Virus record (IMG/VR): IMGVR_UViG_3300039305_000005
Length of the DNA: 41,493 nt
Direction: 5' to 3' (one strand)
Source: a virus
Shown here: positions 1 through 41,493 of the stretch, piece after piece
Numbering within the stretch: position 1 is the first letter of the stretch
Layout of the letters: each line of letters starts with the position of its first letter
Program-made: the position numbers and the translations under genes
Notes under the pieces: model-generated
What the model was told of the DNA's origin: nothing
Databases searched by the model: none
What the model saw: the letters and a program-made list of their open reading frames with translations, nothing else

Positions 1-127
1 GCGCACCGGCGAAAGGACACGTATGAGTTTAACAACCGAAGATATCACACGGCGGTTGTCACAACCAAAGTTTTCGCAAGCCAGTGATAACGGCGTCGAA
101 AGCGAGGTGCCTCAGTGACAACGCGCG
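1..127. repeat. Terminal redundancy: 1-127 is identical to 41367-41493 (circular assembly overlap; unique length 41,366 bp)
   Basis: Both ends read gcgcaccggcgaaaggacacgtatgag...gtgcctcagtgacaacgcgcg. The right-hand copy contains only the first 13 nt of the ORF that starts at 115. Confidence 0.9.
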
Positions 128-2037
128 CCAAGCAAAAGACTCGTGTAAAGCACGTCAGTATCGAGGCGGTTCGCGTCCTGTTTTCAGGGCGTGTTATTGC
201 CTTTCGCCCCGAGTTCTCCAAGATCGGCAAAGGAACTGCGTTAGGTCGCTTAGGTTCCAATGCCGGGTTGATGTTAGCGCAAGGTCTTTACTGGACCGAG
301 CACGGTGCAGACCAGGACGGTTGGTTCTACAAAACCCAGGAACAGTGGGAAGAGGAAACCGGCCTATCAGTAGATGAACAAGCCACTGCTCGCCGTAACC
401 TCAAAAAACATGCACTGTGGGACGAAGATCTTCGAGGCGTCGAATATGCTGACGGACGCCGAAGTCAGGGCAAACTTCACTACCGTGTAGAGCTTGAAGC
501 ACTACGCGTCGCACTCGAACAGCTCGTCGATATCTCACCAGATCTGGCCAATGAAGCCGCCCAACGTCGACGCGAACTTGCGGAGAAACGTCGGCAACAA
601 ACCAAGAAGAAAAGGTCCTCTGAGAACGTCACGTCGAAACATGTTTCGGGCAAAACCGGAAACACTGTTTTGGCACAATCGGAGGATAGTAGTTTCGGGA
701 AATCCGTAAAACATGCTGTCGGAAATACCCGAAACATGTTGGAGCAAAAGACGGAAACCCCTTCTATATATAAAGAAGAGTACACACAAAGAAGTACCAA
801 ACAACAGCAACAGACGACTTCGCATCAAGGTGATAACAAGTATCCAGATGATGTTGTTGATGTTGTTGTTAATCAATCAAACAGCCATTCGCCTCACGGC
901 GAAACCGGGTTAGATTCAGACGTTATAGCCCAAACTCCACAACAAGAAGATTCTCACGACCTAAAAACTTCCGGCGCGGCGGCCCGCTGGGGCGATGGAG
1001 TCGAGCCAGATCTGGTTTCTATTGTCGATGACTTGCCGGCTGATTACTTCGAGGTCTGTCCGACGGGCACGATGGCGGATTATAAACGCATCAAGGCGCA
1101 GACCAGTGCCGCGAAACGACGCAAGCTGATCGAGGACGAGATCGTCAAGCGCCTGCATGACATCGGGCTGCGTAACGTCGGAAAGTCAAAAGAGGATCTG
1201 CTGCGCAAGTTTGCAGTGGAAAAGCGCCAGATCTGCATCCGCCAGATCAAGTGGTGGCCATTCCGCGACGAATCGAAAGCGGAGTATTTAGCGGCTCATG
1301 GCTACAGTGCCGGCCAGATTCTGCGCAACCGCATCGAGAATGATGCGGCCATTCCCAGTGGCTACATTTTGCACCGGAATGAACTGCGTGCGAAGAACAG
1401 CCTCACAGCACGAGCATCGGTCATCCCTCCGATTCACCAGGCACCCGAAAGCGAGAATGAGAAGGCGCGCGAAATTCGGGAAGCGAAATTGAAAGCGGCG
1501 CGTGACGTATGGACACTGTGGCAGACCTGGCCGGAAACGCTGCGCGCGTCGCTCCACCGGGGCGTGGCAAATCGCAACGAGTGGGCTGCCGATAGAGTGA
1601 AACGAGGCGGTGGCTTAGACAAGGTGGATCCGGAAAGTATTTTGTGGATCGATTATCTTTACGTCATCCATGAAATCAGAGAGGAAGCCCTTGCAGCCAG
1701 CGCGCCTCCAGAAGAGACAGAATCGCCAGAGCAGATCAGTGCTCCCATTATGGTCGCTGTTGGAGCCGGTGCGGAAGCTGTAACCTCGGATTTTCAGCCC
1801 GCAGCTGCGGTGTTGCCAGAATTGATGCAAAGTCGCGAAATTCCGAAGCAGAATAACTCTGATCGACCGACGTACCGTGTGCATGACCAACTGATCGCAC
1901 GCTTAGAAGGCGGGGAGTTTACTCTGGATGATGTGAACGCATCCCGCGACAGCATCGGTGCCGATCTGGATGATATCGCATGGAATTCAGTCGTGGAGAT
2001 GGTTCGCTTTACCTGGAAGAAGCGCCAGGCAGCTTAA
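115..2037 (+). CDS. Putative replication initiator / replisome-organiser protein (function inferred)
   Basis: 640-codon ORF with GTG start at 115 and TAA at 2035-2037. The N-terminal segment (GWFYKTQEQWEEETGLSVDEQATARRNLKKHAL) resembles winged-helix N-domains of phage or plasmid initiators. The central Q/T/D-rich low-complexity linker coincides with iteron-like repeats. The start codon is uncertain. Confidence 0.6.
   Translation: MTTRAKQKTRVKHVSIEAVRVLFSGRVIAFRPEFSKIGKGTALGRLGSNAGLMLAQGLYWTEHGADQDGWFYKTQEQWEEETGLSVDEQATARRNLKKHALWDEDLRGVEYADGRRSQGKLHYRVELEALRVALEQLVDISPDLANEAAQRRRELAEKRRQQTKKKRSSENVTSKHVSGKTGNTVLAQSEDSSFGKSVKHAVGNTRNMLEQKTETPSIYKEEYTQRSTKQQQQTTSHQGDNKYPDDVVDVVVNQSNSHSPHGETGLDSDVIAQTPQQEDSHDLKTSGAAARWGDGVEPDLVSIVDDLPADYFEVCPTGTMADYKRIKAQTSAAKRRKLIEDEIVKRLHDIGLRNVGKSKEDLLRKFAVEKRQICIRQIKWWPFRDESKAEYLAAHGYSAGQILRNRIENDAAIPSGYILHRNELRAKNSLTARASVIPPIHQAPESENEKAREIREAKLKAARDVWTLWQTWPETLRASLHRGVANRNEWAADRVKRGGGLDKVDPESILWIDYLYVIHEIREEALAASAPPEETESPEQISAPIMVAVGAGAEAVTSDFQPAAAVLPELMQSREIPKQNNSDRPTYRVHDQLIARLEGGEFTLDDVNASRDSIGADLDDIAWNSVVEMVRFTWKKRQAA
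630..790. repeat. Iteron-like repeats plus AT-rich tract: candidate origin of replication inside the initiator gene
   Basis: Perfect 14-bp palindrome CGAAACATGTTTCG at 635-648. CGAAACATGTT recurs at 730-740. GTTTCGGG occurs at 643-650 and 692-699, with inverted CCCGAAAC at 728-735. An AT-rich tract, CTTCTATATATAAAGAAG, follows at 761-778. The layout recalls ori-lambda inside gene O. Confidence 0.35.
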
Positions 2038-2039
2038 GC

Positions 2040-2051
2040 CAAAGTACTTTG
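2040..2051. repeat. Class-1 palindrome copy (AAGTACTT core)
   Basis: CAAAGTACTTTG. Starts 2 nt after the TAA of 115..2037 and ends 9 nt before ATG 2061. GAGGTG follows immediately. Confidence 0.9.
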
Positions 2052-2060
2052 AGGTGCAAT

Positions 2061-2519
2061 ATGAATATTGATCCCGAGACTCCTTTTGGTGATCCCGTTC
2101 TTCTGTCCGTTGTCGGGTTGATTGCCAAGCATGAATACCTAACGTGTTCGGTTGCGTTTACTTATCAAGGTATAGTCATCGAAGGCAATATCGTTAATGC
2201 GAAAGCATTTTTTGCCAGTTGTTTTGATGAAGTCAGAAGCATGGATGCAATTGGACTTTCGAATTCTCCGAGCATCCCCTATCCTCAGCGAAGCCAGCTG
2301 GAAACAGATTTGATTGCACATCGTAGAGAATCGGAACAAAGGTTTTACGATTTAAAAAGCAATCCGCCGAGTCTTGATTTCGACGGTTATATTCATCTTC
2401 GAGATGCCACCGTCCATACTTCCAGCGGTGGCATCAAGACACCCCTTTGGCGTGGACGTATCGAGAAGATTGATTCTATTTTTAATCTCGGTGGAATTAC
2501 CGCAATTACGACTGAATAA
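2061..2519 (+). CDS. Hypothetical protein (A+T-richer accessory gene)
   Basis: ATG 2061 with GAGGTG 4 nt upstream. The track ORF 1980..2519 was trimmed to the first start that does not overlap the upstream gene. No recognisable motif. Confidence 0.7.
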   Translation: MNIDPETPFGDPVLLSVVGLIAKHEYLTCSVAFTYQGIVIEGNIVNAKAFFASCFDEVRSMDAIGLSNSPSIPYPQRSQLETDLIAHRRESEQRFYDLKSNPPSLDFDGYIHLRDATVHTSSGGIKTPLWRGRIEKIDSIFNLGGITAITTE

Positions 2520-2543
2520 AACCTAACGGATGAGAGGTGACAG

Positions 2544-2798
2544 ATGGAGCGCTCTCTCTTATCGATCTACGCCATTCCCAAGAGTGGCGCGACACTCGAC
2601 CAGTTTCGCTGGTTCGATGCACTTTGCGATTTATCGCAATTCGTCAATCTCGATGGTGATGCCATCCCCAACACAGCCACCCGCGATGAAGCACAAGCGC
2701 TGATCGATCAGCGCGAGAACTGGTTAGCGCAGATCTGCCCCGATGCACTGGCGGAACTGCACAGTACTTTTGATTGGCATCTGAGTGATGCCACGTGA
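2544..2798 (+). CDS. Hypothetical protein
   Basis: 84-codon ORF. GAGAGGTG lies upstream of ATG 2544. Same strand and tight spacing with its neighbours. Confidence 0.6.
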   Translation: MERSLLSIYAIPKSGATLDQFRWFDALCDLSQFVNLDGDAIPNTATRDEAQALIDQRENWLAQICPDALAELHSTFDWHLSDAT

Positions 2799-3159
2799 TG
2801 GAGAGTTTATGTATTCCCCTCCACCGATCCGATATCTTCGCTGTTGTGCCTGTGGCCAGCGCAATGCAACCGTGCAAAATCTGGTGATGTTGCCCTGGCG
2901 TGCTCCGATTGACGGCACCGGATGGAAATGCGAGTACTGCCAGTTGCCTGCTGATGGCGCGCTGGCCGTGGTCTGCGATCGCTGCATCGAGTCGGGCCGC
3001 ATTCCGTCGCGAGCCTGTTACGGCAAACCGGAAGACAACCAACGCATCAAGATCGAGCAGCTGCAGGATCGACCGTTCGAGCATCTGAGCGAGTGCCGCC
3101 TGGGCGATCCCAATGATGTGCAGGATCTGGTTTGTTCGGAAGAGGTCAAAGTACTTTGA
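2785..3159 (+). CDS. Cys-rich (zinc-ribbon-like) hypothetical protein
   Basis: Contains CCACG, CEYC and CDRC pairs, consistent with CxxC zinc-binding knuckles. An alternative start at ATG 2806 lies behind GGAGAG. The stop TGA is at 3157-3159. Confidence 0.6.
   Translation: MMPRDGEFMYSPPPIRYLRCCACGQRNATVQNLVMLPWRAPIDGTGWKCEYCQLPADGALAVVCDRCIESGRIPSRACYGKPEDNQRIKIEQLQDRPFEHLSECRLGDPNDVQDLVCSEEVKVL
3147..3158. repeat. Class-1 palindrome copy (AAGTACTT core)
   Basis: CAAAGTACTTTG. Overlaps the TGA stop (3157-3159) of 2785..3159 and sits 4 nt from the stop of the convergent gene 3163..4128. Confidence 0.9.
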
Positions 3160-3162
3160 TAA

Positions 3163-4128
3163 CTAACCGGGAAAGGCCTTGTTTTTAATAAGAACCCTTT
3201 CGAGTTCCTCATTAGCTTGGGTTATGAGTTTCCCTGCCTCCTTGAGTGCAGTTCGGGCTTGTGTCATTAGTTCCTCAGACCTGGCCCCGTAGCCTTGTTC
3301 TGCTAACTTCAAACCTTCGAACCCTTTTTCGCTGGAAAGACGTATCAGTCTGTCTGTTTCCTCGAACTGTTTAGGCACCGAACATTTCTTGTATTCATCA
3401 AAGTGCTTTGCCAAGCTCGCCTGTGCCGCCTGGGCTTCAGCAACAGTGTGCGGGTCAGTTGGATTGTCGATAACCATGTTCATCGCAAACGCGTGATAAG
3501 ATTTGAGATATTCGATTTCTTCAACGGAAAATATGGGTGCCCACATTTTAAGCACTGAATCTGATACTTTCGTACTTTTGGGCGGAAACAGGAACAAGAG
3601 CGCATGGTGATCTTTTGACAGAATGTCTATGGCCTCATCAAATCGTTGTTGGGCATCGTTAAAGGTCGAGATGACGTTATCAACCGAACCGACGGGCGCT
3701 CCAATAGCGTATTGGTAAACCAGCGCCAGGGCAGATGATGCCGATTCAAGCCCCAGGCCAATCGGGTGATGCAGAGTCTCGAATCGTGGCGGACAAGGAA
3801 GGTCCTGGAAGCGACCCTTCATTCCCTCGAAATTGGAAACATGAATCTCTAAATCATGTTGGGATAAATTTATGTTTTTCTTTACATAATTGAATTCAGC
3901 GAGAGCAGTGCTGATGTTACCGATGTATTCCATTTCAGCTTTCGACAGAGGCTTTGATTTTTGAGCAGTGGGCTTTTTTGCCGCAGTTGGTCGAGCTATC
4001 TTTGCCGGCGCCTTTGTCTGCTTTTTGGTAACAATCTTGGGTTTTGATGATGAAGCTTTTCCTGCCGAGCAGACGGGACTGGTGGATAGAGCAGCGGAGA
4101 GAATTAACAAACGTGCAAAATGTTTCAT
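3163..4128 (-). CDS. Secreted or envelope-associated hypothetical protein (A+T-rich moron candidate)
   Basis: The start at 4128 gives the signal-peptide-like sequence MKHFARLLILSAALSTSPVCSAG. A K/P/A-rich linker follows. The gene is antisense to its flanking genes and visibly A+T-richer. Confidence 0.75.
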   Translation of the reverse strand: MKHFARLLILSAALSTSPVCSAGKASSSKPKIVTKKQTKAPAKIARPTAAKKPTAQKSKPLSKAEMEYIGNISTALAEFNYVKKNINLSQHDLEIHVSNFEGMKGRFQDLPCPPRFETLHHPIGLGLESASSALALVYQYAIGAPVGSVDNVISTFNDAQQRFDEAIDILSKDHHALLFLFPPKSTKVSDSVLKMWAPIFSVEEIEYLKSYHAFAMNMVIDNPTDPHTVAEAQAAQASLAKHFDEYKKCSVPKQFEETDRLIRLSSEKGFEGLKLAEQGYGARSEELMTQARTALKEAGKLITQANEELERVLIKNKAFPG

Positions 4129-4182
4129 GGCCGTACCATAACACAACAGCCGCCGATTTCGGAAATCGACAAACTTTGTTCC

Positions 4183-4191
4183 AAGTACTTT
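4183..4191. repeat. Class-1 palindrome copy (AAGTACTT core)
   Basis: CCAAGTACTTTG in the divergent intergenic region, 54 nt upstream of the minus-strand start at 4128. Confidence 0.9.
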
Positions 4192-4203
4192 GATTTGTAC
4201 CAG

Positions 4204-4236
4204 AGCCCATATTGGTGGTACCGAGTGGGCTTTTTT
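4204..4236 (+). terminator. Weak hairpin plus T-run (possible intrinsic terminator)
   Basis: AGCCCA (4204-4209) pairs with TGGGCT (4226-4231) and is followed by TTTTTT. The stem is short and the loop is 16 nt. Confidence 0.3.
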
Positions 4237-4317
4237 CCCTCGTACATTTACACGCGATAATGGTAATTTAAAAGAGTAAACTTTTATTCGAACCTAACTA
4301 AACAGCAACTTCTTTCT

Positions 4318-4347
4318 TACCAATAGCGTCGAGATGCGTGGTAAAAT
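4318..4347 (+). promoter_or_regulatory. Sigma70-like promoter candidate with extended -10
   Basis: TGgTAAAAT at 4339-4347, with a weak -35 (TTACCA) upstream. The predicted TSS is about 4354, which places class-1 copy 4368-4377 in the leader of the 4393 gene. Confidence 0.35.
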
Positions 4348-4367
4348 CTCCCTGGGCATGACACGTT

Positions 4368-4377
4368 AAAGTACTTT
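4368..4377. repeat. Class-1 palindrome copy (AAGTACTT core)
   Basis: AAAGTACTTT, ending 15 nt before GTG 4393. Confidence 0.9.
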
Positions 4378-4392
4378 ATTTGTACGCCTGGA

Positions 4393-4767
4393 GTGCGCGT
4401 GCCCGACCTCTTTCACACCCTATTCCCCGACTCTGAGGAAATCTATACCCTCGAAGAAATCGCCACGCACCTGAACAAGAATTACGATCAGGCGTGCCAC
4501 GCGCAGCACACGCTATCGATGCGCACCGCAACATCGGCAGCCGTGCAGCCTCTCGATGATAAGCGCCCTGCTCATTACTCGCCCGAGGCGGCGCGTCTGA
4601 TCGGTCGCCACCTGGTGCGTGGTGTCGAACGCGAAGTGTTGAAGAGAGAAAGAGACCGTCGAGATGCTGCCTTGCTCGAAGCGGTGTTAGCGAACCAGAT
4701 CGTGTTGTTGGCTATGGCGGATGTTTTAACGCAGCTTTTAAAGAAAGATTCGCCAGAGTCCAAGTAG
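4393..4767 (+). CDS. Hypothetical protein (possible regulator)
   Basis: 124-codon ORF with a GTG start behind CTGGAG. The function is not recognisable. Confidence 0.65.
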   Translation: MRVPDLFHTLFPDSEEIYTLEEIATHLNKNYDQACHAQHTLSMRTATSAAVQPLDDKRPAHYSPEAARLIGRHLVRGVEREVLKRERDRRDAALLEAVLANQIVLLAMADVLTQLLKKDSPESK

Positions 4768-4929
4768 ATTCCCACTTCCGTCAAGTTACGCTAATTGCGG
4801 CACACACAACGCGAGTGGCGCATGGCACGATAAGGATACCGCTGTGATTAAAGTGAAGAATGAGTCACATTTTGCGCTTCAGCGGTTCTCATAACGAACA
4901 ATAGAACCATTACGTTTTGGAGCCTTATC

Positions 4930-5301
4930 GTGAAAACCATTCCTAACTCAACAGTTTCGCCCGCACATTTCCCCGCCAAGGGAATGCCCCTGCCGACGCC
5001 GGCCAGCGCCGATATCAGTGCCAAGATCGATTTACTCTTGTCTCGCTTGCCCCAAGATGCGCCCTTCTGGCAGCCAAGCGATATCGCGCCGATTTTAAAT
5101 CTGAGTGATAGCGGCTTTACCAAGTACTGTCGCAACTATCGCGGCCTACAGCCGTGGAGAGGCAGCTATCGTTTCTTCCTGGATGATCCTGGTCACATGA
5201 AAAAGCTGCGCGGACTGCTCACCGTGATTCTGTGGTCCGGTCTCAAGTTGCCCGAAGATCTGCGCCCGATCCGGAACCGTCGCGGCGTTCGCGTCCATTA
5301 A
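4930..5301 (+). CDS. Hypothetical protein (possible DNA-binding regulator)
   Basis: GTG 4930 behind TGGAG. The segment SDIAPILNLSDSGFTKYCRN looks HTH-like by eye only. Confidence 0.6.
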   Translation: MKTIPNSTVSPAHFPAKGMPLPTPASADISAKIDLLLSRLPQDAPFWQPSDIAPILNLSDSGFTKYCRNYRGLQPWRGSYRFFLDDPGHMKKLRGLLTVILWSGLKLPEDLRPIRNRRGVRVH

Positions 5302-5304
5302 AAG

Positions 5305-5317
5305 TGACCCTGGGTCA
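5305..5317. repeat. Class-2 palindrome TGACCCTGGGTCA
   Basis: Starts 3 nt after the TAA (5299-5301). The extended element AAAGTGACCCTGGGTCATATCTCAGTCACAAT resembles the element at 28483-28514. Confidence 0.9.
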
Positions 5318-5365
5318 TATCTCAGTCACAATCTCTAAATTGCACAATTCCATCGTTTAAACCGA

Positions 5366-5437
5366 GAAAAGCCAGGCCGACAGCGCCCGATCAATTTGAT
5401 CAATCTACCGGCGGGAAAGAGCGCGGCCTGGCTTTTC
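5366..5437. promoter_or_regulatory. Perfect 14-bp inverted repeat flanking a 44-nt spacer, abutting the endolysin start
   Basis: GAAAAGCCAGGCCG (5366-5379) and CGGCCTGGCTTTTC (5424-5437). ATG 5440 follows 2 nt later. This could be a terminator or attenuator-like stem, or a protein binding site. Confidence 0.5.
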
Positions 5438-5439
5438 TA

Positions 5440-6087
5440 ATGAAACTTCGCAACACCCTTCACCGTTTCCGTGGCGTTTTGATGTTAGGTTTGGCCTTTA
5501 CCGCACTGGTTGGCATAGCCACCGCATCCAGTGTGAACGCCGATCTGGTTCGCCGTTCCAATAACGCGACGCGTTTGCAGGAACTGAACCCCTACATGCG
5601 CCCCAAAGTCGCCGCTGTTGTTTCCGATCTGGAGCGCCACGGCTTAAAGCCGCTCATTGATGGCGCGATCTTTCGCACGCCGGCGGAACAGGCCGCGCTG
5701 GTGCGTAAAGGCCACTCCAAAGTACTTTACAGCTACCATAACGCTAATACGTGCGATGGCCGTGCACGTCCGTGTTCGCCCAAAGCTGACTCACTCGCCG
5801 CTGACATCGTGGATGGTCAGTTGTTTTGGTCTGCTGGCACACCGTTCTGGTTGAAGCTCGCGAGTTCTGCCCAAAGTCACGATCTCGATTCTGGGATCTA
5901 CTGGGGTTTGAGTGAAGCCCGGCGCAAGATGCTGCGCGATGTCATCGAGTCGAAGCAATGGAACGCGCAGCCGCGTTTAGGCTGGGACACCGCACACGTC
6001 CAGGTGCGCGGTTTATCGCTGGTGCAGGCCAAAGCCGGTAAACGCCTGGTGATGGTGAACGGGCGCAAAGTCATCGTATCACGTTGA
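5440..6087 (+). CDS. Putative endolysin, peptidase M15 (VanY / L-Ala-D-Glu peptidase-like), with N-terminal signal anchor
   Basis: N-terminal hydrophobic segment VLMLGLAFTALVGIATA. The H/D/H-type pattern SYHNAN...AADIVD...WDTAHVQV is typical of M15 zinc peptidases. The gene sits upstream of the terminase genes. Confidence 0.7.
   Translation: MKLRNTLHRFRGVLMLGLAFTALVGIATASSVNADLVRRSNNATRLQELNPYMRPKVAAVVSDLERHGLKPLIDGAIFRTPAEQAALVRKGHSKVLYSYHNANTCDGRARPCSPKADSLAADIVDGQLFWSAGTPFWLKLASSAQSHDLDSGIYWGLSEARRKMLRDVIESKQWNAQPRLGWDTAHVQVRGLSLVQAKAGKRLVMVNGRKVIVSR
5719..5728. repeat. Class-1 palindrome copy (AAGTACTT core)
   Basis: CCAAAGTACTTTAC inside the endolysin CDS, read as S-K-V-L-Y. Confidence 0.9.
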
Positions 6088-6176
6088 TGAGGTGATATGG
6101 ATTTATTTCGCTTCTTACTCGCGTTTGATGTTCCCTCGCTGCAGCATTTTATGAGCTGCTTTTATCTCCTACGGTT

Positions 6177-6347
6177 ATGGATCCCTTAACTCTGATCTCG
6201 ATCGGTTCGTTTGTGCTCGATATCGCCAGCATTGTGCTGGCGGTTTGGTTCATGCGGCGCGAGCGCGAGCTGGAAGAAGAGAATAAGCGCCTGCAGGCCG
6301 AAAACCTTTGGCTGTACAAACACGCGCTGGCCGAAGCCCCTCTGTAA
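6177..6347 (+). CDS. Small membrane protein (56 aa); holin or spanin-like candidate
   Basis: MDPLTLISIGSFVLDIASIVLAVWFMRRERELEEENKRLQAENLWLYKHALAEAPL: one TM segment followed by a charged coiled segment. It lies between the endolysin and TerS and is below the ORF-track size cutoff. Confidence 0.4.
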   Translation: MDPLTLISIGSFVLDIASIVLAVWFMRRERELEEENKRLQAENLWLYKHALAEAPL

Positions 6348-6355
6348 GTACTTTT
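6346..6355. repeat. Class-1 palindrome copy (AAGTACTT core)
   Basis: AAGTACTTTT overlaps the TAA (6345-6347) of the small ORF. ATG 6356 follows directly. Confidence 0.9.
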
Positions 6356-6895
6356 ATGGCACGTGGTATCCAACTGACCGACGAAAAGCGCGCACAAGTC
6401 ATCGCGGCGTTAGCCGCTGGTGATGGTGTGCGCGAAGTGTCGCGCCGGCTCGATGTGCCGGTGTCGACCGTTTCGCGGCTGAAAAACGAGACGATGCCCA
6501 AAGTACTTCGCGAAAGTGTTCCACCGGTTGAGACACCTGACGAACCAATCGGCTTTATTCCGATCGATGATGACGAAGGCGCGCTGATCGACGCGGAATT
6601 CGAGCGCCAGCACCAGCGCGAGCAGCTCGCCGATGAGTGCGAGATGGATCCTGGAACACTCGCGAACCTGGAACAGGTTGGAACACAAAAAAAATCACTG
6701 CACCAGCTCGTCGCCGATCTACTGACGGAAAACCTGCTCACCCTGGCCGCGCACGCCAAGATGTCCCGCGATCCGAAATGGTTCGCACGCCAGGGCGCGG
6801 AGGCGATGGGCATTTTCGATGGTGTGATGTCGGATAAGACGATCCGCATCCTGGAAGCCGCTGCAGCGGCGCAACCTCTGGACAATGGCAACTAA
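6356..6895 (+). CDS. Putative terminase small subunit (N-terminal HTH)
   Basis: The HTH-like sequence GVREVSRRLDVPVSTVSRLK sits at the N-terminus. The gene overlaps the TerL start (ATG 6885; stop 6893-6895). The track ORF 6308 was trimmed to ATG 6356. Confidence 0.6.
   Translation: MARGIQLTDEKRAQVIAALAAGDGVREVSRRLDVPVSTVSRLKNETMPKVLRESVPPVETPDEPIGFIPIDDDEGALIDAEFERQHQREQLADECEMDPGTLANLEQVGTQKKSLHQLVADLLTENLLTLAAHAKMSRDPKWFARQGAEAMGIFDGVMSDKTIRILEAAAAAQPLDNGN
6500..6508. repeat. Class-1 palindrome copy (AAGTACTT core)
   Basis: CCCAAAGTACTTCG inside the TerS CDS, read as P-K-V-L-R. Confidence 0.9.
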
Positions 6896-8477
6896 AGCAA
6901 AATCTTCGACAAAGCGCCCGGCTGGGTTTTCCCGCCGGGCTTCTGCCTTTTTAGCGGCAGCCGTGGCCAGTGCGTTCGCGCCGGTGATGGAGCCGCTTTT
7001 CAACTTCGCACCTGGTGCGCTGGAAGCGCGCGATGCCGCTCGCGAAAAGCTCGCAGCTGAACGCGCAGCGCTAACTGAAGACAAGCTATCGTTTCGCGAA
7101 TTCGTTTCCCTGGTCAATCCAAAATATCGTTGGTTCAAACACTGCGAAGTACTTGGGGATGTTCTGCAGCGTGTGGCCGATGGCGAGATCGATCGCTTGA
7201 TGATCTTCATGCCACCGCGTCACGGCAAAAGCGAAGAAACCTCACGACTCTTCACCGCTTACTTTTTGTATCGCTATCCAAACCGCTGGGTAGGTCTGGC
7301 GTCGTATGCCGCTGATCTGGCCTATACGCTGTCACGAGCGGCGAAAGATAATTTCTTAGCTTCTGGTGGTCAGATCCGCTGGGATGCCAAAGGCGTGAAA
7401 CACTGGCAGACCGAACAGGGCGGCGGCTTGTGGGCTGCCGGCGTTGGCGGTCCCATGACCGGCAAGGGCTGGCATCTCGGAATTATCGACGATCCGCTCA
7501 AGAATGCGGAACAGGCGGCGTCGCTCAAAATTCGTGAGAAACAGAAAGAATGGTTTCAAAGCTCTTTCTCTACTCGAGAAGAACCCGAGGGCGGCGCGCT
7601 CATTTTCATCCTGACGCGGTGGAACGAGGATGACCTGGCCGGCTGGCAGCTCGCCAGTGAAATGGGGCTCGAAGCCGATGAAGCGCAGCGCTGGCATATC
7701 ATCAACTTTCCGGCCCTGGCCGAAAGTGAAGAGGAAGCGCCTGAGTTTCCGGCCAGCTGCACCGTCGAGCCGGATTGGCGCAAGCCTGGTGAGGCGTTGT
7801 GTCCCGAACGCTATAACGTCAAAAAGTTAAAGCGTATCGCGGCGCAAGTCGGCACCTACTTCTGGAACGCGCTATTTCAGCAGCGACCGCGCCCATTAGA
7901 AGGCGCCTTCTTCAAAGCCGATTGGTTTAAGAACATCGTTGGCGCGATCCCTGAAGACTGCAAGCTGGTGCGCTATTGGGACAAAGCGGGTAGTGCGGGC
8001 AAGGGCGATTACACCGTCGGCGTTTTGATGGCGCGCTGGCTCGACGAAGATGGCATTGCAACGTTCTTTATCGTCGACGTGGTGCGTGGCCAGTGGGAAG
8101 CGATCGACCGCGAGCGCGAGATCCGCAAAGTCGCGATGCGTGACGAGTCGCTGTATGGCGAAGGGCGCATCACGATCTGGATGGAGCAAGAAGGTGGCAG
8201 CGGCGGCAAGGAATCGGCGCAGGCGTCCGTGCGTCGCCTGGAAGGCTACAGCGTGCGCACTGAGACTGTTACGGGCAAGGGTGATAAATCCTTGCGCGCG
8301 GATCCGTTTCGCACCCAGGCCAGTGTGGGCAATATTAAGCTGGTTAAAGGCGATTGGATCGTGCCTTATCTGCGTGAGCTGACAGCGTTCCCGAACGGTC
8401 GCAATGATGATCAAGTTGACGCGACAAGTGGTGCGTTTAACAAGTTGGCGCTGGGTCGACGTTGGGAGTGGAATTAA
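6885..8477 (+). CDS. terL: Terminase large subunit
   Basis: P-loop-like MPPRHGKSE, Walker-B-like GIIDDP, and the C-terminal nuclease motif GRNDDQVDATSGAF typical of phage large terminases. It lies next to the portal module. Confidence 0.92.
   Translation: MATKAKSSTKRPAGFSRRASAFLAAAVASAFAPVMEPLFNFAPGALEARDAAREKLAAERAALTEDKLSFREFVSLVNPKYRWFKHCEVLGDVLQRVADGEIDRLMIFMPPRHGKSEETSRLFTAYFLYRYPNRWVGLASYAADLAYTLSRAAKDNFLASGGQIRWDAKGVKHWQTEQGGGLWAAGVGGPMTGKGWHLGIIDDPLKNAEQAASLKIREKQKEWFQSSFSTREEPEGGALIFILTRWNEDDLAGWQLASEMGLEADEAQRWHIINFPALAESEEEAPEFPASCTVEPDWRKPGEALCPERYNVKKLKRIAAQVGTYFWNALFQQRPRPLEGAFFKADWFKNIVGAIPEDCKLVRYWDKAGSAGKGDYTVGVLMARWLDEDGIATFFIVDVVRGQWEAIDREREIRKVAMRDESLYGEGRITIWMEQEGGSGGKESAQASVRRLEGYSVRTETVTGKGDKSLRADPFRTQASVGNIKLVKGDWIVPYLRELTAFPNGRNDDQVDATSGAFNKLALGRRWEWN
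7147..7154. repeat. Class-1 palindrome copy (AAGTACTT core)
   Basis: GCGAAGTACTTGGG inside the TerL CDS, read as C-E-V-L-G. Confidence 0.9.
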
Positions 8478-8619
8478 CAACTTCTGGATTATCGGCTTTT
8501 CGATATTCCAGGCACTTGTTGCAGTAGAACAGATCGTATTTCCCGACAACACGCTTATGGCTGTTGAGCCTTACCATGCTGCGCAGGAATACCCATCTGT
8601 GATCGCATTGCAGTCTCAT
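8437..8619 (-). CDS. Small Cys/His-containing hypothetical protein
   Basis: The ATG directly follows the TAA of the KTSC gene (TAAATG). It contains QCDH...CNKC. The 3' end overlaps the TerL 3' end antisense by 41 nt. Confidence 0.35.
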   Translation of the reverse strand: MRLQCDHRWVFLRSMVRLNSHKRVVGKYDLFYCNKCLEYRKADNPEVVNSTPNVDPAPTC

Positions 8620-8832
8620 TTAACCCACTTTGCTGGCGCTGAATCGCCCTTTTACATGCTGGTCCAAGTACTTTCCCTTGGATGCAGCGACCATCAACGA
8701 ATGATAGGTCATCGCGGGCACGCTGGCGTATTGATAGGTGCCACCGCTTTTGAATTCGACTTCGAGCACGCGGCTTTGCACATCATAGCCGATGCTGGCC
8801 ACGTTGGATGAGGAAACGGGTGTGCGTTGCAT
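8620..8832 (-). CDS. KTSC domain protein
   Basis: SSNVASIGYD...LEVEFKSGGTYQYASVP...SKGKY matches the KTSC-domain pattern. Confidence 0.75.
   Translation of the reverse strand: MQRTPVSSSNVASIGYDVQSRVLEVEFKSGGTYQYASVPAMTYHSLMVAASKGKYLDQHVKGRFSASKVG
8666..8674. repeat. Class-1 palindrome copy (AAGTACTT core)
   Basis: CCAAGTACTTTCC inside the minus-strand KTSC gene, read as G-K-Y-L-D. Confidence 0.9.
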
Positions 8833-8837
8833 AGTGC

Positions 8838-9641
8838 TTATCTCTCCTTACCAATTGTTACCGTTTTTGCATTGTCGTTACTTATTGCGACGATAGTGCC
8901 CGTGTTTTCAATGACATGCCAGTAATCGCCCTCGTGCGCTAATAAGCGACCTCGAACGATGGTGTTATCTTTTTTGATTTCAATGCTGGTTAATGGTGGT
9001 TCATTCAGGTCTCCGTGTAGAGCTGCAGAAAGAAACATATTGGCGTAGCCAAGACTAAAAATAATCGCCACCACGACAGGAAAAGAAAGATTGTGTTTTC
9101 GTGACTGAGTAGTCACAATTATAAATCCAATCATTGTCAGTCCAGCTACCATGAACCTCGCAATAAAGGGAACCAACATCTGCAAAGGTTGCAATGAACC
9201 AAGTCTTAGTGCTTCCTGTGCTGGAATAACTGAGAAAAGTAGAATCCATATAAGGGCATATTTCATCAAGAATTGATAGAAACCGTTAGGTATCGAGTAT
9301 TTCTTACTCAAAAAGGATCCATCTTGATCCTCTGTAGGATCTCCTTGAAGAAATTCACGCCGGCTTAGGACAATACCGAAGATTATTACCACCAAAAAAG
9401 TTACTGGGCTATACAAAATTGCTTGAAGACCCTGACCAAATACTATTTGCTGAGGAACCATTGTGGCCGCATACCAGGTGGCAGCAAAAGGAAGTTGATA
9501 GGTAAGGTGTATCTGGACCGATAGTAACAAAATACCACACGTATATAAGAACCCTGCCACGGCGGTAATTGCTGATATCAGATCGATCAGATTTGCAAAT
9601 GATTGCTTTGATGATTCCTGCTTCTCTTCTGCCACTTCCAT
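8838..9641 (-). CDS. Multi-pass membrane protein (A+T-rich moron; possible exclusion or abortive-infection function)
   Basis: At least 6 hydrophobic segments, then a soluble C-terminal tail (DNTIVRGRLLAHEGDYWHVIENTGTIVAISNDNAKTV). It is antisense and inserted between TerL and the portal gene. AGGA lies before ATG 9641. Confidence 0.75.
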   Translation of the reverse strand: MEVAEEKQESSKQSFANLIDLISAITAVAGFLYTCGILLLSVQIHLTYQLPFAATWYAATMVPQQIVFGQGLQAILYSPVTFLVVIIFGIVLSRREFLQGDPTEDQDGSFLSKKYSIPNGFYQFLMKYALIWILLFSVIPAQEALRLGSLQPLQMLVPFIARFMVAGLTMIGFIIVTTQSRKHNLSFPVVVAIIFSLGYANMFLSAALHGDLNEPPLTSIEIKKDNTIVRGRLLAHEGDYWHVIENTGTIVAISNDNAKTVTIGKER

Positions 9642-9719
9642 TCCTGTTAATTCAAATTGACTTTCCTATTTTAGTCCGTTTCTCGTGCTTACACGTACCC
9701 CTGCATTAAACAGCTGGGT

Positions 9720-11033
9720 ATGAAATTCTTGCAGCAAATCGGCAAAGCGCTCAAACAGCCCGTTTTCTCCGGCTACGGTGGCCGTGGTGGCTGGGGCATG
9801 CGTTCGGGCCTCTTCAGTAATGGATCCTTCGATTACAGGCGCGAAGCCGGTCCGTTGTGGGAGTCGTGCATCCCCTTTATGTGCCTGCGTTGGGAGCAAC
9901 GTGCCACGATCGAGGCGGAACTGGTTATCCAGCGTCGCGACGAAAATGGCGATTGGAAAAACGATCCCGATCACTCCGCGATGGAGCTGATCTCCAATCC
10001 TAACCCCTTCTTTGACATCCACCAGCTGCTCGATGCGGTGCGTTTCGATTATCACCTGTCGGGCAATGGCTACATTCACATAGTGCGCTCGAAATCGCGT
10101 AAGGTCCGCCAACTCTGGTGGATCCCTTCCTGGATGATCGAGCCGCGTTGGGAAGAGAACGGTCTGGAGTTCATCAACTGTTACGAATACATGGTTGATG
10201 GCGTCTCCTACGCTCTGCCGGTTGAGGATATCATCCACTTCAAAAACGGCATCGATCCGCGTACGTTTGGCCGTAAAGGTTTGGGCGACTTCTCCGCGAC
10301 ACTGCGCGAAGTCTGCACCGATAACGAGCGCGCGGTCTTCACCGCGAGCTTGTTGCGCAATATGGGCATTCCTGGCGTGATTATCAGTCCCAAGGGCGGC
10401 AGCGCTGGCGATGAAGCCTCATTAACCAAGCGACAGCGCGCCGAGATCAAAGAAATCTGGAGCGAGTTCACTGGTGAAGGCCGTGGCGAGCCCTGGGTGC
10501 AGTCGATCCCGGTCGAAGTCAACATGCCAGGATTCAGCCCGCAACAGCTGCTGATCGATAAGATATCGTCGATTCCTGAACAGCGCTTGTGCGGTTCGTT
10601 TGGCATTCCGGCCAGCGTGCTGCAGCTGGGCACCGGCCTGGAGAATTCCAACACCAAAGCCAACAAAGGCGACGATCGCGAGCAGGCTTACGAGAGCTGC
10701 GTGATTCCGACGTTGCAGGTCTTCGCGCGCACTTTAACGCGCGTTTTGATGAGCGAGCTCGATGACATTCGCAAAGTGCGCTTCTGGTTCGATCTGTCGG
10801 AAGTCCGGTGCCTGGCCGAAGACGAAAACGCGATTTCGAAGATGCTGACCGAAGCCTGTGGTGGTCCCTATATGACCGTCAATGAAGCGCGCGGACGTCG
10901 CGGTTTAAAGCCGATCCCGGGCGGCGATGACGTGCGCGCTGGCAAAGCGAAGTCAGGTGCCGAAGATGGTACCGAAAAACCCGACGCAGATCCTGCCGAA
11001 AATTCCACCAACGAAGAGAAAGAAGCGGCCTAA
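9720..11033 (+). CDS. Portal protein (HK97-like family)
   Basis: 437 aa, positioned between the terminase and the prohead protease. The sequence character is typical of HK97-type portals and the C-terminus is acidic. Confidence 0.88.
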   Translation: MKFLQQIGKALKQPVFSGYGGRGGWGMRSGLFSNGSFDYRREAGPLWESCIPFMCLRWEQRATIEAELVIQRRDENGDWKNDPDHSAMELISNPNPFFDIHQLLDAVRFDYHLSGNGYIHIVRSKSRKVRQLWWIPSWMIEPRWEENGLEFINCYEYMVDGVSYALPVEDIIHFKNGIDPRTFGRKGLGDFSATLREVCTDNERAVFTASLLRNMGIPGVIISPKGGSAGDEASLTKRQRAEIKEIWSEFTGEGRGEPWVQSIPVEVNMPGFSPQQLLIDKISSIPEQRLCGSFGIPASVLQLGTGLENSNTKANKGDDREQAYESCVIPTLQVFARTLTRVLMSELDDIRKVRFWFDLSEVRCLAEDENAISKMLTEACGGPYMTVNEARGRRGLKPIPGGDDVRAGKAKSGAEDGTEKPDADPAENSTNEEKEAA

Positions 11034-11034
11034 C

Positions 11035-13701
11035 ATGAAAAGTACTTTTAACACCCTCACCATGCTGGGCGGCTCGATCAAGTCGCTGGGTATTTCTGAT
11101 ATCAAGGGCCGTCGCGTTGGTAGGCTGGGCGGCACACTCTGTTTGCACTCGACGGCCAACGATCCGGACGCTACCAAAGCGCGCGATTTCTTCGATGCGT
11201 CCACCGATTTCAAGATGACCGACGGCATGATCGTGCCGGTGTATTTCCATCACGGTCTGCATCAGCGCATTGGCGTCAAGCAGATTGGAGAAGGTCGCAT
11301 CTTTCGCGATGCCAATGGCGTGCAGATTGAAGCGGAGATATGGCTCGATGATCCGGATGGTATGAAATCCTACAATGACGCGTGCGCCGGCAAACTGGGC
11401 TGGTCCAGTGGCACCGCTGCGCACCTGGTGCAGCGCACGGCAGTCAAAACCGACGCCGGCACTTCGCACCACATCGATCACTGGCCGATGGGATTGGATG
11501 CTTCGCTGACACCCACGCCGGCGGAACCACGCAACAAGGCGATGGAGATTAAGTCATCGATCGCCATACCTGCTAATCCTGATGATTGGACACCGGAAGA
11601 TTGGACGCGCTGGATGGCCAATAGCAACGAAACGTTGCAGGATCTGGCCGATCGCTTGAATGCCGCCAACATGAACAGCAAATCGAAGTCTTATGATTTC
11701 GCGTCGACGCAGTGCAATTTATCTGAAGCGGCTGCCGATATCGTCCGCAGCTGGGCAGCGGCGCGGATTCCCGATGAAGTGCTGGCAGATAACGGTCGCG
11801 ACAAAGAACCTCACATCACAGTACTTTATGGCCTGCATGAAGACGCGATCGAGCCGGTGCAATATCTGGCCGATGGCTTTGGCGAGATCAAGGCCACTGT
11901 GGGCGATATCGACGTATTTGGGGCCCGTGATTATGACGTGGTGATTCTGCGCATCGAAAGCAAAGATCTGCACCGTTTGCATGGTCGCTTATCAACACTG
12001 CCACACACCTCGACATTTCCCACTTACGAGCCACACATCACACTCGCTTATGTGAAATCTGGCGAGGGTGCGCAGTTCAAAGGCAGTGGACCATTGACCG
12101 GCGAGGTTTTGACGTTTGATGGTTTTTCTTTGAGCGATAAAAGTGGCGCGAGGACCAGAATCGAGATCAAAGCTGATATCGATGGCATGAAGCGCGGCAA
12201 GTTGCCCAAGAAAGGCGCCGGGCACTGGATCACCCATGCCGGTCATCACGTCTTTATTCCCGATCGTCAGGTAAACGAGGATCATGTGTTCGCCGCTGGC
12301 GTAGCGCACGATCTGGGAGAGGAAGCCCACAAAGTACTTGACCAGGCGCACAAGGATGGCGAGATCCAGAACGCGGCGCATTTGCATTTGTCGTTAGCGC
12401 ACGCCAATCGCCTGAAGGAAAAGGGCGTCGATGAAGTGCAGGCGCTGAAAAAAGGCATTGAGCGTCACGGTTATAACGGCAACGCCAGCCACGCGCAGAA
12501 ATATCGCAACGCGGTCGAATCGGCGCAGCTGGCGGAACTGATTCGCGCCAACGTCGAGGCACGCCAGGCACGTCGCGATAAGATCGAGACGTTTCGCGCT
12601 TCTGGTGAAGATATCGTCGACTATGTGTCGCGCCATGCAGACACCATCGAGGAACATCATCGCATGGCCAAAGAGCTGGGTTTCAACTCGACAACCTGGG
12701 ACGATCAGCGCAACAACGCGCGACGCGAGAAAGAGCGCAAACGCCGGCGTGCGGACTCGGCACTGCGCGATCGCATTGCGCTGGCCAAAATGGTCGATGA
12801 AATCGAGTTCGATATCGCTGACGGTATCAAAGCGTATGATCCGAACCAATCGCGAGATGAGCGCGGTCGCTGGAGCGGTGGTGCCACGCACATCGGTTTG
12901 TTGCAGCATACGAACGAACACGTGAAGCCAAAAGCCTGGCATGAACGCACTCCCGACGAAAGCCATGCGATGTTTGAGCGCGCGTTTGCCAGTGCCGGTA
13001 TTGAAGTTTCAACGCGACAGATGCTCGACAATTCGCGCGAACACTCTGTCACGATTCAGCATCCCAAAGTTGACCGGGCTTTCTACGAGACCGTGCGGGA
13101 GCCGCGTGGTGTGCAATACAATCAGGAGCAAATCCGCCAGGTGGCGATCGCGAACTTAGCCTCTCGCGAGCACCAGGCGCATGTCGAGCGCGCCGCCAGC
13201 CAGGGCAAGGCGATTCCGGAGCACATCCTGGATCATTATCCGCACCTGCATCCCGACAACGGTGGCCAGGCGCAAGTGTTGGCGGATCCGCGCAAGCCTC
13301 ACGAGAAACCGAAGTCAGAATATGTGATCGACAAACAGCGCAGCCCGCTGGGTCGACTCGACGCGCTGCATTTCGGAGAAGGGTACCGGAATCCACGCCG
13401 CCAGCCGCCAAGCCACACCACGCAGGATGTGTACGAGCGCGAGCATTCCAAGTTTGTGCAGGCAGCGGTCGAGCGCGGTGATTATGTGCCGCGTGAGGTG
13501 TTGCACGATTACCCGGAGTTGGCCAAAACCGTGGCGCAGCGTTACGTCAACGCCGACGGCATGACGCCGGCAGAAGTGCCGCCAGCGCCCAAACCGACGC
13601 TGGAAATTATTCCGTCGACGCGCCAGCAGATGACATCTCTCAAGATGAACATGTTGCGCCGCGATCTGATGCGTGCGCAGCTCGATTTGTTGCGCATCTA
13701 A
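11035..13701 (+). CDS. Prohead (S78/HK97-type) protease fused to a 2H-phosphoesterase (LigT-like) domain and a long polyvalent C-terminal extension
   Basis: ATG 11035 lies 1 nt after the portal TAA. Protease-like N-terminus: VPVYFHHG...GKLGWSSG...DASLTPTPAEP. Two HxT motifs: HITVLYG (nt 11812-11832) and HITLAYV (nt 12034-12054). DPNQSRDERGRWSGG at nt 12838-12882. Repeated IPEHILDHYPHL and VPREVLHDYPEL motifs. Confidence 0.85.
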   Translation: MKSTFNTLTMLGGSIKSLGISDIKGRRVGRLGGTLCLHSTANDPDATKARDFFDASTDFKMTDGMIVPVYFHHGLHQRIGVKQIGEGRIFRDANGVQIEAEIWLDDPDGMKSYNDACAGKLGWSSGTAAHLVQRTAVKTDAGTSHHIDHWPMGLDASLTPTPAEPRNKAMEIKSSIAIPANPDDWTPEDWTRWMANSNETLQDLADRLNAANMNSKSKSYDFASTQCNLSEAAADIVRSWAAARIPDEVLADNGRDKEPHITVLYGLHEDAIEPVQYLADGFGEIKATVGDIDVFGARDYDVVILRIESKDLHRLHGRLSTLPHTSTFPTYEPHITLAYVKSGEGAQFKGSGPLTGEVLTFDGFSLSDKSGARTRIEIKADIDGMKRGKLPKKGAGHWITHAGHHVFIPDRQVNEDHVFAAGVAHDLGEEAHKVLDQAHKDGEIQNAAHLHLSLAHANRLKEKGVDEVQALKKGIERHGYNGNASHAQKYRNAVESAQLAELIRANVEARQARRDKIETFRASGEDIVDYVSRHADTIEEHHRMAKELGFNSTTWDDQRNNARREKERKRRRADSALRDRIALAKMVDEIEFDIADGIKAYDPNQSRDERGRWSGGATHIGLLQHTNEHVKPKAWHERTPDESHAMFERAFASAGIEVSTRQMLDNSREHSVTIQHPKVDRAFYETVREPRGVQYNQEQIRQVAIANLASREHQAHVERAASQGKAIPEHILDHYPHLHPDNGGQAQVLADPRKPHEKPKSEYVIDKQRSPLGRLDALHFGEGYRNPRRQPPSHTTQDVYEREHSKFVQAAVERGDYVPREVLHDYPELAKTVAQRYVNADGMTPAEVPPAPKPTLEIIPSTRQQMTSLKMNMLRRDLMRAQLDLLRI
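11038..11049. repeat. Class-1 palindrome copy (AAGTACTT core)
   Basis: AAAAGTACTTTT forms codons 2-5 (K-S-T-F) of the protease fusion gene, immediately after its ATG. Confidence 0.9.
12331..12339. repeat. Class-1 palindrome copy (AAGTACTT core)
   Basis: CACAAAGTACTTGAC inside the CDS, read as H-K-V-L-D. Confidence 0.9.
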
Positions 13702-13706
13702 AAAGT

Positions 13707-13719
13707 TGACCCAGGGTCA
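13707..13719. repeat. Class-2 palindrome TGACCCAGGGTCA
   Basis: Starts 5 nt after the TAA (13699-13701) of the protease fusion gene. Confidence 0.9.
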
Positions 13720-13725
13720 GAATTG

Positions 13726-13775
13726 AACGTCGAGTAAGTGTTTTTCCGCTTGCTCGACGTTTTCTTTTTCTTTTT
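13726..13775 (+). terminator. Intrinsic terminator
   Basis: AACGTCGAG (13726-13734) pairs with CTCGACGTT (13753-13761), followed by the T-rich run TTCTTTTTCTTTTT. Confidence 0.6.
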
Positions 13776-13803
13776 GTAGTTTTTCCTCAACCTGTGCTAA
13801 AAT
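13774..13803 (+). promoter_or_regulatory. Sigma70-like promoter candidate for the non-coding unit
   Basis: TTGTAG (13774-13779), an 18-nt spacer, then TAAAAT (13798-13803). Confidence 0.4.
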
Positions 13804-13956
13804 TGCATCGGTACATAACAGTCATGCCAATCTCCCGCGTTGAACTTCTCATTCAAGTCCTCTATGAAGTGATTTGCTATGCAAAGAGCTTGATGGAGAC
13901 GCGTTTAAAATGCGTGAGTAAGAGTGAGCAGAAACGGGAACGGCAGGCCATTCATG

Positions 13957-14029
13957 CGGGAAGTAGCTCAGTAGCAGAGCGGCGGGTTACTTGAATCCGT
14001 GCGCGTAGGTGCAAGTCCTACCTTCCTGA
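13957..14029 (+). tRNA. Degenerate tRNA-like element (cloverleaf-compatible; anticodon arm non-canonical, CUU if a 7-nt loop is assumed)
   Basis: - Acceptor stem: CGGGAAG / CTTCCTG.
- D arm: GCTC-AGTAGCA-GAGC.
- Anticodon stem: CGGGT / ATCCG, with loop TACTTGA (A at position 33).
- Variable region: 5 nt.
- T arm: GTAGG-TGCAAGT-CCTAC.
- The conserved GG of the D loop and the TTC of the T loop are absent. Confidence 0.5.
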
Positions 14030-14357
14030 ACAATGCCATATAGGCCGTCTGTGAGCCTTCATCACGTCGTTCTCTTCTCAGAGAGTGTTGGAGGAAGGGC
14101 GAAAGATCACAGAGCATCCAGCGCCGGGTGATGGCCCTGCACGGTGGGCGTGTTGAACGTGCTGCAGCGAAGCCGGACCGCTCTTGGATAAAAGAGGGAA
14201 AGGTACCTTCCAGACAGGCCCGTAAACGTCAACGCAGGCGTGACAGCCGGAGAGACGGCACTTTTACAACTTGTTAGGGTGAGTCTTCATTGACTATGCC
14301 CGCACATTCGAATTTCATGCGCAGCGACACGCATGGAATCGATGTGCGGGCTTTTTT
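14030..14357 (+). ncRNA. Candidate structured non-coding RNA downstream of the tRNA-like element
   Basis: No credible ORF in this stretch. Long-range pairing of GGCCGTCTG (14043-14051) with CAGAC-A-GGCC (14211-14220). Nested local hairpins: CTCT/AGAG, CTCTT/AAGAG (14181-14196) and GGAAAGGTACCTTCC (14197-14211). It ends in a strong terminator. Confidence 0.4.
14298..14357 (+). terminator. Strong intrinsic terminator
   Basis: GCCCGCACAT (14298-14307) pairs with ATGTGCGGGC (14342-14351). An inner stem is formed by CATGCG/CGCATG. TTTTTT follows. Confidence 0.65.
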
Positions 14358-14368
14358 GTTTTGTATCC

Positions 14369-14380
14369 CAAAGTACTTTG
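14369..14380. repeat. Class-1 palindrome copy (AAGTACTT core)
   Basis: CAAAGTACTTTG, ending 16 nt before the capsid ATG 14397. AGGAGA (14385-14390) lies between them. Confidence 0.9.
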
Positions 14381-14396
14381 TCGCAGGAGAGAACAC

Positions 14397-15740
14397 ATGA
14401 GCACACAGCTCCAGAAAATGCGAGCCGATTTCGAGGTCAAGACCAAGCGGGCCGACGAAATCATCAACAAAGCGGATCCAACGCCAGAAGAAGCGACCGA
14501 AGCGGAAACGCTGGTCAACCAAGAACTTCCAGCGCTGAAATCCAAGATCGACAGCCTGGCCGGCCTGGGCGGTCTCAAGGCCAATCTGACGGAACTCAAT
14601 TCGTGGAACAACGATGCGACTCCGCTGGTGCAGCCTGGCGCTAATGGCGGCAAAAAAAGCGTCGGCAAAACCGAGATCAACCTGCTGACTGGCGAAGTGG
14701 TAGACGAATCCGGCGAAGGTCTACTTTCCGAGCACCAGATCAAAGCCACACGCGATCCGCAATACCTGCGTGCTTATAACTCGTTTCTGCGCAATCGCGG
14801 TATTGAGAACATGAAGTCGGCGGATGAAATCAAGTCGTTGTCCGAAGGCATCGACACCGAAGGTGGTTTCTTGGTGCCGCCTGAGATCCTGGCCGGCATC
14901 ATCAAGCGCGAACCGGCTCCCACGCGAATGCTCGACCGCGTGCGCACCATCACGGTCTCTTCTGATCGTGCGATGATGCTGAAGTCGGAATACGACGTTG
15001 ATGATCTGTATTCCAGCGCCGTGCGCGTCTACAAGACCGCTGAAGGCGCGGCTGCCACCAAATCGGATAAGCCGGTGTTTGGCACGCTGCAGATCGATGT
15101 TCACCAGTTCACTGCCGAACTTTCGATTTCGCGTATGCTGCTCGAAGACACCAGCTTCGACTTGATCGGCTTTGTTGCTGAAGAATTCCGCACCGCTTAT
15201 CGTAACTTCCTCGCCAGGAGCCTGCTGCAGGGTTCGGGTGTCGGCGAGCATCATGGTTTGCTCACCCGTGCCGGCAAAGCCAAAGGTCCGGAGATCGTCA
15301 ATTCCGGTCATGCCAGCCAAGTCACATGGACGGGCTTGCGCAAGATCAAAAACGCCGTGCCCGAGCAGTACGATGAAAACAGCATCTATTGCTTCAACAA
15401 GAAATCCACCCAGGATGCCATTGAGGCGCTGGTGGATAACGATGGGCGTCCGCTCTGGCCGGAGTCGCAGCGTTCGGGCTTGGAAAACGGTGTGCCGGGC
15501 CGCCTGCAGGGCTATGGTTACATTCGTGATCCATTCATGCCCGATGTGGCGGCGAATGCTTTGGCCTACTGGTTCGGTGATCCGCTGGGTTATTACCGCG
15601 CCATGCGTTTGGGCATGAGCATCGAGCCGTTGCGCGAAATCGAAGCGCGTCGCGGTCAAGTCGTGTTCCTCGCTCGCTTCCGTGATGGTGGCGATGTCGG
15701 CGAACCGTGGCGCCTCAAAGTCGGCAAGATCGCCGCGTAA
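14397..15740 (+). CDS. Major capsid protein, HK97 fold, with N-terminal delta (scaffold-like) domain
   Basis: 447 aa. Coiled N-terminal region (QKMRADFEVKTKRADEIINK...). The sequence character is typical of HK97-family capsid proteins. The gene follows the portal and protease. The start was chosen at the ATG behind AGGAGA. Confidence 0.92.
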   Translation: MSTQLQKMRADFEVKTKRADEIINKADPTPEEATEAETLVNQELPALKSKIDSLAGLGGLKANLTELNSWNNDATPLVQPGANGGKKSVGKTEINLLTGEVVDESGEGLLSEHQIKATRDPQYLRAYNSFLRNRGIENMKSADEIKSLSEGIDTEGGFLVPPEILAGIIKREPAPTRMLDRVRTITVSSDRAMMLKSEYDVDDLYSSAVRVYKTAEGAAATKSDKPVFGTLQIDVHQFTAELSISRMLLEDTSFDLIGFVAEEFRTAYRNFLARSLLQGSGVGEHHGLLTRAGKAKGPEIVNSGHASQVTWTGLRKIKNAVPEQYDENSIYCFNKKSTQDAIEALVDNDGRPLWPESQRSGLENGVPGRLQGYGYIRDPFMPDVAANALAYWFGDPLGYYRAMRLGMSIEPLREIEARRGQVVFLARFRDGGDVGEPWRLKVGKIAA

Positions 15741-15765
15741 GCGCTGCATCTCCTGTGTTCTCTCT

Positions 15766-15794
15766 CACCAGGCCGGTTTAACACCGGCCTGGTG
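15766..15794 (+). terminator. 12-bp perfect hairpin after the capsid gene (attenuator or stabiliser; no T-run)
   Basis: CACCAGGCCGGT (15766-15777) pairs with ACCGGCCTGGTG (15783-15794) around a 5-nt loop. Confidence 0.45.
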
Positions 15795-15805
15795 TTCATC
15801 CATCC

Positions 15806-15815
15806 AAAGTACTTT
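15806..15815. repeat. Class-1 palindrome copy (AAGTACTT core)
   Basis: CCAAAGTACTTTCGAAGG, ending 11 nt before ATG 15827. Confidence 0.9.
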
Positions 15816-15826
15816 CGAAGGAAAAA

Positions 15827-16267
15827 ATGAATAGACAGCTTCTCACATCTGCAGTGCCGCTTTTAGCTTCTGGCGCGGTCGCCGCTGGAGTCACGCAAGT
15901 CGTGGGCTCAACGATCGATACCCAGGGCTATCAAGATATCACCATCATCGCGCATTTGGGCGCCATCACCGCTACAGGCACCGCCACACTTAAAGTTGCC
16001 CAGGGCGAACAGGCCGACGGCTCCGATAAAGCCGATTTGGCCGGCAGCGCCGTAGTGGCCACCGATGCCCACTCCAACAAAGCCATCGCGATCGATATCC
16101 ATCGCCCGACCGAACGCTACATCACGCCGATTCTCAACCGTGCCACTGCCAACGTGGTAGTGGTGGCCATCACAGTGATTTTGCACGGCGCCGCTCACAC
16201 ACCGGTGCAACAGTCCTATGTTGTCGCGCACAAGGCGTTAAACGGACCGGCTGAAGGCGCTGCTTAA
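15827..16267 (+). CDS. Hypothetical head protein (possible decoration or cement protein)
   Basis: 146 aa, A/G/T/V-rich, immediately downstream of the capsid gene. The function is inferred from position only. Confidence 0.75.
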   Translation: MNRQLLTSAVPLLASGAVAAGVTQVVGSTIDTQGYQDITIIAHLGAITATGTATLKVAQGEQADGSDKADLAGSAVVATDAHSNKAIAIDIHRPTERYITPILNRATANVVVVAITVILHGAAHTPVQQSYVVAHKALNGPAEGAA

Positions 16268-16271
16268 TTTC

Positions 16272-16284
16272 TGACCCTGGGTCA
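16272..16284. repeat. Class-2 palindrome TGACCCTGGGTCA
   Basis: Starts 4 nt after the TAA (16265-16267) and ends 8 nt before ATG 16293. Confidence 0.9.
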
Positions 16285-16292
16285 CTTCTTCC

Positions 16293-16994
16293 ATGTATCG
16301 CAACTTCCCCACTGACGCCGATCTGCGCGCGTTTCTGGTCAAAAACAATCTGGTGGAGTCGGATTATGCCGGTGATCTGCGTGCGCCCACTCTGGCGGTT
16401 CAGGATCAGTGGAAGCTCGATACAGAGTTTTCGCCGTTTCTGGCCGATCCGGAACCATCAGAACGCACGTTCGATGCGCCGGGACCCCGAATGCCGCGCC
16501 ATCGCACTTACACCAGCTTGCTGATGGGCGGCGGAAGTGGCAGCGGCGGCGGAACGTTGCTCGATTTGGGTGCGGGTGTTGTCGGTTCGCCGGTTTCGGT
16601 TGTCATCGACGGTCGAACCCTGATCGAAAACGAAGATTTCGTGATGCTGATGAAAAACGCGCCAGCGGAAGATCAGCCGTACACACAAATTCGTTTTACC
16701 AGCCCGGTCTACTCGAAGCCTAACGGCATCGTGATTACGGCGCTGTGGGGCTTCTGTGCGCTGCCACCAGCCGGGAAGGGTATTCCGGCGCTGGCGTGGG
16801 AAGGCTGCCTGCAGGGCGCGGCGGCCATGTTCTTTTATGCGCTGCCCAACGTGCCAGATCTGGAAAGCATTTCGCGTGCTGGTATCTCCGAATCTTTCGA
16901 GATCGCATCGACTGTTACGGCCAACCAGCGGGGCGAGGCGTTGATCAAAACCTACCATAGCGCGGCAAAGCGTTATCGTCGAGGTGGCGAATGA
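16293..16994 (+). CDS. Putative head-tail connector / adaptor protein
   Basis: 233 aa, positioned in the head-completion module. The function is inferred from synteny. Confidence 0.6.
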   Translation: MYRNFPTDADLRAFLVKNNLVESDYAGDLRAPTLAVQDQWKLDTEFSPFLADPEPSERTFDAPGPRMPRHRTYTSLLMGGGSGSGGGTLLDLGAGVVGSPVSVVIDGRTLIENEDFVMLMKNAPAEDQPYTQIRFTSPVYSKPNGIVITALWGFCALPPAGKGIPALAWEGCLQGAAAMFFYALPNVPDLESISRAGISESFEIASTVTANQRGEALIKTYHSAAKRYRRGGE

Positions 16995-17029
16995 TAGAGA
17001 CCTTTGATTGGCTAACAACACGTTCCGTA

Positions 17030-17122
17030 ATGGTGTCGCCGATCTATATGATGACCTCCTATCCAATCACGGTTTTTAGTGTGTGCTATTGGATTTGGTG
17101 GCTTCACAAGAGATTCAAGTAA
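17030..17122 (+). CDS. Possible 30-aa hydrophobic peptide
   Basis: MVSPIYMMTSYPITVFSVCYWIWWLHKRFK, in an A+T-richer insert within the head-tail genes. There is no strong RBS. Confidence 0.2.
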   Translation: MVSPIYMMTSYPITVFSVCYWIWWLHKRFK

Positions 17123-17133
17123 GGCGGTGAGTA

Positions 17134-17457
17134 GTGAGTAAAGAGGCGTACTCGTGGAGTATTTTGCTGGCGTATCCGTTCTTGTTGGCTTGGCAGGCAC
17201 TGGCATTACATGTGATGTGGAATTGGTTCGTGGTGACACATTTTCATGTCGCTCCGCTTCCCGTTGCAATTGCCGCCGGTCTGATTCTGATTAGGGGACT
17301 TTTGACCAAGATCAATAAAGAAGACCGCCAATCACTGAACGACATGACTTGTAATGAACGGGCAAAGGCATTTGAGTCGATTGTGGGTTTTGCCTTTAGC
17401 GTACCGCTGGGGACGTTAGGAATAGGTTTCTTACTCCACCGGCTATTCGTCCTATGA
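17134..17457 (+). CDS. Small membrane protein (about 3 TM segments), A+T-richer insert in the head-tail module
   Basis: GTG start. Hydrophobic segments ILLAYPFLLAWQALAL, PLPVAIAAGLILI and GFAFSVPLGTLGIGFLL. The stop overlaps the next ATG (ATGA). Confidence 0.6.
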   Translation: MSKEAYSWSILLAYPFLLAWQALALHVMWNWFVVTHFHVAPLPVAIAAGLILIRGLLTKINKEDRQSLNDMTCNERAKAFESIVGFAFSVPLGTLGIGFLLHRLFVL

Positions 17458-18095
17458 AGCCATTTGACTCGCGGCGTTATCGTCGACAAAACCAGGAGCG
17501 CGGCCAACAGGTACGCTGGTGGGCGGCGATTCCATGCGAGTGCGTCGATCCACCCACCGGGCAACGCGATAGCAACTGCACGCTGTGCGAGAAAGACGGC
17601 TTTCGCTACCTGGAGCAAGAAATACCCGACGGCATTGATGGCCGGCCAGCGCGGGCGATCTTCTACGAAACCACCGTCGCACACCAGGATGCAGAATTCG
17701 GTTTGATCCAAGTCGGACAGACCGCTGTTTCGGTTTTTCGCGATGAGATCGATCTGCGTCGCAAGCATATCTTAGTCGGACTGCATTTCGTCGAGCCCGA
17801 AGGCAAAGTCGTGGTGCGCGGATCCGGTGATATCGATGTGCTGACAACCGGCGTGGTGAAGTCGATCAGCCTGGTGACGCAGGGTGCCATGGTTTATGGT
17901 CCAGATCTGCATTACCGTCCGACGGAAACCGGTATCGAGTGGATCCATGCCACGCGACCGGCGCCGGGCAGCCGTTACAGCGTCGCGTTCGACTTTCATC
18001 CCCGCTACGTGGTTTTGGACATCAACACGCAGCTGCAGGAAATGGGCAGCGACGAGCGGCCATTGATGACCGACTTTATTCTGGTTCGCCGCTAA
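17454..18095 (+). CDS. Virion (neck or head-completion) protein with N-terminal Cys4 motif
   Basis: CEC...CTLC lies near the N-terminus. The gene is translationally coupled to the upstream gene. The structural role is inferred from position. Confidence 0.7.
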   Translation: MKPFDSRRYRRQNQERGQQVRWWAAIPCECVDPPTGQRDSNCTLCEKDGFRYLEQEIPDGIDGRPARAIFYETTVAHQDAEFGLIQVGQTAVSVFRDEIDLRRKHILVGLHFVEPEGKVVVRGSGDIDVLTTGVVKSISLVTQGAMVYGPDLHYRPTETGIEWIHATRPAPGSRYSVAFDFHPRYVVLDINTQLQEMGSDERPLMTDFILVRR

Positions 18096-18119
18096 GGGTT
18101 AGCGGCGCTCACAACCGAC

Positions 18120-18181
18120 AGAGAACGCGCGAACCCTTAGTCATGCCCGACCGCCGGTTCTCGCGTTCTCTTACCCATAAA
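18120..18181. promoter_or_regulatory. Long imperfect inverted repeat (16-bp arms)
   Basis: AGAGAACGCGCGAACC (18120-18135) and GGTTCTCGCGTTCTCT (18166-18181), with one mismatch. It lies between 17454..18095 and 18204..18650. Confidence 0.4.
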
Positions 18182-18203
18182 TTTACATGAATCAGGGAGT
18201 CTT

Positions 18204-18650
18204 ATGAAAAGACGAAATGGACAGACTATTGGCGAGGCGTTGCTGGTCATCGTGATTGTCGCGGCGGTAATGGTAGGCGCGTTTTCGCTCATTAGCCACG
18301 CAAGGCGCAACCCGGCGCAGATCGCTGACCTGGATGACACACCGACGGTTCACCACGTTTATCACGGTGGACGCACCACACCGGCGGTCATTCATCGCAC
18401 CACGATTATTAAGCAAAATCGCACGGTCTATACACCGCAGCCCAAACGCATCGAGATGAAGCGAGCCGCAGCGATTCGCACGCCTAAACCTTACGTGGCC
18501 ATCTCACGCAGCGGCACGATCCGGGTTTCGCCGGTGCCTGGTGTCGACTATTATAAATCGACTCCAAAATATTCCAGTTCGACACCAAGTTATTCCCGAT
18601 CGACATCGAGCAGCTCGCGAAGTACTTCGAGCTATTCGTCGAGGCGGTGA
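18204..18650 (+). CDS. Hypothetical protein with prepilin-like N-terminus and S/T/Y-rich tail
   Basis: GGGAG RBS. The N-terminus, KRRNGQTIGEALLVIVIVAAVMVGAF, resembles a class III (type IV pilin / pseudopilin) signal, with G followed by E at +5. The C-terminus is STPKYSSSTPSYSRSTSSSSRSTSSYSSRR. Confidence 0.65.
   Translation: MKRRNGQTIGEALLVIVIVAAVMVGAFSLISHARRNPAQIADLDDTPTVHHVYHGGRTTPAVIHRTTIIKQNRTVYTPQPKRIEMKRAAAIRTPKPYVAISRSGTIRVSPVPGVDYYKSTPKYSSSTPSYSRSTSSSSRSTSSYSSRR
18618..18629. repeat. Class-1 palindrome copy (AAGTACTT core)
   Basis: CGAAGTACTTCG, a 12-bp palindrome inside the CDS, read as R-S-T-S-S. Confidence 0.9.
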
Positions 18651-18653
18651 ACG

Positions 18654-19187
18654 ATGGCAGATCCGACACCAGCCGAAACGATGGAAGGTGCACGGCTCGA
18701 TGGGGGTCGAGTGCGACCGGCACGCGCTGAAATCCTACGCCTGCAAAGTACTTTGTTGCCGGCGTTGGTGGCATATCAGAACGATCGCGAGGGCTTGACT
18801 ATTCCGATCCCCGAACGCTTTCGCTATGCGCGCACCAGCCTGGGCAAAGTGCAGTTTCCCACCGTTGTCATCGGCGCCCGGCTCGAATCGCCCACCGTCG
18901 CGATCCGGACGCAGCAAAAGAAGATCCTGGTCTCGATTACCGCGCTGGGTGAACCGATCGAAGTCGGCGAGCAGTGGGATGATCTGTGGGACATCGTGGA
19001 GCTGGCGGCGCGCATCATGGCCAAAACCAAAAGCGGCTGGAAACTGCCCGACAGTCGACCGGTGTGGCTCGGCTGCAAGCTCGACACGATCAGCGACGTG
19101 TTGCCGGATTACTGGCGCGAATATGCTGGCGTGCGCGCTGAATTCAACATCAATCAAACCGGGCTCGATCTCTGGGAGCCCGCCTGA
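18654..19187 (+). CDS. Putative head-tail joining / tail completion protein
   Basis: 177 aa. ATG lies 3 nt after the upstream stop. The function is inferred from synteny. Confidence 0.65.
   Translation: MADPTPAETMEGARLDGGRVRPARAEILRLQSTLLPALVAYQNDREGLTIPIPERFRYARTSLGKVQFPTVVIGARLESPTVAIRTQQKKILVSITALGEPIEVGEQWDDLWDIVELAARIMAKTKSGWKLPDSRPVWLGCKLDTISDVLPDYWREYAGVRAEFNINQTGLDLWEPA
18744..18755. repeat. Class-1 palindrome copy (AAGTACTT core)
   Basis: CAAAGTACTTTG inside the CDS, read as Q-S-T-L-L. Confidence 0.9.
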
Positions 19188-19209
19188 TTGTTTCTCTATT
19201 TTTTCAACT

Positions 19210-19221
19210 CCAAAGTACTTT
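19210..19221. repeat. Class-1 palindrome copy (AAGTACTT core)
   Basis: CAAAGTACTTTG, followed by GAAGGAG and then ATG 19233 (11 nt after the palindrome). Confidence 0.9.
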
Positions 19222-19232
19222 GAAGGAGCTCT

Positions 19233-19446
19233 CATGAGCGAGCAAAACGATACACAGGCCACGCCGGATATCTGCACCGATCAGGTTCCGCTGGTCGATA
19301 AGAATCCCTTTGGCCACGGCATTCCCCGCGAACCGGAAGAGTCGGCACCTGGCAACCCGGTCGAAGCCGAAGGTTTAGCCATCAAGGCGTTTGTTGACGA
19401 AACGCCGGATGAAACACAAGGCGGTGACACCAGTGGCGAACGTTGA
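19233..19446 (+). CDS. Small acidic hypothetical protein (71 aa)
   Basis: ATG behind GAAGGAG. This is the in-frame internal start of track ORF 18826..19446. Confidence 0.55.
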
Positions 19447-20398
19447 ATACGAGGGCAATTCCTATGATGGTTTTGAGGGTTATGTCGGTTTTGCTCTTGA
19501 AACCGGGATGCTGGGGTCGACCGCGACCGAACTGCCGGCATCGCCCACGCTGGCGCCGATTGGTTTCGCCTCTTCCCCTGAAATCGATACGCCGGAAAGT
19601 CTGTCCGATGTAATGGGCGTGGGACGCAAGAACGCCTTTGGTTTCAAGGGCAAGCGTCGTGAGCCTTACGCTAAAGGTAGCTTGCTACTCTCGCACGCTG
19701 CCAACTGCAAAAAACTTTTGCAGGCGAGTTCGAGCAATACACCCACCTCGGCGATCGCGGCAGTCAATCGACACGCCGGTATGCCGGTGGTGACATTGGG
19801 CGGCGGTGTCGCCAACCCTGATGATGTGGCACGGCGCATTCTGTGGCAGGTGCGTTATGGCATGCTCTCCAGCCTGTCGCTCATGATCGCGATGAATGAG
19901 CTGGTGCGTCTGGAATACGAAATCAGGGCGCTGACAGCGGTTAAAGCCAGCTCTGTTACACCATTCACCGATAGTGCGATCGTCACGGCTGGCGGGACAC
20001 CGTTCACCATGGACGAGTGCTGGATGGAGTACGATGACGATACCAATACCATCGATCTCTCAGGGATCGCGGAAAATATCCGTCTCACCATTGCCAACCA
20101 GATCAATCTGCGCGGCATCCGGCATCCACATCCGGAGTTGAAGGATGCGCACCCGCTGACCCGTGCACCGCGCCAGCTGACCGCCGGGAAAGAAACCACC
20201 GGCATCGAGCTGGGGCTAACCGACGAAGTACCCACCGTGCCGGGAACGTTGAACTTTCGCCTGAATAACGGCATCGGGCAAGTCAACTGTTCGCTGACCG
20301 GCATCGCGCTGGCCAATAACACAATGAACGCAGCGGACGCCGAATCGCCGTTCACATTTGCCACCACATTCCGCTCGACGAGCATGATTTTCTCTTGA
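19409..20398 (+). CDS. Putative major tail (tube) protein
   Basis: About 330 aa, directly upstream of the chaperone pair and the tape measure gene. The start is ambiguous (TTG 19391, ATG 19409, GTG 19424 or 19433). Confidence 0.6.
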   Translation: MKHKAVTPVANVEYEGNSYDGFEGYVGFALETGMLGSTATELPASPTLAPIGFASSPEIDTPESLSDVMGVGRKNAFGFKGKRREPYAKGSLLLSHAANCKKLLQASSSNTPTSAIAAVNRHAGMPVVTLGGGVANPDDVARRILWQVRYGMLSSLSLMIAMNELVRLEYEIRALTAVKASSVTPFTDSAIVTAGGTPFTMDECWMEYDDDTNTIDLSGIAENIRLTIANQINLRGIRHPHPELKDAHPLTRAPRQLTAGKETTGIELGLTDEVPTVPGTLNFRLNNGIGQVNCSLTGIALANNTMNAADAESPFTFATTFRSTSMIFS

Positions 20399-20401
20399 TT
20401 T

Positions 20402-20416
20402 GTGACCCTGGGTCAC
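20402..20416. repeat. Class-2 palindrome, extended form GTGACCCTGGGTCAC
   Basis: Starts 3 nt after the TGA (20396-20398). It lies 43 nt upstream of ATG 20460. Confidence 0.9.
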
Positions 20417-20459
20417 ATTCTGTTCCTGTTTTGAATTTTCGCCTATAAGTGAGGGCAAA

Positions 20460-21215
20460 ATGCCACAAGGTAAAGTGTTTTGGTTTTACAGCACATTAGA
20501 TGCAAGCGGATCCGGAAAACCTGATCCGACACGTGATGAAGATGTGAGCGAAGTACACATCAGCGAATTGTCGGACACGACGATCGATCCAATGGTGCCT
20601 GGTGCACTCGATGGTGTCGCAGCGATGTTTGAATCGCAGCCTACCATCGACGAAGACGAGGCCAACGCTGACATCGAGTCGGAAAGCACTTCAGTCGAAG
20701 AGGCTCCCGAAGAAGATGCCGAAGACGATGACGAGCTGGAGGAAGACATTTTCTCCAACCAGTCGGAAATGCTCGGCACCAAGAAGGGCTACACCCTGAC
20801 GGTGACGATCGGCAAAACCAAGTTTTTCGGCGTTGAAGCGACGAAGGAAGTCGAAGCCGCTTACCGTAAACAGATCAAAGCGGTCGAAAACGAAAGTAAG
20901 GTGATCGGCAAGCTGCAGGAGCAGCTGCAAGCGCAGGCCAAAGCGAACAAGCTCGATGAAGCTGCTATTGAAAAGCGTAGCGCTGAAATCGAGTCACGTT
21001 CCGAAGCCAATGCAGGCCGCATCATCAAGGCCAATGAGTATTTAATCAATCGCACCGTGCGCGATTGGTCAAACCCAACCTGGCCACGTAAACCGCGCTG
21101 CACAGAAGCCAACCGCGCCAAGATTTCGCCGTCGCGAAAAGCGCAGCTGGCTGATCTGATTATGCAGAAGACCAAAACGGGACGTGCGAACTCGGATTTT
21201 TTAGTGCCATCCTGA
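20460..21215 (+). CDS. Tail assembly chaperone (gpG-like) with unusually acidic N-terminal extension
   Basis: Lies upstream of the tape measure gene. The D/E-rich N-terminal roughly 100 aa include EDEANADIESESTSVEEAPEEDAEDDDELEED. A slippery site lies near the 3' end. Confidence 0.7.
   Translation: MPQGKVFWFYSTLDASGSGKPDPTRDEDVSEVHISELSDTTIDPMVPGALDGVAAMFESQPTIDEDEANADIESESTSVEEAPEEDAEDDDELEEDIFSNQSEMLGTKKGYTLTVTIGKTKFFGVEATKEVEAAYRKQIKAVENESKVIGKLQEQLQAQAKANKLDEAAIEKRSAEIESRSEANAGRIIKANEYLINRTVRDWSNPTWPRKPRCTEANRAKISPSRKAQLADLIMQKTKTGRANSDFLVPS
21197..21203 (+). promoter_or_regulatory. -1 programmed ribosomal frameshift slippery heptamer T_TTT_TTA
   Basis: The zero frame reads gaT TTT TTA, 10 nt before the TGA at 21213-21215. 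The -1 frame stays open to 21436. Confidence 0.55.
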
Positions 21216-21436
21216 CGCAGGAGCTTTGCGGGAAGCGCGCTACATCACTCCGGACGCGTTTCCCAGACTTAGCTCGCTACGTCGATGACTTTTACCGCGC
21301 ACTCAAATTTCCTAACGCTTTTGACTGGCATTCGATGCCCGTCGCATGGCGGCAAGCGCAAGACGCGCTATCGGCGGAATATGAGCGCGTGCAGGGCGAA
21401 TTACAAGTGCTGTTGCTGAAAAAGCGCACGCTGTAA
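21203..21436 (+). CDS. -1 frame extension giving a gpGT-like chaperone fusion (20460..21203 joined to 21203..21436)
   Basis: The 78-codon open -1 frame (SAILTQELCGKRATSL...YVDDFYRALKFPNAFDWHSMPVAWRQAQDALSAEYERVQGELQVLLLKKRTL) has no usable start of its own. It ends 37 nt before the tape measure ATG. Confidence 0.55.
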   Translation, partial: SAILTQELCGKRATSLRTRFPDLARYVDDFYRALKFPNAFDWHSMPVAWRQAQDALSAEYERVQGELQVLLLKKRTL

Positions 21437-21460
21437 TTCGCCTTTTTCTATTTCAGTTTT

Positions 21461-21470
21461 AAGGTACTTT
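21461..21470. repeat. Class-1 palindrome variant AAGGTACTTT (one mismatch)
   Basis: Ends 3 nt before the tape measure ATG 21474. Confidence 0.6.
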
Positions 21471-21473
21471 GCG

Positions 21474-23846
21474 ATGGGTTCTCTCACAAGTTTGTTTGCA
21501 ATGATGGGGCGCGGTGCGCTGTCGGGCTCGATGGGCGGCGCCGGCAACATGGTGTCTATGGTGACAGGACTCACCACACGGCTCACCAGCGCACTGTGGG
21601 AGGGCTTAGGCAAGGTTCTGGGATTGATTACCGGCTCGCTGCGCGGCGTACTGTCGATTGCGGCGCGTTTGCCGGGCGTGGTGTTGACGGGGCTCACCAA
21701 AATCACCGACGGTGCCGAAGGGGCGCTGTCGGCTTCGGCGCGTGCTATTGCTTTCGGGTTACGCAGCATTCTTACCGGCGCCGTCGCGGCGCTGACGGTT
21801 GCCGTCGGTGGCCTGGTGGTGGCCACAACGCGCGCGGTTTCGATTACTCGCGATTGGGCGCGCAACATCAACGCACTCAGCGGCGGCACCGGCTTATCTT
21901 CGCGGGCCGCTGGTGGCCTGCAGGGCCGCTTTGGTGCCTTTGGGCAGGATGCGTCCCGACTCTTCGAAAACCAGAACCCCTGGGCTTTTGGAATGCGCGC
22001 CAGCGCGTTCGGTTTGCCCAACTATACCAACTCACAGTTTTTGCCCCAACTGGCGGGCCGCTATCAGGGCATGATGGCCAGCGGGCCGATGGGTCAGATG
22101 TTAGGCCGCGCGCAGCTGCAGGCGATGGGGCTCGACAATCGCGAGATGCGTGGTTTGCTCACCACGCCGGTCGCAGATATCCAGGGACAGCTCGGCTTTC
22201 AAAGTCGCGTACAGAGTGGCCTGGGCATCGATCCCACAACCGTCGCCAACCTCGGACGCCAGTTCGAGCTATTAAGCGGTCGATTTAAGATGCTGGGCGA
22301 GGGCGCTTTAACTCGCCTGGCCATTGAGATTCTCCCGCGTTTAAACGGGATGCTTGATGCGACGGCCAATTACCTGGCGAACAACGCCGGGCAGATCTCC
22401 AATCTGATCACGCAGGCCGTTACGATCTCGATCAATGCTCTGGTGGCGCTGGCCACGGTGCTTGTCAGTTTGCCGGATGCGGCGTTGACGTTTGCCGATA
22501 CGATGCTGGCCGGTTTGTCCGCTGTTATCGGTGCCGTGCCCGGTCTCTGGGAAAGCTTCCTCACCGGCATCAGCATTGTGCAGGCAGCGGTTGACCCGTT
22601 GTTCTCGACGATCGTGCAGGGTTTCGACTACGTGGCGCAAACGGTGCCCGGTGTCATCGAGTCGTTTAACTTCGGTGTTGAAACCTTGCTCACCATGTTG
22701 CAGACCGGCATCGGCACAACCGGCTCTGTCGTGGTCACCATGATCGGCGCAATCCAGACTGCACTCAATTCCTTGCTGCGATCGCAGTTCGTGCAGGCAG
22801 CTCTCAAATCGTTGCCGGCAGTGGCACAGATCGGAGGCGCTTTGCACCAGGCGACGGCGGGCGGCGCCAATGCCGGGCAAAGTTTGGGCACTGCGCTGGG
22901 TGGCGATTCCTGGGGCGGCGTCGGTTATCTGGCTGGCGGTTACTTGATGGGCAAAACACTGCTGGGCGGCGCGGGCAAACTGATCGGCGTCGGTGCACGT
23001 GGCTTGTGGGGCTTAGGCGGTCGAGCGGTGGCTGGCATTGGTGGCCTGTTCGGCGGTGGTGCAGCAGCGGGAGCTGCAGGCGCGGCGGGCGGTCAGCTCG
23101 TGTTGCCCGGAATGGGCGCGGCAGCAGCCAGCGCCTGGCCAACGCTGGCCGGTATGGCGTCAGCCGTCAGCGCACCCGTCATCGGCGCCGGTATCGGCTT
23201 GGGAGTCGCTGGTTATGAAGGTTTGCGCGCGTTGAATATGGGGCCGTGGAAGAATCTTCCCTCCAGCGGCGCGATCCTGGGTCATTATCTCGGTATGGGT
23301 GGCAACCCGGCGGCGCAAGCGGCAGCGGCCAGCGGTGCGCCGTATCAAGTCGACTTCCAAAGTACTTTGAACTCGATGACGGGCGCCTGGAATCAGGCAG
23401 CGGCCCATCCAGGCAGCTGGGCTCGGGATTATCGTGGTTTGCCAGGCCGCGCGACATTGATGGCGCAGGGCGCGATGAGCGGCGTTTCCGGCTGGATCGG
23501 TGGAGCGGTCGAGCAGGGCACACGCGAGCGCGGCAGCTGGGCTCATTCCGCCGATAATCGTTTAGGCAATCCGTTGCGCGATCTCACAGCCGATGCCCAA
23601 CGCGAGCTGGCGCAGGCACGTGCGATCCTGAAGGAAAAGCGCGACGAGGCGGACGGCAGCGATCTGAAACAGGTTCTGAACGCGTTGCTGCAGGAAATGA
23701 AGGGCGTTAACGCCAACACGAAACAGAGCGCTAAAAGCGATCAGGTGTTACCGCAATATCTGCAGGACTTCGCAGCGAAGTTGTTGGGCCACGCGCTGCA
23801 CGCGATGGCGCAGAATAGCGCACTGGCCGATATGAGCGTCGGATAA
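21474..23846 (+). CDS. Tail tape measure protein
   Basis: 790 aa. G/A/L-rich with hydrophobic stretches. It follows the frameshifted chaperone pair. Confidence 0.9.
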   Translation: MGSLTSLFAMMGRGALSGSMGGAGNMVSMVTGLTTRLTSALWEGLGKVLGLITGSLRGVLSIAARLPGVVLTGLTKITDGAEGALSASARAIAFGLRSILTGAVAALTVAVGGLVVATTRAVSITRDWARNINALSGGTGLSSRAAGGLQGRFGAFGQDASRLFENQNPWAFGMRASAFGLPNYTNSQFLPQLAGRYQGMMASGPMGQMLGRAQLQAMGLDNREMRGLLTTPVADIQGQLGFQSRVQSGLGIDPTTVANLGRQFELLSGRFKMLGEGALTRLAIEILPRLNGMLDATANYLANNAGQISNLITQAVTISINALVALATVLVSLPDAALTFADTMLAGLSAVIGAVPGLWESFLTGISIVQAAVDPLFSTIVQGFDYVAQTVPGVIESFNFGVETLLTMLQTGIGTTGSVVVTMIGAIQTALNSLLRSQFVQAALKSLPAVAQIGGALHQATAGGANAGQSLGTALGGDSWGGVGYLAGGYLMGKTLLGGAGKLIGVGARGLWGLGGRAVAGIGGLFGGGAAAGAAGAAGGQLVLPGMGAAAASAWPTLAGMASAVSAPVIGAGIGLGVAGYEGLRALNMGPWKNLPSSGAILGHYLGMGGNPAAQAAAASGAPYQVDFQSTLNSMTGAWNQAAAHPGSWARDYRGLPGRATLMAQGAMSGVSGWIGGAVEQGTRERGSWAHSADNRLGNPLRDLTADAQRELAQARAILKEKRDEADGSDLKQVLNALLQEMKGVNANTKQSAKSDQVLPQYLQDFAAKLLGHALHAMAQNSALADMSVG
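23358..23369. repeat. Class-1 palindrome copy (AAGTACTT core)
   Basis: CAAAGTACTTTG inside the tape measure CDS, read as Q-S-T-L-N. Confidence 0.9.
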
Positions 23847-23855
23847 AAGTACTTT
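23846..23855. repeat. Class-1 palindrome copy (AAGTACTT core)
   Basis: AAAGTACTTT overlaps the tape measure TAA (23844-23846) and ends 3 nt before ATG 23859. Confidence 0.9.
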
Positions 23856-23858
23856 AAC

Positions 23859-25541
23859 ATGGCTGACATCACGATCTCATTTCAATTCAACGGCTTTGTC
23901 TATTATGCATTGCCTCCCGATTTATGGTTTTTTAGCACACGCCCCATTCTTAAGCCTGTGTTTGGTAATGGTGGTTCGACGGCCAGCGGCTACGAACTGT
24001 ACCGCCCATCGGCATATTTTGGCACATCAGACACCCCAAATGGGTGTTCTTTCACTGTCTCCAATCTGACGCAAACTAACCTCAACCGTCAATTTAGTGT
24101 AGTGGCTACTTTTCCCGATTCAGCCTTTGATCTGCCACTTTTCCAGGTCGATGATGATGCAAATCTGCCCGAAGGCAATATCAGCGGCACGGCTCACACC
24201 GCGCGCATTTTTATCGCTTGGGTGCGTAATCAGAGTGACGGCCCCGGCAAGGGCACCTATGGCATGGCCTATCAGTGGTTGTTGCAGTGCCCGCGCCTTT
24301 ATCCTTCGGATTATGTGACTCAGGTGCTTGATGGCCGCACCGTTTTGCAACGCACCTTTGACATCGGAACACAGCAGTATGTGGTGAGTGCCAGCGAGCG
24401 ATACGAGGGCGATGACATCATCTTTCGTAAAGATACCGTGAGCAGCCGAAGGCCCTACCGTGCGCAACGTCCCGCCTTTTCCTACTTTGCGCCACCTGGC
24501 CAGGCGGGGGCCGGTGGTAACTCCAGTACTTTGACTTCGCCCTCTTCTTCGCCCACCGTCAGCCAGTTCGAGTTCGATTGGGGCAACGGCGATGCGGTGC
24601 AAGTCGCGGCGACCAACGCTTCGCTGGTCTCTTTCACGGATGGCCAGGCGCACCCGCTGGCCGCTGAAGTGACGCGTTCCCGTTTACAGATGGTGCAGCC
24701 CACAGTGCGGGCGCGTGATGGCTGGGGTCACCTGGGCAACAAGATCAACATCGCACTGTTTCCTAAAGCTGACTTGACCGGCTCTGATAATCCAGAATGG
24801 AATGCTTCCAACAGCTTCGGAAGGGGCACTGCGCTGAGTGCCTGGGATTGGACATTCCCTGGTGGATTGTCGGCAACCGGCGAAACCGTGACTCAAGATG
24901 TCGGCACGGACGGCACGGTGCGGCTTTACGTGACCGACGCAAACGGGCGCAGCGATTATGTTGATCTGGCTATTGAAGTTGGCGGGCGTCTCGGGCTTTG
25001 TGTCGACGAAAACGGCATCATCTACACCACACAGAAAAGCGGCAATAATCTGCAGGTTTACCGCTATGTTACGAATGCAGGGTCACAGGAATTGGTGGCC
25101 ACGCTGGCCAACCACAAGGATGGCAGCTTATTCCAGAACGGCAGGCCAGGCGCGGGCGGGCCGTTGTATCTGTGTGCTTTTGATTCGAGCGCAAGTACTT
25201 GGCGACTGCGCAAAAGTGACAATTTCGGGGAGACGTGGACAATCGTGTCAGCACCACTCAATTCAAATTATGTTGGCGTCGATATGATCGGCACCATGGA
25301 AGAGATCATGATCGCCGCTGGTGTTCACAAAACAAATAACACCATCGACGTGTTTCTATCGTTTGACCAGGGCGCCAACTGGACGGCAGCCGGCAACGCC
25401 GGAACGCTCTCGACTTCACCCAAAGCCGTCTCGCTCTCGCAAAAGAATGCCAGCGGCGACAGTCGCATCGTTTTGATCGCGCCAGGCATCTTGAAGTACT
25501 CCGATAAGCTGGCCGAGTCGGGCAGTTGGAATAATTTGTAA
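23859..25541 (+). CDS. Tail protein with PKD-like domain and BNR/Asp-box repeats
   Basis: PKD-like WDWTFPGGLSATGETVTQDVGTDGTVRLYVTDANGRS. Asp-box motifs SDNFGETW and SFDQGANW. This is the first gene after the tape measure gene. Confidence 0.8.
   Translation: MADITISFQFNGFVYYALPPDLWFFSTRPILKPVFGNGGSTASGYELYRPSAYFGTSDTPNGCSFTVSNLTQTNLNRQFSVVATFPDSAFDLPLFQVDDDANLPEGNISGTAHTARIFIAWVRNQSDGPGKGTYGMAYQWLLQCPRLYPSDYVTQVLDGRTVLQRTFDIGTQQYVVSASERYEGDDIIFRKDTVSSRRPYRAQRPAFSYFAPPGQAGAGGNSSTLTSPSSSPTVSQFEFDWGNGDAVQVAATNASLVSFTDGQAHPLAAEVTRSRLQMVQPTVRARDGWGHLGNKINIALFPKADLTGSDNPEWNASNSFGRGTALSAWDWTFPGGLSATGETVTQDVGTDGTVRLYVTDANGRSDYVDLAIEVGGRLGLCVDENGIIYTTQKSGNNLQVYRYVTNAGSQELVATLANHKDGSLFQNGRPGAGGPLYLCAFDSSASTWRLRKSDNFGETWTIVSAPLNSNYVGVDMIGTMEEIMIAAGVHKTNNTIDVFLSFDQGANWTAAGNAGTLSTSPKAVSLSQKNASGDSRIVLIAPGILKYSDKLAESGSWNNL
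25192..25201. repeat. Class-1 palindrome copy (AAGTACTT core)
   Basis: CAAGTACTTG inside the CDS, read as A-S-T-W. Confidence 0.9.
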
Positions 25542-25575
25542 GGTAATATAAACATGTTCGCGCGACCTTACATTC

Positions 25576-25588
25576 TGACCCAGGGTCA
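25576..25588. repeat. Class-2 palindrome TGACCCAGGGTCA
   Basis: Intergenic, 34 nt after the stop at 25539-25541 and 53 nt before ATG 25642. Followed by CATTC, as at 20416. Confidence 0.9.
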
Positions 25589-25641
25589 CATTCGGGTGCG
25601 AATCTGGGGAATTACTATCTGCAGCGCATAAACCGCGCTGT

Positions 25642-28194
25642 ATGGCCCGTAAATCAATCCCAGAACTGCGCGTTATCGCGTCTCCTAAATCCGCAATTCC
25701 CAACAAGAACACGGCCGGCGTTTTAGTCGCGCAGGTGTTTTCCGATCGCATGGCGTTTGGCCAGGGCGATGGCGCCGGTCTGGGTTTCCAATCACACAAC
25801 CCCACGATCGCAAGCACCTGGCTTAACAGTGGTGTCACCGGTGCGTTTTCCAACGTGTCGGATTCGCTGGAGTTTGTCCGCTTCCACCGCGATGGCCGCG
25901 TCACGATGGGCGCCTCACCACAGATCACGAGTCGCGATGAGGTTTCCGGCTTTACTCTCAAAGGTCGCATCGTCCCCAACGACGCCCGCGTGAATGGCAC
26001 GCTGGCCGGATCCAGTTCGCTGGCGTCTCGCAATTACACCACGTTATCAGGCAGCCACAAAAGCGTGCGAGCGGCCAATGGCACGGCGCATTTCGTCAAT
26101 ACCGGCAGCCAAACCACCGAAGCGATTAAAAGCGCTGATCTGCAGGCCGGACAGGGTTTCACGGGCGAGCTCTATCCATCACTGAAAAGTACTTCCAACG
26201 GCGCGGGCAAAGTTCCGGAAGGCGTGGTCACCTGGGGCGCTGATAGTTTCCGCGTGCGTGTGGTCCATAACGGCACACCGGAAATTCAAAAGAAGTTACC
26301 AGCTGGTTTGTGGGTCAACTTACGTCGCCTCGATGGTGTGCCCACCGTGCGCTTTGATGGCGGCGCGGTGCCGTTCTCAGTGCGACGCATCGGCGGGCGC
26401 CTGGTGTTCTCGATCCAGGGGCAAACCTTCCACTTCCTCGAAACCGATGAAGCCGGCAAAGGCACGGCAACCACGTGGCCAGCTGGGCCGGTTGTCGTAT
26501 CGGCTTATGGTTGCCGGATCCGTGGTGGCATTCATCCCATCGACTACAAGAACGCGGACAACACCGATCAAAGCGGCTCCTTCACGATCAAAGAACCGCG
26601 CAACGCTTACGCGGACGATTCCGCCGATGGTTTCACCGCCGGCTATAAACCAACGCCGGAAAGCGTCACGATCGATGTCACGGCGCCTGCAGGTGCCGTG
26701 CAAACCAAAGTGACTTTAACCGCGGCGAATGGTGGCATCGATGCGCCACTGGTGACCAAGGCGCTCGCGCAGTTTCCGCTGTTGACACGCGAAAGTTCTG
26801 GCGACGGGATCGACATCGGCCCGGCGGTCACGTTTGCCACCTTGCGGGATGCAATGCCGCCGATCGCACCAGGCGCCGAGTTGCGTTTGGACGTGGATCG
26901 CATGATCCTCGACGAACTATTTCCGGCGGGCGCCTGGCGCGATTATGTCGATGAATTCTGCCCCATCACTTTCGAATATCGATGGCATTACACGAGCGGC
27001 GATCCGGGGCCATGGATCCAATGTTTTAAGGGCTATGTGTTCATTCCCAAAGAGGAAACCACCGGCGTCGACGAACGAAAACTTAGCCTGGTCTGCTATG
27101 ACGAGATCATCCGCCTGAAAGACCCCGCCGGCATCATCGATCATCGTTATCCGCCACTCGATTTTCTCTTCGCTCGCAAGCAAAAGCTGGCGCAGAGTTT
27201 GGGCGCGCAGTCGCTGACGGACCTCAAACTTTACGGCGGCGAATGTGTGCGCGAGATTCTGCGTCTGACCCTGGGTCAGTTTGAAGCGAATCGCCTCAAC
27301 ACCACCGGCTACAACGACGAAACCAGCCTGGGCACCCGTTTTGGCTCGATGAAGTTTTTCAGTGCGGACCATTACGCGCTGCTCGATGCCGGCAAGGACT
27401 CGACCGGCTTGATCCCACTATCGCAGCTGGCCAACGGCAACAGCGTGCCCACCACGGGCGGCTGGATGTTACCGGCCAAATGGGAGTCGGACGCGCTATC
27501 GTGGATTCACGATTTCGAGGAACAAGATCAGGGTGTCTTTTTTTATGGCCATCCCAATGGCTACGACGGTGAACGCCCTTATCCCCTCTACGGGAACCTC
27601 GCTAACATCATTGCCGCGCGATCATTCACCCATTTGATTCCCGATGCAATTTATCAGTCTGGTGTTTTGGGTGATGTCGATGCCGATACATTGCTGCAAA
27701 AAGTCTCCATCGATGCGCGTCCAGATAAGCACTTTAATCGCGTGTGGGTTCTGGCGCGTGGCCTGTTTGGCGACGGCTTGGAAGGCATTCTCCCGGCGAT
27801 GCGCATGGCCGTGGCGGAACTGCCCGCAGGCGACCCCAATGCAGCGGCTTACAGCTGGGAACGCACCAAAGTGATTCGCAACAACCTGGCGGGCTTTCCT
27901 GGTGGCGCCGAAGCGCTGGCCTATGTGTATATCGAATTGCTCTCCAATGTAATTTTGAAGTGGCCCACATTCCAGTTCCGTGGACGCGATTACCGGCCAT
28001 TGTCGAATGAACGCCCGGTGCATTTTGGCGACAAGCTGATCGCCAAAATGGACGGCGCTGAATCGGATAGCGGGCTGGGCATCAGTGGTGTCAACTGGCG
28101 TGTGGAACGCTGCGAACACGTGTGGGACATGCAGGATGCTTTCGATCACTGGACAACGGCCTGGTGTCGCCCGCTCTTGTCGAACGGATTATAA
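25642..28194 (+). CDS. Large tail tip / hub protein (host-specificity-like by position)
   Basis: 850 aa, the second gene after the tape measure gene. The function is inferred from size and synteny. Confidence 0.75.
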   Translation: MARKSIPELRVIASPKSAIPNKNTAGVLVAQVFSDRMAFGQGDGAGLGFQSHNPTIASTWLNSGVTGAFSNVSDSLEFVRFHRDGRVTMGASPQITSRDEVSGFTLKGRIVPNDARVNGTLAGSSSLASRNYTTLSGSHKSVRAANGTAHFVNTGSQTTEAIKSADLQAGQGFTGELYPSLKSTSNGAGKVPEGVVTWGADSFRVRVVHNGTPEIQKKLPAGLWVNLRRLDGVPTVRFDGGAVPFSVRRIGGRLVFSIQGQTFHFLETDEAGKGTATTWPAGPVVVSAYGCRIRGGIHPIDYKNADNTDQSGSFTIKEPRNAYADDSADGFTAGYKPTPESVTIDVTAPAGAVQTKVTLTAANGGIDAPLVTKALAQFPLLTRESSGDGIDIGPAVTFATLRDAMPPIAPGAELRLDVDRMILDELFPAGAWRDYVDEFCPITFEYRWHYTSGDPGPWIQCFKGYVFIPKEETTGVDERKLSLVCYDEIIRLKDPAGIIDHRYPPLDFLFARKQKLAQSLGAQSLTDLKLYGGECVREILRLTLGQFEANRLNTTGYNDETSLGTRFGSMKFFSADHYALLDAGKDSTGLIPLSQLANGNSVPTTGGWMLPAKWESDALSWIHDFEEQDQGVFFYGHPNGYDGERPYPLYGNLANIIAARSFTHLIPDAIYQSGVLGDVDADTLLQKVSIDARPDKHFNRVWVLARGLFGDGLEGILPAMRMAVAELPAGDPNAAAYSWERTKVIRNNLAGFPGGAEALAYVYIELLSNVILKWPTFQFRGRDYRPLSNERPVHFGDKLIAKMDGAESDSGLGISGVNWRVERCEHVWDMQDAFDHWTTAWCRPLLSNGL
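26186..26194. repeat. Class-1 palindrome copy (AAGTACTT core)
   Basis: GAAAAGTACTTCC inside the CDS, read as K-S-T-S. Confidence 0.9.
27266..27278. repeat. Class-2 palindrome TGACCCTGGGTCA (the only perfect copy fully inside a long CDS)
   Basis: Read as L-T-L-G-Q within 25642..28194. Confidence 0.9.
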
Positions 28195-28197
28195 ATC

Positions 28198-28431
28198 ATG
28201 AATTTTTCTCTTCTCGATGCAGCCGCTCTCAAACGCGCCAGTGCCGCCAAAGCTGGAGCTGAAGCGGCACAAAAGTACTTTGCGCAGATCGACGCATCCC
28301 GCCAGGGATCAATCACCAGCGATCCGGTGCGTGGCGCGTTTCAAAACGAGGATGGCTCCTGGACCGCAACTTTTAAAGCAGGCATGGTTGTGGGTGTGGC
28401 GCCGGTGTCGAATCGCAAGCGACTTTCCTAA
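28198..28431 (+). CDS. Hypothetical small tail-module protein
   Basis: 77 aa. ATG lies 3 nt after the upstream stop. Confidence 0.65.
   Translation: MNFSLLDAAALKRASAAKAGAEAAQKYFAQIDASRQGSITSDPVRGAFQNEDGSWTATFKAGMVVGVAPVSNRKRLS
28272..28281. repeat. Class-1 palindrome copy (AAGTACTT core)
   Basis: CAAAAGTACTTTGCG inside the CDS, read as Q-K-Y-F-A. Confidence 0.9.
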
Positions 28432-28486
28432 TGTGTGTAGAAAAGTGCGATTTACTACACACGAACTCACAACGTGCGTAGAAAAG

Positions 28487-28499
28487 TGACCCAGGGTCA
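28487..28499. repeat. Class-2 palindrome TGACCCAGGGTCA
   Basis: Intergenic. It is part of AAAGTGACCCAGGGTCACATCTGAGTCACAAT, which is similar to 5301-5332. It is preceded by the direct repeat GTAGAAAAGTG (two copies) and the hairpin GTGTGTAG/CTACACAC. Confidence 0.9.
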
Positions 28500-28552
28500 C
28501 ATCTGAGTCACAATTCCTCAAACATACCCCACGGTGCTTTAAACCGTGGGGT

Positions 28553-29137
28553 ATGTTATTGCCTCGCACCGGTTTGCCAGATTCGTATATCAACAACACA
28601 ACGCCCTACGATGGTGGCGACATCGAACGCGTGCACGGAATGCTCGAAAACGGTCTCGTTCCTCTGTTTATGATGATCGGCGCCGGCGTGTCGCATCGCT
28701 ATGGTGCCACGGCATTCAAGGCAACGGCCAACGGCACCAGTTCGGTGTCGATAGCGGCAGGCAGTGGTATCGCAACCTCGTTTACCTATGGCGCCGTCCC
28801 GCTGGAGAAGAACGCCGCCACGATCCTTAACGGCCTGGCCGTCAGCTCGACGCTGTATCTGTTTGCAATGATTGAGGTTTCGGACTTCAACAATTCGCGC
28901 AAAACCGGCATTCCCCTGTTTGATACGAATATCAGCAACGCGGTGGATGGCGGCCTGTTGCTGGCCAAACTCGACATCGACGGCGCCGGCGTGGTGACTG
29001 TTACCGATCAGCGCCAGGCGTGTGGCATTCCCGCGATGGCCGATGCCGACGCGCTGCCCAATCAGCTGTATTACTCGACCACGATTTCAAAGCTCGCCTA
29101 CAAGAATCCGGTGGGCGTGGTGAACGCACTCTATTAA
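28553..29137 (+). CDS. Tail fibre-associated hypothetical protein
   Basis: 194 aa. The hairpin CCCCACGGT/ACCGTGGGG (28527-28551) abuts the ATG. Confidence 0.65.
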   Translation: MLLPRTGLPDSYINNTTPYDGGDIERVHGMLENGLVPLFMMIGAGVSHRYGATAFKATANGTSSVSIAAGSGIATSFTYGAVPLEKNAATILNGLAVSSTLYLFAMIEVSDFNNSRKTGIPLFDTNISNAVDGGLLLAKLDIDGAGVVTVTDQRQACGIPAMADADALPNQLYYSTTISKLAYKNPVGVVNALY

Positions 29138-29139
29138 CC

Positions 29140-29346
29140 ATGAAAACCACTGAACGTGTCGTGATCGGCACCACGCTGGGCCTGTTGGCCTGGGAAGGTT
29201 TCACCTTCATCAATCGCGAAAAGAAAGACACCATCTCCGAAATTGTCTGGGGCTGGAATAAGCGCACGCCGCTGGTGGCGTTTGCGATCGGCCTGTTGTG
29301 CGGCCATTGGTTCTGGCAGAAAGCCGAAAAGGACACCAACGAATGA
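29140..29346 (+). CDS. Small two-TM membrane protein (holin-like topology)
   Basis: MKTTERVVIGTTLGLLAWEGFTFIN...PLVAFAIGLLCGHWFW. ATG lies 2 nt after the upstream TAA. The track ORF 29020 was trimmed. Confidence 0.55.
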   Translation: MKTTERVVIGTTLGLLAWEGFTFINREKKDTISEIVWGWNKRTPLVAFAIGLLCGHWFWQKAEKDTNE

Positions 29347-29888
29347 ATATCCAAGCCTTAGAGACTGAACTCAATCAGCCACAATACGAAGACAAAACCG
29401 ACGCTGAAGTACTTTCGATGCTCAACGATCAGAGCATCGAATCTTTCGTCGAGCCCGCCACACCAGACTTGACGAACTTTCTTTTCAACAACGGATTGTA
29501 TGCCAAGCTCCTGGCTGCTTATCGTAACCCGCAAGTGCCGCTGCAAATACAAGTGGCGGCGGAATCCGGCTTAGACCTGGCGCAGTCGCAAATCCCCAAC
29601 GTCAACCTGCAAAATCCTAATATTCAGTTGATGCTGGGCGCATTAGTTCAGGCGGGCGTGTGGACTCAGGCCGAAGCCAATAGCGTGCTAAATTTCGGGA
29701 GACGCACTCACAGCCGAGCTTCGGAGTTATTCGGTGCAGATGTGACGCAAGCTGATCTCGACGCAATGCGCCTGCATCAACTCTTACAACCCAAGCTCGA
29801 CATGACGCGGCAGAAACGCGCGGTGCTCGATGCGATCATCGGGCAACTGGAAGCGGGCGTTGATGTGGATATTGAGGGAGTGCTTTAA
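29343..29888 (+). CDS. Hypothetical tail-module protein
   Basis: ATGA overlap with the upstream stop. 181 aa. TAATG overlap with the downstream fibre gene. Confidence 0.7.
   Translation: MNIQALETELNQPQYEDKTDAEVLSMLNDQSIESFVEPATPDLTNFLFNNGLYAKLLAAYRNPQVPLQIQVAAESGLDLAQSQIPNVNLQNPNIQLMLGALVQAGVWTQAEANSVLNFGRRTHSRASELFGADVTQADLDAMRLHQLLQPKLDMTRQKRAVLDAIIGQLEAGVDVDIEGVL
29407..29415. repeat. Class-1 palindrome copy (AAGTACTT core)
   Basis: GAAGTACTTTCGA inside the CDS, read as E-V-L-S. Confidence 0.9.
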
Positions 29889-32800
29889 TGACAAACTTTT
29901 GCTGTGACACCGTAAACGGCAATGATGCTTGGCCGGGCACACCAGCACAACCCAAGAAAACTTTTGCGGCTGTGGCGGCTCTCGTCACCAATCCCGCTGC
30001 GGACAAGGCGATTTTTAAAGCATCTCCGGCCCCTACGATGGTAGGTGGCAATGCAATGGCGACGTGGAACGATTTGGCGAAGTCTATTGCGGTCACGTGG
30101 CAAACGCAGCAACTGGCTGACATCGACAAGTGCGAAGTAGCATGGACGGCGGGCGCAGTCGGAAGTAGCGGCACACCTCCCCTTGATTCTGCCACAGGAA
30201 AGAGGGTCGCGAGTGTAAATGGCTCTCCACGTCTAAACATGACAGGAGCCACTGGCCTCGTAGGTTATCGTTCACTTGGCGCCAACTTCGACTTCTCTGC
30301 GTACCAACAGGTTTCTTTTTGGATCAGAACTAATGCCAATCAGACTTCGGGTTCTTCGCGTATGAGCTTGCGTCTCTGTTCTGATGTAGCAGGCGCGGTT
30401 ACTGTCAACACCATTCCTATTCCTGCCCTCGTCGCTGGTCGCTGGACGTTGGTGACCGTAGACACCGGAGGAAATTTGGGGAACAGCATACAGAGTGTTG
30501 CTCTCTATGCTGACCAGACAAACAGTGCAGCGACAATTTGGCTCGACAATATCATCGCCTGCAAAAATGCAGCGAATGCACTCACACTGACAAGTCTTAT
30601 CTCGAAGGGCACCGCTGGCGAAACCTACTATGGCATTGCCTCAATCGAGAATATTACTGGTGCTGGCTGCACAATCTACATCGACAACCAGACCGAGACG
30701 CTGCGCAATACAGGTCGCGGCTACGCGGCCCAGACACCAGGACTGAATGAGACACTGGCGCTGTGGAAGCGCGAACCGATTACGCTGACGCAGGCGGGAC
30801 TTTCATTGAGTGCGAGTGCGTTTTTTACCACCGCACATGGCACCGTTGCGGCTCCCATTCGTTTTGAATTTGGCTATGAGAATCTCAACGACCCCGCTCC
30901 TACTGGTGAAACGTGGTTCGACGGTCAGAACGGCTTCGCTAATCTTTTTACTGTCAGTCATCGCTACAATCATGTGAGTGGTTTAGGCGCTGTTCGCTTC
31001 TCAAATGGGCTGGTTCTTAATAATGTTCGTGGCAATGTGCTTCAAGTGGTGGGGATCAATAACAGTAACGCAGGTGTATCTGTGCAGAACTCCACCGATT
31101 TTTCTCTCACAGCCGGTGCCTTGAATAATAACGGCTCGGCGGGCTATGCTTCTGCGGGAACTGGTTTTGGACGGATTTTAATTAGAGCCGGGCAAGCCAA
31201 CGGGAACACTATTTATGGATTTGCCTTATCTTCCTTTGAAGATGTGGTGCCGCTAACGGGCAAGAGAATGCCGGTGCGTTTGAATGGAGGGACGCCGATC
31301 AGCTTTCAGGGGCATTCTTGTGTGGTGCGAGATGCTGATTTTAGCAGCAACAGTAACCTTAGTAATCAGGCTGCTGCACCATCAATCGGCCCTTCAACTG
31401 ACGGATTGAACTATGTCATTGATTGCACGCTCTCGAACAGTGGAGCCGTTCCTAACTTTCTCAACACTTCGTTTCGGCATCTGAACTCATTGATCGCAGC
31501 AAAGAATGTCAACCGTGTCGCTGGTGATGATCGCATCTATACCGATGATGCAGTGATTTCCTCGGATACGACCACCACACGCACTGCAGGCCGCTCATGG
31601 AAGTGTAATTTTCAAGGGACTACACGCGATGCTTCCTATCCGGTTCGTTTCCCACTTACACGATTGTTCTGTCGCGCCGCTCGTGCCGTGACGGTCAAGG
31701 CGTCTATGCGTCGTGACAATATCAACGCAGTTGGGCAACTTTTTGTGCGAGGTAATTCTATAGCCGGTGTTGCGGCTGATCTGAGCGCCAGCGCATCGGG
31801 AGCCATTAACCAGTGGGAGACGGTCACACTCACCTTTACACCTACGGAGGACGGTTTCGTTGATGTCTGGTGGGGCAGTTACAGCAGCGTGATAAATGCT
31901 AATGTGTGGGTTGATGATGTGACCATTTCGGGTGCAGTCACTACACGCGAATCAAACACGCTCGATATTGGTTTCTTTGGTGCGCCCTTTGCGGCTGGTG
32001 TCAACGGCAGCACAACAACTTATTTGTCTCTGGCGTGGAATGATGTGCAATTAGCCGAAACCATTCGCGCCACATTGCCGCTAGGCGAAGCTCCCGACGC
32101 AGCGCCTACAGCCACACTCTACAAAAACGGCGTGATTGTGCCGGGTGCGACGATCAACATCGCGTCTGCAGGTGGCAACGACTACGACATCACGACACAG
32201 ATTGCAGCAGGTTGGGCCGCTGGCGATAGCTACAAGCTCAAAGCCTCGTGGACTATTGCGGGTGATGTCTATTCGCAGATGATTGCGCAAGGTAATGTTC
32301 GCGCGGTGCCTAACACCATTGCACCCGACAATGCCACCATCAACGCCATTCATGCCGATTATGCGCGCCGTGGTGACTTGCCGACCGATTATCAACAGCG
32401 CAATGTGGCTGTAACGCTTCCGGCTGACGCAGCGACAAGTGAGAACGTGCAGGACGTGCTCGATGCGCTCGAAGTCTTGAAGGGTGCGGGTTGGACAGAT
32501 GAAACGTTGAAGGCCATTTTTGAGGCACAAAGTACTTTGCAGCAAAGTGCGACCGAGATGGAAACCGATCTTGAAGCCATTAAGATCAAAACGCTCACCT
32601 TTGGCAGCGGCCCAGCTGTGGTCTATTCGCCGGTCATTTCAGTCGGGTTTATTGAACTGGTAGATGGCAGTGATTACTACCAGAGCGAAGGCCGCGCCGT
32701 TGTGGTGCCAATGGCCAGCGGCAACATCATGGCGATCCGCGATCAAATTGCACAACTGCAGTTTGTTGTCGATGACGACGATGCGTTCCTGATTTCAAAT

Positions 32801-32974
32801 GTCGATTATGAAAACACGGACGACGGCATCGTCGCGATCGTGGAGCTGAGTGGCGCACAGGTTAGCAGCATTGGCATGGGCGACCACACCTTTTACTTTC
32901 GTGCGATCCTCAACAATGGTCGAAAGAACCATCTCACCAAAGGCGCACTGGAAGTACTTTCCGGCGGCGAATAA
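29888..32974 (+). CDS. Tail fibre / tailspike, probably with a right-handed beta-helix (pectate-lyase-like) domain
   Basis: 1028 aa. The N-terminus, VNGNDAWPGTPAQPKKTF, is typical of beta-helix proteins. N/G/S-rich repeats follow (NNSNAGVSVQNSTDFSLTAGALNNNGSAGY). It is the last structural gene. Confidence 0.75.
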   Translation: MTNFCCDTVNGNDAWPGTPAQPKKTFAAVAALVTNPAADKAIFKASPAPTMVGGNAMATWNDLAKSIAVTWQTQQLADIDKCEVAWTAGAVGSSGTPPLDSATGKRVASVNGSPRLNMTGATGLVGYRSLGANFDFSAYQQVSFWIRTNANQTSGSSRMSLRLCSDVAGAVTVNTIPIPALVAGRWTLVTVDTGGNLGNSIQSVALYADQTNSAATIWLDNIIACKNAANALTLTSLISKGTAGETYYGIASIENITGAGCTIYIDNQTETLRNTGRGYAAQTPGLNETLALWKREPITLTQAGLSLSASAFFTTAHGTVAAPIRFEFGYENLNDPAPTGETWFDGQNGFANLFTVSHRYNHVSGLGAVRFSNGLVLNNVRGNVLQVVGINNSNAGVSVQNSTDFSLTAGALNNNGSAGYASAGTGFGRILIRAGQANGNTIYGFALSSFEDVVPLTGKRMPVRLNGGTPISFQGHSCVVRDADFSSNSNLSNQAAAPSIGPSTDGLNYVIDCTLSNSGAVPNFLNTSFRHLNSLIAAKNVNRVAGDDRIYTDDAVISSDTTTTRTAGRSWKCNFQGTTRDASYPVRFPLTRLFCRAARAVTVKASMRRDNINAVGQLFVRGNSIAGVAADLSASASGAINQWETVTLTFTPTEDGFVDVWWGSYSSVINANVWVDDVTISGAVTTRESNTLDIGFFGAPFAAGVNGSTTTYLSLAWNDVQLAETIRATLPLGEAPDAAPTATLYKNGVIVPGATINIASAGGNDYDITTQIAAGWAAGDSYKLKASWTIAGDVYSQMIAQGNVRAVPNTIAPDNATINAIHADYARRGDLPTDYQQRNVAVTLPADAATSENVQDVLDALEVLKGAGWTDETLKAIFEAQSTLQQSATEMETDLEAIKIKTLTFGSGPAVVYSPVISVGFIELVDGSDYYQSEGRAVVVPMASGNIMAIRDQIAQLQFVVDDDDAFLISNVDYENTDDGIVAIVELSGAQVSSIGMGDHTFYFRAILNNGRKNHLTKGALEVLSGGE
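32528..32539. repeat. Class-1 palindrome copy (AAGTACTT core)
   Basis: CAAAGTACTTTG inside the CDS, read as Q-S-T-L-Q. Confidence 0.9.
32952..32960. repeat. Class-1 palindrome copy (AAGTACTT core)
   Basis: GGAAGTACTTTCCGG, 12 nt before the fibre-gene stop, read as E-V-L-S. Confidence 0.9.
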
Positions 32975-33024
32975 CAATAAGAAACCGGGTAGGCTATACT
33001 CGCCCCATAAGCCAGAAATGCAAA

Positions 33025-33051
33025 CGCCCGCGATGTGCAGAATCGCGGGCG
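33025..33051 (+). terminator. 10-bp GC-rich hairpin after the fibre gene
   Basis: CGCCCGCGAT (33025-33034) pairs with ATCGCGGGCG (33042-33051). The T-run is weak. Confidence 0.5.
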
Positions 33052-33086
33052 CTATCCCCGGTTAGTGGGACATTTCACAGCTTATC

Positions 33087-33095
33087 AAAGTACTT
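33087..33095. repeat. Class-1 palindrome copy (AAGTACTT core)
   Basis: Ends 21 nt before the integrase ATG 33117. The 17-mer TCAAAGTACTTCCCGGT (33085-33101) is identical to 40164-40180. Confidence 0.9.
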
Positions 33096-33116
33096 CCCGG
33101 TTAGGAGAGACAATTC

Positions 33117-34322
33117 ATGGCCACATCACTCGCGCGGGCCATTCCCGTCGATGATGTTCAAGAAACTGACCCAAGGTCAGATTTTCGAACGTCAGCTTAT
33201 ACCCAACCTTTTCCACACCCTGTACAACCTCACACCGGCCAAACCGCAATCCCCTTTTTGCAAAGCGTTGGCGGCGCCGGTGGACGCTTTGTCGAAGAAC
33301 CGATCGAGGCCGAAGTACTTTCGAGCGAACCCGTGCAGCCGGCACTGATCGAGGTCAGCGACACGCAGCTCGCGCTCGCACCCACGCCACACCTGGTCGA
33401 AGTCGATGTCGTGGCGATGCTGCTCGAAGATAAATCGAGCGCGGCCACTCGCAAAGCGTATGTGGCGGGCCTGAAGCATTTCTTTGGCAACGATCCCAAT
33501 CCTGCCGAAGTGATGGCGTTCCTGCAGCTCGATCGTCGATCGATGGCGATGAGCCTGGCGCAGTATAAAACCCGAATGCGCAAGGCGGGCTGTCGTGGTG
33601 CCGTTATCAACCAGCGTTTGTCCGCAGTCCGCTCGCTGCTCAAATATGCCAACAACCTGGGATTCTGCGATGTGGATCCGCGCGGCCTGGTCGACTCCGA
33701 AAAGATCGCTGCTTATCGTGATACCAGCGGCGTCGATGTGCCCACGTTCATCAAGATCCGCAAAGTACCGGCGAAACGCTACGGTGCTAAATCGGTGCGC
33801 GGCTTGCGCGATATCGCTTTGCTCGATGTCATGTTCGAATTGGGTCTACGTCGCAGCGAAGTGTGCAAACTCAACGTGGAAGACTTCTCGATTCCACAAA
33901 AGAAACTCTGGATCGATGGTAAAGGCCAGCATGGTCAGAAGGTGCCGATGACACTTTCACCAGGCCTGGTCAAAGCGATTGCCGATTATATCCTGGCTGC
34001 CGGCCACGCGGGCGATCGCAAAGGTCCGCTCTTTCGCAACTTGCACCACAATCCAGCGGTTGCCGGCCAACGCTTGACCGGCGACGGTTTGCGCTACCTG
34101 GTGCGCGAGTATGGTCAGGCGGTCGGCATCGAGTCGTTTGCACCGCACAAAATCAGACATACGAGCATCACAGCTGCAGCACTGGCCACCAATGGCAACA
34201 TGACCAAAGTGCAGAAACATAGCCGCCATAAGAAGCTCGAAACCGTGGCGATCTATGTCGATAACGCCAATGATGCGCAGGGCGAAGTCGGTTCATTGCT
34301 GGCGGGCATGGTGCGAAAATAA
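33117..34322 (+). CDS. int: Tyrosine recombinase / integrase
   Basis: Catalytic pattern GLRRSE (Arg), HKIRHTSIT (H-x-x-R) and HKKLETVAIY (His...Tyr). A SAM-like core-binding region (ATRKAYVAGLKHFF) is present. AGGAGA RBS. The N-terminal extension is about 100 aa. Confidence 0.92.
   Translation: MATSLARAIPVDDVQETDPRSDFRTSAYTQPFPHPVQPHTGQTAIPFLQSVGGAGGRFVEEPIEAEVLSSEPVQPALIEVSDTQLALAPTPHLVEVDVVAMLLEDKSSAATRKAYVAGLKHFFGNDPNPAEVMAFLQLDRRSMAMSLAQYKTRMRKAGCRGAVINQRLSAVRSLLKYANNLGFCDVDPRGLVDSEKIAAYRDTSGVDVPTFIKIRKVPAKRYGAKSVRGLRDIALLDVMFELGLRRSEVCKLNVEDFSIPQKKLWIDGKGQHGQKVPMTLSPGLVKAIADYILAAGHAGDRKGPLFRNLHHNPAVAGQRLTGDGLRYLVREYGQAVGIESFAPHKIRHTSITAAALATNGNMTKVQKHSRHKKLETVAIYVDNANDAQGEVGSLLAGMVRK
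33167..33179. repeat. Class-2 palindrome, imperfect (TGACCCAAGGTCA)
   Basis: 5-bp arms TGACC/GGTCA, inside the integrase N-terminal coding region. Confidence 0.6.
33313..33321. repeat. Class-1 palindrome copy (AAGTACTT core)
   Basis: GAAGTACTTTCGA inside the integrase CDS, read as E-V-L-S. The same 13-mer occurs at 29406-29418. Confidence 0.9.
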
Positions 34323-34329
34323 AGTGATG

Positions 34330-34357
34330 TTGAGTTTTTCGTCAATTTGGGTATAAT
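34330..34357 (+). promoter_or_regulatory. Sigma70-like promoter candidate downstream of int
   Basis: TTGAGT (34330-34335), a 16-nt spacer, then a perfect TATAAT (34352-34357). Confidence 0.45.
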
Positions 34358-34363
34358 CCTCTT

Positions 34364-34437
34364 TGACAGTTTGGCGGCATCCATCGAATCAGCAAAAAGC
34401 GCGGCACCCACCGGGGAATGCCGCGCTTTTTGTTTTT
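34364..34437 (+). ncRNA. Candidate small RNA (about 70-75 nt, promoter to terminator)
   Basis: Bounded by the TATAAT promoter and the intrinsic terminator at 34394-34437. It contains no credible ORF. Confidence 0.3.
34394..34437. terminator. Bidirectional intrinsic terminator between convergent genes
   Basis: AAAAAGCGCGGCA (34394-34406) pairs with TGCCGCGCTTTTT (34419-34431). An A-run lies upstream and a T-run downstream. Confidence 0.65.
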
Positions 34438-34438
34438 C

Positions 34439-34451
34439 TGACCCTGGGTCA
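34439..34451. repeat. Class-2 palindrome TGACCCTGGGTCA
   Basis: Lies immediately after the terminator T-run. It overlaps the stop codon (34449-34451) of the minus-strand gene 34449..34640. Confidence 0.9.
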
Positions 34452-34640
34452 ACTTTGGGTTTCGGAATCGATGATCGCCTGACGTTCGAGAGTTACCGCG
34501 ATTTGATAGGCTTCCATGATTTGCAAATATCCTTGCGCTGAGTTCCACGATTTTGTAGTTTGCTTTCCTATCTCTTCGCGTATCCCCTTTATTTGTTCAA
34601 GTCGCTCGGAATGGGCTTTGCGTGCTTTGTCTCCAACCAT
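34449..34640 (-). CDS. Small hypothetical protein (63 aa)
   Basis: ATG 34640 lies behind AAGGAGA with a 6-nt spacing. It is the last gene of the minus-strand operon. Confidence 0.55.
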   Translation of the reverse strand: MVGDKARKAHSERLEQIKGIREEIGKQTTKSWNSAQGYLQIMEAYQIAVTLERQAIIDSETQS

Positions 34641-34700
34641 TGCATGTCTCCTTGTTTTGAGTGGCACCGTACTTTAACCGATTTTTTGTCGAAGTTGTGG

Positions 34701-35057
34701 TTAGTTCTGGCGCCCCTGATCGCGCAGCATCAGATTCAACGTGCGCATCGCGATCAGCGCCTGCATATCGGCATTGTGCAACAGATCGGGTTCGACGGGA
34801 AGTCCGACGGCTCCCTGGCGCCGATGCGCCAAAAGTACTTTGGCCGTGGCATCACTCGCCTTCACCGCAAAATCAATCGTTGAGCGCGCCACCACGCTAA
34901 AGTGCGTCTGGTCGCCAAAACGCCAGGTGATTTCCGCACCGGTCGCACGCGCCAGCTCGACGATCGCCCTATCGAACGTTTCGCGCATAAAAATGGGATC
35001 AACACCGTCGGGCATTCCCGTCGAATCGACAGCAATAGTGATTTTAATTCTGTTCAT
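34701..35057 (-). CDS. Hypothetical early protein
   Basis: The start at 35057 (MNRIKITIAVD...) overlaps the upstream stop as ATGA. Confidence 0.65.
   Translation of the reverse strand: MNRIKITIAVDSTGMPDGVDPIFMRETFDRAIVELARATGAEITWRFGDQTHFSVVARSTIDFAVKASDATAKVLLAHRRQGAVGLPVEPDLLHNADMQALIAMRTLNLMLRDQGRQN
34832..34841. repeat. Class-1 palindrome copy (AAGTACTT core)
   Basis: CCAAAAGTACTTTGG inside the minus-strand CDS, read as A-K-V-L-L. Confidence 0.9.
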
Positions 35058-35383
35058 GAGTTCTCTCTCTGTTCGTGAACGGCCAATCGCCACACGTATT
35101 CCTTACCGCCTTCCGCGACGGCTTGACTCGCGCGCGAAACGATCCCCATTTTGTAAAGTTTGATGAGTCGCTGGTTGAGTGCGTTAGCGTTGACCTTCCT
35201 CGGCCATTTTTCTGCAAGCTCTCGTGTTGTAGCAGGCTGGTGCTTCCTCAGCATTTCGATAGTTTCGAGGATTACCAGCGGTACAATCGCTTCCAGCTTC
35301 TCTTTAACGAGATGCAAGCTAACTACGTCTTCGACGGTTTCGGCAGTAAGGACCAATTGGCCAGGCTTAGATTCAATCTTCAT
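35054..35383 (-). CDS. Winged-helix (MarR/ArsR-like) DNA-binding protein
   Basis: TTRELAEKWPRKVNANALNQRLIKLYKMGIVSR...EYVW. ATGA coupling at both ends. Confidence 0.65.
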   Translation of the reverse strand: MKIESKPGQLVLTAETVEDVVSLHLVKEKLEAIVPLVILETIEMLRKHQPATTRELAEKWPRKVNANALNQRLIKLYKMGIVSRASQAVAEGGKEYVWRLAVHEQRENS

Positions 35384-35613
35384 AAACCCGCTCCTATGGA
35401 GCCTTGGAAATAACCAAGCGCAAATATGAACGCCGTCCATTCCGCATCGGTCATATCGCCGCGCTCGTTTAGTTTCTCGATGATGTCCAGCATTGAACCT
35501 CCTGCACTCATCACAGAATCGACATCGCGCTCAAACTCGGCTGCGCGGTCAGATGACACACCCAACGCCTCCGCCAACTTGCCGCTTTTTACAAAAGTTA
35601 GTTCACGTTTCAT
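35380..35613 (-). CDS. Small hypothetical early protein
   Basis: ATG 35613 lies behind AAGGA (MKRELTFVKSGKLAEALGVS..., possibly an HTH). Confidence 0.55.
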   Translation of the reverse strand: MKRELTFVKSGKLAEALGVSSDRAAEFERDVDSVMSAGGSMLDIIEKLNERGDMTDAEWTAFIFALGYFQGSIGAGL

Positions 35614-35620
35614 AGATTCC

Positions 35621-35890
35621 TTAATCGCACGAGCTGCACAGGCCGGGCTCGGTCCAGTAACAGCCATCAACACAGCTTTGTTCATCGGTGCAGCCACACA
35701 CCCGGCAAAACATCACATTGGGCGCACACGTGGCGCAGTAGCCGCCACCGTTAGGCACCAGCATCGCGCCGCTGCAGTGGCGAATCACGCCGCGTGTGTC
35801 GGGCTCGGAGAAAGTGTCTTCCTCTTGATCGGCGGGCAGATCAACACCACAGCGCAGGCACTCGAACGCGTTGTGAAATTCAAACATCAT
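35621..35890 (-). CDS. Cys-rich zinc-binding hypothetical protein
   Basis: The C-terminal CRVCGCTDEQSCVDGCYWTEPGLCSSC motif is common in small phage proteins. ATGA overlap with the upstream stop. Confidence 0.65.
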   Translation of the reverse strand: MMFEFHNAFECLRCGVDLPADQEEDTFSEPDTRGVIRHCSGAMLVPNGGGYCATCAPNVMFCRVCGCTDEQSCVDGCYWTEPGLCSSCD

Positions 35891-36126
35891 GATTGACACT
35901 CCTGGTCACGTGCGGTCGAGCGCTGAAGTGCAGCCACTGCATCCAGACATGCAATCCGGTGCAACTCTTCGGCACCTGGCGTTCCATAACCGCGCTGTTT
36001 ATAAAGTCTCCACACTCGATCGCGAAGGGTTTTCGGCACTTTAAACCAGTGCTCACTGCACATCAACATGTTGTCGGGCACCAACCTGGCGCAGCCGATC
36101 GCCGCGCACCTGTGCTTGTTCGCCAT
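35887..36126 (-). CDS. Cys/His-rich hypothetical protein
   Basis: ATG 36126 lies behind GGAGGA. It contains CAAIGC...MCSEHW. Confidence 0.65.
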   Translation of the reverse strand: MANKHRCAAIGCARLVPDNMLMCSEHWFKVPKTLRDRVWRLYKQRGYGTPGAEELHRIACLDAVAALQRSTARDQECQS

Positions 36127-36138
36127 CAATTCCTCCAA

Positions 36139-36597
36139 TTAAAACGGCGTGCTCGATAGGCGCTGTTGTAGAGCCGTCATCGGCTTTGCTTGAGGTACAT
36201 CATTGGGAGCAATCGCCGGTGAATCTTTCACCACTGGCTTAACAGCATCTGGTTTTGATGCGGGCTGTGGCGCTTCCTTTGTTTGTGTCGTTCCAAATTG
36301 CTGCGCATTGGCACGTCGGGGATCCCAAGATTTCTTGATCGCGTTGCGCCTCTTCTTTTCAATGACTGCGCGCTCCGCTGGAGATTTGTCTTTCAATTTA
36401 TCGCCCAACGGCAGCTTTTCATTCAGCGCGTCTTCCTCTGGCGGCATGGGCAGAATCATCTCATCTATAAGATCCGCAGCAGCTTCCAGCATTTCAGCGG
36501 ATTCTATGAGGTTGTATGCCTTGGCTCGCAATTCGTCTGCTTGCTTACGCACTGCACTGGCCTGCGCAATCAAACCAGTTTTGTCTGTGGGTTTCAT
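36139..36597 (-). CDS. Hypothetical early protein (coiled-coil N-terminus, K/P-rich C-terminus)
   Basis: ATG 36597 lies behind GGAGA. ATGA overlap with the stop of frame 36594..37016. Confidence 0.65.
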   Translation of the reverse strand: MKPTDKTGLIAQASAVRKQADELRAKAYNLIESAEMLEAAADLIDEMILPMPPEEDALNEKLPLGDKLKDKSPAERAVIEKKRRNAIKKSWDPRRANAQQFGTTQTKEAPQPASKPDAVKPVVKDSPAIAPNDVPQAKPMTALQQRLSSTPF

Positions 36598-37016
36598 GGA
36601 TGTCTCCAAAGTCCTTTGGCCAGCAACCAGGCGCGCAGAATCCAGCGTTGCACCTGGTCGCGACAATAGTTGTTTAGCCACGCTTTTCGGCCATATTGGC
36701 GACATATCGCGCGCTGGTGGCCGACAGCGTTTCCGTGCGGCCAATGCCCAGAAAGCGGGCGCAGCTGCTCAAGAACTTCGCGAAGCGACGGAGCGGCAGG
36801 CACCGCGACGGCAGCGGGCGGCAATGCGTGTTCGCCTGATGCGTCCGGTTCACTTTCCACAATCGCAAGTCCGGCAGACTGTCGATCATTTGGCGCATCA
36901 TGAGCAGGCCATACAACGCAAACGCCAGCGCGATCACGCCCCAGATCTGCAGCAGCTGCACGTTGGCGTGCGCCAGCGCGAGCTGTCGAGTTGTTTCGTT
37001 CATCAGTGGTCTCCAT
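36594..37016 (-). CDS. Hypothetical ORF (the 3' part looks genuine; the 5' limit is unclear)
   Basis: Its stop is coupled (ATGA) to the start at 36597. The C-terminal part (REVLEQLRPLSGHWPHGNAVGHQRAICRQYGRKAW...) looks protein-like. It overlaps 36674..37003 in another frame. Confidence 0.35.
   Translation of the reverse strand: METTDERNNSTARAGARQRAAAADLGRDRAGVCVVWPAHDAPNDRQSAGLAIVESEPDASGEHALPPAAVAVPAAPSLREVLEQLRPLSGHWPHGNAVGHQRAICRQYGRKAWLNNYCRDQVQRWILRAWLLAKGLWRHP
36606..36619. repeat. Class-1 palindrome variant CCAAAGTCCTTTGG (one central mismatch)
   Basis: On the minus strand it reads CCAAAGGACTTTGGAGACATCCATG. That is the same motif-RBS-ATG layout seen at 2040, 14369 and 19210. Confidence 0.6.
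36674..37003 (-). CDS. Hypothetical membrane protein (the 5' part looks genuine; the 3' limit is unclear)
   Basis: The start at 37003 overlaps the upstream stop. The N-terminus, MNETTRQLALAHANVQLLQIWGVIALAFALYGLLMM, contains a TM segment. The distal part is compositionally odd. Confidence 0.35.
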   Translation of the reverse strand: MNETTRQLALAHANVQLLQIWGVIALAFALYGLLMMRQMIDSLPDLRLWKVNRTHQANTHCRPLPSRCLPLRRFAKFLSSCARFLGIGRTETLSATSARYVANMAEKRG

Positions 37017-37434
37017 TGGAAAAAATCAGCGGGCAAAAGATCGTCGCAGCATCACAGATCTGCACGCTCTCAGGTCGCGTGCGCGTGTTGAGGTAGCAGG
37101 GAAAGCGCACTTCGCACCAGGGATCATTATCGGCAGCCACCAGGCGCCCCAGGCGATCGGTGAGGCCGGACACTTCGAGCAGCTGCGCCAGCGCGAAGCC
37201 TGGTCCCGGCCCGGCGTTGAATTCGACCGGCGGCAAGTCTTCCGGCCAGCTGCCGATGTTCTTGGGATCATTTTCGGTGCGCGTCCATTCCGCAACGATG
37301 GTGTCACGCATCAACTCTTCAAAGCGCGCCAGTGTGACCGGGTTTAAGTTCTGATCGTGGGGCCAGGCAGCACGGACTTGCTGCACCCACCAGGCAGCCG
37401 TGACGCGCGCGGACTCGATAATATTGGGAGTCAT
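37003..37434 (-). CDS. Hypothetical early protein
   Basis: ATG 37434 lies behind GAGGTG. 143 aa. Confidence 0.7.
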   Translation of the reverse strand: MTPNIIESARVTAAWWVQQVRAAWPHDQNLNPVTLARFEELMRDTIVAEWTRTENDPKNIGSWPEDLPPVEFNAGPGPGFALAQLLEVSGLTDRLGRLVAADNDPWCEVRFPCYLNTRTRPESVQICDAATIFCPLIFSNGDH

Positions 37435-37525
37435 AAACACCTCATTTCAATAGTGGTGAAGAGAAGTAGTAACCGCGCATAGCATCATTGTACCTGATGT
37501 TATGCGCGTGTTGAGTACCAAGTGC

Positions 37526-37534
37526 AAAGTACTT
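37526..37534. repeat. Class-1 palindrome copy (AAGTACTT core)
   Basis: GCAAAGTACTTAG, intergenic. On the minus strand it directly follows the terminator T-run and lies 91 nt upstream of the start at 37434. Confidence 0.9.
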
Positions 37535-37580
37535 AGAAAGGGGAAGAAAAGGAGGCGCGGGCCTGCAGGAGCGCCCGCGC
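37535..37580 (-). terminator. Intrinsic terminator (minus strand)
   Basis: GCGCGGGC (37555-37562) pairs with GCCCGCGC (37573-37580). On the minus strand it is followed by CTCCTTTTCTTCCCCTTTCT. Confidence 0.55.
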
Positions 37581-37591
37581 GAGTAGGGGAG

Positions 37592-38110
37592 TTAAACCAT
37601 ACGCACTTTGAGGGTTTGGCGCTGCATCGAACCGCGACGCACGCTCCACCCAATGACCCAGTGACGGCGCTGGATCGCGGCGGTAATGTCGCGCATTTCG
37701 TCGGGTGTGAGCTGGGTGCGCGAAGTGATTTCTTCACCGATGAATTCCGACAGCGCAGCACACATCAGTTCGCCGTCGCTGGTGTCGAGACCGGCATCAC
37801 GAGCGGCTTTGAACATTTCTTTTTGTGCGGAGAGATAAGCCACTTCATCGGCATCGGGCAGGGTGCGATAAGCAGGGCGGGGAGTTTTGGCCACGGTGGC
37901 CACACGGCACAGCGCAGCCTCGAAAGCGTCGGCTTCGGGCAAGGTCATTTCGACCGTGCTGCCATCGATGGAAGAAAGGCGCGCCATCGCATACTTTTCG
38001 ACGCGCTCGATACTGACAATGTGCGCGACGTTGCGCAAGTAAGTGCGGCCAGCCGCCTCAAAGCGGATAAAGGCCGGTTGTGCAGGGGAAGGGGTTTGAG
38101 AGATAATCAT
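37592..38110 (-). CDS. First gene of the minus-strand early operon (hypothetical)
   Basis: ATG 38110 lies behind AAGGAGA. 172 aa. Confidence 0.7.
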   Translation of the reverse strand: MIISQTPSPAQPAFIRFEAAGRTYLRNVAHIVSIERVEKYAMARLSSIDGSTVEMTLPEADAFEAALCRVATVAKTPRPAYRTLPDADEVAYLSAQKEMFKAARDAGLDTSDGELMCAALSEFIGEEITSRTQLTPDEMRDITAAIQRRHWVIGWSVRRGSMQRQTLKVRMV

Positions 38111-38134
38111 GGATGCAGTCTCCTTGCGAGATTG

Positions 38135-38175
38135 GAGCGCAGTTGTGAATCTGACCAGGATAGGCAACTGCGCTC
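38135..38175. promoter_or_regulatory. Perfect 11-bp inverted repeat in the leader of the minus-strand operon
   Basis: GAGCGCAGTTG (38135-38145) and CAACTGCGCTC (38165-38175), with a 19-nt spacer. Confidence 0.45.
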
Positions 38176-38188
38176 GCTCTTTCCTTTA

Positions 38189-38253
38189 ATTGTAACACTT
38201 GTAACATTGTATAACAAGACTAACTTGTAACATTTGTAAAAATATTTTAGAAT
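38189..38253. promoter_or_regulatory. Divergent promoter/operator region with TTGTAACA repeats
   Basis: TTGTAACA at 38190, 38199 and 38225, plus TTGTATAACA (38207) and TTGTAAAA (38234). Rightward promoter: TTGTAA (38225-38230), 17 nt, TAGAAT (38248-38253). Leftward promoter: TTGTTA, 17 nt, TACAAT, the complement of 38212-38217 and 38189-38194. Confidence 0.5.
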
Positions 38254-38256
38254 GTA

Positions 38257-38463
38257 GTGACAATGGAACAGAGCAACAATGTCGAGCCGATGACAATGGT
38301 TGAAGTGTGCGAAGCCCTGGGTATTTCGCGCATGACAGCACACCGTCGCATTCGCGAGGGTGTGATCAAACCGCTGCCTAAATCACCTGGCCAGCGCCGT
38401 GCCCACAGATTACTTTTTGATCGTGCTGAGATCGAGCGTGTCAAGCAAGAAGGCACGGAATGA
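38257..38463 (+). CDS. Excisionase / MerR-type HTH protein (AlpA-like)
   Basis: MTMVEVCEALGISRMTAHRRIREGVIKPLP. The start is uncertain (GTG 38257, ATG 38263 or ATG 38290). The stop overlaps the parA ATG. Confidence 0.7.
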   Translation: MTMEQSNNVEPMTMVEVCEALGISRMTAHRRIREGVIKPLPKSPGQRRAHRLLFDRAEIERVKQEGTE

Positions 38464-39218
38464 CCCAGATCATCTCGACGATTAACCAAAAAGGTGGCGT
38501 CGGCAAAACCACGACTGCTGTTAATGTCGCTGGTGGTTACGCGGAGCTGGGTAGGCGTGTTTTGCTGATCGATATGGACCCGCAAACCAATGCCAGTGTG
38601 ATGTGTGGCATCCGCGATCCGGAAGAATCAATCTTCGATGTGCTGGTGGATCCGGAAAAGTGTCCGCTCTCCAGCATCATTGTCAGCGGCACAGTCGAGG
38701 GCGTTGATGTGGCGCCCGCGCATCGCGCGCTGGCCGGGCTGGAAATGGCGCTCCAGAACACACCAGGCCGCGAACACGTTCTGCGCGAAGTCATCGAGAC
38801 GGTGAAAGATCGCTATGATGTCATCGTCATCGATAACGGCCCGACGTTGGGGCTGTGGCCAATTATGTCGCTGGTGGCTTCCACGGTGGCACTCGTCATC
38901 GTGAACGGTGAACCGCTGGCGATTGAAGGATTGGCGGAAGTCGAGAAGACCATTAAAGCCGTGCGCCAGCGACTCAACCCGCTGCTGCAGCGCCGGATCG
39001 TGCCCACCATGATCGATCCACGTCGCCCGCTGCACACGAAAATCATTGGATCCGTGCGCGAGGTCTACGGAAAAGACGTTTTCAAAAGCGAGATACCGGA
39101 AAGCGCACATCTCCAAAATGGCGTTATGCGCGGTGGTTGCGTGTTGGCCTATGCACCAAACACAACCGCAGCTGAATCTTATCGAAATTTGACGGGTGAA
39201 TTGAAGCGCTTAAAGTAA
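38460..39218 (+). CDS. parA: ParA partition ATPase
   Basis: Deviant Walker A motif NQKGGVGKTTTAVN. The size and sequence are typical of ParA/Soj proteins. Confidence 0.95.
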   Translation: MTQIISTINQKGGVGKTTTAVNVAGGYAELGRRVLLIDMDPQTNASVMCGIRDPEESIFDVLVDPEKCPLSSIIVSGTVEGVDVAPAHRALAGLEMALQNTPGREHVLREVIETVKDRYDVIVIDNGPTLGLWPIMSLVASTVALVIVNGEPLAIEGLAEVEKTIKAVRQRLNPLLQRRIVPTMIDPRRPLHTKIIGSVREVYGKDVFKSEIPESAHLQNGVMRGGCVLAYAPNTTAAESYRNLTGELKRLK

Positions 39219-39223
39219 TCATC

Positions 39224-40528
39224 ATGGCAGCTCAAAAAACCTCTAAGCCCGCAGCAAAACCAGGCACGGCTAAACGTAAGTCGAAATCAGATCAGGCTTA
39301 CGATGCCTATATGAGCAACATCCTGACGTTGCCCAGCGCTTCCAAGGTCATGCACGGCGAAGATACCGTGTGGCTCGATGTCGAACTAATCGACGATAGC
39401 CCGTTCCAGACACGCGGCGGCATCGATCCCACCGACGTGGATGAGATGGCCACGTCTCTTAATGAAAGCGGCCAACTGCAGGCTGCGATCGTGCGTCCGC
39501 ACCCAACCGAGCCAGATCGCTATCAGCAGGCATTTGCCCACACACGCAAAGCGGCGATCAAAGCCGGCGCCAATGCCGGCAGCCACCTCGAAAATCCTGA
39601 TCTCTACAAAGGTAAGCTGTGGTGCGTTATCCGCGAGCAGCTCACCGATGTGCAGATGATGCAAATGGCGATCGCTGAAAATGATACGCGCAGCGATGTG
39701 AGCGATCTGGAGCGTGCGCGATCGTTCAATCGCTTGCGCGAGATGTTGCCCAGGAAAGCCGGCAAACCAGCACCGCTGGAAGCCGTCGCCAAAGTCGCGG
39801 GCATTGGTTATCGCCAGGTCAAACGCCTGGTCGATTTGCTGGAGCTGCCGGAAGAAATTCAAAAGCAGTTTGTGCGGCCACAGAAGAAAGCGGACGATCA
39901 GAAGGACGACTTCTTTTTACTCAATGAAAGGCATGGCCGCGCACTGTTGCAGTTCCAGGAAGATCCCAAACGCCAGCGGGTATTTTTCCGCGAGATTGTG
40001 CGCCACCAGTGGAGCGGTGCCGAAGCGGAACGCAAAGCCCAGGCGGAACGCGCGCAGCGTGCGCTCCCGTCCGATATCATCGCGGCTAAAGAGCAGGAAA
40101 ACAAAGCCTGGCAGGAACTCAAGCAACGCAACCGCGAGACCGTGGCCAAAGGCGAAGCACCATTCAAAGTACTTCCCGGTGGCGAGACACCGCTCGATCC
40201 CGAAGTCGAGCGCGAGCTGGAACTCGCAGAGATCGAGAATCTTGATGAAGCGGCGATCAAGAAGATGCTGCTTGACACCATGACGCCCGAAGAAATCGCT
40301 GCCCGCAGAAAAGAACTCCAAAAAGTGACCCAGGGCCAGATTGAACCTGAACCCAAAAGCGAGCTGGAGCAAGCGCGCGAAGTACTTTCCGACGTGGTGG
40401 CAAAACTGGAAGGACTCAGCATCACCAAGAAAGAACGCAAGGCCATCAAGTATCATTTAGGTTTCCTGCAACGCCAGGCGGACGAGCTAACCGCGCAACT
40501 GCAACGCATCGACAAGGAAGTTTCTTGA
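39224..40528 (+). CDS. parB: ParB-like partition protein
   Basis: ParB N-terminal box (VELIDDSPFQTRGG...LNESGQLQAAIVRP). HTH (VAKVAGIGYRQVKRLVDLLELPEE). It lies directly downstream of parA. The C-terminus is a long coiled coil. Confidence 0.85.
   Translation: MAAQKTSKPAAKPGTAKRKSKSDQAYDAYMSNILTLPSASKVMHGEDTVWLDVELIDDSPFQTRGGIDPTDVDEMATSLNESGQLQAAIVRPHPTEPDRYQQAFAHTRKAAIKAGANAGSHLENPDLYKGKLWCVIREQLTDVQMMQMAIAENDTRSDVSDLERARSFNRLREMLPRKAGKPAPLEAVAKVAGIGYRQVKRLVDLLELPEEIQKQFVRPQKKADDQKDDFFLLNERHGRALLQFQEDPKRQRVFFREIVRHQWSGAEAERKAQAERAQRALPSDIIAAKEQENKAWQELKQRNRETVAKGEAPFKVLPGGETPLDPEVERELELAEIENLDEAAIKKMLLDTMTPEEIAARRKELQKVTQGQIEPEPKSELEQAREVLSDVVAKLEGLSITKKERKAIKYHLGFLQRQADELTAQLQRIDKEVS
40166..40174. 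repeat. Class-1 palindrome copy (AAGTACTT core)
   Basis: Inside parB, read as F-K-V-L-P. The 17-mer TCAAAGTACTTCCCGGT (40164-40180) is identical to 33085-33101. Confidence 0.9.
40326..40338. repeat. Class-2 palindrome, imperfect (TGACCCAGGGCCA)
   Basis: One mismatch. It shares AAAAGTGACCCAGGG with the element at 28483. It lies inside parB. Confidence 0.6.
40380..40388. repeat. Class-1 palindrome copy (AAGTACTT core)
   Basis: GAAGTACTTTCCG inside parB, read as E-V-L-S. The same 13-mer occurs at 32951-32963. Confidence 0.9.
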
Positions 40529-40599
40529 CTTTCTTTCACTATGGATTTAAGATAAGGGGAAAGTATACGATTCATCATATAAAGTGAAATCACGCGGGA

Positions 40600-41334
40600 A
40601 TGATGACCATGCCCATCACCGAGATCGAACAACTCGAAAGCGAAGTCAGCGACGTATTAACTCCCAAGCGCGAGCGCTTGCTGCGTTTGATCGCCAACTG
40701 GCAGGGGCCTGGTGTGCCGCTGTTATCGACGCTGGCCGATGAATTGGGCTTATCCAATGAATCAGCTGTACGGGTCACATTAAAGCCGCTGGAGGAAGCC
40801 GGTTTAGTGCAGCGGCTATCGATGGGGCCAGGCGCCAAGTTGCCCAAAGTACCCCAGGTAACGGAGTTAGGGCGGGCAGCATTGGGAATGCCGATTGAGA
40901 TTCCTGAAGGCATTCCGTTTCTGGGCCCGGTGCATGGTGGAGATTGTGGCGTGCAATACGATGAGCCGATTAAGTATGTCGACAAGATATCTGACATTTT
41001 GCCGGTGCAGGGCGAAGAGTACTTTTTACCGGTTAGAGGCAACTGTATGGCCGGCGGTCCGCGTCCGATCTATGAAGGTGACATCGTTTACTTCCGGCAG
41101 CGCAGTCGCTGGAAACGCCCGCGCAATGGCAGCATCGCACATGTGGAATTACCACTCTCCAGTGGCGAACATGAGCCGCTGTTGCGTCGCTACTGGTACA
41201 GCGAAAAGACCGGCAAGGTGACTCTGCAGCAGTACAAGCCGTATCGCCGTCAGACGTTTAAAGATGAGGAAGTCGAGCCGCGTGGTGAGATGGTTCGCAT
41301 CATTGCAGCAGAAGAGGATTTAACAGAGGTTTGA
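40600..41334 (+). CDS. LexA-like repressor (winged-helix N-domain plus S24 peptidase-like C-domain with non-canonical catalytic residues)
   Basis: N-domain: LTPKRERLLRLIANWQ...LADELGLSNESAVRVTLKPLEEAGLVQR. C-domain: FLPVRGNCMAGGPRPIYEGDIVYF, aligned by eye to LexA LRVSGMSM, and EPLLRRY, aligned to EVTVKRL. Confidence 0.85.
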   Translation: MMTMPITEIEQLESEVSDVLTPKRERLLRLIANWQGPGVPLLSTLADELGLSNESAVRVTLKPLEEAGLVQRLSMGPGAKLPKVPQVTELGRAALGMPIEIPEGIPFLGPVHGGDCGVQYDEPIKYVDKISDILPVQGEEYFLPVRGNCMAGGPRPIYEGDIVYFRQRSRWKRPRNGSIAHVELPLSSGEHEPLLRRYWYSEKTGKVTLQQYKPYRRQTFKDEEVEPRGEMVRIIAAEEDLTEV

Positions 41335-41340
41335 CCCCCG

Positions 41341-41375
41341 CCGGTGCGCTGAGATTGAGACCCGAGGCGCACCGG
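41341..41375 (+). terminator. 9-bp hairpin after the repressor gene
   Basis: CCGGTGCGC (41341-41349) pairs with GCGCACCGG (41367-41375). There is no T-run. The second arm lies at the assembly-overlap boundary. Confidence 0.35.
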
Positions 41376-41493
41376 CGAAAGGACACGTATGAGTTTAACA
41401 ACCGAAGATATCACACGGCGGTTGTCACAACCAAAGTTTTCGCAAGCCAGTGATAACGGCGTCGAAAGCGAGGTGCCTCAGTGACAACGCGCG
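41367..41493. repeat. Second copy of the 127-bp terminal redundancy (identical to 1-127)
   Basis: Identical on reading. See the feature at 1-127. Confidence 0.9.

Follow-up and report, generated by a model that had tools for sequence, protein, structure and literature searches.

Among described systems, HIP1 is iterated genome-wide in cyanobacteria at densities of 300-2700 per Mb, with lineage-specific extensions reported. The DUS and USS, uptake tags in Neisseria and Haemophilus, occur at about 1 per kb, and to our knowledge known uptake sequences are not palindromes. Dispersed palindromes are also found on plasmids, where KorB of RK2 has 12 dispersed sites of 13 bp. HIP1 is now proposed as an uptake or recombination tag: one preprint reports that it raises transformation in a manner that depends on methylation (bioRxiv 10.1101/2024.09.10.611283), and a correlation between its abundance and DNA-uptake machinery is reported as well (bioRxiv 10.64898/2026.06.24.733823).

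The palindrome AAGTACTT is likewise iterated genome-wide, both in a phage and in its likely host, where its density of about 1 per kb lies inside the HIP1 range and equals that of DUS/USS. We put the probability that the word belongs to the host genome as a whole, and is not a phage system, at roughly 0.85.

Copies of the word in the phage window

The window, which is the whole 41,493-nucleotide stretch analysed, has a 127-bp terminal direct repeat, in agreement with the unique length of 41,366 bp given in a preliminary description. The phage is a circular element with ParA, ParB (39224-40528), a replication protein and an integrase. It also encodes several helix-turn-helix proteins, including a winged-helix protein (40600-41334) and an HTH_17 protein (38257-38463).

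AAGTACTT is the top-ranked 8-mer of the window by a wide margin over all others. It occurs 30 times (0.73 copies per kb) compared with 0.20 +/- 0.43 in dinucleotide-preserving shuffles, whose maximum is 2; the preliminary description was right that the excess is not chance. The 12-mer CAAAGTACTTTG occurs seven times with an expectation of 0, and AGTACT occurs 37 times where Markov models of orders 1-3 predict 2.3-7.1. The definition of the word is sharp, with one-mismatch variants barely enriched (just 14 against 6.6 expected, 6 of the 14 differing solely at an outer position), as Elhai reports for HIP1 (PMC4390886). The one-mismatch copies previously noted at 21461 and 36608 are both present. 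The earlier coordinates are all correct apart from off-by-one slips, 19212 becoming 19213 and the 12-mer at 19210 moving to 19211. The seven AGTACT-only cores are also there, once their positions are read as 2763-2768 (cAGTACTt), 2933-2938, 5123-5128 (aAGTACTg), 11820-11825, 24525-24530, 25495-25500 and 41018-41023. The spacing of the copies has a coefficient of variation of 0.77, against 0.96 +/- 0.16 at random placement, a regularity that is not significant.

Intergenic copies lie at 2042-2049 (in the full 12-mer 2040-2051, 12 nt before the start at 2061), 4183-4190 (37 nt upstream of the minus-strand gene 3163-4146), 4369-4376 (as the 10-mer AAAGTACTTT, 17 nt before the start at 4393), 14371-14378 (12-mer 14369-14380, 19 nt before the major capsid start at 14397), 15807-15814 (10-mer, 13 nt before the start at 15827), 19213-19220 (12-mer 19211-19222, 13 nt before the ATG at 19233) and 33088-33095 (22 nt before the integrase start at 33117). 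At or near the ends of genes, the copy at 3149-3156 (12-mer 3147-3158) covers the last codons and stop region of 2785-3159, and that at 6346-6353 overlaps the TAA that closes 6177-6347 and lies 3 nt before the start of the small terminase gene TerS at 6356. The 10-mer copy at 23847-23854 takes up the 12 nt that separate the tape-measure stop from the start at 23859, another 10-mer copy at 11040-11047 forms codons 2-4 of 11035-13701, the copy at 32952-32959 lies at the 3' end of 29888-32974, and that at 37527-37534 lies in a divergent control region, at the 5' end of ORF 37502-38230.

Within genes, copies are found at 5720-5727 (10-mer; endolysin-like 5440-6087), 6501-6508 (TerS, 6356-6895), 7147-7154 (large terminase gene TerL), 8666-8673 (minus-strand 8620-8832), 12332-12339 (11035-13701), 18620-18627 (18204-18650), 18746-18753 (12-mer 18744-18755; 18654-19187), 23360-23367 (12-mer 23358-23369; tape-measure gene), 25193-25200 (23859-25541), 26187-26194 (25642-28194), 28273-28280 (10-mer; 28198-28431), 29407-29414 (29298-29888), 32530-32537 (12-mer 32528-32539; 29888-32974), 33313-33320 (integrase gene), 34833-34840 (10-mer; minus-strand 34701-35093), and 40167-40174 and 40380-40387 (both parB).

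Non-coding DNA makes up 8% of the window yet holds or straddles 10 of the 30 copies (binomial P = 8e-5), and the positional bias described earlier is thus real. By our count, the 10- and 12-mer versions are more often at gene boundaries. The enrichment in non-coding DNA could reflect function instead of relaxed constraint. It is true that the A+T-rich accessory genes have no copies, as first reported, but with 1.6 expected this is not significant (P(0) = 0.20).

The word in cellular DNA and the likely host

A motif scan of metagenomes, keeping contigs with G+C >= 0.5 and >= 0.9 AAGTACTT copies per kb, gave 54 contigs totalling 192 kb; these were ascertained through the motif itself, and the motif-blind host DNA is small (15.5 + 4 + 21 kb). 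The scanned contigs have a G+C of about 0.55, like the phage, and 1-4 copies per kb. Many have housekeeping genes, and between them they encode transketolase, sulphite/nitrite reductase, histidyl-tRNA synthetase, ArgJ and GDP-mannose dehydratase as well as a ROK kinase, an M24 peptidase and transporters. The ArgJ of one (L263) is 68-79% identical to that of MAGs labelled Abditibacteriota and 57% identical to that of Abditibacterium utsteinense. Several mobile-element-like contigs (DnaB/AAA_25, D5 primase, ParB_N) have 2-2.8 copies per kb compared with roughly 0.9-1.0 on chromosomal contigs, although they were found with a pattern favouring dense regions and ascertainment bias may contribute. 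Such densities are not predicted by a purely passive drive to the equilibrium of the host and hint at selection for the word.

Five loci (L276-L280) were fetched through ArgJ and not through the motif. L276 is a chromosomal contig with argJ, recA, cinA, hemN and lpxC from run SRR35147778, which holds the phage TerL gene as well. It has 16 copies in 15.5 kb, including 7 full 12-mers; its top 8-mers are all motif-derived and it shares its flank preferences (CA..TG) with the phage. L280, from an NCBI Abditibacteriota MAG, has three AGTACT in 4 kb, two of the three as CAAAGTACTTTG. A sister lineage, L277, has 0.89 copies per kb with the same core but CTGC..GCAG flanks, and the loci of two further Abditibacteriota genomes (L278 and L279) have 0 copies.

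The preliminary description had taken the word for a property of the phage backbone. This is not upheld: the likely-host chromosome carries the word, flanks included, at least as densely as the phage (1.03 per kb in L276 against 0.73 in the phage), and many unrelated housekeeping contigs are dense in it too. AAGTACTT, whose extended consensus reads (T/C)CAAAGTACTTTG(A/G), is a palindrome iterated many times across the genome of a cellular lineage that has Abditibacteriota as its nearest named relatives. The host is likely to be an Abditibacteriota bacterium, on three grounds: DNA of both comes from one sequencing run, their flank variants match and they are equally saturated. Phage relatives from elsewhere, with TerL 65-78% identical, have 0 copies and no other iterated word.

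The share of copies that are non-coding or at gene edges is 10/30 in the phage, 6/16 in L276 and 10/19 in L277. Because the host has the start, stop and intergenic bias as well, the bias is not evidence of phage gene regulation.

Origin of the coding copies

The genic copies in the phage fall into all three reading frames (2, 12 and 7 copies), as already described. Positions where the encoded peptide is compatible with the word are filled in 21 of 44 cases, compared with 0.44 expected from codon usage; the corresponding figures are 10/19 in L276, 7/11 in L277 and 0/12 in the motif-free L278. At the E-V-L site of TerL the window has GAA GTA CTT where relatives have GAA GTA TTG and GAG GTG CTG, and the codons used are rare, GTA being 8.9% of valine and CTT 9.8% of leucine codons. 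This synonymous site and the filled positions uphold the view that selection or drive acts on the DNA and not on the protein. In argJ, lineages with the motif have KVL, KYF and QSTL where motif-free lineages have EFL/EWL, KFC/KHF and QQLL. The copies arise by point substitution, synonymous in the phage TerL and also with amino-acid replacements in the host argJ.

Because the phage matches the host in density, saturation, flanks and gene-edge bias, and its relatives have no copies, we infer that the 30 copies do not serve a system encoded by the phage, be it as operators, as centromeres or as RNA signals.

Mechanism and competing explanations

How the host would generate the word is a more tentative matter. 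The mechanism that we consider the most likely, although at less than even odds, follows Elhai's proposal for cyanobacterial HIP1: a host enzyme, most likely a DNA methyltransferase, would recognise the AGTACT core with two-fold symmetry, and a repair or recombination bias coupled to it would first generate copies of the word and then maintain them. In a plasmid-prophage of long residence the word would be brought to its equilibrium level in the host, and A+T-rich genes acquired recently would still be without it. A crude motif screen found no methyltransferase in the window or the sampled host DNA. Of the four roles first suggested, only a DNA modification or restriction target at AGTACT stays compatible as a property of the host, but not as one of the phage.

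The strongest competitor shares the host-wide origin and differs on mechanism alone. Selection for DNA exchange or genome maintenance could keep the word, as an uptake or recombination tag or a nucleoid-protein site, and phages and plasmids would then carry it for their own benefit ('self' mark, recombination, uptake) and not merely through host repair. The density equal to DUS/USS, the effect of HIP1 on transformation and its link to uptake machinery, and the density of the mobile-element-like contigs all favour this. Motif positions are partly common to lineages with different flanks, with amino acids changed to fit the word, and the depletion of one-off neighbour words expected under conversion drive is not clearly seen (observed/expected 0.65-1.45). 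We nevertheless consider it less likely than not: the word is a palindrome, unlike known uptake sequences, the dense mobile-element-like contigs were found with a biased pattern, and the phage, at 0.73 copies per kb, falls a little short of the chromosomal value of about 1.0.

A dimeric DNA-binding protein of the phage could have the copies as its dispersed operators, comparable to L5 stoperators, phiC31 conserved inverted repeats or P1 C1 operators. This would fit the palindromic site, the third of the copies that lie in short gaps directly upstream of start codons and the preference of the longer palindromes for gene boundaries. The winged-helix and HTH_17 proteins, among the several helix-turn-helix proteins of the phage, would be candidates for silencing or punctuating its transcription. 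This is very unlikely, as host housekeeping genes have the same word, flanks and boundary bias at equal or higher density, leaving the suggested stoperator-like role unsupported. In addition, the filling of half the peptide-compatible coding positions is genome-wide saturation and not site-specific placement, close phage relatives lack any iterated word, and the enrichment of one-mismatch variants is slight.

More improbable still is that the copies are parS or KorB-type sites, dispersed for use by the ParB of the phage-plasmid in partition and/or global silencing. ParA and ParB are encoded, two copies lie within parB, and RK2 KorB offers a precedent. However, the word is chromosome-wide in the host, and the only ParB homologues found (38-39% identity) are on contigs that have neither the word (0 copies) nor another iterated palindrome, and the centromeres proposed at first are unsupported; we also know of no centromere resembling 30 sites, two thirds of them coding, in all three frames. 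An RNA-level processing or translation signal adjoining start codons is hardly credible: in several cases a Shine-Dalgarno sequence and then an ATG come after the motif, but its perfect two-fold symmetry and its presence on both coding strands, in all frames and throughout host genes point to recognition of double-stranded DNA, and the 10-mer cannot form a stable hairpin.

Under the host-wide reading, the word would be the mark left by a process of the host that acts on whatever DNA resides there, imposed on, or adopted by, the resident phage-plasmid. The palindrome is apparently new to description, host-wide and comparable to the HIP1 of cyanobacteria.

A sharply defined word on a phage-plasmid

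The window contains 30 copies of the 8-bp palindrome AAGTACTT, where dinucleotide-preserving shuffles give 0.20 ± 0.43, and seven of its full 12-mer form, CAAAGTACTTTG, where none is expected, so the excess claimed for the palindrome in the preliminary description is real. It is by far the commonest of all 8-mers in the window, with a density of 730 per Mb and an observed/expected ratio of about 150. The hexamer core AGTACT is found 37 times (the 8-mer 30 times) where Markov models of orders 1-3 predict 2.3-7.1, and the 41 further copies of GTAC outside the AGTACT context are unremarkable. The word is sharply defined: there are 14 one-mismatch variants against 6.6 expected, and six of the 14 deviate at the outer base only. 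Its spacing along the window shows no significant regularity. The coordinates first listed for it were right in general, apart from off-by-one slips (19213, not 19212; 19211, not 19210), as were those of the AGTACT cores, except for two now corrected to 5123 and 25495. Its absence from three A+T-rich accessory genes, which had been taken to suggest a property of the phage backbone, is true but not significant (1.6 copies expected, P = 0.2).

About 92% of the window is coding, and ten of the 30 copies fall between genes or across a gene edge (P = 8e-5), which confirms the reported bias towards gene edges and non-coding DNA. The remaining 20 lie wholly within phage genes and, counting one that overlaps the stop of the gene at 6177-6347, 21 copies are read as codons, with 2, 12 and 7 in the three frames. 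The copy in the gene for the large terminase, TerL, reads GAA GTA CTT, while its two nearest relatives have GAA GTA TTG and GAG GTG CTG, all encoding E-V-L; GTA makes up 8.9% of the phage's valine codons and CTT 9.8% of its leucine codons. The phage has 44 positions where the peptide is compatible with the word, and 21 of them spell it, against 0.44 expected from codon usage. This indicates saturation at the DNA level, not a few sites placed for a regulator. As two thirds of the copies lie inside genes, and the unrelated sequences flanking different copies have nothing in common beyond 12-14 bp, we rejected REP elements and MITEs, which are extragenic and either consist of longer imperfect palindromes or have terminal inverted repeats at their bounds.

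A 127-bp direct repeat at the window ends bears out the unique length of 41,366 bp and indicates a circular, or circularly assembled, element of that size. Its gene content fits the earlier reading as a plasmid prophage, with tailed-phage genes for the small terminase TerS (6356-6895), TerL (6885-8477), the portal (9720-11033), the major capsid protein (14397-15740) and the tape measure (21474-23846) alongside a lambda O-related replication protein (115-2037) and a ParA/ParB pair (38460-39218 and 39224-40528). It also encodes a tyrosine integrase (33117-34322), an HTH_17 protein (38257-38463) and a winged-helix protein (40600-41334). Within the replication gene, at 635-758, are three copies of a ~29-nt repeat, CGAAACATGTTTCGGGCAAAACCGGAAAC, with an iteron-like look, so the ORF of this protein may itself contain the origin, as that of lambda O does.

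A tRNA-Lys gene (13957-14029; anticodon CTT, reading AAG) lies between the gene for an 888-aa head-region protein and the capsid gene, and is preceded by a strong terminator-like hairpin at 13725-13762 (-29.8 kcal/mol, z = -5.7). The 888-aa protein (11035-13701), encoded after the portal gene, has a 2H phosphoesterase domain (residues ~240-350) that matches the anti-CBASS protein Acb1 (E = 7e-10) and 2'-5' RNA ligase (E = 1e-8), and its N-terminus weakly matches a prohead protease; an anti-defence domain may here be joined to a head protein. In the tail-gene region the ATG at 19233, with the full 12-mer and a Shine-Dalgarno sequence before it, opens a 71-codon frame (19233-19446) that overlaps a 335-codon ORF (19391-20398) in another frame, which represents either two genes or a frameshift. 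Sigma-70-like promoter matches in 1-20000 showed no enrichment, being fewer (4) than in shuffles (11.3 ± 3.5), and this shortfall fits a host with non-canonical promoters.

The word in cellular DNA

Nucleotide-near and protein-level searches found no near relatives of the phage in phage or plasmid collections. The closest phage contigs by TerL identity (L143, 78%; L001, 76%; L144, 68%; L002, 66%) have no copy of AAGTACTT and no other iterated 8-12-mer. Three homologues of ParB, with 38-39% identity, lie on syntenic phage-plasmid-like contigs, which also contain no copies and no different iterated palindrome, the sign we sought in relatives of a co-evolving protein-site pair. The word thus follows neither the phage lineage nor ParB. 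A TerL scan of the genome collection gave a sole match, at 31%, in Acidobacteria. The matches listed from a 14-mer scan of viral contigs include chance ones in A+T-rich DNA, and a two-site pattern gave 11 matches in viral contigs and no other hyper-iterated phage.

Metagenomes were scanned for CAAAGTACTTTG followed by AAGTACTT 40-70 nt later, a pattern that favours motif-dense DNA. This gave at least 120 loci, at least 54 of which (192 kb) have a G+C of 0.5 or more and 0.9-4.7 copies per kb; among the matches listed, these 54 stem from a few recurring projects. They encode transketolase, sulphite/nitrite reductase, a sodium:solute symporter, GDP-mannose 4,6-dehydratase, histidyl-tRNA synthetase, ArgJ, MFS and branched-chain amino-acid transporters, an M24 peptidase, a ROK kinase, a MoxR ATPase and HlyD, a gene content that identifies them as ordinary cellular DNA. 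The proteins of the motif-rich contigs gave three weak matches to those of the window, and no DNA-binding candidate is among these. The ArgJ of locus L263 is nearest to that of MAGs labelled Abditibacteriota (68-79% identity; 57% to Abditibacterium utsteinense), and the distant TerL matches labelled Armatimonadota are consistent with this affiliation.

We also fetched loci through ArgJ homologues, blind to the motif (L276-L280), which gave about 40 kb of host DNA in all from motif-bearing lineages. The likely host chromosomal contig, L276 (15.5 kb, G+C 0.541), comes from run SRR35147778, which also holds the phage TerL gene, and carries argJ, recA, cinA, hemN and lpxC; it has 16 copies of the word (1.03 per kb), with 12 of the 10-mer and seven of the 12-mer. 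The 4 kb of L280, from the NCBI MAG GCA_029237645.1, labelled Abditibacteriota, has three AGTACT cores and two copies of the word, both as CAAAGTACTTTG. There are 19 copies (0.89 per kb) in L277, 21.3 kb of the 3.6-Mb contig ERZ25039498 contig_19617, and none in the 21.2 kb of either L278, from an Abditibacteriota MAG, or L279 (AP024152, 7.4 Mb). In L277 the flanks are CTGC..GCAG, placing the core within CTGCAAGTACTTGCAG and in several places within a 20-bp perfect palindrome, CGCTGCAAGTACTTGCAGCG; no copy has the AAAGTACTTT form. L277 represents a sister lineage with the same core and other flanks, so what surrounds the iterated core changes from one lineage to another.

The ArgJ of motif-free sister lineages is nearly as close to the motif-rich reference (65-68%) as that of motif-bearing loci (69-74%). 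Motif positions in the argJ alignment are partly common to the motif-bearing lineages, which have KVL, KYF and QSTL where motif-free lineages have EFL/EWL, KFC/KHF and QQLL. These residue differences indicate that the word was gained by amino-acid-changing substitutions too. Its copies originate by nucleotide substitution, not transposition, synonymous in TerL and amino-acid-changing in argJ.

Phage and host are alike in every respect measured. Both the phage and L276 have the flanks CA..TG, with C, A before the word and T, G after it. The proportion of peptide-compatible sites filled is 10/19 in L276 and 7/11 in L277, with 21/44 in the phage and 0/12 in the motif-free L278. Copies in non-coding DNA or at gene edges make up 6/16 in L276 (9% non-coding) and 10/19 in L277 (6% non-coding), and include overlaps with TAA stops and sites just upstream of starts. 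The source profile in the protein collection is equal for the host ArgJ and the phage proteins (NCBI, JGI and Logan, two contigs each). The case that the host is an Abditibacteriota lineage, from which we know of no described phages, is circumstantial: phage and L276 occur together in one run, have the same flank variant and are equally saturated.

The preliminary description, which read the word as a phage system, named an equal density throughout the host chromosome as a result that would refute this reading, and such a density is what the sampled host chromosomal DNA shows. The same proximity to starts and stops is found in host genes, so the apparent regulatory placement is a general property of the word there; this also disposes of an RNA signal in the 30 copies. 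Dispersed ParB centromeres had been proposed as well, and the RK2 KorB operators and N15 SopB centromere sites are, like the phage's copies, palindromic and dispersed on a replicon with a ParB-family protein. Those sites number 4-12, mostly at promoters and confined to the replicon, whereas here there are 30, two thirds of them coding, the word is chromosome-wide in the host, and the contigs with ParB homologues lack it. The suggested stoperator-like operators fare no better. The stoperators of L5 and Cluster A phages and the start-associated sequences of Cluster K resemble the phage's word in being 12-13 bp long, with tens of copies across one phage genome, many of them in short gaps upstream of genes. 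However, they are asymmetric and orientation-biased words, specific to the phage and either bound by its functions or associated with them, while AAGTACTT is a perfect palindrome, equally dense in host chromosomal genes. The word is not a regulatory system of the phage; its 30 copies represent the highly iterated palindrome of the host, present on a resident phage-plasmid. This removes a tempting wrong reading of the phage as carrying a stoperator-like or centromere network.

Other candidate elements

A second dispersed palindrome, TGACCCWGGGTCA, has eight exact copies in the window (5305-5317, 13707-13719, 16272-16284, 20403-20415, 25576-25588, 27266-27278, 28487-28499 and 34439-34451) and, with near-copies at 23272, 33167 and 40326, 11 with up to two mismatches, against 0.5 expected. 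Seven of the eight exact copies are in intergenic gaps, five of them 4-6 nt past a stop codon. The hairpins it can form are weak, and the copies at 5305 and 28487 have ~50 nt more of similar downstream sequence in common. It has no copy in the host loci and a single one among the other 279 loci, so unlike AAGTACTT it looks phage-specific, and it may be a genuine regulatory or RNA element of the phage. At 37474-37506, in a 62-bp divergent region that separates a leftward operon (ending at 37440) from the ORF at 37502-38230, lies a 13-bp inverted repeat, GCGCATAGCATCA..TGATGTTATGCGC, which is a stronger candidate than AAGTACTT for a true operator.

Some other contigs have features of their own. 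Three IMG/VR contigs of an unrelated phage family (L146, L148 and L153; G+C 0.49), with no protein similarity to the window, have three copies of AAGTACTT within 130 bp, amid degenerate AAGTATTT, AAGAACTT and AAGTAATT and repeats of CCTTTATCCCG, in an iteron-like region. The motif-rich contigs L177, L231, L201, L179, L173 and L202 are mobile-element-like, encoding a DnaB/AAA_25 helicase, D5_N primase, DUF3854 and ParB_N, and have the word at 2.3-2.8 per kb, 2-3 times the level of the chromosomal loci, to which ascertainment bias may contribute. A 1.4-kb non-coding stretch of L177 has 10 copies interspersed with unrelated short iterons, with spacings of 63-81 bp between several of the copies. 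In the motif-rich host contig L166 (308-2401) a LAGLIDADG domain, probably an intein, interrupts the gene for GDP-mannose 4,6-dehydratase.

Comparison with HIP1 and possible mechanism

HIP1, GCGATCGC, is a cyanobacterial palindrome, alongside which alternative highly iterated palindromes are known (Elhai 2015, PMC4390886; Xu et al. 2018, PMC5861425). It is an octamer with 300-2700 copies per Mb, spread by substitution and with lineage-specific extensions (PMC4390886), and the presence or absence of such words between related genomes has been linked to cognate methyltransferases (PMC4390886; PMC5861425). Later work ties HIP1 to methylation-dependent transformation (bioRxiv 10.1101/2024.09.10.611283) and to DNA-uptake genes (bioRxiv 10.64898/2026.06.24.733823).

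Like HIP1, AAGTACTT is an 8-bp palindrome, more than 100-fold over-represented at ~0.7-1 per kb, present in non-coding DNA and in all frames of coding DNA, and spread by point substitution. Its core is sharp, with deviations mainly at the outer bases; the palindrome is extended in a lineage-specific way, and it is present or absent between fairly close lineages. Over-representation in cellular DNA extends from L276 (1030 per Mb) and L277 (890 per Mb), within the ~40 kb fetched blind to the motif, to 54 more contigs. It differs from HIP1 in being A+T-rich, with an AGTACT/GTAC core, in a genome of 55% G+C and an Abditibacteriota-like phylum, and in being seen here on a phage-plasmid and other mobile elements. 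As the word is not GCGATCGC, and ArgJ affiliates with Abditibacteriota, it is an analogue of HIP1, not HIP1 itself. The HIP1 literature we examined contained no treatment of phages, and within our incomplete coverage of the literature we found no paper linking Abditibacteriota or Armatimonadota with an iterated palindrome.

By analogy with HIP1, a host enzyme with symmetric recognition of the AGTACT core, most likely a methyltransferase, may be coupled to a repair or recombination bias that would create and preserve the word in all resident DNA. We think that such a methyltransferase-linked drive is the most likely mechanism. Known restriction-modification enzymes recognise cores of the AGTACT/GTAC kind. 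A crude screen by catalytic motifs, covering the window and ~230 kb of host-like DNA that we sampled, detected no methyltransferase, and one-off neighbour words showed no clear depletion, which was sought as a sign of very-short-patch-type repair.

The main rival explanation is that the host-wide word is kept by selection, for uptake, recombination or self-marking, and is exploited by mobile elements. In its favour, several mobile-element-like contigs have 2-2.8 copies per kb, above the chromosomal ~1 per kb, although this difference is exposed to ascertainment bias. The uptake sequences of Neisseria (DUS) and Pasteurellaceae (USS) occur at about 1 copy per kb genome-wide, are enriched in intergenic DNA, tolerated where coding constraint permits, and common to resident prophages. 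The likeness of AAGTACTT to them is in density (~1 per kb) and distribution only, as the DUS and USS words are asymmetric and AAGTACTT is palindromic.

Taken together, we put at about 0.5 the probability that AAGTACTT is an independent, undescribed highly iterated palindrome of an Abditibacteriota lineage, patchy in occurrence and with diverged flanks (CAAAGTACTTTG versus CTGCAAGTACTTGCAG), which fills about half of the coding-compatible positions, forces amino-acid changes, and is carried by the phage-plasmid as densely as by the host and by other mobile elements up to 2-3 times as densely. If this is true, mobile elements would be exploiting a host 'self' mark, not simply drifting towards it. 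The host assignment of this phage rests on a sequence signature strong enough for its flank variants to tell sub-lineages apart. The function of HIP1 has been an open question for about 30 years, and a second, unrelated iterated palindrome in another phylum, with sister genomes that have and lack the word, offers a natural comparison. This can test whether such words depend on a cognate methyltransferase or repair system, whether they require DNA uptake, and whether their carriage by mobile elements is forced or selected.

Follow-up and report, generated by a model that had tools for sequence, protein, structure and literature searches.

The stoperators of Cluster A mycobacteriophages and the CIR sites of phiC31 are short, conserved and dispersed, and often lie in small gaps by stop or start codons; a phage repressor bound at such sites blocks transcription across lytic genes. 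A stoperator has no symmetry, points in the direction of transcription and matches the early-promoter operator exactly. The O_B site of the IncP plasmid RK2 is a 13-bp palindrome with about a dozen copies over the replicon. In the phage-plasmid N15, two of the centromere sites reportedly lie near late-expression elements, and Sop is said to affect late genes. The natural IR centromere sites of N15 SopB, four in number (IR1-IR4), have the sequence GTGCGACCNNGGTCGCAC (PMC7205306), and the sopC dyad of F is TGGGACCACGGTCCCA (PMC2910045). KorB of RK2, a CTP clamp of the ParB family, is loaded at O_B; it both partitions the replicon and silences promoters, even distant ones (PMC11790492). Cluster O mycobacteriophages carry a 17-bp dyad (TGTTCGGNNNCCGAACA) that is a predicted dimer target of unknown function, judged not to serve in promoter control (PMC4351075).

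Here, we analyzed the whole 41,493-nt stretch of DNA of the IMG/VR record IMGVR_UViG_3300039305_000005 (the window). It is one whole circular genome of 41,366 bp, with ends that overlap by 127 nt. The phage is uncultivated, temperate and siphovirus-like; its genes include an integrase gene and a ParA/ParB/LexA-like module.

Dispersed copies of a 13-bp palindrome

The eight exact copies of TGACCCWGGGTCA reported by an earlier, sequence-only reading were all recovered, as were two imperfect copies with one mismatch each. That reading had called for a census against shuffled sequence and expected no copy by chance; not a single copy occurred in any of 100 dinucleotide shuffles. A 2-mismatch copy at 23272 is at chance level (0.53 expected). 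The copies, listed without strand, are:

5305..5317: copy 1, centre T; where the late operon begins, 3 nt past the g7 stop and with the lysin ATG 122 nt downstream
13707..13719: copy 2, centre A; 5 nt past the stop of an 888-aa head-associated gene, followed by an intrinsic terminator (13725-13762) and tRNA-Lys
16272..16284: copy 3, centre T; 4 nt past a stop; the ATG at 16293 is 8 nt downstream, with no Shine-Dalgarno in between
20403..20415: copy 4, centre T; 4 nt past a stop; extended form TGTGACCCTGGGTCACA
25576..25588: copy 5, centre A; 34 nt past a stop, with an ATG (25642) 53 nt downstream
27266..27278: copy 6, centre T; within an 850-aa tail protein gene, coding L-T-L-G-Q
28487..28499: copy 7, centre A; 53 nt before the ATG at 28553; downstream module common with copy 1
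34439..34451: copy 8, centre T; after the terminator 3' of the integrase gene; overlaps the stop of a minus-strand ORF
33167..33179: 1-mismatch copy TGACCCAAGGTCA, 50 nt inside the integrase gene
40326..40338: 1-mismatch copy TGACCCAGGGCCA, within the 3' part of parB

The copies are located at late-gene boundaries, as had been claimed. Four begin 3-5 nt past a stop codon (TAA 5299-5301, TAA 13699-13701, TAA 16265-16267 and TGA 20396-20398, with gaps of 3, 5, 4 and 4 nt), and those at 25576 and 28487 each end 53 nt upstream of the next ATG. The copy at 34439 is preceded by a hairpin and TTTTTGTTTTTC, and its final three bases are the stop of the minus-strand ORF 34449-34640; it lies between convergent genes, and a copy in phage L023 has a matching context. 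Downstream of copy 2, the gap contains a strong terminator and a tRNA-Lys gene (13957-14029), and no protein gene. The sole perfect copy within a gene is that at 27266, in the ORF 25642-28194. Non-coding DNA makes up 8.9% of the genome, yet it holds seven of the eight copies (binomial P ~3e-7).

The ~32-nt context common to the copies at 5305 and 28487 was also verified. It grows to a ~66-nt module, found at 25576 as well and ending in TAAACCG:

5318..5362, plus strand: module 3' of copy 1 (YATCTSAGTCACAAT ... TTTAAACCG)
25589-25641: counterpart for copy 5
28500-28552: counterpart for copy 7

This promoter-like or leader module is present downstream of these three copies and absent from the other five.

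Mode of recognition and distribution among phages

The 13-mer behaves like a double-stranded DNA recognition site of a phage-encoded dimer, rather than an RNA hairpin or a host-wide repeat. The outer 12 bases are identical in all copies, and only A or T is found at the centre, whichever the orientation (A in three of the eight copies and T in five, with no relation to flank orientation). An A/T centre is found at 17 of 17 perfect palindromic sites counted, comprising 14 dispersed copies from three phage lineages and the single sites of phages L003, L027 and L112. Half-sites on their own are not enriched (14 versus ~12 expected). Together with the absence of compensatory variation, these features support the dimer-binding dyad that the sequence-only reading had suggested.

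If the element instead acted as RNA, it would be a short 3'-terminal hairpin of late cistrons that is recognized by a sequence-specific RNA-binding protein or nuclease (in processing, stabilization or attenuation), or that couples termination to re-initiation at the next gene. The 3-6 nt spacing past stop codons recurs in three lineages, unrelated hairpins occupy matching boundaries in relatives, and the change from G2/C12 to C2/G12 between the window and L023 keeps pairing; moreover, a pyrimidine-rich TTCC-ATG without Shine-Dalgarno comes after several copies. However, the hairpins are weak (-4.8 to -9.6 kcal/mol) and do not beat shuffled sequence (z-scores not significant), and a U-tract is absent except in one weak case. 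Copies are identical rather than varying in a compensatory manner, and copy 8 comes after a terminator, between convergent genes. The loop centre swaps A and U and is never C or G, a signature of two-fold DNA symmetry and not of loop recognition. We consider an RNA element very unlikely. We give similarly little credence to a host-derived repeat or host-factor site (an uptake-type sequence, REP-like element or global regulator box) that is merely common to phage and host. That description, raised by the earlier reading, holds for the 12-mer palindrome AAAGTACTTT and not for the 13-mer: the 12-mer is densely distributed in L111 and L345, and 11 kb of L108 contain it 12 times, with the host genes ligA and Memo among its locations. 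The 13-mer also appears elsewhere in unrelated settings (the ends of an IS21-like element and a eukaryote-like repeat). On the other hand, L108 and L111 contain no copy of the 13-mer (up to two mismatches) versus 26 12-mer cores in 28.5 kb, where ~8 would be expected at the ratio seen in the window, and CCCWGGG is absent from 20 kb of L345. Scanning IMG/VR returned isolated matches only, as did a metagenome scan among the matches listed; the putative host DNA examined comprised only ~6 kb. As judged from these sequence comparisons, the 13-mer is private to the phage and to its lineage.

The sequence-only reading had also proposed a late-gene regulatory role, with comparison among relatives as a test. 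As a conserved role this did not hold, given that syntenic boundaries in the closest relatives, L345 (tail genes with 61-91% amino acid identity) and L111 (TerL, 67%), are without any copy; the 13-mer is thus no conserved element of late-gene control across this group of phages. In L345, the bases aligned to copy 5 read TAACCCACTTTCC, within a spacer that is 84% identical. More distant phages have their own co-varying versions, TCACCCWGGGTGA and TATCCCWGGGATA, in three copies each and again directly past stop codons. Three copies of TTTTGTCACCCWGGGTGACAAAA are found in L023/L326, where the placement 3-6 nt past stop codons recurs, and the three TATCCCWGGGATA copies of contig 3300048835_000859 also lie shortly past stop codons. 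Other phages carry a 21-bp palindrome precisely at the parA/parB junction (L027, TTTGTTGCCCAGGGCAACAAA), the palindrome TTGTCCC-CA-GGGACAA (L026) or 12 copies of GTACGGTCGAWWTCGACCGTAC (L112).

Candidate binding proteins

Four genes of the window are relevant to the identity of the binding protein:

4930..5301, plus strand: g7, conserved 123-aa HTH-like protein, with 3 nt between its end and copy 1; another candidate for the binder, or a late regulator
38460..39218, plus strand: ParA-type Walker ATPase, 252 aa, adjoining parB
39224..40528, plus strand: ParB/RepB/Spo0J-family protein, 434 aa, with ParB_N and HTH_ParB (TIGR00180, 75.4 bits versus a cut-off of 58.45)
40609..41334, plus strand: LexA-like winged-helix and S24-like protein, 241 aa, with GNCM replacing GDSM; alternative candidate binder

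A dimeric protein from the early region would bind the 13-mer, most plausibly the ParB/Spo0J-family product of 39224-40528, which we rank first among the candidates; the ParA/ParB pair had no place in the sequence-only reading. We tentatively propose, at somewhat less than an even chance, that the copies are dispersed parS-like loading sites for this ParB, with a possible second role in the silencing or insulation of late transcription units. The copies would load a chromosomal-type ParA/ParB pair and provide a centromere for an extrachromosomal prophage. ParB-family clamps spread or slide away from loading sites, and copies at late-gene ends could thus also silence or insulate late transcription units; RK2 KorB does so from 13-bp O_B sites, and the like has been reported for N15 SopB at dispersed IR sites. 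What we infer is the choice of ParB over other early proteins as the binder, the plasmid maintenance of the phage and the effect of binding on transcription.

Consistent with this proposal, the best solved relatives of the phage ParB are Caulobacter ParB and Spo0J (the KorB match is marginal, E 0.003), and one 1-mismatch copy (40326) sits inside parB itself. A ParABS system requires a centromere; no further repeated palindromes were found in or near the par operon, and the 12-mer, the only other abundant palindrome, is unsuited as a replicon-specific centromere because it is host-wide. Each phage found with a homologous ParB (L023/L326, L027, L026 and L112) has at least one private long perfect palindrome, whereas L345 and L111 have neither ParB nor such a palindrome in the regions seen, a correlation based on fewer than ten genomes, partly seen. 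Against ParB, the model leaves unexplained the 3-6 nt post-stop placement that recurs in L023/L326 and contig 3300048835_000859; in 27.7 kb of the latter (possibly incomplete) ParA/ParB were not detected despite its three palindromes, and in L003, with one motif copy, ParB was not found by pattern scan. The L112 ParB has a near-identical HTH region yet a different palindrome. The arginine-patch motif is AHTRKAA versus GHRRKAA in relatives, making CTP-clamp activity uncertain, and the phage also has an integrase, so that the plasmid state is putative. In L023, the LexA-like protein, g7-like proteins and other early genes, e3 and rep172 (172-aa ORF 37592-38110), accompany the motif as well.

Also in favour of ParB, the 13-mer is not the immunity operator: the divergent control region of the early genes (38111-38295) contains no copy and has TTGTAACA repeats instead.

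Two other phage proteins must be weighed against ParB. The copies could be roadblock or silencing operators, with the LexA-like winged-helix/S24 protein, or some other protein of the early region, as the repressor. In the lysogen it would sit at late-gene ends and after terminators and block read-through, in the manner of a protein at a symmetric "stoperator" or phiC31 CIR site, until its release on induction. LexA-family dimers recognize palindromes of roughly this size, and the evidence for a DNA dyad (invariance, weak RNA folds, half-sites) applies equally to such a protein. The LexA-like gene comes after parB in the window and in L023 and L027, the three phages with the closest-form CCCWGGG-core palindromes; post-stop, terminator-adjacent placement suits transcription blocking better than a centromere, and ordinary hairpins or terminators lie at the syntenic boundaries of L111 and L003. 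We nevertheless regard this as unlikely: no copy lies at the divergent promoters of the early region, the place where an immunity repressor has to act, or upstream of the LexA-like gene, and L026 retains a CCC..GGG palindrome though no LexA-like gene adjoins its parB. In addition, the LexA match (26 bits) is far under the family cut-off of 111, and the predicted catalytic Ser is replaced by Cys. Less probable still is that g7 uses the copies as a late activator, or as a Q-like antiterminator loading at several late promoters. Its gene does end just before copy 1, at the start of the lysis-terminase operon, and in L003 and, past a terminator, in L023, a CCCWGGG-core palindrome comes after the g7 homologue. 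L111 and L108 also keep the module of copies 1, 5 and 7 (to TAAACCG) upstream of their lysin gene, and at copies 1, 4 and 5, -10-like hexamers were read by eye at 33.5-34.5 bp from the centre of the dyad. A helical AF2 model gives weak fold matches mainly to winged-helix regulators, but none is significant (all E > 1). Among g7 homologues of known context, the closest (L111, 57%; L108, 55%; L109/L002, 41-44%) lack a dispersed dyad, and their late leader is conserved but without the dyad. Furthermore, the downstream module is missing at five of the eight copies; copy 3 ends only 8 nt before an ATG and thus cannot serve as the promoter of that gene, and a terminator comes directly after copy 2.

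Comparison with known systems

Unlike stoperators, the 13-mer is symmetric and is absent from the early control region. The Cluster O dyads resemble it in their invariant inverted arms, in an A/T-rich centre without orientation bias, in having many copies in or near intergenic gaps and in their absence from the host genome. However, their sequences are unrelated to the 13-mer, they number more than 30 and lie mainly in the early/leftward region, and those phages are without parAB and not obviously temperate.

The RK2 palindrome also has 13 bp, a degenerate base at its centre and copies spread over the replicon. RK2 is a plasmid and not a phage, and KorB has KorA as a partner, with a 12-bp operator of its own, whereas the 12-bp palindrome here is a host-wide motif and not a private operator. 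The marginal KorB match of the phage ParB and its altered arginine motif are further differences.

Compared with N15, the spacer here is 3 nt (an odd-length dyad) instead of 2 nt, and there are 8-10 sites instead of four. The ParB is closer to chromosomal ParB/Spo0J than to SopB, the ParA is short (252 aa), and the genome is circular with an integrase. For the proximity to stop codons, we know of no N15 counterpart. Nevertheless, both are temperate phages with a ParA/ParB-type pair and several identical short palindromes that are scattered and not clustered, and a GACC...GGTC core is common to the N15 site GTGCGACCNNGGTCGCAC, the F site TGGGACCACGGTCCCA and the GTGACCCWGGGTCAC of the 13-mer.

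Genome organization and placement of the 13-bp palindrome

The first 127 nt of the window (1-127) are the same as its last 127 nt (41367-41493), an assembly overlap, so the 41,366-bp genome is circular and complete. The early operon runs leftward, and a rightward operon encodes HTH_17, ParA, ParB and LexA-like proteins and a replication gene. Genes for an endolysin, TerS, TerL, portal, major capsid and tape-measure protein were also found, along with the features listed here.

Features of the window used in the text
115-2037, replication initiator
4930-5301, plus strand, g7, a 123-aa HTH-like protein
13957-14029, tRNA-Lys(CTT), in the long gap that separates the portal-proximal 888-aa gene from the capsid gene, with terminators at 13725-13762 and 14330-14348 on either side
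33117-34322, tyrosine integrase
40609-41334, LexA-like protein

The tRNA is the sole Rfam match in the window. A search for cultured relatives gave no megablast match among 50,697 phage records; TerL is at most 40% identical to that of any cultured phage, and ParB is near-absent from the cultured-phage collection. The TerL search of genome contigs returned a single match, in a distant Acidobacteria MAG.

The perfect palindrome TGACCCWGGGTCA (the 13-mer) has eight exact matches, copies 1 to 8, starting at 5305, 13707, 16272, 20403, 25576, 27266, 28487 and 34439. These are the positions reported by the sequence-only reading, which had also placed four copies 3-5 nt after stop codons and two copies 53 nt upstream of an ATG; its stop- and start-codon distances are correct. 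The census against shuffles that it proposed was run, and 0 of 100 shuffles preserving dinucleotides contained even one copy. A mismatch search adds sites at 33167 and 40326 (one mismatch each) and at 23272 (two mismatches), with 0.53 expected. Seven of the eight copies are non-coding, in a genome with a non-coding share of 8.9% by the gene map (binomial P ~3e-7); the exception, copy 6, lies within the ORF of an 850-aa tail protein (25642-28194). Lone half-sites of the 13-mer are not enriched (14 vs. ~12 expected). The downstream ~66 nt are common to the copies at 5305, 25576 and 28487 and end in TAAACCG.

A search for the window's other palindrome, the 12-mer (CAAAGTACTTTG, core AAAGTACTTT), yields 14 perfect cores, or 34 if one mismatch is allowed, mostly 2-25 nt upstream of start codons.

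Examples of the 12-mer in the window
2040-2051, 12-mer
3147-3158, 12-mer
14369-14380, 12-mer
19211-19222, 12-mer
23358-23369, 12-mer
32528-32539, 12-mer

The 13-mer marks the 5' end of intergenic gaps and the 12-mer the 3' end, and the two motifs never share a gap. Copy 2 is followed by a gap taken up by the tRNA-Lys gene and a strong terminator.

Two further features of the late region were recorded. The 888-aa gene after the portal gene (11035-13701) matches a 2'-5' RNA ligase-type PHROG, and its homologue in the related phage L111 matches Pfam 2_5_RNA_ligase2 and Acb1, which suggests a virion-associated phosphodiesterase domain of anti-CBASS type. Directly before the lysin start codon is a structured leader (5356-5439 in the window, ~7420-7500 in L111, 10838-10921 in contig L108) with a 14-bp stem, supported by five compensatory pairs across the three phages, around a conserved loop of ~44 nt. 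TAAACC is conserved 5' of this leader, which matches no Rfam family and may be a late-operon attenuator, terminator or riboregulator.

Distribution in relatives and in host-like DNA

The 12-mer abounds in L108, a contig from one sample that also holds this phage, including in host-type ligA and Memo. Its density is ~1 per kb in the host-type genes of L108 (1-5800) and in two phages, L111 and L345. Judged by this distribution, the 12-mer seems to be a motif of the whole host clade (an uptake-like sequence or a general regulatory word) and not a phage operator. L108 and L111 together (28.5 kb) contain 26 12-mer cores and no 13-mer even at two mismatches, against ~8 expected at the window's ratio; L345 (20 kb) contains 10 cores, no 13-mer even at two mismatches and no CCCWGGG. 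Because these 12-mer-rich sequences lack any 13-mer, the 13-mer appears to be private to this phage lineage, the host-like DNA examined amounting to only ~6 kb. The same zero counts speak against a host-wide repeat or DNA-uptake-type sequence for the 13-mer, host DNA having been seen very little. For annotation this is a warning: of one phage's two palindromes, one is apparently host-wide and one private.

A literature search with motif strings of the 13-mer returned nothing relevant. An exact scan of IMG/VR with TGACCCAGGGTCAC gave 78 isolated matches and the ends of IS21-like elements with 2-3 copies, and a scan with GTCACCCWGGGTGAC gave single matches only. In one such element (L038, IMGVR_UViG_643886018_000003, 8310-8415), three dyad copies or variants (TTGACCCACCTGGGTCAC, GTGACCCTGGGTCAG and TTGACCCAGGGTCAA) flank the istB end on its outer side; these are presumably terminal repeats bound by the transposase, and their likeness to the 13-mer is probably convergent. 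The metagenome scan yielded at least 120 rows, consisting of single matches and a eukaryote-like repeat of 39% GC, and the host is not among the matches listed. This repeat makes up most of the metagenome matches listed and is unrelated to the phage; in it, the 13-mer and degenerate copies (cctggTGACCCTGGGTCAgggtcag...) form a tandem array, seen in metagenome contigs L262, L225, L208, L209 and L223 (JAAUY*/JAAUX*, ~39% GC).

Conservation of the 13-mer at syntenic boundaries, which the sequence-only reading had proposed to look for, was not borne out among close relatives: L345 is without copies, and L111 has unrelated hairpins. The tail proteins of L345 are 61-91% identical to those of the window, and the g27|g28 spacer is 84% identical, with TAACCCACTTTCC there vs. 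TGACCCAGGGTCA in the window; different residues are encoded at the in-gene site, and the g29|g30 spacer is unrelated. At copy 6 itself, six of 13 positions match L345 in a gene that is 69% identical overall. A suggestion of faster evolution at this site was withdrawn, since 12% of 13-nt windows match L345 equally poorly. Long, unrelated hairpins occupy the g18|g19 and g15|capsid boundaries in L111 (TerL 67%) and L003 (TerL 66%). At the L345 boundary syntenic with copy 7 (IMGVR_UViG_3300042994_000012, 5422-5446), TGTTTCGCACGAAACA overlaps the stop codon and is followed directly by AAAGTACTTT; its outer arms are identical to those of the chromosomal parS consensus, TGTTTC...GAAACA.

Phages at a greater distance do carry versions of the dyad. 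L023/L326, an ENA phage that shares with the window an integrase (35%), ParA/ParB (38%), a LexA-like protein (30%) and g7-like genes, carries TTTTGTCACCCWGGGTGACAAAA three times, its version of the dyad being TCACCCWGGGTGA. One core begins 5 nt after the tape-measure stop codon and one 5 nt after the integrase stop codon; the third follows a terminator and TTTTTGTTTT downstream of a g7-like gene, the same context as copy 8. Three copies of (G)CTGTATCCCWGGGATACAG(C) occur in IMG/VR contig 3300048835_000859 (integrase 41%), and two of them start 5-6 nt after stop codons. In L003, GCGTATCCCAGGGATACGC lies 3 nt after the short ORF that follows the g7 homologue, upstream of the lysin gene and syntenic with copy 1, and L027 has the 21-bp palindrome TTTGTTGCCCAGGGCAACAAA at its parA/parB junction. 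Across these phages the CCCWGGG core and the stop-proximal placement thus recur, and the outer bases change symmetrically. L112 (IMGVR_UViG_3300034031_000030), whose ParB is the closest (42%), carries a dispersed 22-bp palindrome of its own, GTACGGTCGAWWTCGACCGTAC (3825-16990), in ~12 copies in 20 kb, mostly in early-region gaps; the outer arms of this palindrome resemble halves of the 12-mer (AAAGTAC...GTACTTT).

A probable DNA dyad and its candidate binders

As RNA, the copies form triloop hairpins with stems of 5-7 bp and energies of -4.8 to -9.6 kcal/mol, which do not surpass those of shuffled sequence (z-scores -2.35 to +0.09). U-tracts are missing from the copies, and only 20401-17 (plus strand) passes a lax terminator scan. 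Genuine terminators adjoin copies 2 and 8, and the weak stems and missing U-tracts rule out the 13-mer itself as an intrinsic (Rho-independent) terminator. All 12 outer positions are invariant among the copies, which argues against RNA structure, as a purely structural RNA element would vary in a compensatory manner. The centre is A in three copies and T in five and is unrelated to flank orientation (copies 1 and 7 have the same flanks and different centres). It is W, never C or G, at 17 of the 17 perfect palindromic sites counted (14 dispersed sites in three lineages and single sites in L003, L027 and L112), and a W centre indifferent to strand points to a two-fold symmetric protein on duplex DNA. 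Together with the weak folds and the lack of half-site enrichment, the invariant arms and the W centre support the dimer-binding DNA dyad put forward in the sequence-only reading, and the 13-mer is probably a DNA site for some phage-encoded dimer.

Several known kinds of site were considered and rejected. Operators of a stoperator or immunity repressor were rejected, as no copy (at most two mismatches) is found in 38111-38295, where TTGTAACA repeats occur instead. Four such direct repeats (38190-38252) in this divergent early control region overlap a TTGTAA...TAGAAT promoter-like pair and are probable immunity operators, unrelated to either palindrome. An asymmetric stoperator-type site is ruled out by the perfect palindrome, whose central A/T shows no relation to flank orientation. 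A KorB/O_B-type regulon with a KorA-like partner fails because the abundance of the 12-bp palindrome in host-like DNA and other phages disqualifies it as a private operator; a KorA homologue was not seen either. The 6-bp arms around a 1-bp centre are unlike the core of a tyrosine recombinase, which dismisses an integrase site, and in the integrase scan the closer relative L345 had no copies of the 13-mer. A sigma-70 scan of the late region found two sites vs. 9.9 expected, none at 13-mer copies, and -10-like hexamers picked by hand near the copies are without statistical support.

Among the encoded proteins, ParB, the LexA-like protein, g7 and uncharacterized early-region proteins are candidate binders. 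The LexA-like protein, acting as a regulated roadblock, would explain the terminator-like placement better than ParB; on the other hand, the early promoters have TTGTAACA repeats and no 13-mer, and the gene is absent next to parB in L026, which retains a related palindrome. The protein has GNCM where homologues have the catalytic GDSM. The candidacy of g7 comes from its position, since it adjoins copy 1 and the palindromes of L003 and L023, but its closest homologues, in L111, L108 and L109, are without any dyad despite a conserved late leader. It has no match in Pfam, PHROG, NCBIfam or PDB sequences, its AF2 model (pLDDT 75) finds no fold match with E < 1, and a pattern scan for relatives in IMG/VR returned only two contigs, both already among those compared. 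As to a Q antiterminator, g7, copy 1, the conserved TAAACC and the leader hairpin with its 14-bp stem precede the lysin gene; g7 matches no Q family, the other seven copies are at different places in the genome, and in relatives the leader is retained but the dyad is absent.

ParA and ParB are encoded side by side, with Pfam matches to AAA_31/CbiA/ParA for 38460-39218 and to ParB_N and HTH_ParB for 39224-40528. ParB scores 75.4 bits against TIGR00180 (cut-off 58.45), and the PDB entries that it matches best are Caulobacter ParB and Spo0J. Tentatively, and with the balance tilted somewhat against it, the 13-mer copies could be dispersed loading or centromere sites for this ParB, in which case its spreading or sliding from them would probably also dampen or insulate late transcription units in the prophage. 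A partition pair of this kind requires a centromere, and no other private palindrome was found in or near the par operon; the 12-mer, apparently host-wide, would be unsuited to mark one replicon specifically. Private perfect palindromes occur in each of the five phages that encode a homologous ParB, the two closest relatives have neither ParB nor palindrome in the regions seen, and a near-copy of the 13-mer lies inside parB. Dispersed sites for ParB-family proteins are found in IR1-4 of N15 (PMC7205306) and in KorB/O_B of RK2 (PMC11790492), and a GACC..GGTC core is common to the N15 and F sites and the 13-mer.

Against ParB as binder stands its arginine motif in the CTP pocket (GxxRxxA / GERRxRA expected), which reads AHTRKAA vs. 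GHRRKAA, or GHRRK(A/Y/H)(A/T) across four relatives: one Arg and the Lys are kept, and the Gly and one Arg are lost. Both ParB and the LexA-like protein may be functionally altered. Moreover, the ParB of L112 has a near-identical HTH region yet a different dispersed palindrome, no ParB was found in the 27.7 kb of contig 3300048835_000859, and nothing about a centromere calls for a position 3-6 nt after stop codons. This position may reflect origin rather than function: in relatives the very same boundaries hold hairpins, and a palindrome able to fold into a hairpin would be the readiest starting point for a new dyad site. A wider reading, which we consider unlikely, is that stop-codon-proximal NNNCCCWGGGNNN dyads form an undescribed family in several lineages of uncultivated temperate phages. 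Their outer bases would co-evolve with a phage ParB of chromosomal type, and the ParB clamp would load there to segregate the prophage and to shut down or insulate each late transcription unit, a phage counterpart of RK2 KorB long-range silencing at sites evolved from 3'-end hairpins of the kind that relatives retain at those gene boundaries.

Comparison with known dispersed sites

The system offers a clean 13-bp site and few candidate binders in a 41-kb genome, with relatives that show both loss and co-varying versions. If ParB is the binder, a ParB-family protein would organize or silence the late operon of a phage, working from several loading sites, and the versions would form a natural series of parS specificity variants. 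If it is not, the strict post-stop placement in three lineages would link a DNA-binding protein to cistron ends.

Genome-private dispersed dyads are a known kind of element, represented by the IRs of N15, O_B of RK2, the CIRs of phiC31 and the stoperators of Cluster A mycobacteriophages. When the Cluster O mycobacteriophages are added to these, function has been settled in only some of them. The 17-bp repeats of Cluster O are dispersed dyads of still unknown function (PMC4351075). What appears to be new here, in several lineages of uncultivated phages, is the combination of a CCCWGGG core, co-varying flanks and strict post-stop placement.

What the first reader, a model, noticed from the sequence alone, without database searches (positions are those of the whole stretch)
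13774..14357. A roughly 550-nt promoter-to-terminator non-coding unit, with a degenerate tRNA-like element and a highly paired RNA, between the protease and capsid genes
**Boundaries**
- The 695 nt between the protease gene stop (13701) and the capsid ATG (14397) contain no credible ORF.
- An intrinsic terminator closes the upstream operon (13726-13775).
- A sigma70-like promoter follows: TTGTAG, 18 nt, TAAAAT (13774-13803).
- A strong terminator ends the unit (14298-14357).

**Contents**
- A 73-nt cloverleaf-compatible element lies at 13957-14029.
- It has good acceptor, D, anticodon and T stems.
- Its loops are non-canonical: there is no GG in the D loop, the T loop is TGCAAGT, and the anticodon loop is TACTTGA with A at position 33 (or a 9-nt loop, TTACTTGAA).
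- About 300 nt with long-range pairing follow (14043-14051 with 14211-14220), along with nested hairpins.

**Interpretation**
- Large structured RNAs next to tRNA genes in phages are known (GOLLD, ROOL). I cannot tell whether this element belongs to any such class.
- The aberrant anticodon loop could mean a pseudo-tRNA, a decoy for anticodon nucleases, or a recoding tRNA. All three are speculative.
Basis: partly seen in the sequence, partly recalled or inferred. Interest (0 to 1): 0.65.

Follow-up and report, generated by a model that had tools for sequence, protein, structure and literature searches.

The report
Odd lysine tRNA gene inside phage cassette
The gap before this phage's capsid gene is a small self-contained gene cassette (promoter, a conserved 56-codon gene, terminator) into which a lysine-tRNA-type gene with a misshapen anticodon arm has been inserted; the proposed large structured RNA next to it is not supported.

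Summary
The boundaries are real. Both terminators fold far better than shuffles (z -5.3 and -6.4). The promoter is an extended -10 type conserved in one relative, L053.

Two claims fail:
- The region is not ORF-free. ORF 13824-13994 (56 aa) is conserved with L053 at protein level (0 of 5000 column shuffles reach the score).
- The "highly paired" 14030-14297 folds no better than shuffles (z +0.21), has no Rfam match, no homologue, and no gene-like ORF.

The "degenerate tRNA-like element" is called tRNA-Lys(CUU) by ARAGORN and by Rfam (46 bits, threshold 29). It is 82-84% identical to tRNA-Lys(CUU) of Streptomyces phages. Its odd D and T loops recur together in other viral tRNAs of several isotypes. 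Only the anticodon arm is aberrant: two extra nucleotides, predicted to form a 7-bp helix with an ACUUG pentaloop.

The tRNA and about 235 nt of orphan DNA replace about 45 nt of L053 and clip the small ORF. No other relative has it.

Most likely it is a recently captured tRNA gene of doubtful decoding ability. A role against tRNA-Lys-directed defence is open. Interest is modest. Nearby, the palindrome AAGTACTT occurs 30 times in the window.

The parts
13706..13720 (.). Copy of the palindrome TGACCCWGGGTCA, 5 nt after the stop codon of the upstream gene
   Evidence: 12 matches in the window against 0.8 expected, most of them just after stop codons. It forms a small hairpin.
13725..13778 (+). 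Intrinsic terminator closing the upstream gene (16-bp hairpin 13725-13762 plus T run)
   Evidence: Terminator scan. Fold z -5.3, 0 of 200 shuffles as good. The sub-threshold Rfam ctRNA_pGA1 match (30 bits against 45) only reflects this hairpin pair.
13774..13803 (+). Sigma-70-like promoter with extended -10: TTGTAG, 18 nt, TGC TAAAAT
   Evidence: Read from the sequence. L053 has TTGTGT, 18 nt, TGC TATAAT, and the same 20 nt to the ATG. Not scored by the generic scan. Activity is inferred.
13824..13994 (+). Small ORF of 56 aa (MPISRVELLIQVLYEVICYAKSLMETRLKCVSKSEQKRERQ...). It has a hydrophobic N-terminal stretch and a basic tail. Codons 1-39 are conserved. The last 17 codons are new and run into the tRNA, with the stop in the anticodon loop.
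   Evidence: L053 homologue of 49 aa. BLOSUM62 is 85 in frame against 28 and 9 out of frame. Identities by codon position are 24/27/16. 0 of 5000 column shuffles reach the score. The N-terminal 23 codons alone give p 0.003 and 0.0005. No Pfam or PHROG family and no other homologue.
13945..14265 (.). Segment present in the window but replaced by about 45 nt in L053 (boundaries +/- 20 nt). It is an insertion or replacement holding the tRNA gene and the orphan DNA.
   Evidence: The blastn and MAFFT comparison with L053 shows homology up to about 13940 and again from about 14243-14266. GC is 57% against 43-47% for the flanking cassette.
13957..14029 (+). tRNA-Lys(CUU)-type gene, 73 nt, no encoded CCA. 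Layout: acceptor 7 bp, D stem 4 bp with loop AGTAGCA, T stem 5 bp with loop TGCAAGT, discriminator A. The anticodon arm has 2 extra nt (loop UUACUUGAA, or 6 bp plus UACUUGA, or 7 bp plus ACUUG).
   Evidence: ARAGORN. Rfam 46 bits. 82-84% identity to tRNA-Lys(CUU) of Streptomyces phages Shady and Heather. Energies of the alternative anticodon arms.
14030..14265 (+). Orphan DNA downstream of the tRNA. Probably a passive 3' trailer of the transcript.
   Evidence: No excess structure. No Rfam match. No second tRNA except at the 70% ARAGORN threshold. All ORFs have off-frame-like codon usage. No similarity in phages, plasmids or 160 loci.
14266..14362 (+). Conserved 3' end of the cassette: 32 nt of conserved sequence, then a 22-bp terminator hairpin (14298-14351) and a T run
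   Evidence: 81% nt identity to L053 over 131 nt. Hairpin z -6.4. Read from the alignment, the L053 hairpin has two pairs changed on both sides and four on one side that keep pairing, and two pairs that are broken.
14371..14399 (+). Capsid 5' leader: AAGTACTT palindrome (14371-14378), Shine-Dalgarno AGGAG (14385-14389), ATG 14397
   Evidence: Sequence. Palindrome census. Capsid Pfam PF05065, E 1.4e-38.

Best explanation
The 695-nt gap is a moron-like cassette sitting between two intrinsic terminators in the head-gene operon.

**Ancestral form, kept in relative L053.** It consists of an extended -10 promoter, a small gene for a peptide of about 50 aa with a hydrophobic head and a basic tail, a strong terminator, and then the capsid ribosome-binding site.

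**In this phage.** About 300 nt of foreign DNA has replaced the last ~45 nt of that cassette's coding part. The foreign DNA carries a complete tRNA gene of the phage tRNA-Lys(CUU) type plus about 235 nt with no detectable feature.

**How it would work (inferred).**
- The cassette promoter makes a transcript of about 550 nt that ends at the 14298-14362 terminator.
- RNase P would cut at 13957.
- 3' trimming and CCA addition would release a 73-nt tRNA-shaped RNA.
- The RNase P cut would remove the stop codon of the small ORF.

**State of the tRNA.** All stems are intact. The D-loop/T-loop combination is a recurrent viral variant. The anticodon arm has two extra nucleotides and is predicted to close into a 7-bp helix with an ACUUG pentaloop.

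**My commitment.** This is a recently captured tRNA gene that decodes AAG poorly or not at all. It is a passenger, not a purpose-built large RNA, and the 235 nt downstream is a passive trailer.
For: - Boundaries and promoter.
- The cassette is shared with L053, and the small ORF shows coding-type conservation.
- The tRNA is present only here. There is no tRNA near the capsid gene in 102 related loci nor in L100-L105. The closest capsid relatives have gaps of only 125-402 nt.
- tRNA identity.
- The Rfam score is lower than for the comparator phage tRNAs: 46 against 54-73 bits.
- Two extra nucleotides in the anticodon loop relative to Shady and Heather tRNA-Lys.
- The 7-bp helix plus pentaloop is the most stable cloverleaf at -26.1 kcal/mol. 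The pair probabilities for the two extra U-A pairs are 0.99 and 0.91.
- No IMG/VR tRNA has this loop or this T arm plus variable region.
- The trailer is featureless.
- Lys codon use is unbiased (AAA 187, AAG 158), so there is no obvious demand for extra tRNA-Lys(CUU).
Against: - A decaying gene should show stem mismatches. Every stem is perfectly paired, and the elbow variant is the co-varying type seen in apparently working viral tRNAs.
- tRNA-shaped genes with the same elbow and a closed anticodon helix are kept in about 18 gut viral contigs. Such RNAs can therefore be maintained.
- Phage genomes rarely keep 300 nt of useless DNA for long.
- With one sequence (plus an identical copy, L001), selection cannot be measured.
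- The direction of the event is inferred from only one cassette-bearing relative. It could be an insertion here or a deletion in L053.
- Transcription and processing are not shown.
Confidence: 0.45

Rival explanations
1. It is a working counter-defence RNA. One version is a tRNA-Lys substitute whose remodelled anticodon arm (and variant elbow) makes it insensitive to host nucleases that cut tRNA-Lys. The other version is a tRNA-shaped decoy that occupies such nucleases. In both, it is expressed from its own promoter.
For: - tRNA-Lys is a repeated immune target. PrrC cuts tRNA-Lys(UUU) (PMC10264068). PARIS AriB cuts tRNA-Lys(UUU) between positions 40 and 41, and the phage T5 tRNA-Lys variant resists it through anticodon-stem and D-loop changes (PMC12409363).
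- Phage tRNAs tend to carry anticodon-loop changes at nuclease sites (PMC10264068).
- Here all stems are intact. The changes lie in the anticodon arm and the D and T loops.
- The gene has its own conserved promoter and terminator.
- Other viral tRNA-like genes combine the same elbow with closed anticodon helices and are conserved across many contigs.
Against: - The known resistant phage tRNAs described in PMC12409363 differ by substitutions, not by loop expansion.
- A 9-nt loop or a pentaloop should decode badly, and LysRS reads the anticodon (my own knowledge).
- It is a singleton.
- The host and its defences are unknown.
- I found no published case of a tRNA decoy of this kind.
Confidence: 0.27
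2. It is an RNA punctuation mark. The tRNA shape serves mainly as an RNase P site that separates or destabilises the small-ORF message and sets the 5' end of a downstream RNA. It has no role in translation.
For: The tRNA overlaps the last 38 nt of the small ORF, so an RNase P cut would remove its stop codon. The tRNA lies inside one promoter-terminator unit.
Against: L053 runs the same cassette without it. There is nothing recognisable downstream to be released.
Confidence: 0.08
3. It is a replacement tRNA for tRNA-dependent lysogeny. The phage would integrate into, and destroy, a host tRNA-Lys gene, and would supply its own copy from a promoter that is active in the prophage.
For: - The phenomenon exists for phages with tyrosine integrases, including a tRNA-Lys case (PMC10865867).
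- The window encodes a tyrosine recombinase at 33117-34322.
- The tRNA sits in a moron-type cassette.
- A 9-nt match to the reverse complement of tRNA positions 1-9 lies at 33091, upstream of the recombinase gene.
Against: - By my estimate the 9-nt match has a chance expectation of about 0.09, and it overlaps an AAGTACTT repeat.
- ParA and ParB genes suggest a plasmid prophage, with the recombinase acting as a resolvase.
- A replacement for an essential tRNA must decode well, which the anticodon arm makes doubtful.
- No tRNA fragment lies next to the recombinase gene.
Confidence: 0.06
4. It is a recoding tRNA. The 9-nt loop UU-ACUUG-AA would read a 4- or 5-base codon (AAGU, CAAG or CAAGU) and shift the reading frame in a phage or host gene.
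For: Infernal aligns the arm as a 5-bp stem with a 9-nt loop that keeps U32 U33 and A37 A38 around five central bases. tRNAs with an extra anticodon-loop nucleotide cause +1 frameshifting (PMC7803779).
Against: - The thermodynamic model closes the loop to 5 nt.
- A scan of in-frame AAG codons near gene ends found only ordinary gene overlaps. The one suggestive case (18654-19187, then 19234-19446) has its own strong ribosome-binding site.
- No other viral tRNA shares the loop.
Confidence: 0.03
5. One reading: the whole 13774-14357 stretch is one non-coding structured RNA, of the kind of large phage RNAs found next to tRNA genes (GOLLD, ROOL).
For: A long gene-poor gap is bounded by a promoter and a terminator and contains a tRNA.
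Against: - No Rfam match at E <= 10.
- z +0.21 for 14030-14297.
- The 5' part encodes a conserved peptide.
- The 3' part has no relative anywhere searched.
Confidence: 0.03

Closest known systems
Phage-encoded tRNA-Lys(CUU), e.g. Streptomyces phages Shady (MT701596) and Heather (MK686069)
   Same: - 82-84% identity over 60 nt.
- Same anticodon triplet and discriminator A.
- Same T stem.
- Heather has the identical T loop TGCAAGT.
   Different: - The window tRNA has 2 extra nt in the anticodon loop, 1 nt less in the variable loop, and a 7-nt D loop with AG instead of GG.
- It scores 46 bits against 66-67 bits in Rfam.
- It sits in the head operon, not beside an integrase gene or in a tRNA array.
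Nuclease-evading phage tRNAs (T5 tRNA-Lys against PARIS AriB; mycobacteriophage tRNAs against VapC)
   Same: A phage tRNA of an isotype that host immunity targets, differing from the norm in the anticodon stem-loop and the D loop (PMC12409363, PMC10264068).
   Different: - The cases in those papers are base substitutions in an otherwise standard anticodon arm and are shown or presumed to decode. Here the arm is lengthened.
- The host tRNA is unknown, so no phage-host comparison is possible.
Morons: self-contained promoter-gene-terminator insertions in phage late operons
   Same: Own promoter, flanked by terminators, placed between head genes, present in some relatives and absent in others.
   Different: Here the cassette holds both a small peptide gene and a secondarily inserted tRNA gene that overlaps its 3' end.
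tRNAs with elongated anticodon stems or enlarged loops (tRNAPyl, mt-tRNASer(UCN), yeast mt-tRNAThr with an 8-nt loop, frameshift suppressors such as SufB2)
   Same: They depart from the 5-bp stem and 7-nt loop rule (PMC7609411, PMC3113583, PMC7803779).
   Different: - Those have compensating changes (one nucleotide between the acceptor and D stems, a 3-nt variable loop) or a single extra nucleotide, and a known decoding role.
- Here the connector is standard (UA), the variable loop is 4-5 nt, and no decoding role is evident.

Membership tests
tRNA (Rfam RF00005) | Covariance-model score at or above the gathering threshold, and detection by an independent tRNA finder | tested here: met
   46 bits against 29, E 1.5e-8. 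ARAGORN finds it at default and relaxed settings.
tRNA (Rfam RF00005) | Cloverleaf stems (7/4/5/5 bp) and core tertiary nucleotides U8, A14, R15-Y48, G53-C61, T54-A58 | tested here: met
   All stems are fully paired. T8, A14, G15/C48, G53/C61 and T54/A58 are read directly from the sequence.
tRNA (Rfam RF00005) | Elbow nucleotides G18 G19 in the D loop and T-Psi-C in the T loop | tested here: inconclusive
   - The canonical form is absent: the D loop is AGTAGCA and the T loop is TGCAAGT.
- The same D arm occurs in 26 IMG/VR tRNA genes of at least 7 isotypes. 24 of them have G at position 55.
- In the same contigs, 52 of 54 tRNAs with GG in the D loop have TTC or TCC T loops. Fisher p 2e-8; by family, 3e-6.
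- My reading is that G18-U55 is replaced by A18-G55.
tRNA (Rfam RF00005) | Anticodon arm of 5 bp with a 7-nt loop, U33, and a purine at position 37 suited to the codon (A37 for ANN codons) | tested here: not met
   The arm is 19 nt instead of 17. Three readings are possible: a 9-nt loop (Infernal), 7 nt with A33 and G37 plus an extra connector base (ARAGORN), or a 7-bp helix with a pentaloop, which is the most stable.
tRNA-Lys identity | Anticodon with U35 (CUU or UUU), discriminator A73, and closest sequence relatives being tRNA-Lys | tested here: met
   CUU and A73 are present. The best database matches are annotated tRNA-Lys genes. Charging by LysRS cannot be tested here.
Large structured phage RNAs next to tRNAs (GOLLD, ROOL) | Match to the family covariance model, or conserved structure with covariation | tested here: not met
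   No Rfam match at gathering or at E <= 10. z +0.21. No homologues on which to test covariation.
Moron cassette | Own promoter and terminator, inserted between genes of a late operon, patchy among relatives | tested here: met
   Terminators. Conserved promoter. Present in the window and L053 and absent in L100-L103. Promoter activity was not tested.
Nuclease-evading phage tRNA | Differs from the host's tRNA of the same isotype at or near the cleavage site of a host nuclease, while still decoding | not testable with these tools
   Host unknown; relatives lie in MAGs of Abditibacteriales, Pyrinomonadaceae and Armatimonadetes.
tRNA-dependent lysogeny | [quoted passage not shown] | tested here: inconclusive
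   A recombinase is present. There is only a 9-nt match near it, with a chance expectation of about 0.09 by my estimate. No tRNA-like match beside it. ParA and ParB argue for a plasmid state.
Expanded-anticodon (frameshifting) tRNA | An enlarged anticodon loop plus sites in genes that need a 4- or 5-base reading | tested here: inconclusive
   An enlarged loop is possible, but the model predicts it closes. No gene needing such a shift was found.

The most novel reading that the evidence does not exclude
The window tRNA, the 'Leu-AAG'-like genes of about 18 gut viral contigs, and the L148 gene belong to one unrecognised kind of viral tRNA-shaped RNA. The kind is defined by:
- a standard acceptor/T arm;
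- a co-varying A18/G55 elbow;
- an anticodon arm closed into a long helix with a 4-6-nt loop.

Such RNAs would not decode. They would act on tRNA-binding host factors, for example as decoys for, or inhibitors of, tRNA-cleaving immune nucleases.
Probability: 0.12. Interest if true: 0.75.

Novelty: new variant of a known kind. Interest (0 to 1): 0.36.

Why it matters
As it stands, this is a correction. An apparent large non-coding RNA locus resolves into a small conserved peptide gene, an atypical phage tRNA gene, and featureless DNA.

It would matter more if the remodelled anticodon arm proves to be selected. tRNA-Lys is a favoured target of bacterial immunity, through PrrC and PARIS. A phage RNA that keeps the tRNA body but alters the part that gets cut would be a new way to escape or to jam such systems.

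The D-loop/T-loop covariation seen across viral tRNAs also bears on tRNA gene finders. Genes that lack GG and T-Psi-C are easily dismissed as pseudogenes.

Tried and rejected
**Searches for relatives that found nothing**
- DNA similarity of the gap against phage GenBank records and against plasmids gave nothing useful.
- Exact and degenerate pattern scans of IMG/VR gave no tRNA hit:
  - a 36-mer from the tRNA;
  - the loop UUACUUGAA in tRNA context: 26 hits, none a tRNA;
  - the T arm plus variable region.
- The terminator 22-mer found only L053's own contig.

**Small ORF**
- A word-index search with the two-sequence alignment found no homologue.
- A back-translated IMG/VR scan returned only L053's contig.
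- phmmer against 1.84 billion representatives gave two weak multi-stretch hits in 919-aa and 1453-aa proteins, which I take to be low-complexity matches.
- No Pfam or PHROG family.

**Trailer 14030-14265**
- No second decayed tRNA. ARAGORN reports extra calls only at a 70% threshold, and Rfam does not support them.
- No gene-like ORF by codon usage.
- No family hits for its ORFs.
- No tblastn or blastn similarity to any held locus.

**Ideas considered and dropped**
- Direct repeat of the tRNA 3' end (14019-14029 and 14204-14214) as an att-like duplication. I rejected it: about 2.6 such 11-mers are expected by chance in the stretch, and six similar families were found.
- attP next to the recombinase gene: no tRNA-like match.
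- Frameshift sites for a 4- or 5-base reading: only ordinary gene overlaps.
- Codon-supply argument: AAG is 46% of Lys codons, so there is no bias.

**Limit**
The single scans of metagenome contigs and genome contigs were used for the capsid family. The tRNA and its trailer therefore could not be searched there.
Full report
**1. Setting**

The window is a 41.5-kb genome of a tailed phage of the HK97 type. Its recognisable genes are:
- large terminase, 6885-8477;
- portal, 9720-11033;
- a long head-module ORF ending at 13701;
- major capsid protein, 14397-15740 (PF05065, E 1.4e-38);
- a tyrosine recombinase, 33117-34322;
- ParA and ParB, 38460-40528.

Pfam and PHROGs see only a 2H-phosphoesterase / Acb1 / RNA-ligase-type domain.

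No cultured phage is close at DNA level. The best tblastn capsid matches in GenBank phages are 26-33% identical. One other assembly, L001, is identical over the region and adds nothing.

**2. Boundaries**

Both terminators are real.
- The hairpin 13725-13762 with its T run folds at -29.8 kcal/mol against -14.9 for shuffles, z -5.3.
- The hairpin 14298-14351 followed by TTTTTTGTTTT folds at -35.6 against -17.9, z -6.4.

The generic scan does not score the promoter. It is nevertheless an extended -10 promoter: TTGTAG, 18 nt, TGC TAAAAT. Its architecture is kept in the one relative that has the cassette, as described in section 3.

**3. Relatives and what they show**

I collected capsid homologues at 50-67% identity and 102 related loci from metagenomes, MAGs and IMG/VR. 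I then fetched the contigs of the four closest capsids.
- None of these loci has a tRNA within reach of the capsid gene.
- The four closest have gaps of only 125-402 nt upstream of it.

One contig, L053 (IMGVR_UViG_3300042994_000012), is the key.
- Its portal region is 73% identical at DNA level.
- It matches the gap in two pieces. Window 13911-13937 matches at 89%. Window 14266-14395 matches at 81%.
- The two pieces are 50 nt apart in L053 and 329 nt apart in the window.

**4. A conserved small gene**

The first matching piece lies in an ORF.
- Window 13824-13994 encodes MPISRVELLIQVLYEVICYAKSLMETRLKCVSKSEQKRERQAIHAGSSSVAERRVT.
- L053 4690-4839 encodes MHDPLLLAFIRVIYSIFCFGKREMEKELGCVSKSEQKRNRSTETAHTAG.

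Over the first 40 codons, aligned without gaps:
- nucleotide identity by codon position is 24/27/16;
- BLOSUM62 is 85 in frame against 28 and 9 in the other frames;
- none of 5000 column shuffles reaches the observed score.

The N-terminal 23 codons are only 45% identical in DNA, yet they still score 28 against -5 and -12 (p 0.003 and 0.0005).

Upstream, the two loci share:
- TTGT at -35;
- an 18-nt spacer;
- TGC plus TAAAAT or TATAAT;
- exactly 20 nt to the ATG.

The "no credible ORF" premise is therefore wrong. The unit is a moron-type cassette for a small peptide with a hydrophobic head and a basic tail. The peptide has no family in Pfam or PHROGs and no other homologue. There is no Shine-Dalgarno sequence before its ATG, so translation itself is inferred from the conservation pattern.

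**5. The insertion**

Homology with L053 ends near 13940 and resumes between about 14243 and 14266.
- About 300 nt of the window (GC 57%) stand where L053 has about 45 nt.
- The flanking cassette is 43-47% GC.
- The new segment replaces the last codons of the small ORF. The ORF now reads into the tRNA and stops in its anticodon loop.
- With only one cassette-bearing relative, the polarity (gain here or loss in L053) is inferred, not shown.

**6. The tRNA**

ARAGORN calls tRNA-Lys(ctt) at 13957-14029. Rfam's tRNA model scores it at 46 bits against a threshold of 29.

Its nearest sequences in GenBank phages are annotated tRNA-Lys(CUU) genes:
- Streptomyces phage Shady, 84% over 60 nt, E 1e-5;
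- Streptomyces phage Heather, 82%.

Relative to these:
- all stems and the T arm match;
- Heather has the same T loop, TGCAAGT;
- the window has one nucleotide less in the D loop and one less in the variable loop;
- the window has two more nucleotides in the anticodon loop.

Those comparator tRNAs score 54-73 bits.

**7. The odd D and T loops are a recurrent pair**

A scan of IMG/VR for the D arm GCTCAGTAGCAGAGC, followed by a T loop with either G or T at position 55, returned 26 loci.
- All 26 are tRNA genes. The isotypes include Asn, Met, Gln, Pro and Thr, plus a 'Leu-AAG'-like family and one unassigned gene.
- 24 of the 26 have G55.

Among 68 distinct tRNAs in those contigs and the comparator loci:
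- D loops containing GG go with TTC or TCC T loops in 52 of 54 cases;
- D loops without GG go with TGC in 11 of 14 cases;
- Fisher p is 2e-8, or 3e-6 when collapsed to families.

My reading is that G18-U55 is replaced by A18-G55 while G19-C56 is kept. These two features therefore argue for a sound tRNA body, not for decay. I did not find this covariation described in the literature library.

**8. The anticodon arm is the real anomaly**

Three readings are possible:
- Infernal aligns a 5-bp stem with a 9-nt loop, UUACUUGAA.
- ARAGORN takes a 7-nt loop, UACUUGA, with A33 and G37, and an extra connector base.
- In the energy model the best cloverleaf has a 7-bp helix and an ACUUG pentaloop. It scores -26.1 kcal/mol, against -24.6 and -22.7 for the other two.
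- The pair probabilities for the two added U-A pairs are 0.99 and 0.91.
- Heather's tRNA folds into the standard cloverleaf.

No IMG/VR tRNA shares this loop. None shares the T arm with its variable region either.

Three of the roughly ten families with this elbow have non-standard anticodon arms:
- the window tRNA;
- the 'Leu-AAG'-like genes, with a 7-bp helix and an AAGG tetraloop, in about 18 contigs;
- the L148 gene.

That is suggestive, but it rests on few independent cases.

**9. The "highly paired RNA"**

Window 14030-14297 folds at -86.8 kcal/mol against -87.9 +/- 5.2 for shuffles, z +0.21. The opposite strand gives z -0.82. The stretch also has:
- no Rfam match at E <= 10, so no GOLLD, ROOL, tmRNA, RNase P or group I intron;
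- no further tRNA except at a 70% ARAGORN threshold;
- only ORFs with off-frame-like codon usage, -0.08 to -0.32 per codon, against +0.22 for real genes;
- no protein family;
- no similarity to any held locus, phage record or plasmid.

The quoted long-range pairing exists, but repeats of that size are at chance level. I treat this stretch as a passive trailer.

**10. The conserved 3' end**

Window 14266-14395 is 81% identical to L053, although the capsids are only 40% identical. Compared pair by pair in the alignment, the L053 hairpin has:
- two pairs changed on both sides (T-A to C-G twice);
- four pairs changed on one side with pairing kept;
- two pairs broken.

This supports a selected terminator or stabiliser hairpin just ahead of the capsid ribosome-binding site.

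**11. What it most likely is and does**

*Shown*
- A cassette with conserved promoter architecture, a conserved small ORF and a conserved terminator.
- A lineage-specific segment carrying a tRNA-Lys(CUU)-type gene with an intact body and a lengthened anticodon arm.

*Inferred*
- Transcription runs from about 13810 to about 14360.
- RNase P cuts at 13957.
- The 3' end is trimmed and CCA is added, since none is encoded.

*Role*

| Reading | Weight | Main point |
|---|---|---|
| Recently captured tRNA gene, decodes poorly or not at all | 0.45 | Singleton, co-inserted featureless DNA, clipped ORF, closed anticodon loop, no codon bias |
| Selected counter-defence RNA | 0.27 | tRNA-Lys is a target of PrrC and PARIS, and phage tRNAs escape through changes in the anticodon arm and D loop (PMC10264068, PMC12409363). 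All stems here are intact. |
| RNase P punctuation | 0.08 | The tRNA overlaps the end of the small ORF |
| tRNA-dependent lysogeny (PMC10865867) | 0.06 | Weakened by ParA and ParB and by the doubtful decoding |
| 4- or 5-base decoding | 0.03 | No site found that needs it |

**12. Comparison with known kinds, and novelty**

The element passes the tRNA tests for score, stems and core nucleotides. It fails the test for the anticodon arm. I therefore file it as tRNA-derived, a new variant of phage-encoded tRNA. I do not file it as a standard tRNA-Lys or as a member of any large-RNA family.

Canonical tRNAs have a 5-bp stem and a 7-nt loop. The known exceptions have compensating features or known decoding roles that are absent here. 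They are tRNAPyl, mt-tRNASer(UCN), an 8-nt-loop mt-tRNAThr, and frameshift suppressors (PMC7609411, PMC3113583, PMC7803779).

**13. Verdict**

Interest is modest (0.36). The main value is the corrected anatomy, together with three leads:
- the anticodon-arm remodelling;
- the A18/G55 elbow covariation in viral tRNAs;
- the very abundant palindromes in this phage group.

Noticed in passing
window, 30 sites (e.g. 2042, 4369, 11040, 14371, 15807, 19213, 23847, 33088); also L101, L102, L053/L104/L105, L100, L002/L051: The 8-bp palindrome AAGTACTT occurs 30 times in 41.5 kb against 0.2 expected (0 of 100 shuffles reach 30). The extended consensus is CAAAGTACTTTG. At least six copies lie 12-29 nt upstream of start codons, including those of the capsid and recombinase genes. 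It is equally dense (0.5-1.7 per kb) in the closest relatives and absent from 94 of 108 loci. In L100-L102 it sits in the terminator hairpin upstream of the capsid gene. It resembles the highly iterated palindrome HIP1 of cyanobacteria. I found no paper describing it.
   Followed up: partly
window 5304, 13706, 16271, 20402, 25575, 27265, 28486, 34438 and others: A second palindrome, TGACCCWGGGTCA, has 12 matches (up to 3 mismatches) against 0.8 expected. Most lie a few to about 35 nt after stop codons. The copies at 13704-13722 and 34440-34458 are a 19-nt exact inverted repeat. It may be a short RNA hairpin or a protein binding site that marks gene ends.
   Followed up: partly
Both HxTx motifs (HITV, HITL) are intact. 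Relative L102 has the same domain without any tRNA nearby. A 2H enzyme fused into a head-module protein may be a packaged counter-defence factor.
   Followed up: partly
L135-L160 (IMG/VR contigs), L107, L139, L152: Across viral tRNAs of many isotypes, a D loop with AG in place of GG (AGTAGCA, AATTAGAA) goes with a T loop with G55 (TGCRAGT). Fisher p 2e-8. The likely reading is a G18-U55 to A18-G55 exchange at the tRNA elbow. Gene finders and readers may wrongly treat such genes as degenerate.
   Followed up: partly
L135-L138, L141, L142, L144, L146, L147, L150, L151, L153-L156, L158-L160: About 18 viral contigs, many of 80-90 kb, carry a conserved tRNA-shaped gene that ARAGORN labels Leu(aag). 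Its anticodon arm is predicted as a 7-bp helix with an AAGG tetraloop, so it has no usable anticodon loop. It combines this with the AGTAGCA/TGCGAGT elbow. The same contigs hold tRNA calls with A at position 33 (loops GACATCA and CAACTAG, the latter possibly a CUA suppressor).
   Followed up: partly
window 14266-14617 against L053 4853-5206; capsid 14397-15740: The capsid gene looks mosaic. L053 shares the leader and the first ~220 nt of the capsid gene (about 70-81% nt) and the portal region (73%), but its whole capsid is only 40% identical in protein. The capsid body is closer to L100-L102 (about 70% nt). This suggests recombination within the capsid gene, near the end of its N-terminal domain.
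   Followed up: no
window 33117-34322 and 38460-40528: A tyrosine recombinase occurs together with ParA and ParB partition genes. The phage may be kept as a plasmid prophage, with the recombinase acting as a resolvase rather than an integrase. No tRNA-like attP was found beside it.
   Followed up: partly
window 19222-19446: A 70-aa ORF (19234-19446) with a strong ribosome-binding site follows the 177-aa ORF 18654-19187. It lies in a reading frame that stays open back to 18826, at the position where tail-chaperone frameshift products are usually found. Whether a frameshift product is made here was not examined.
   Followed up: no
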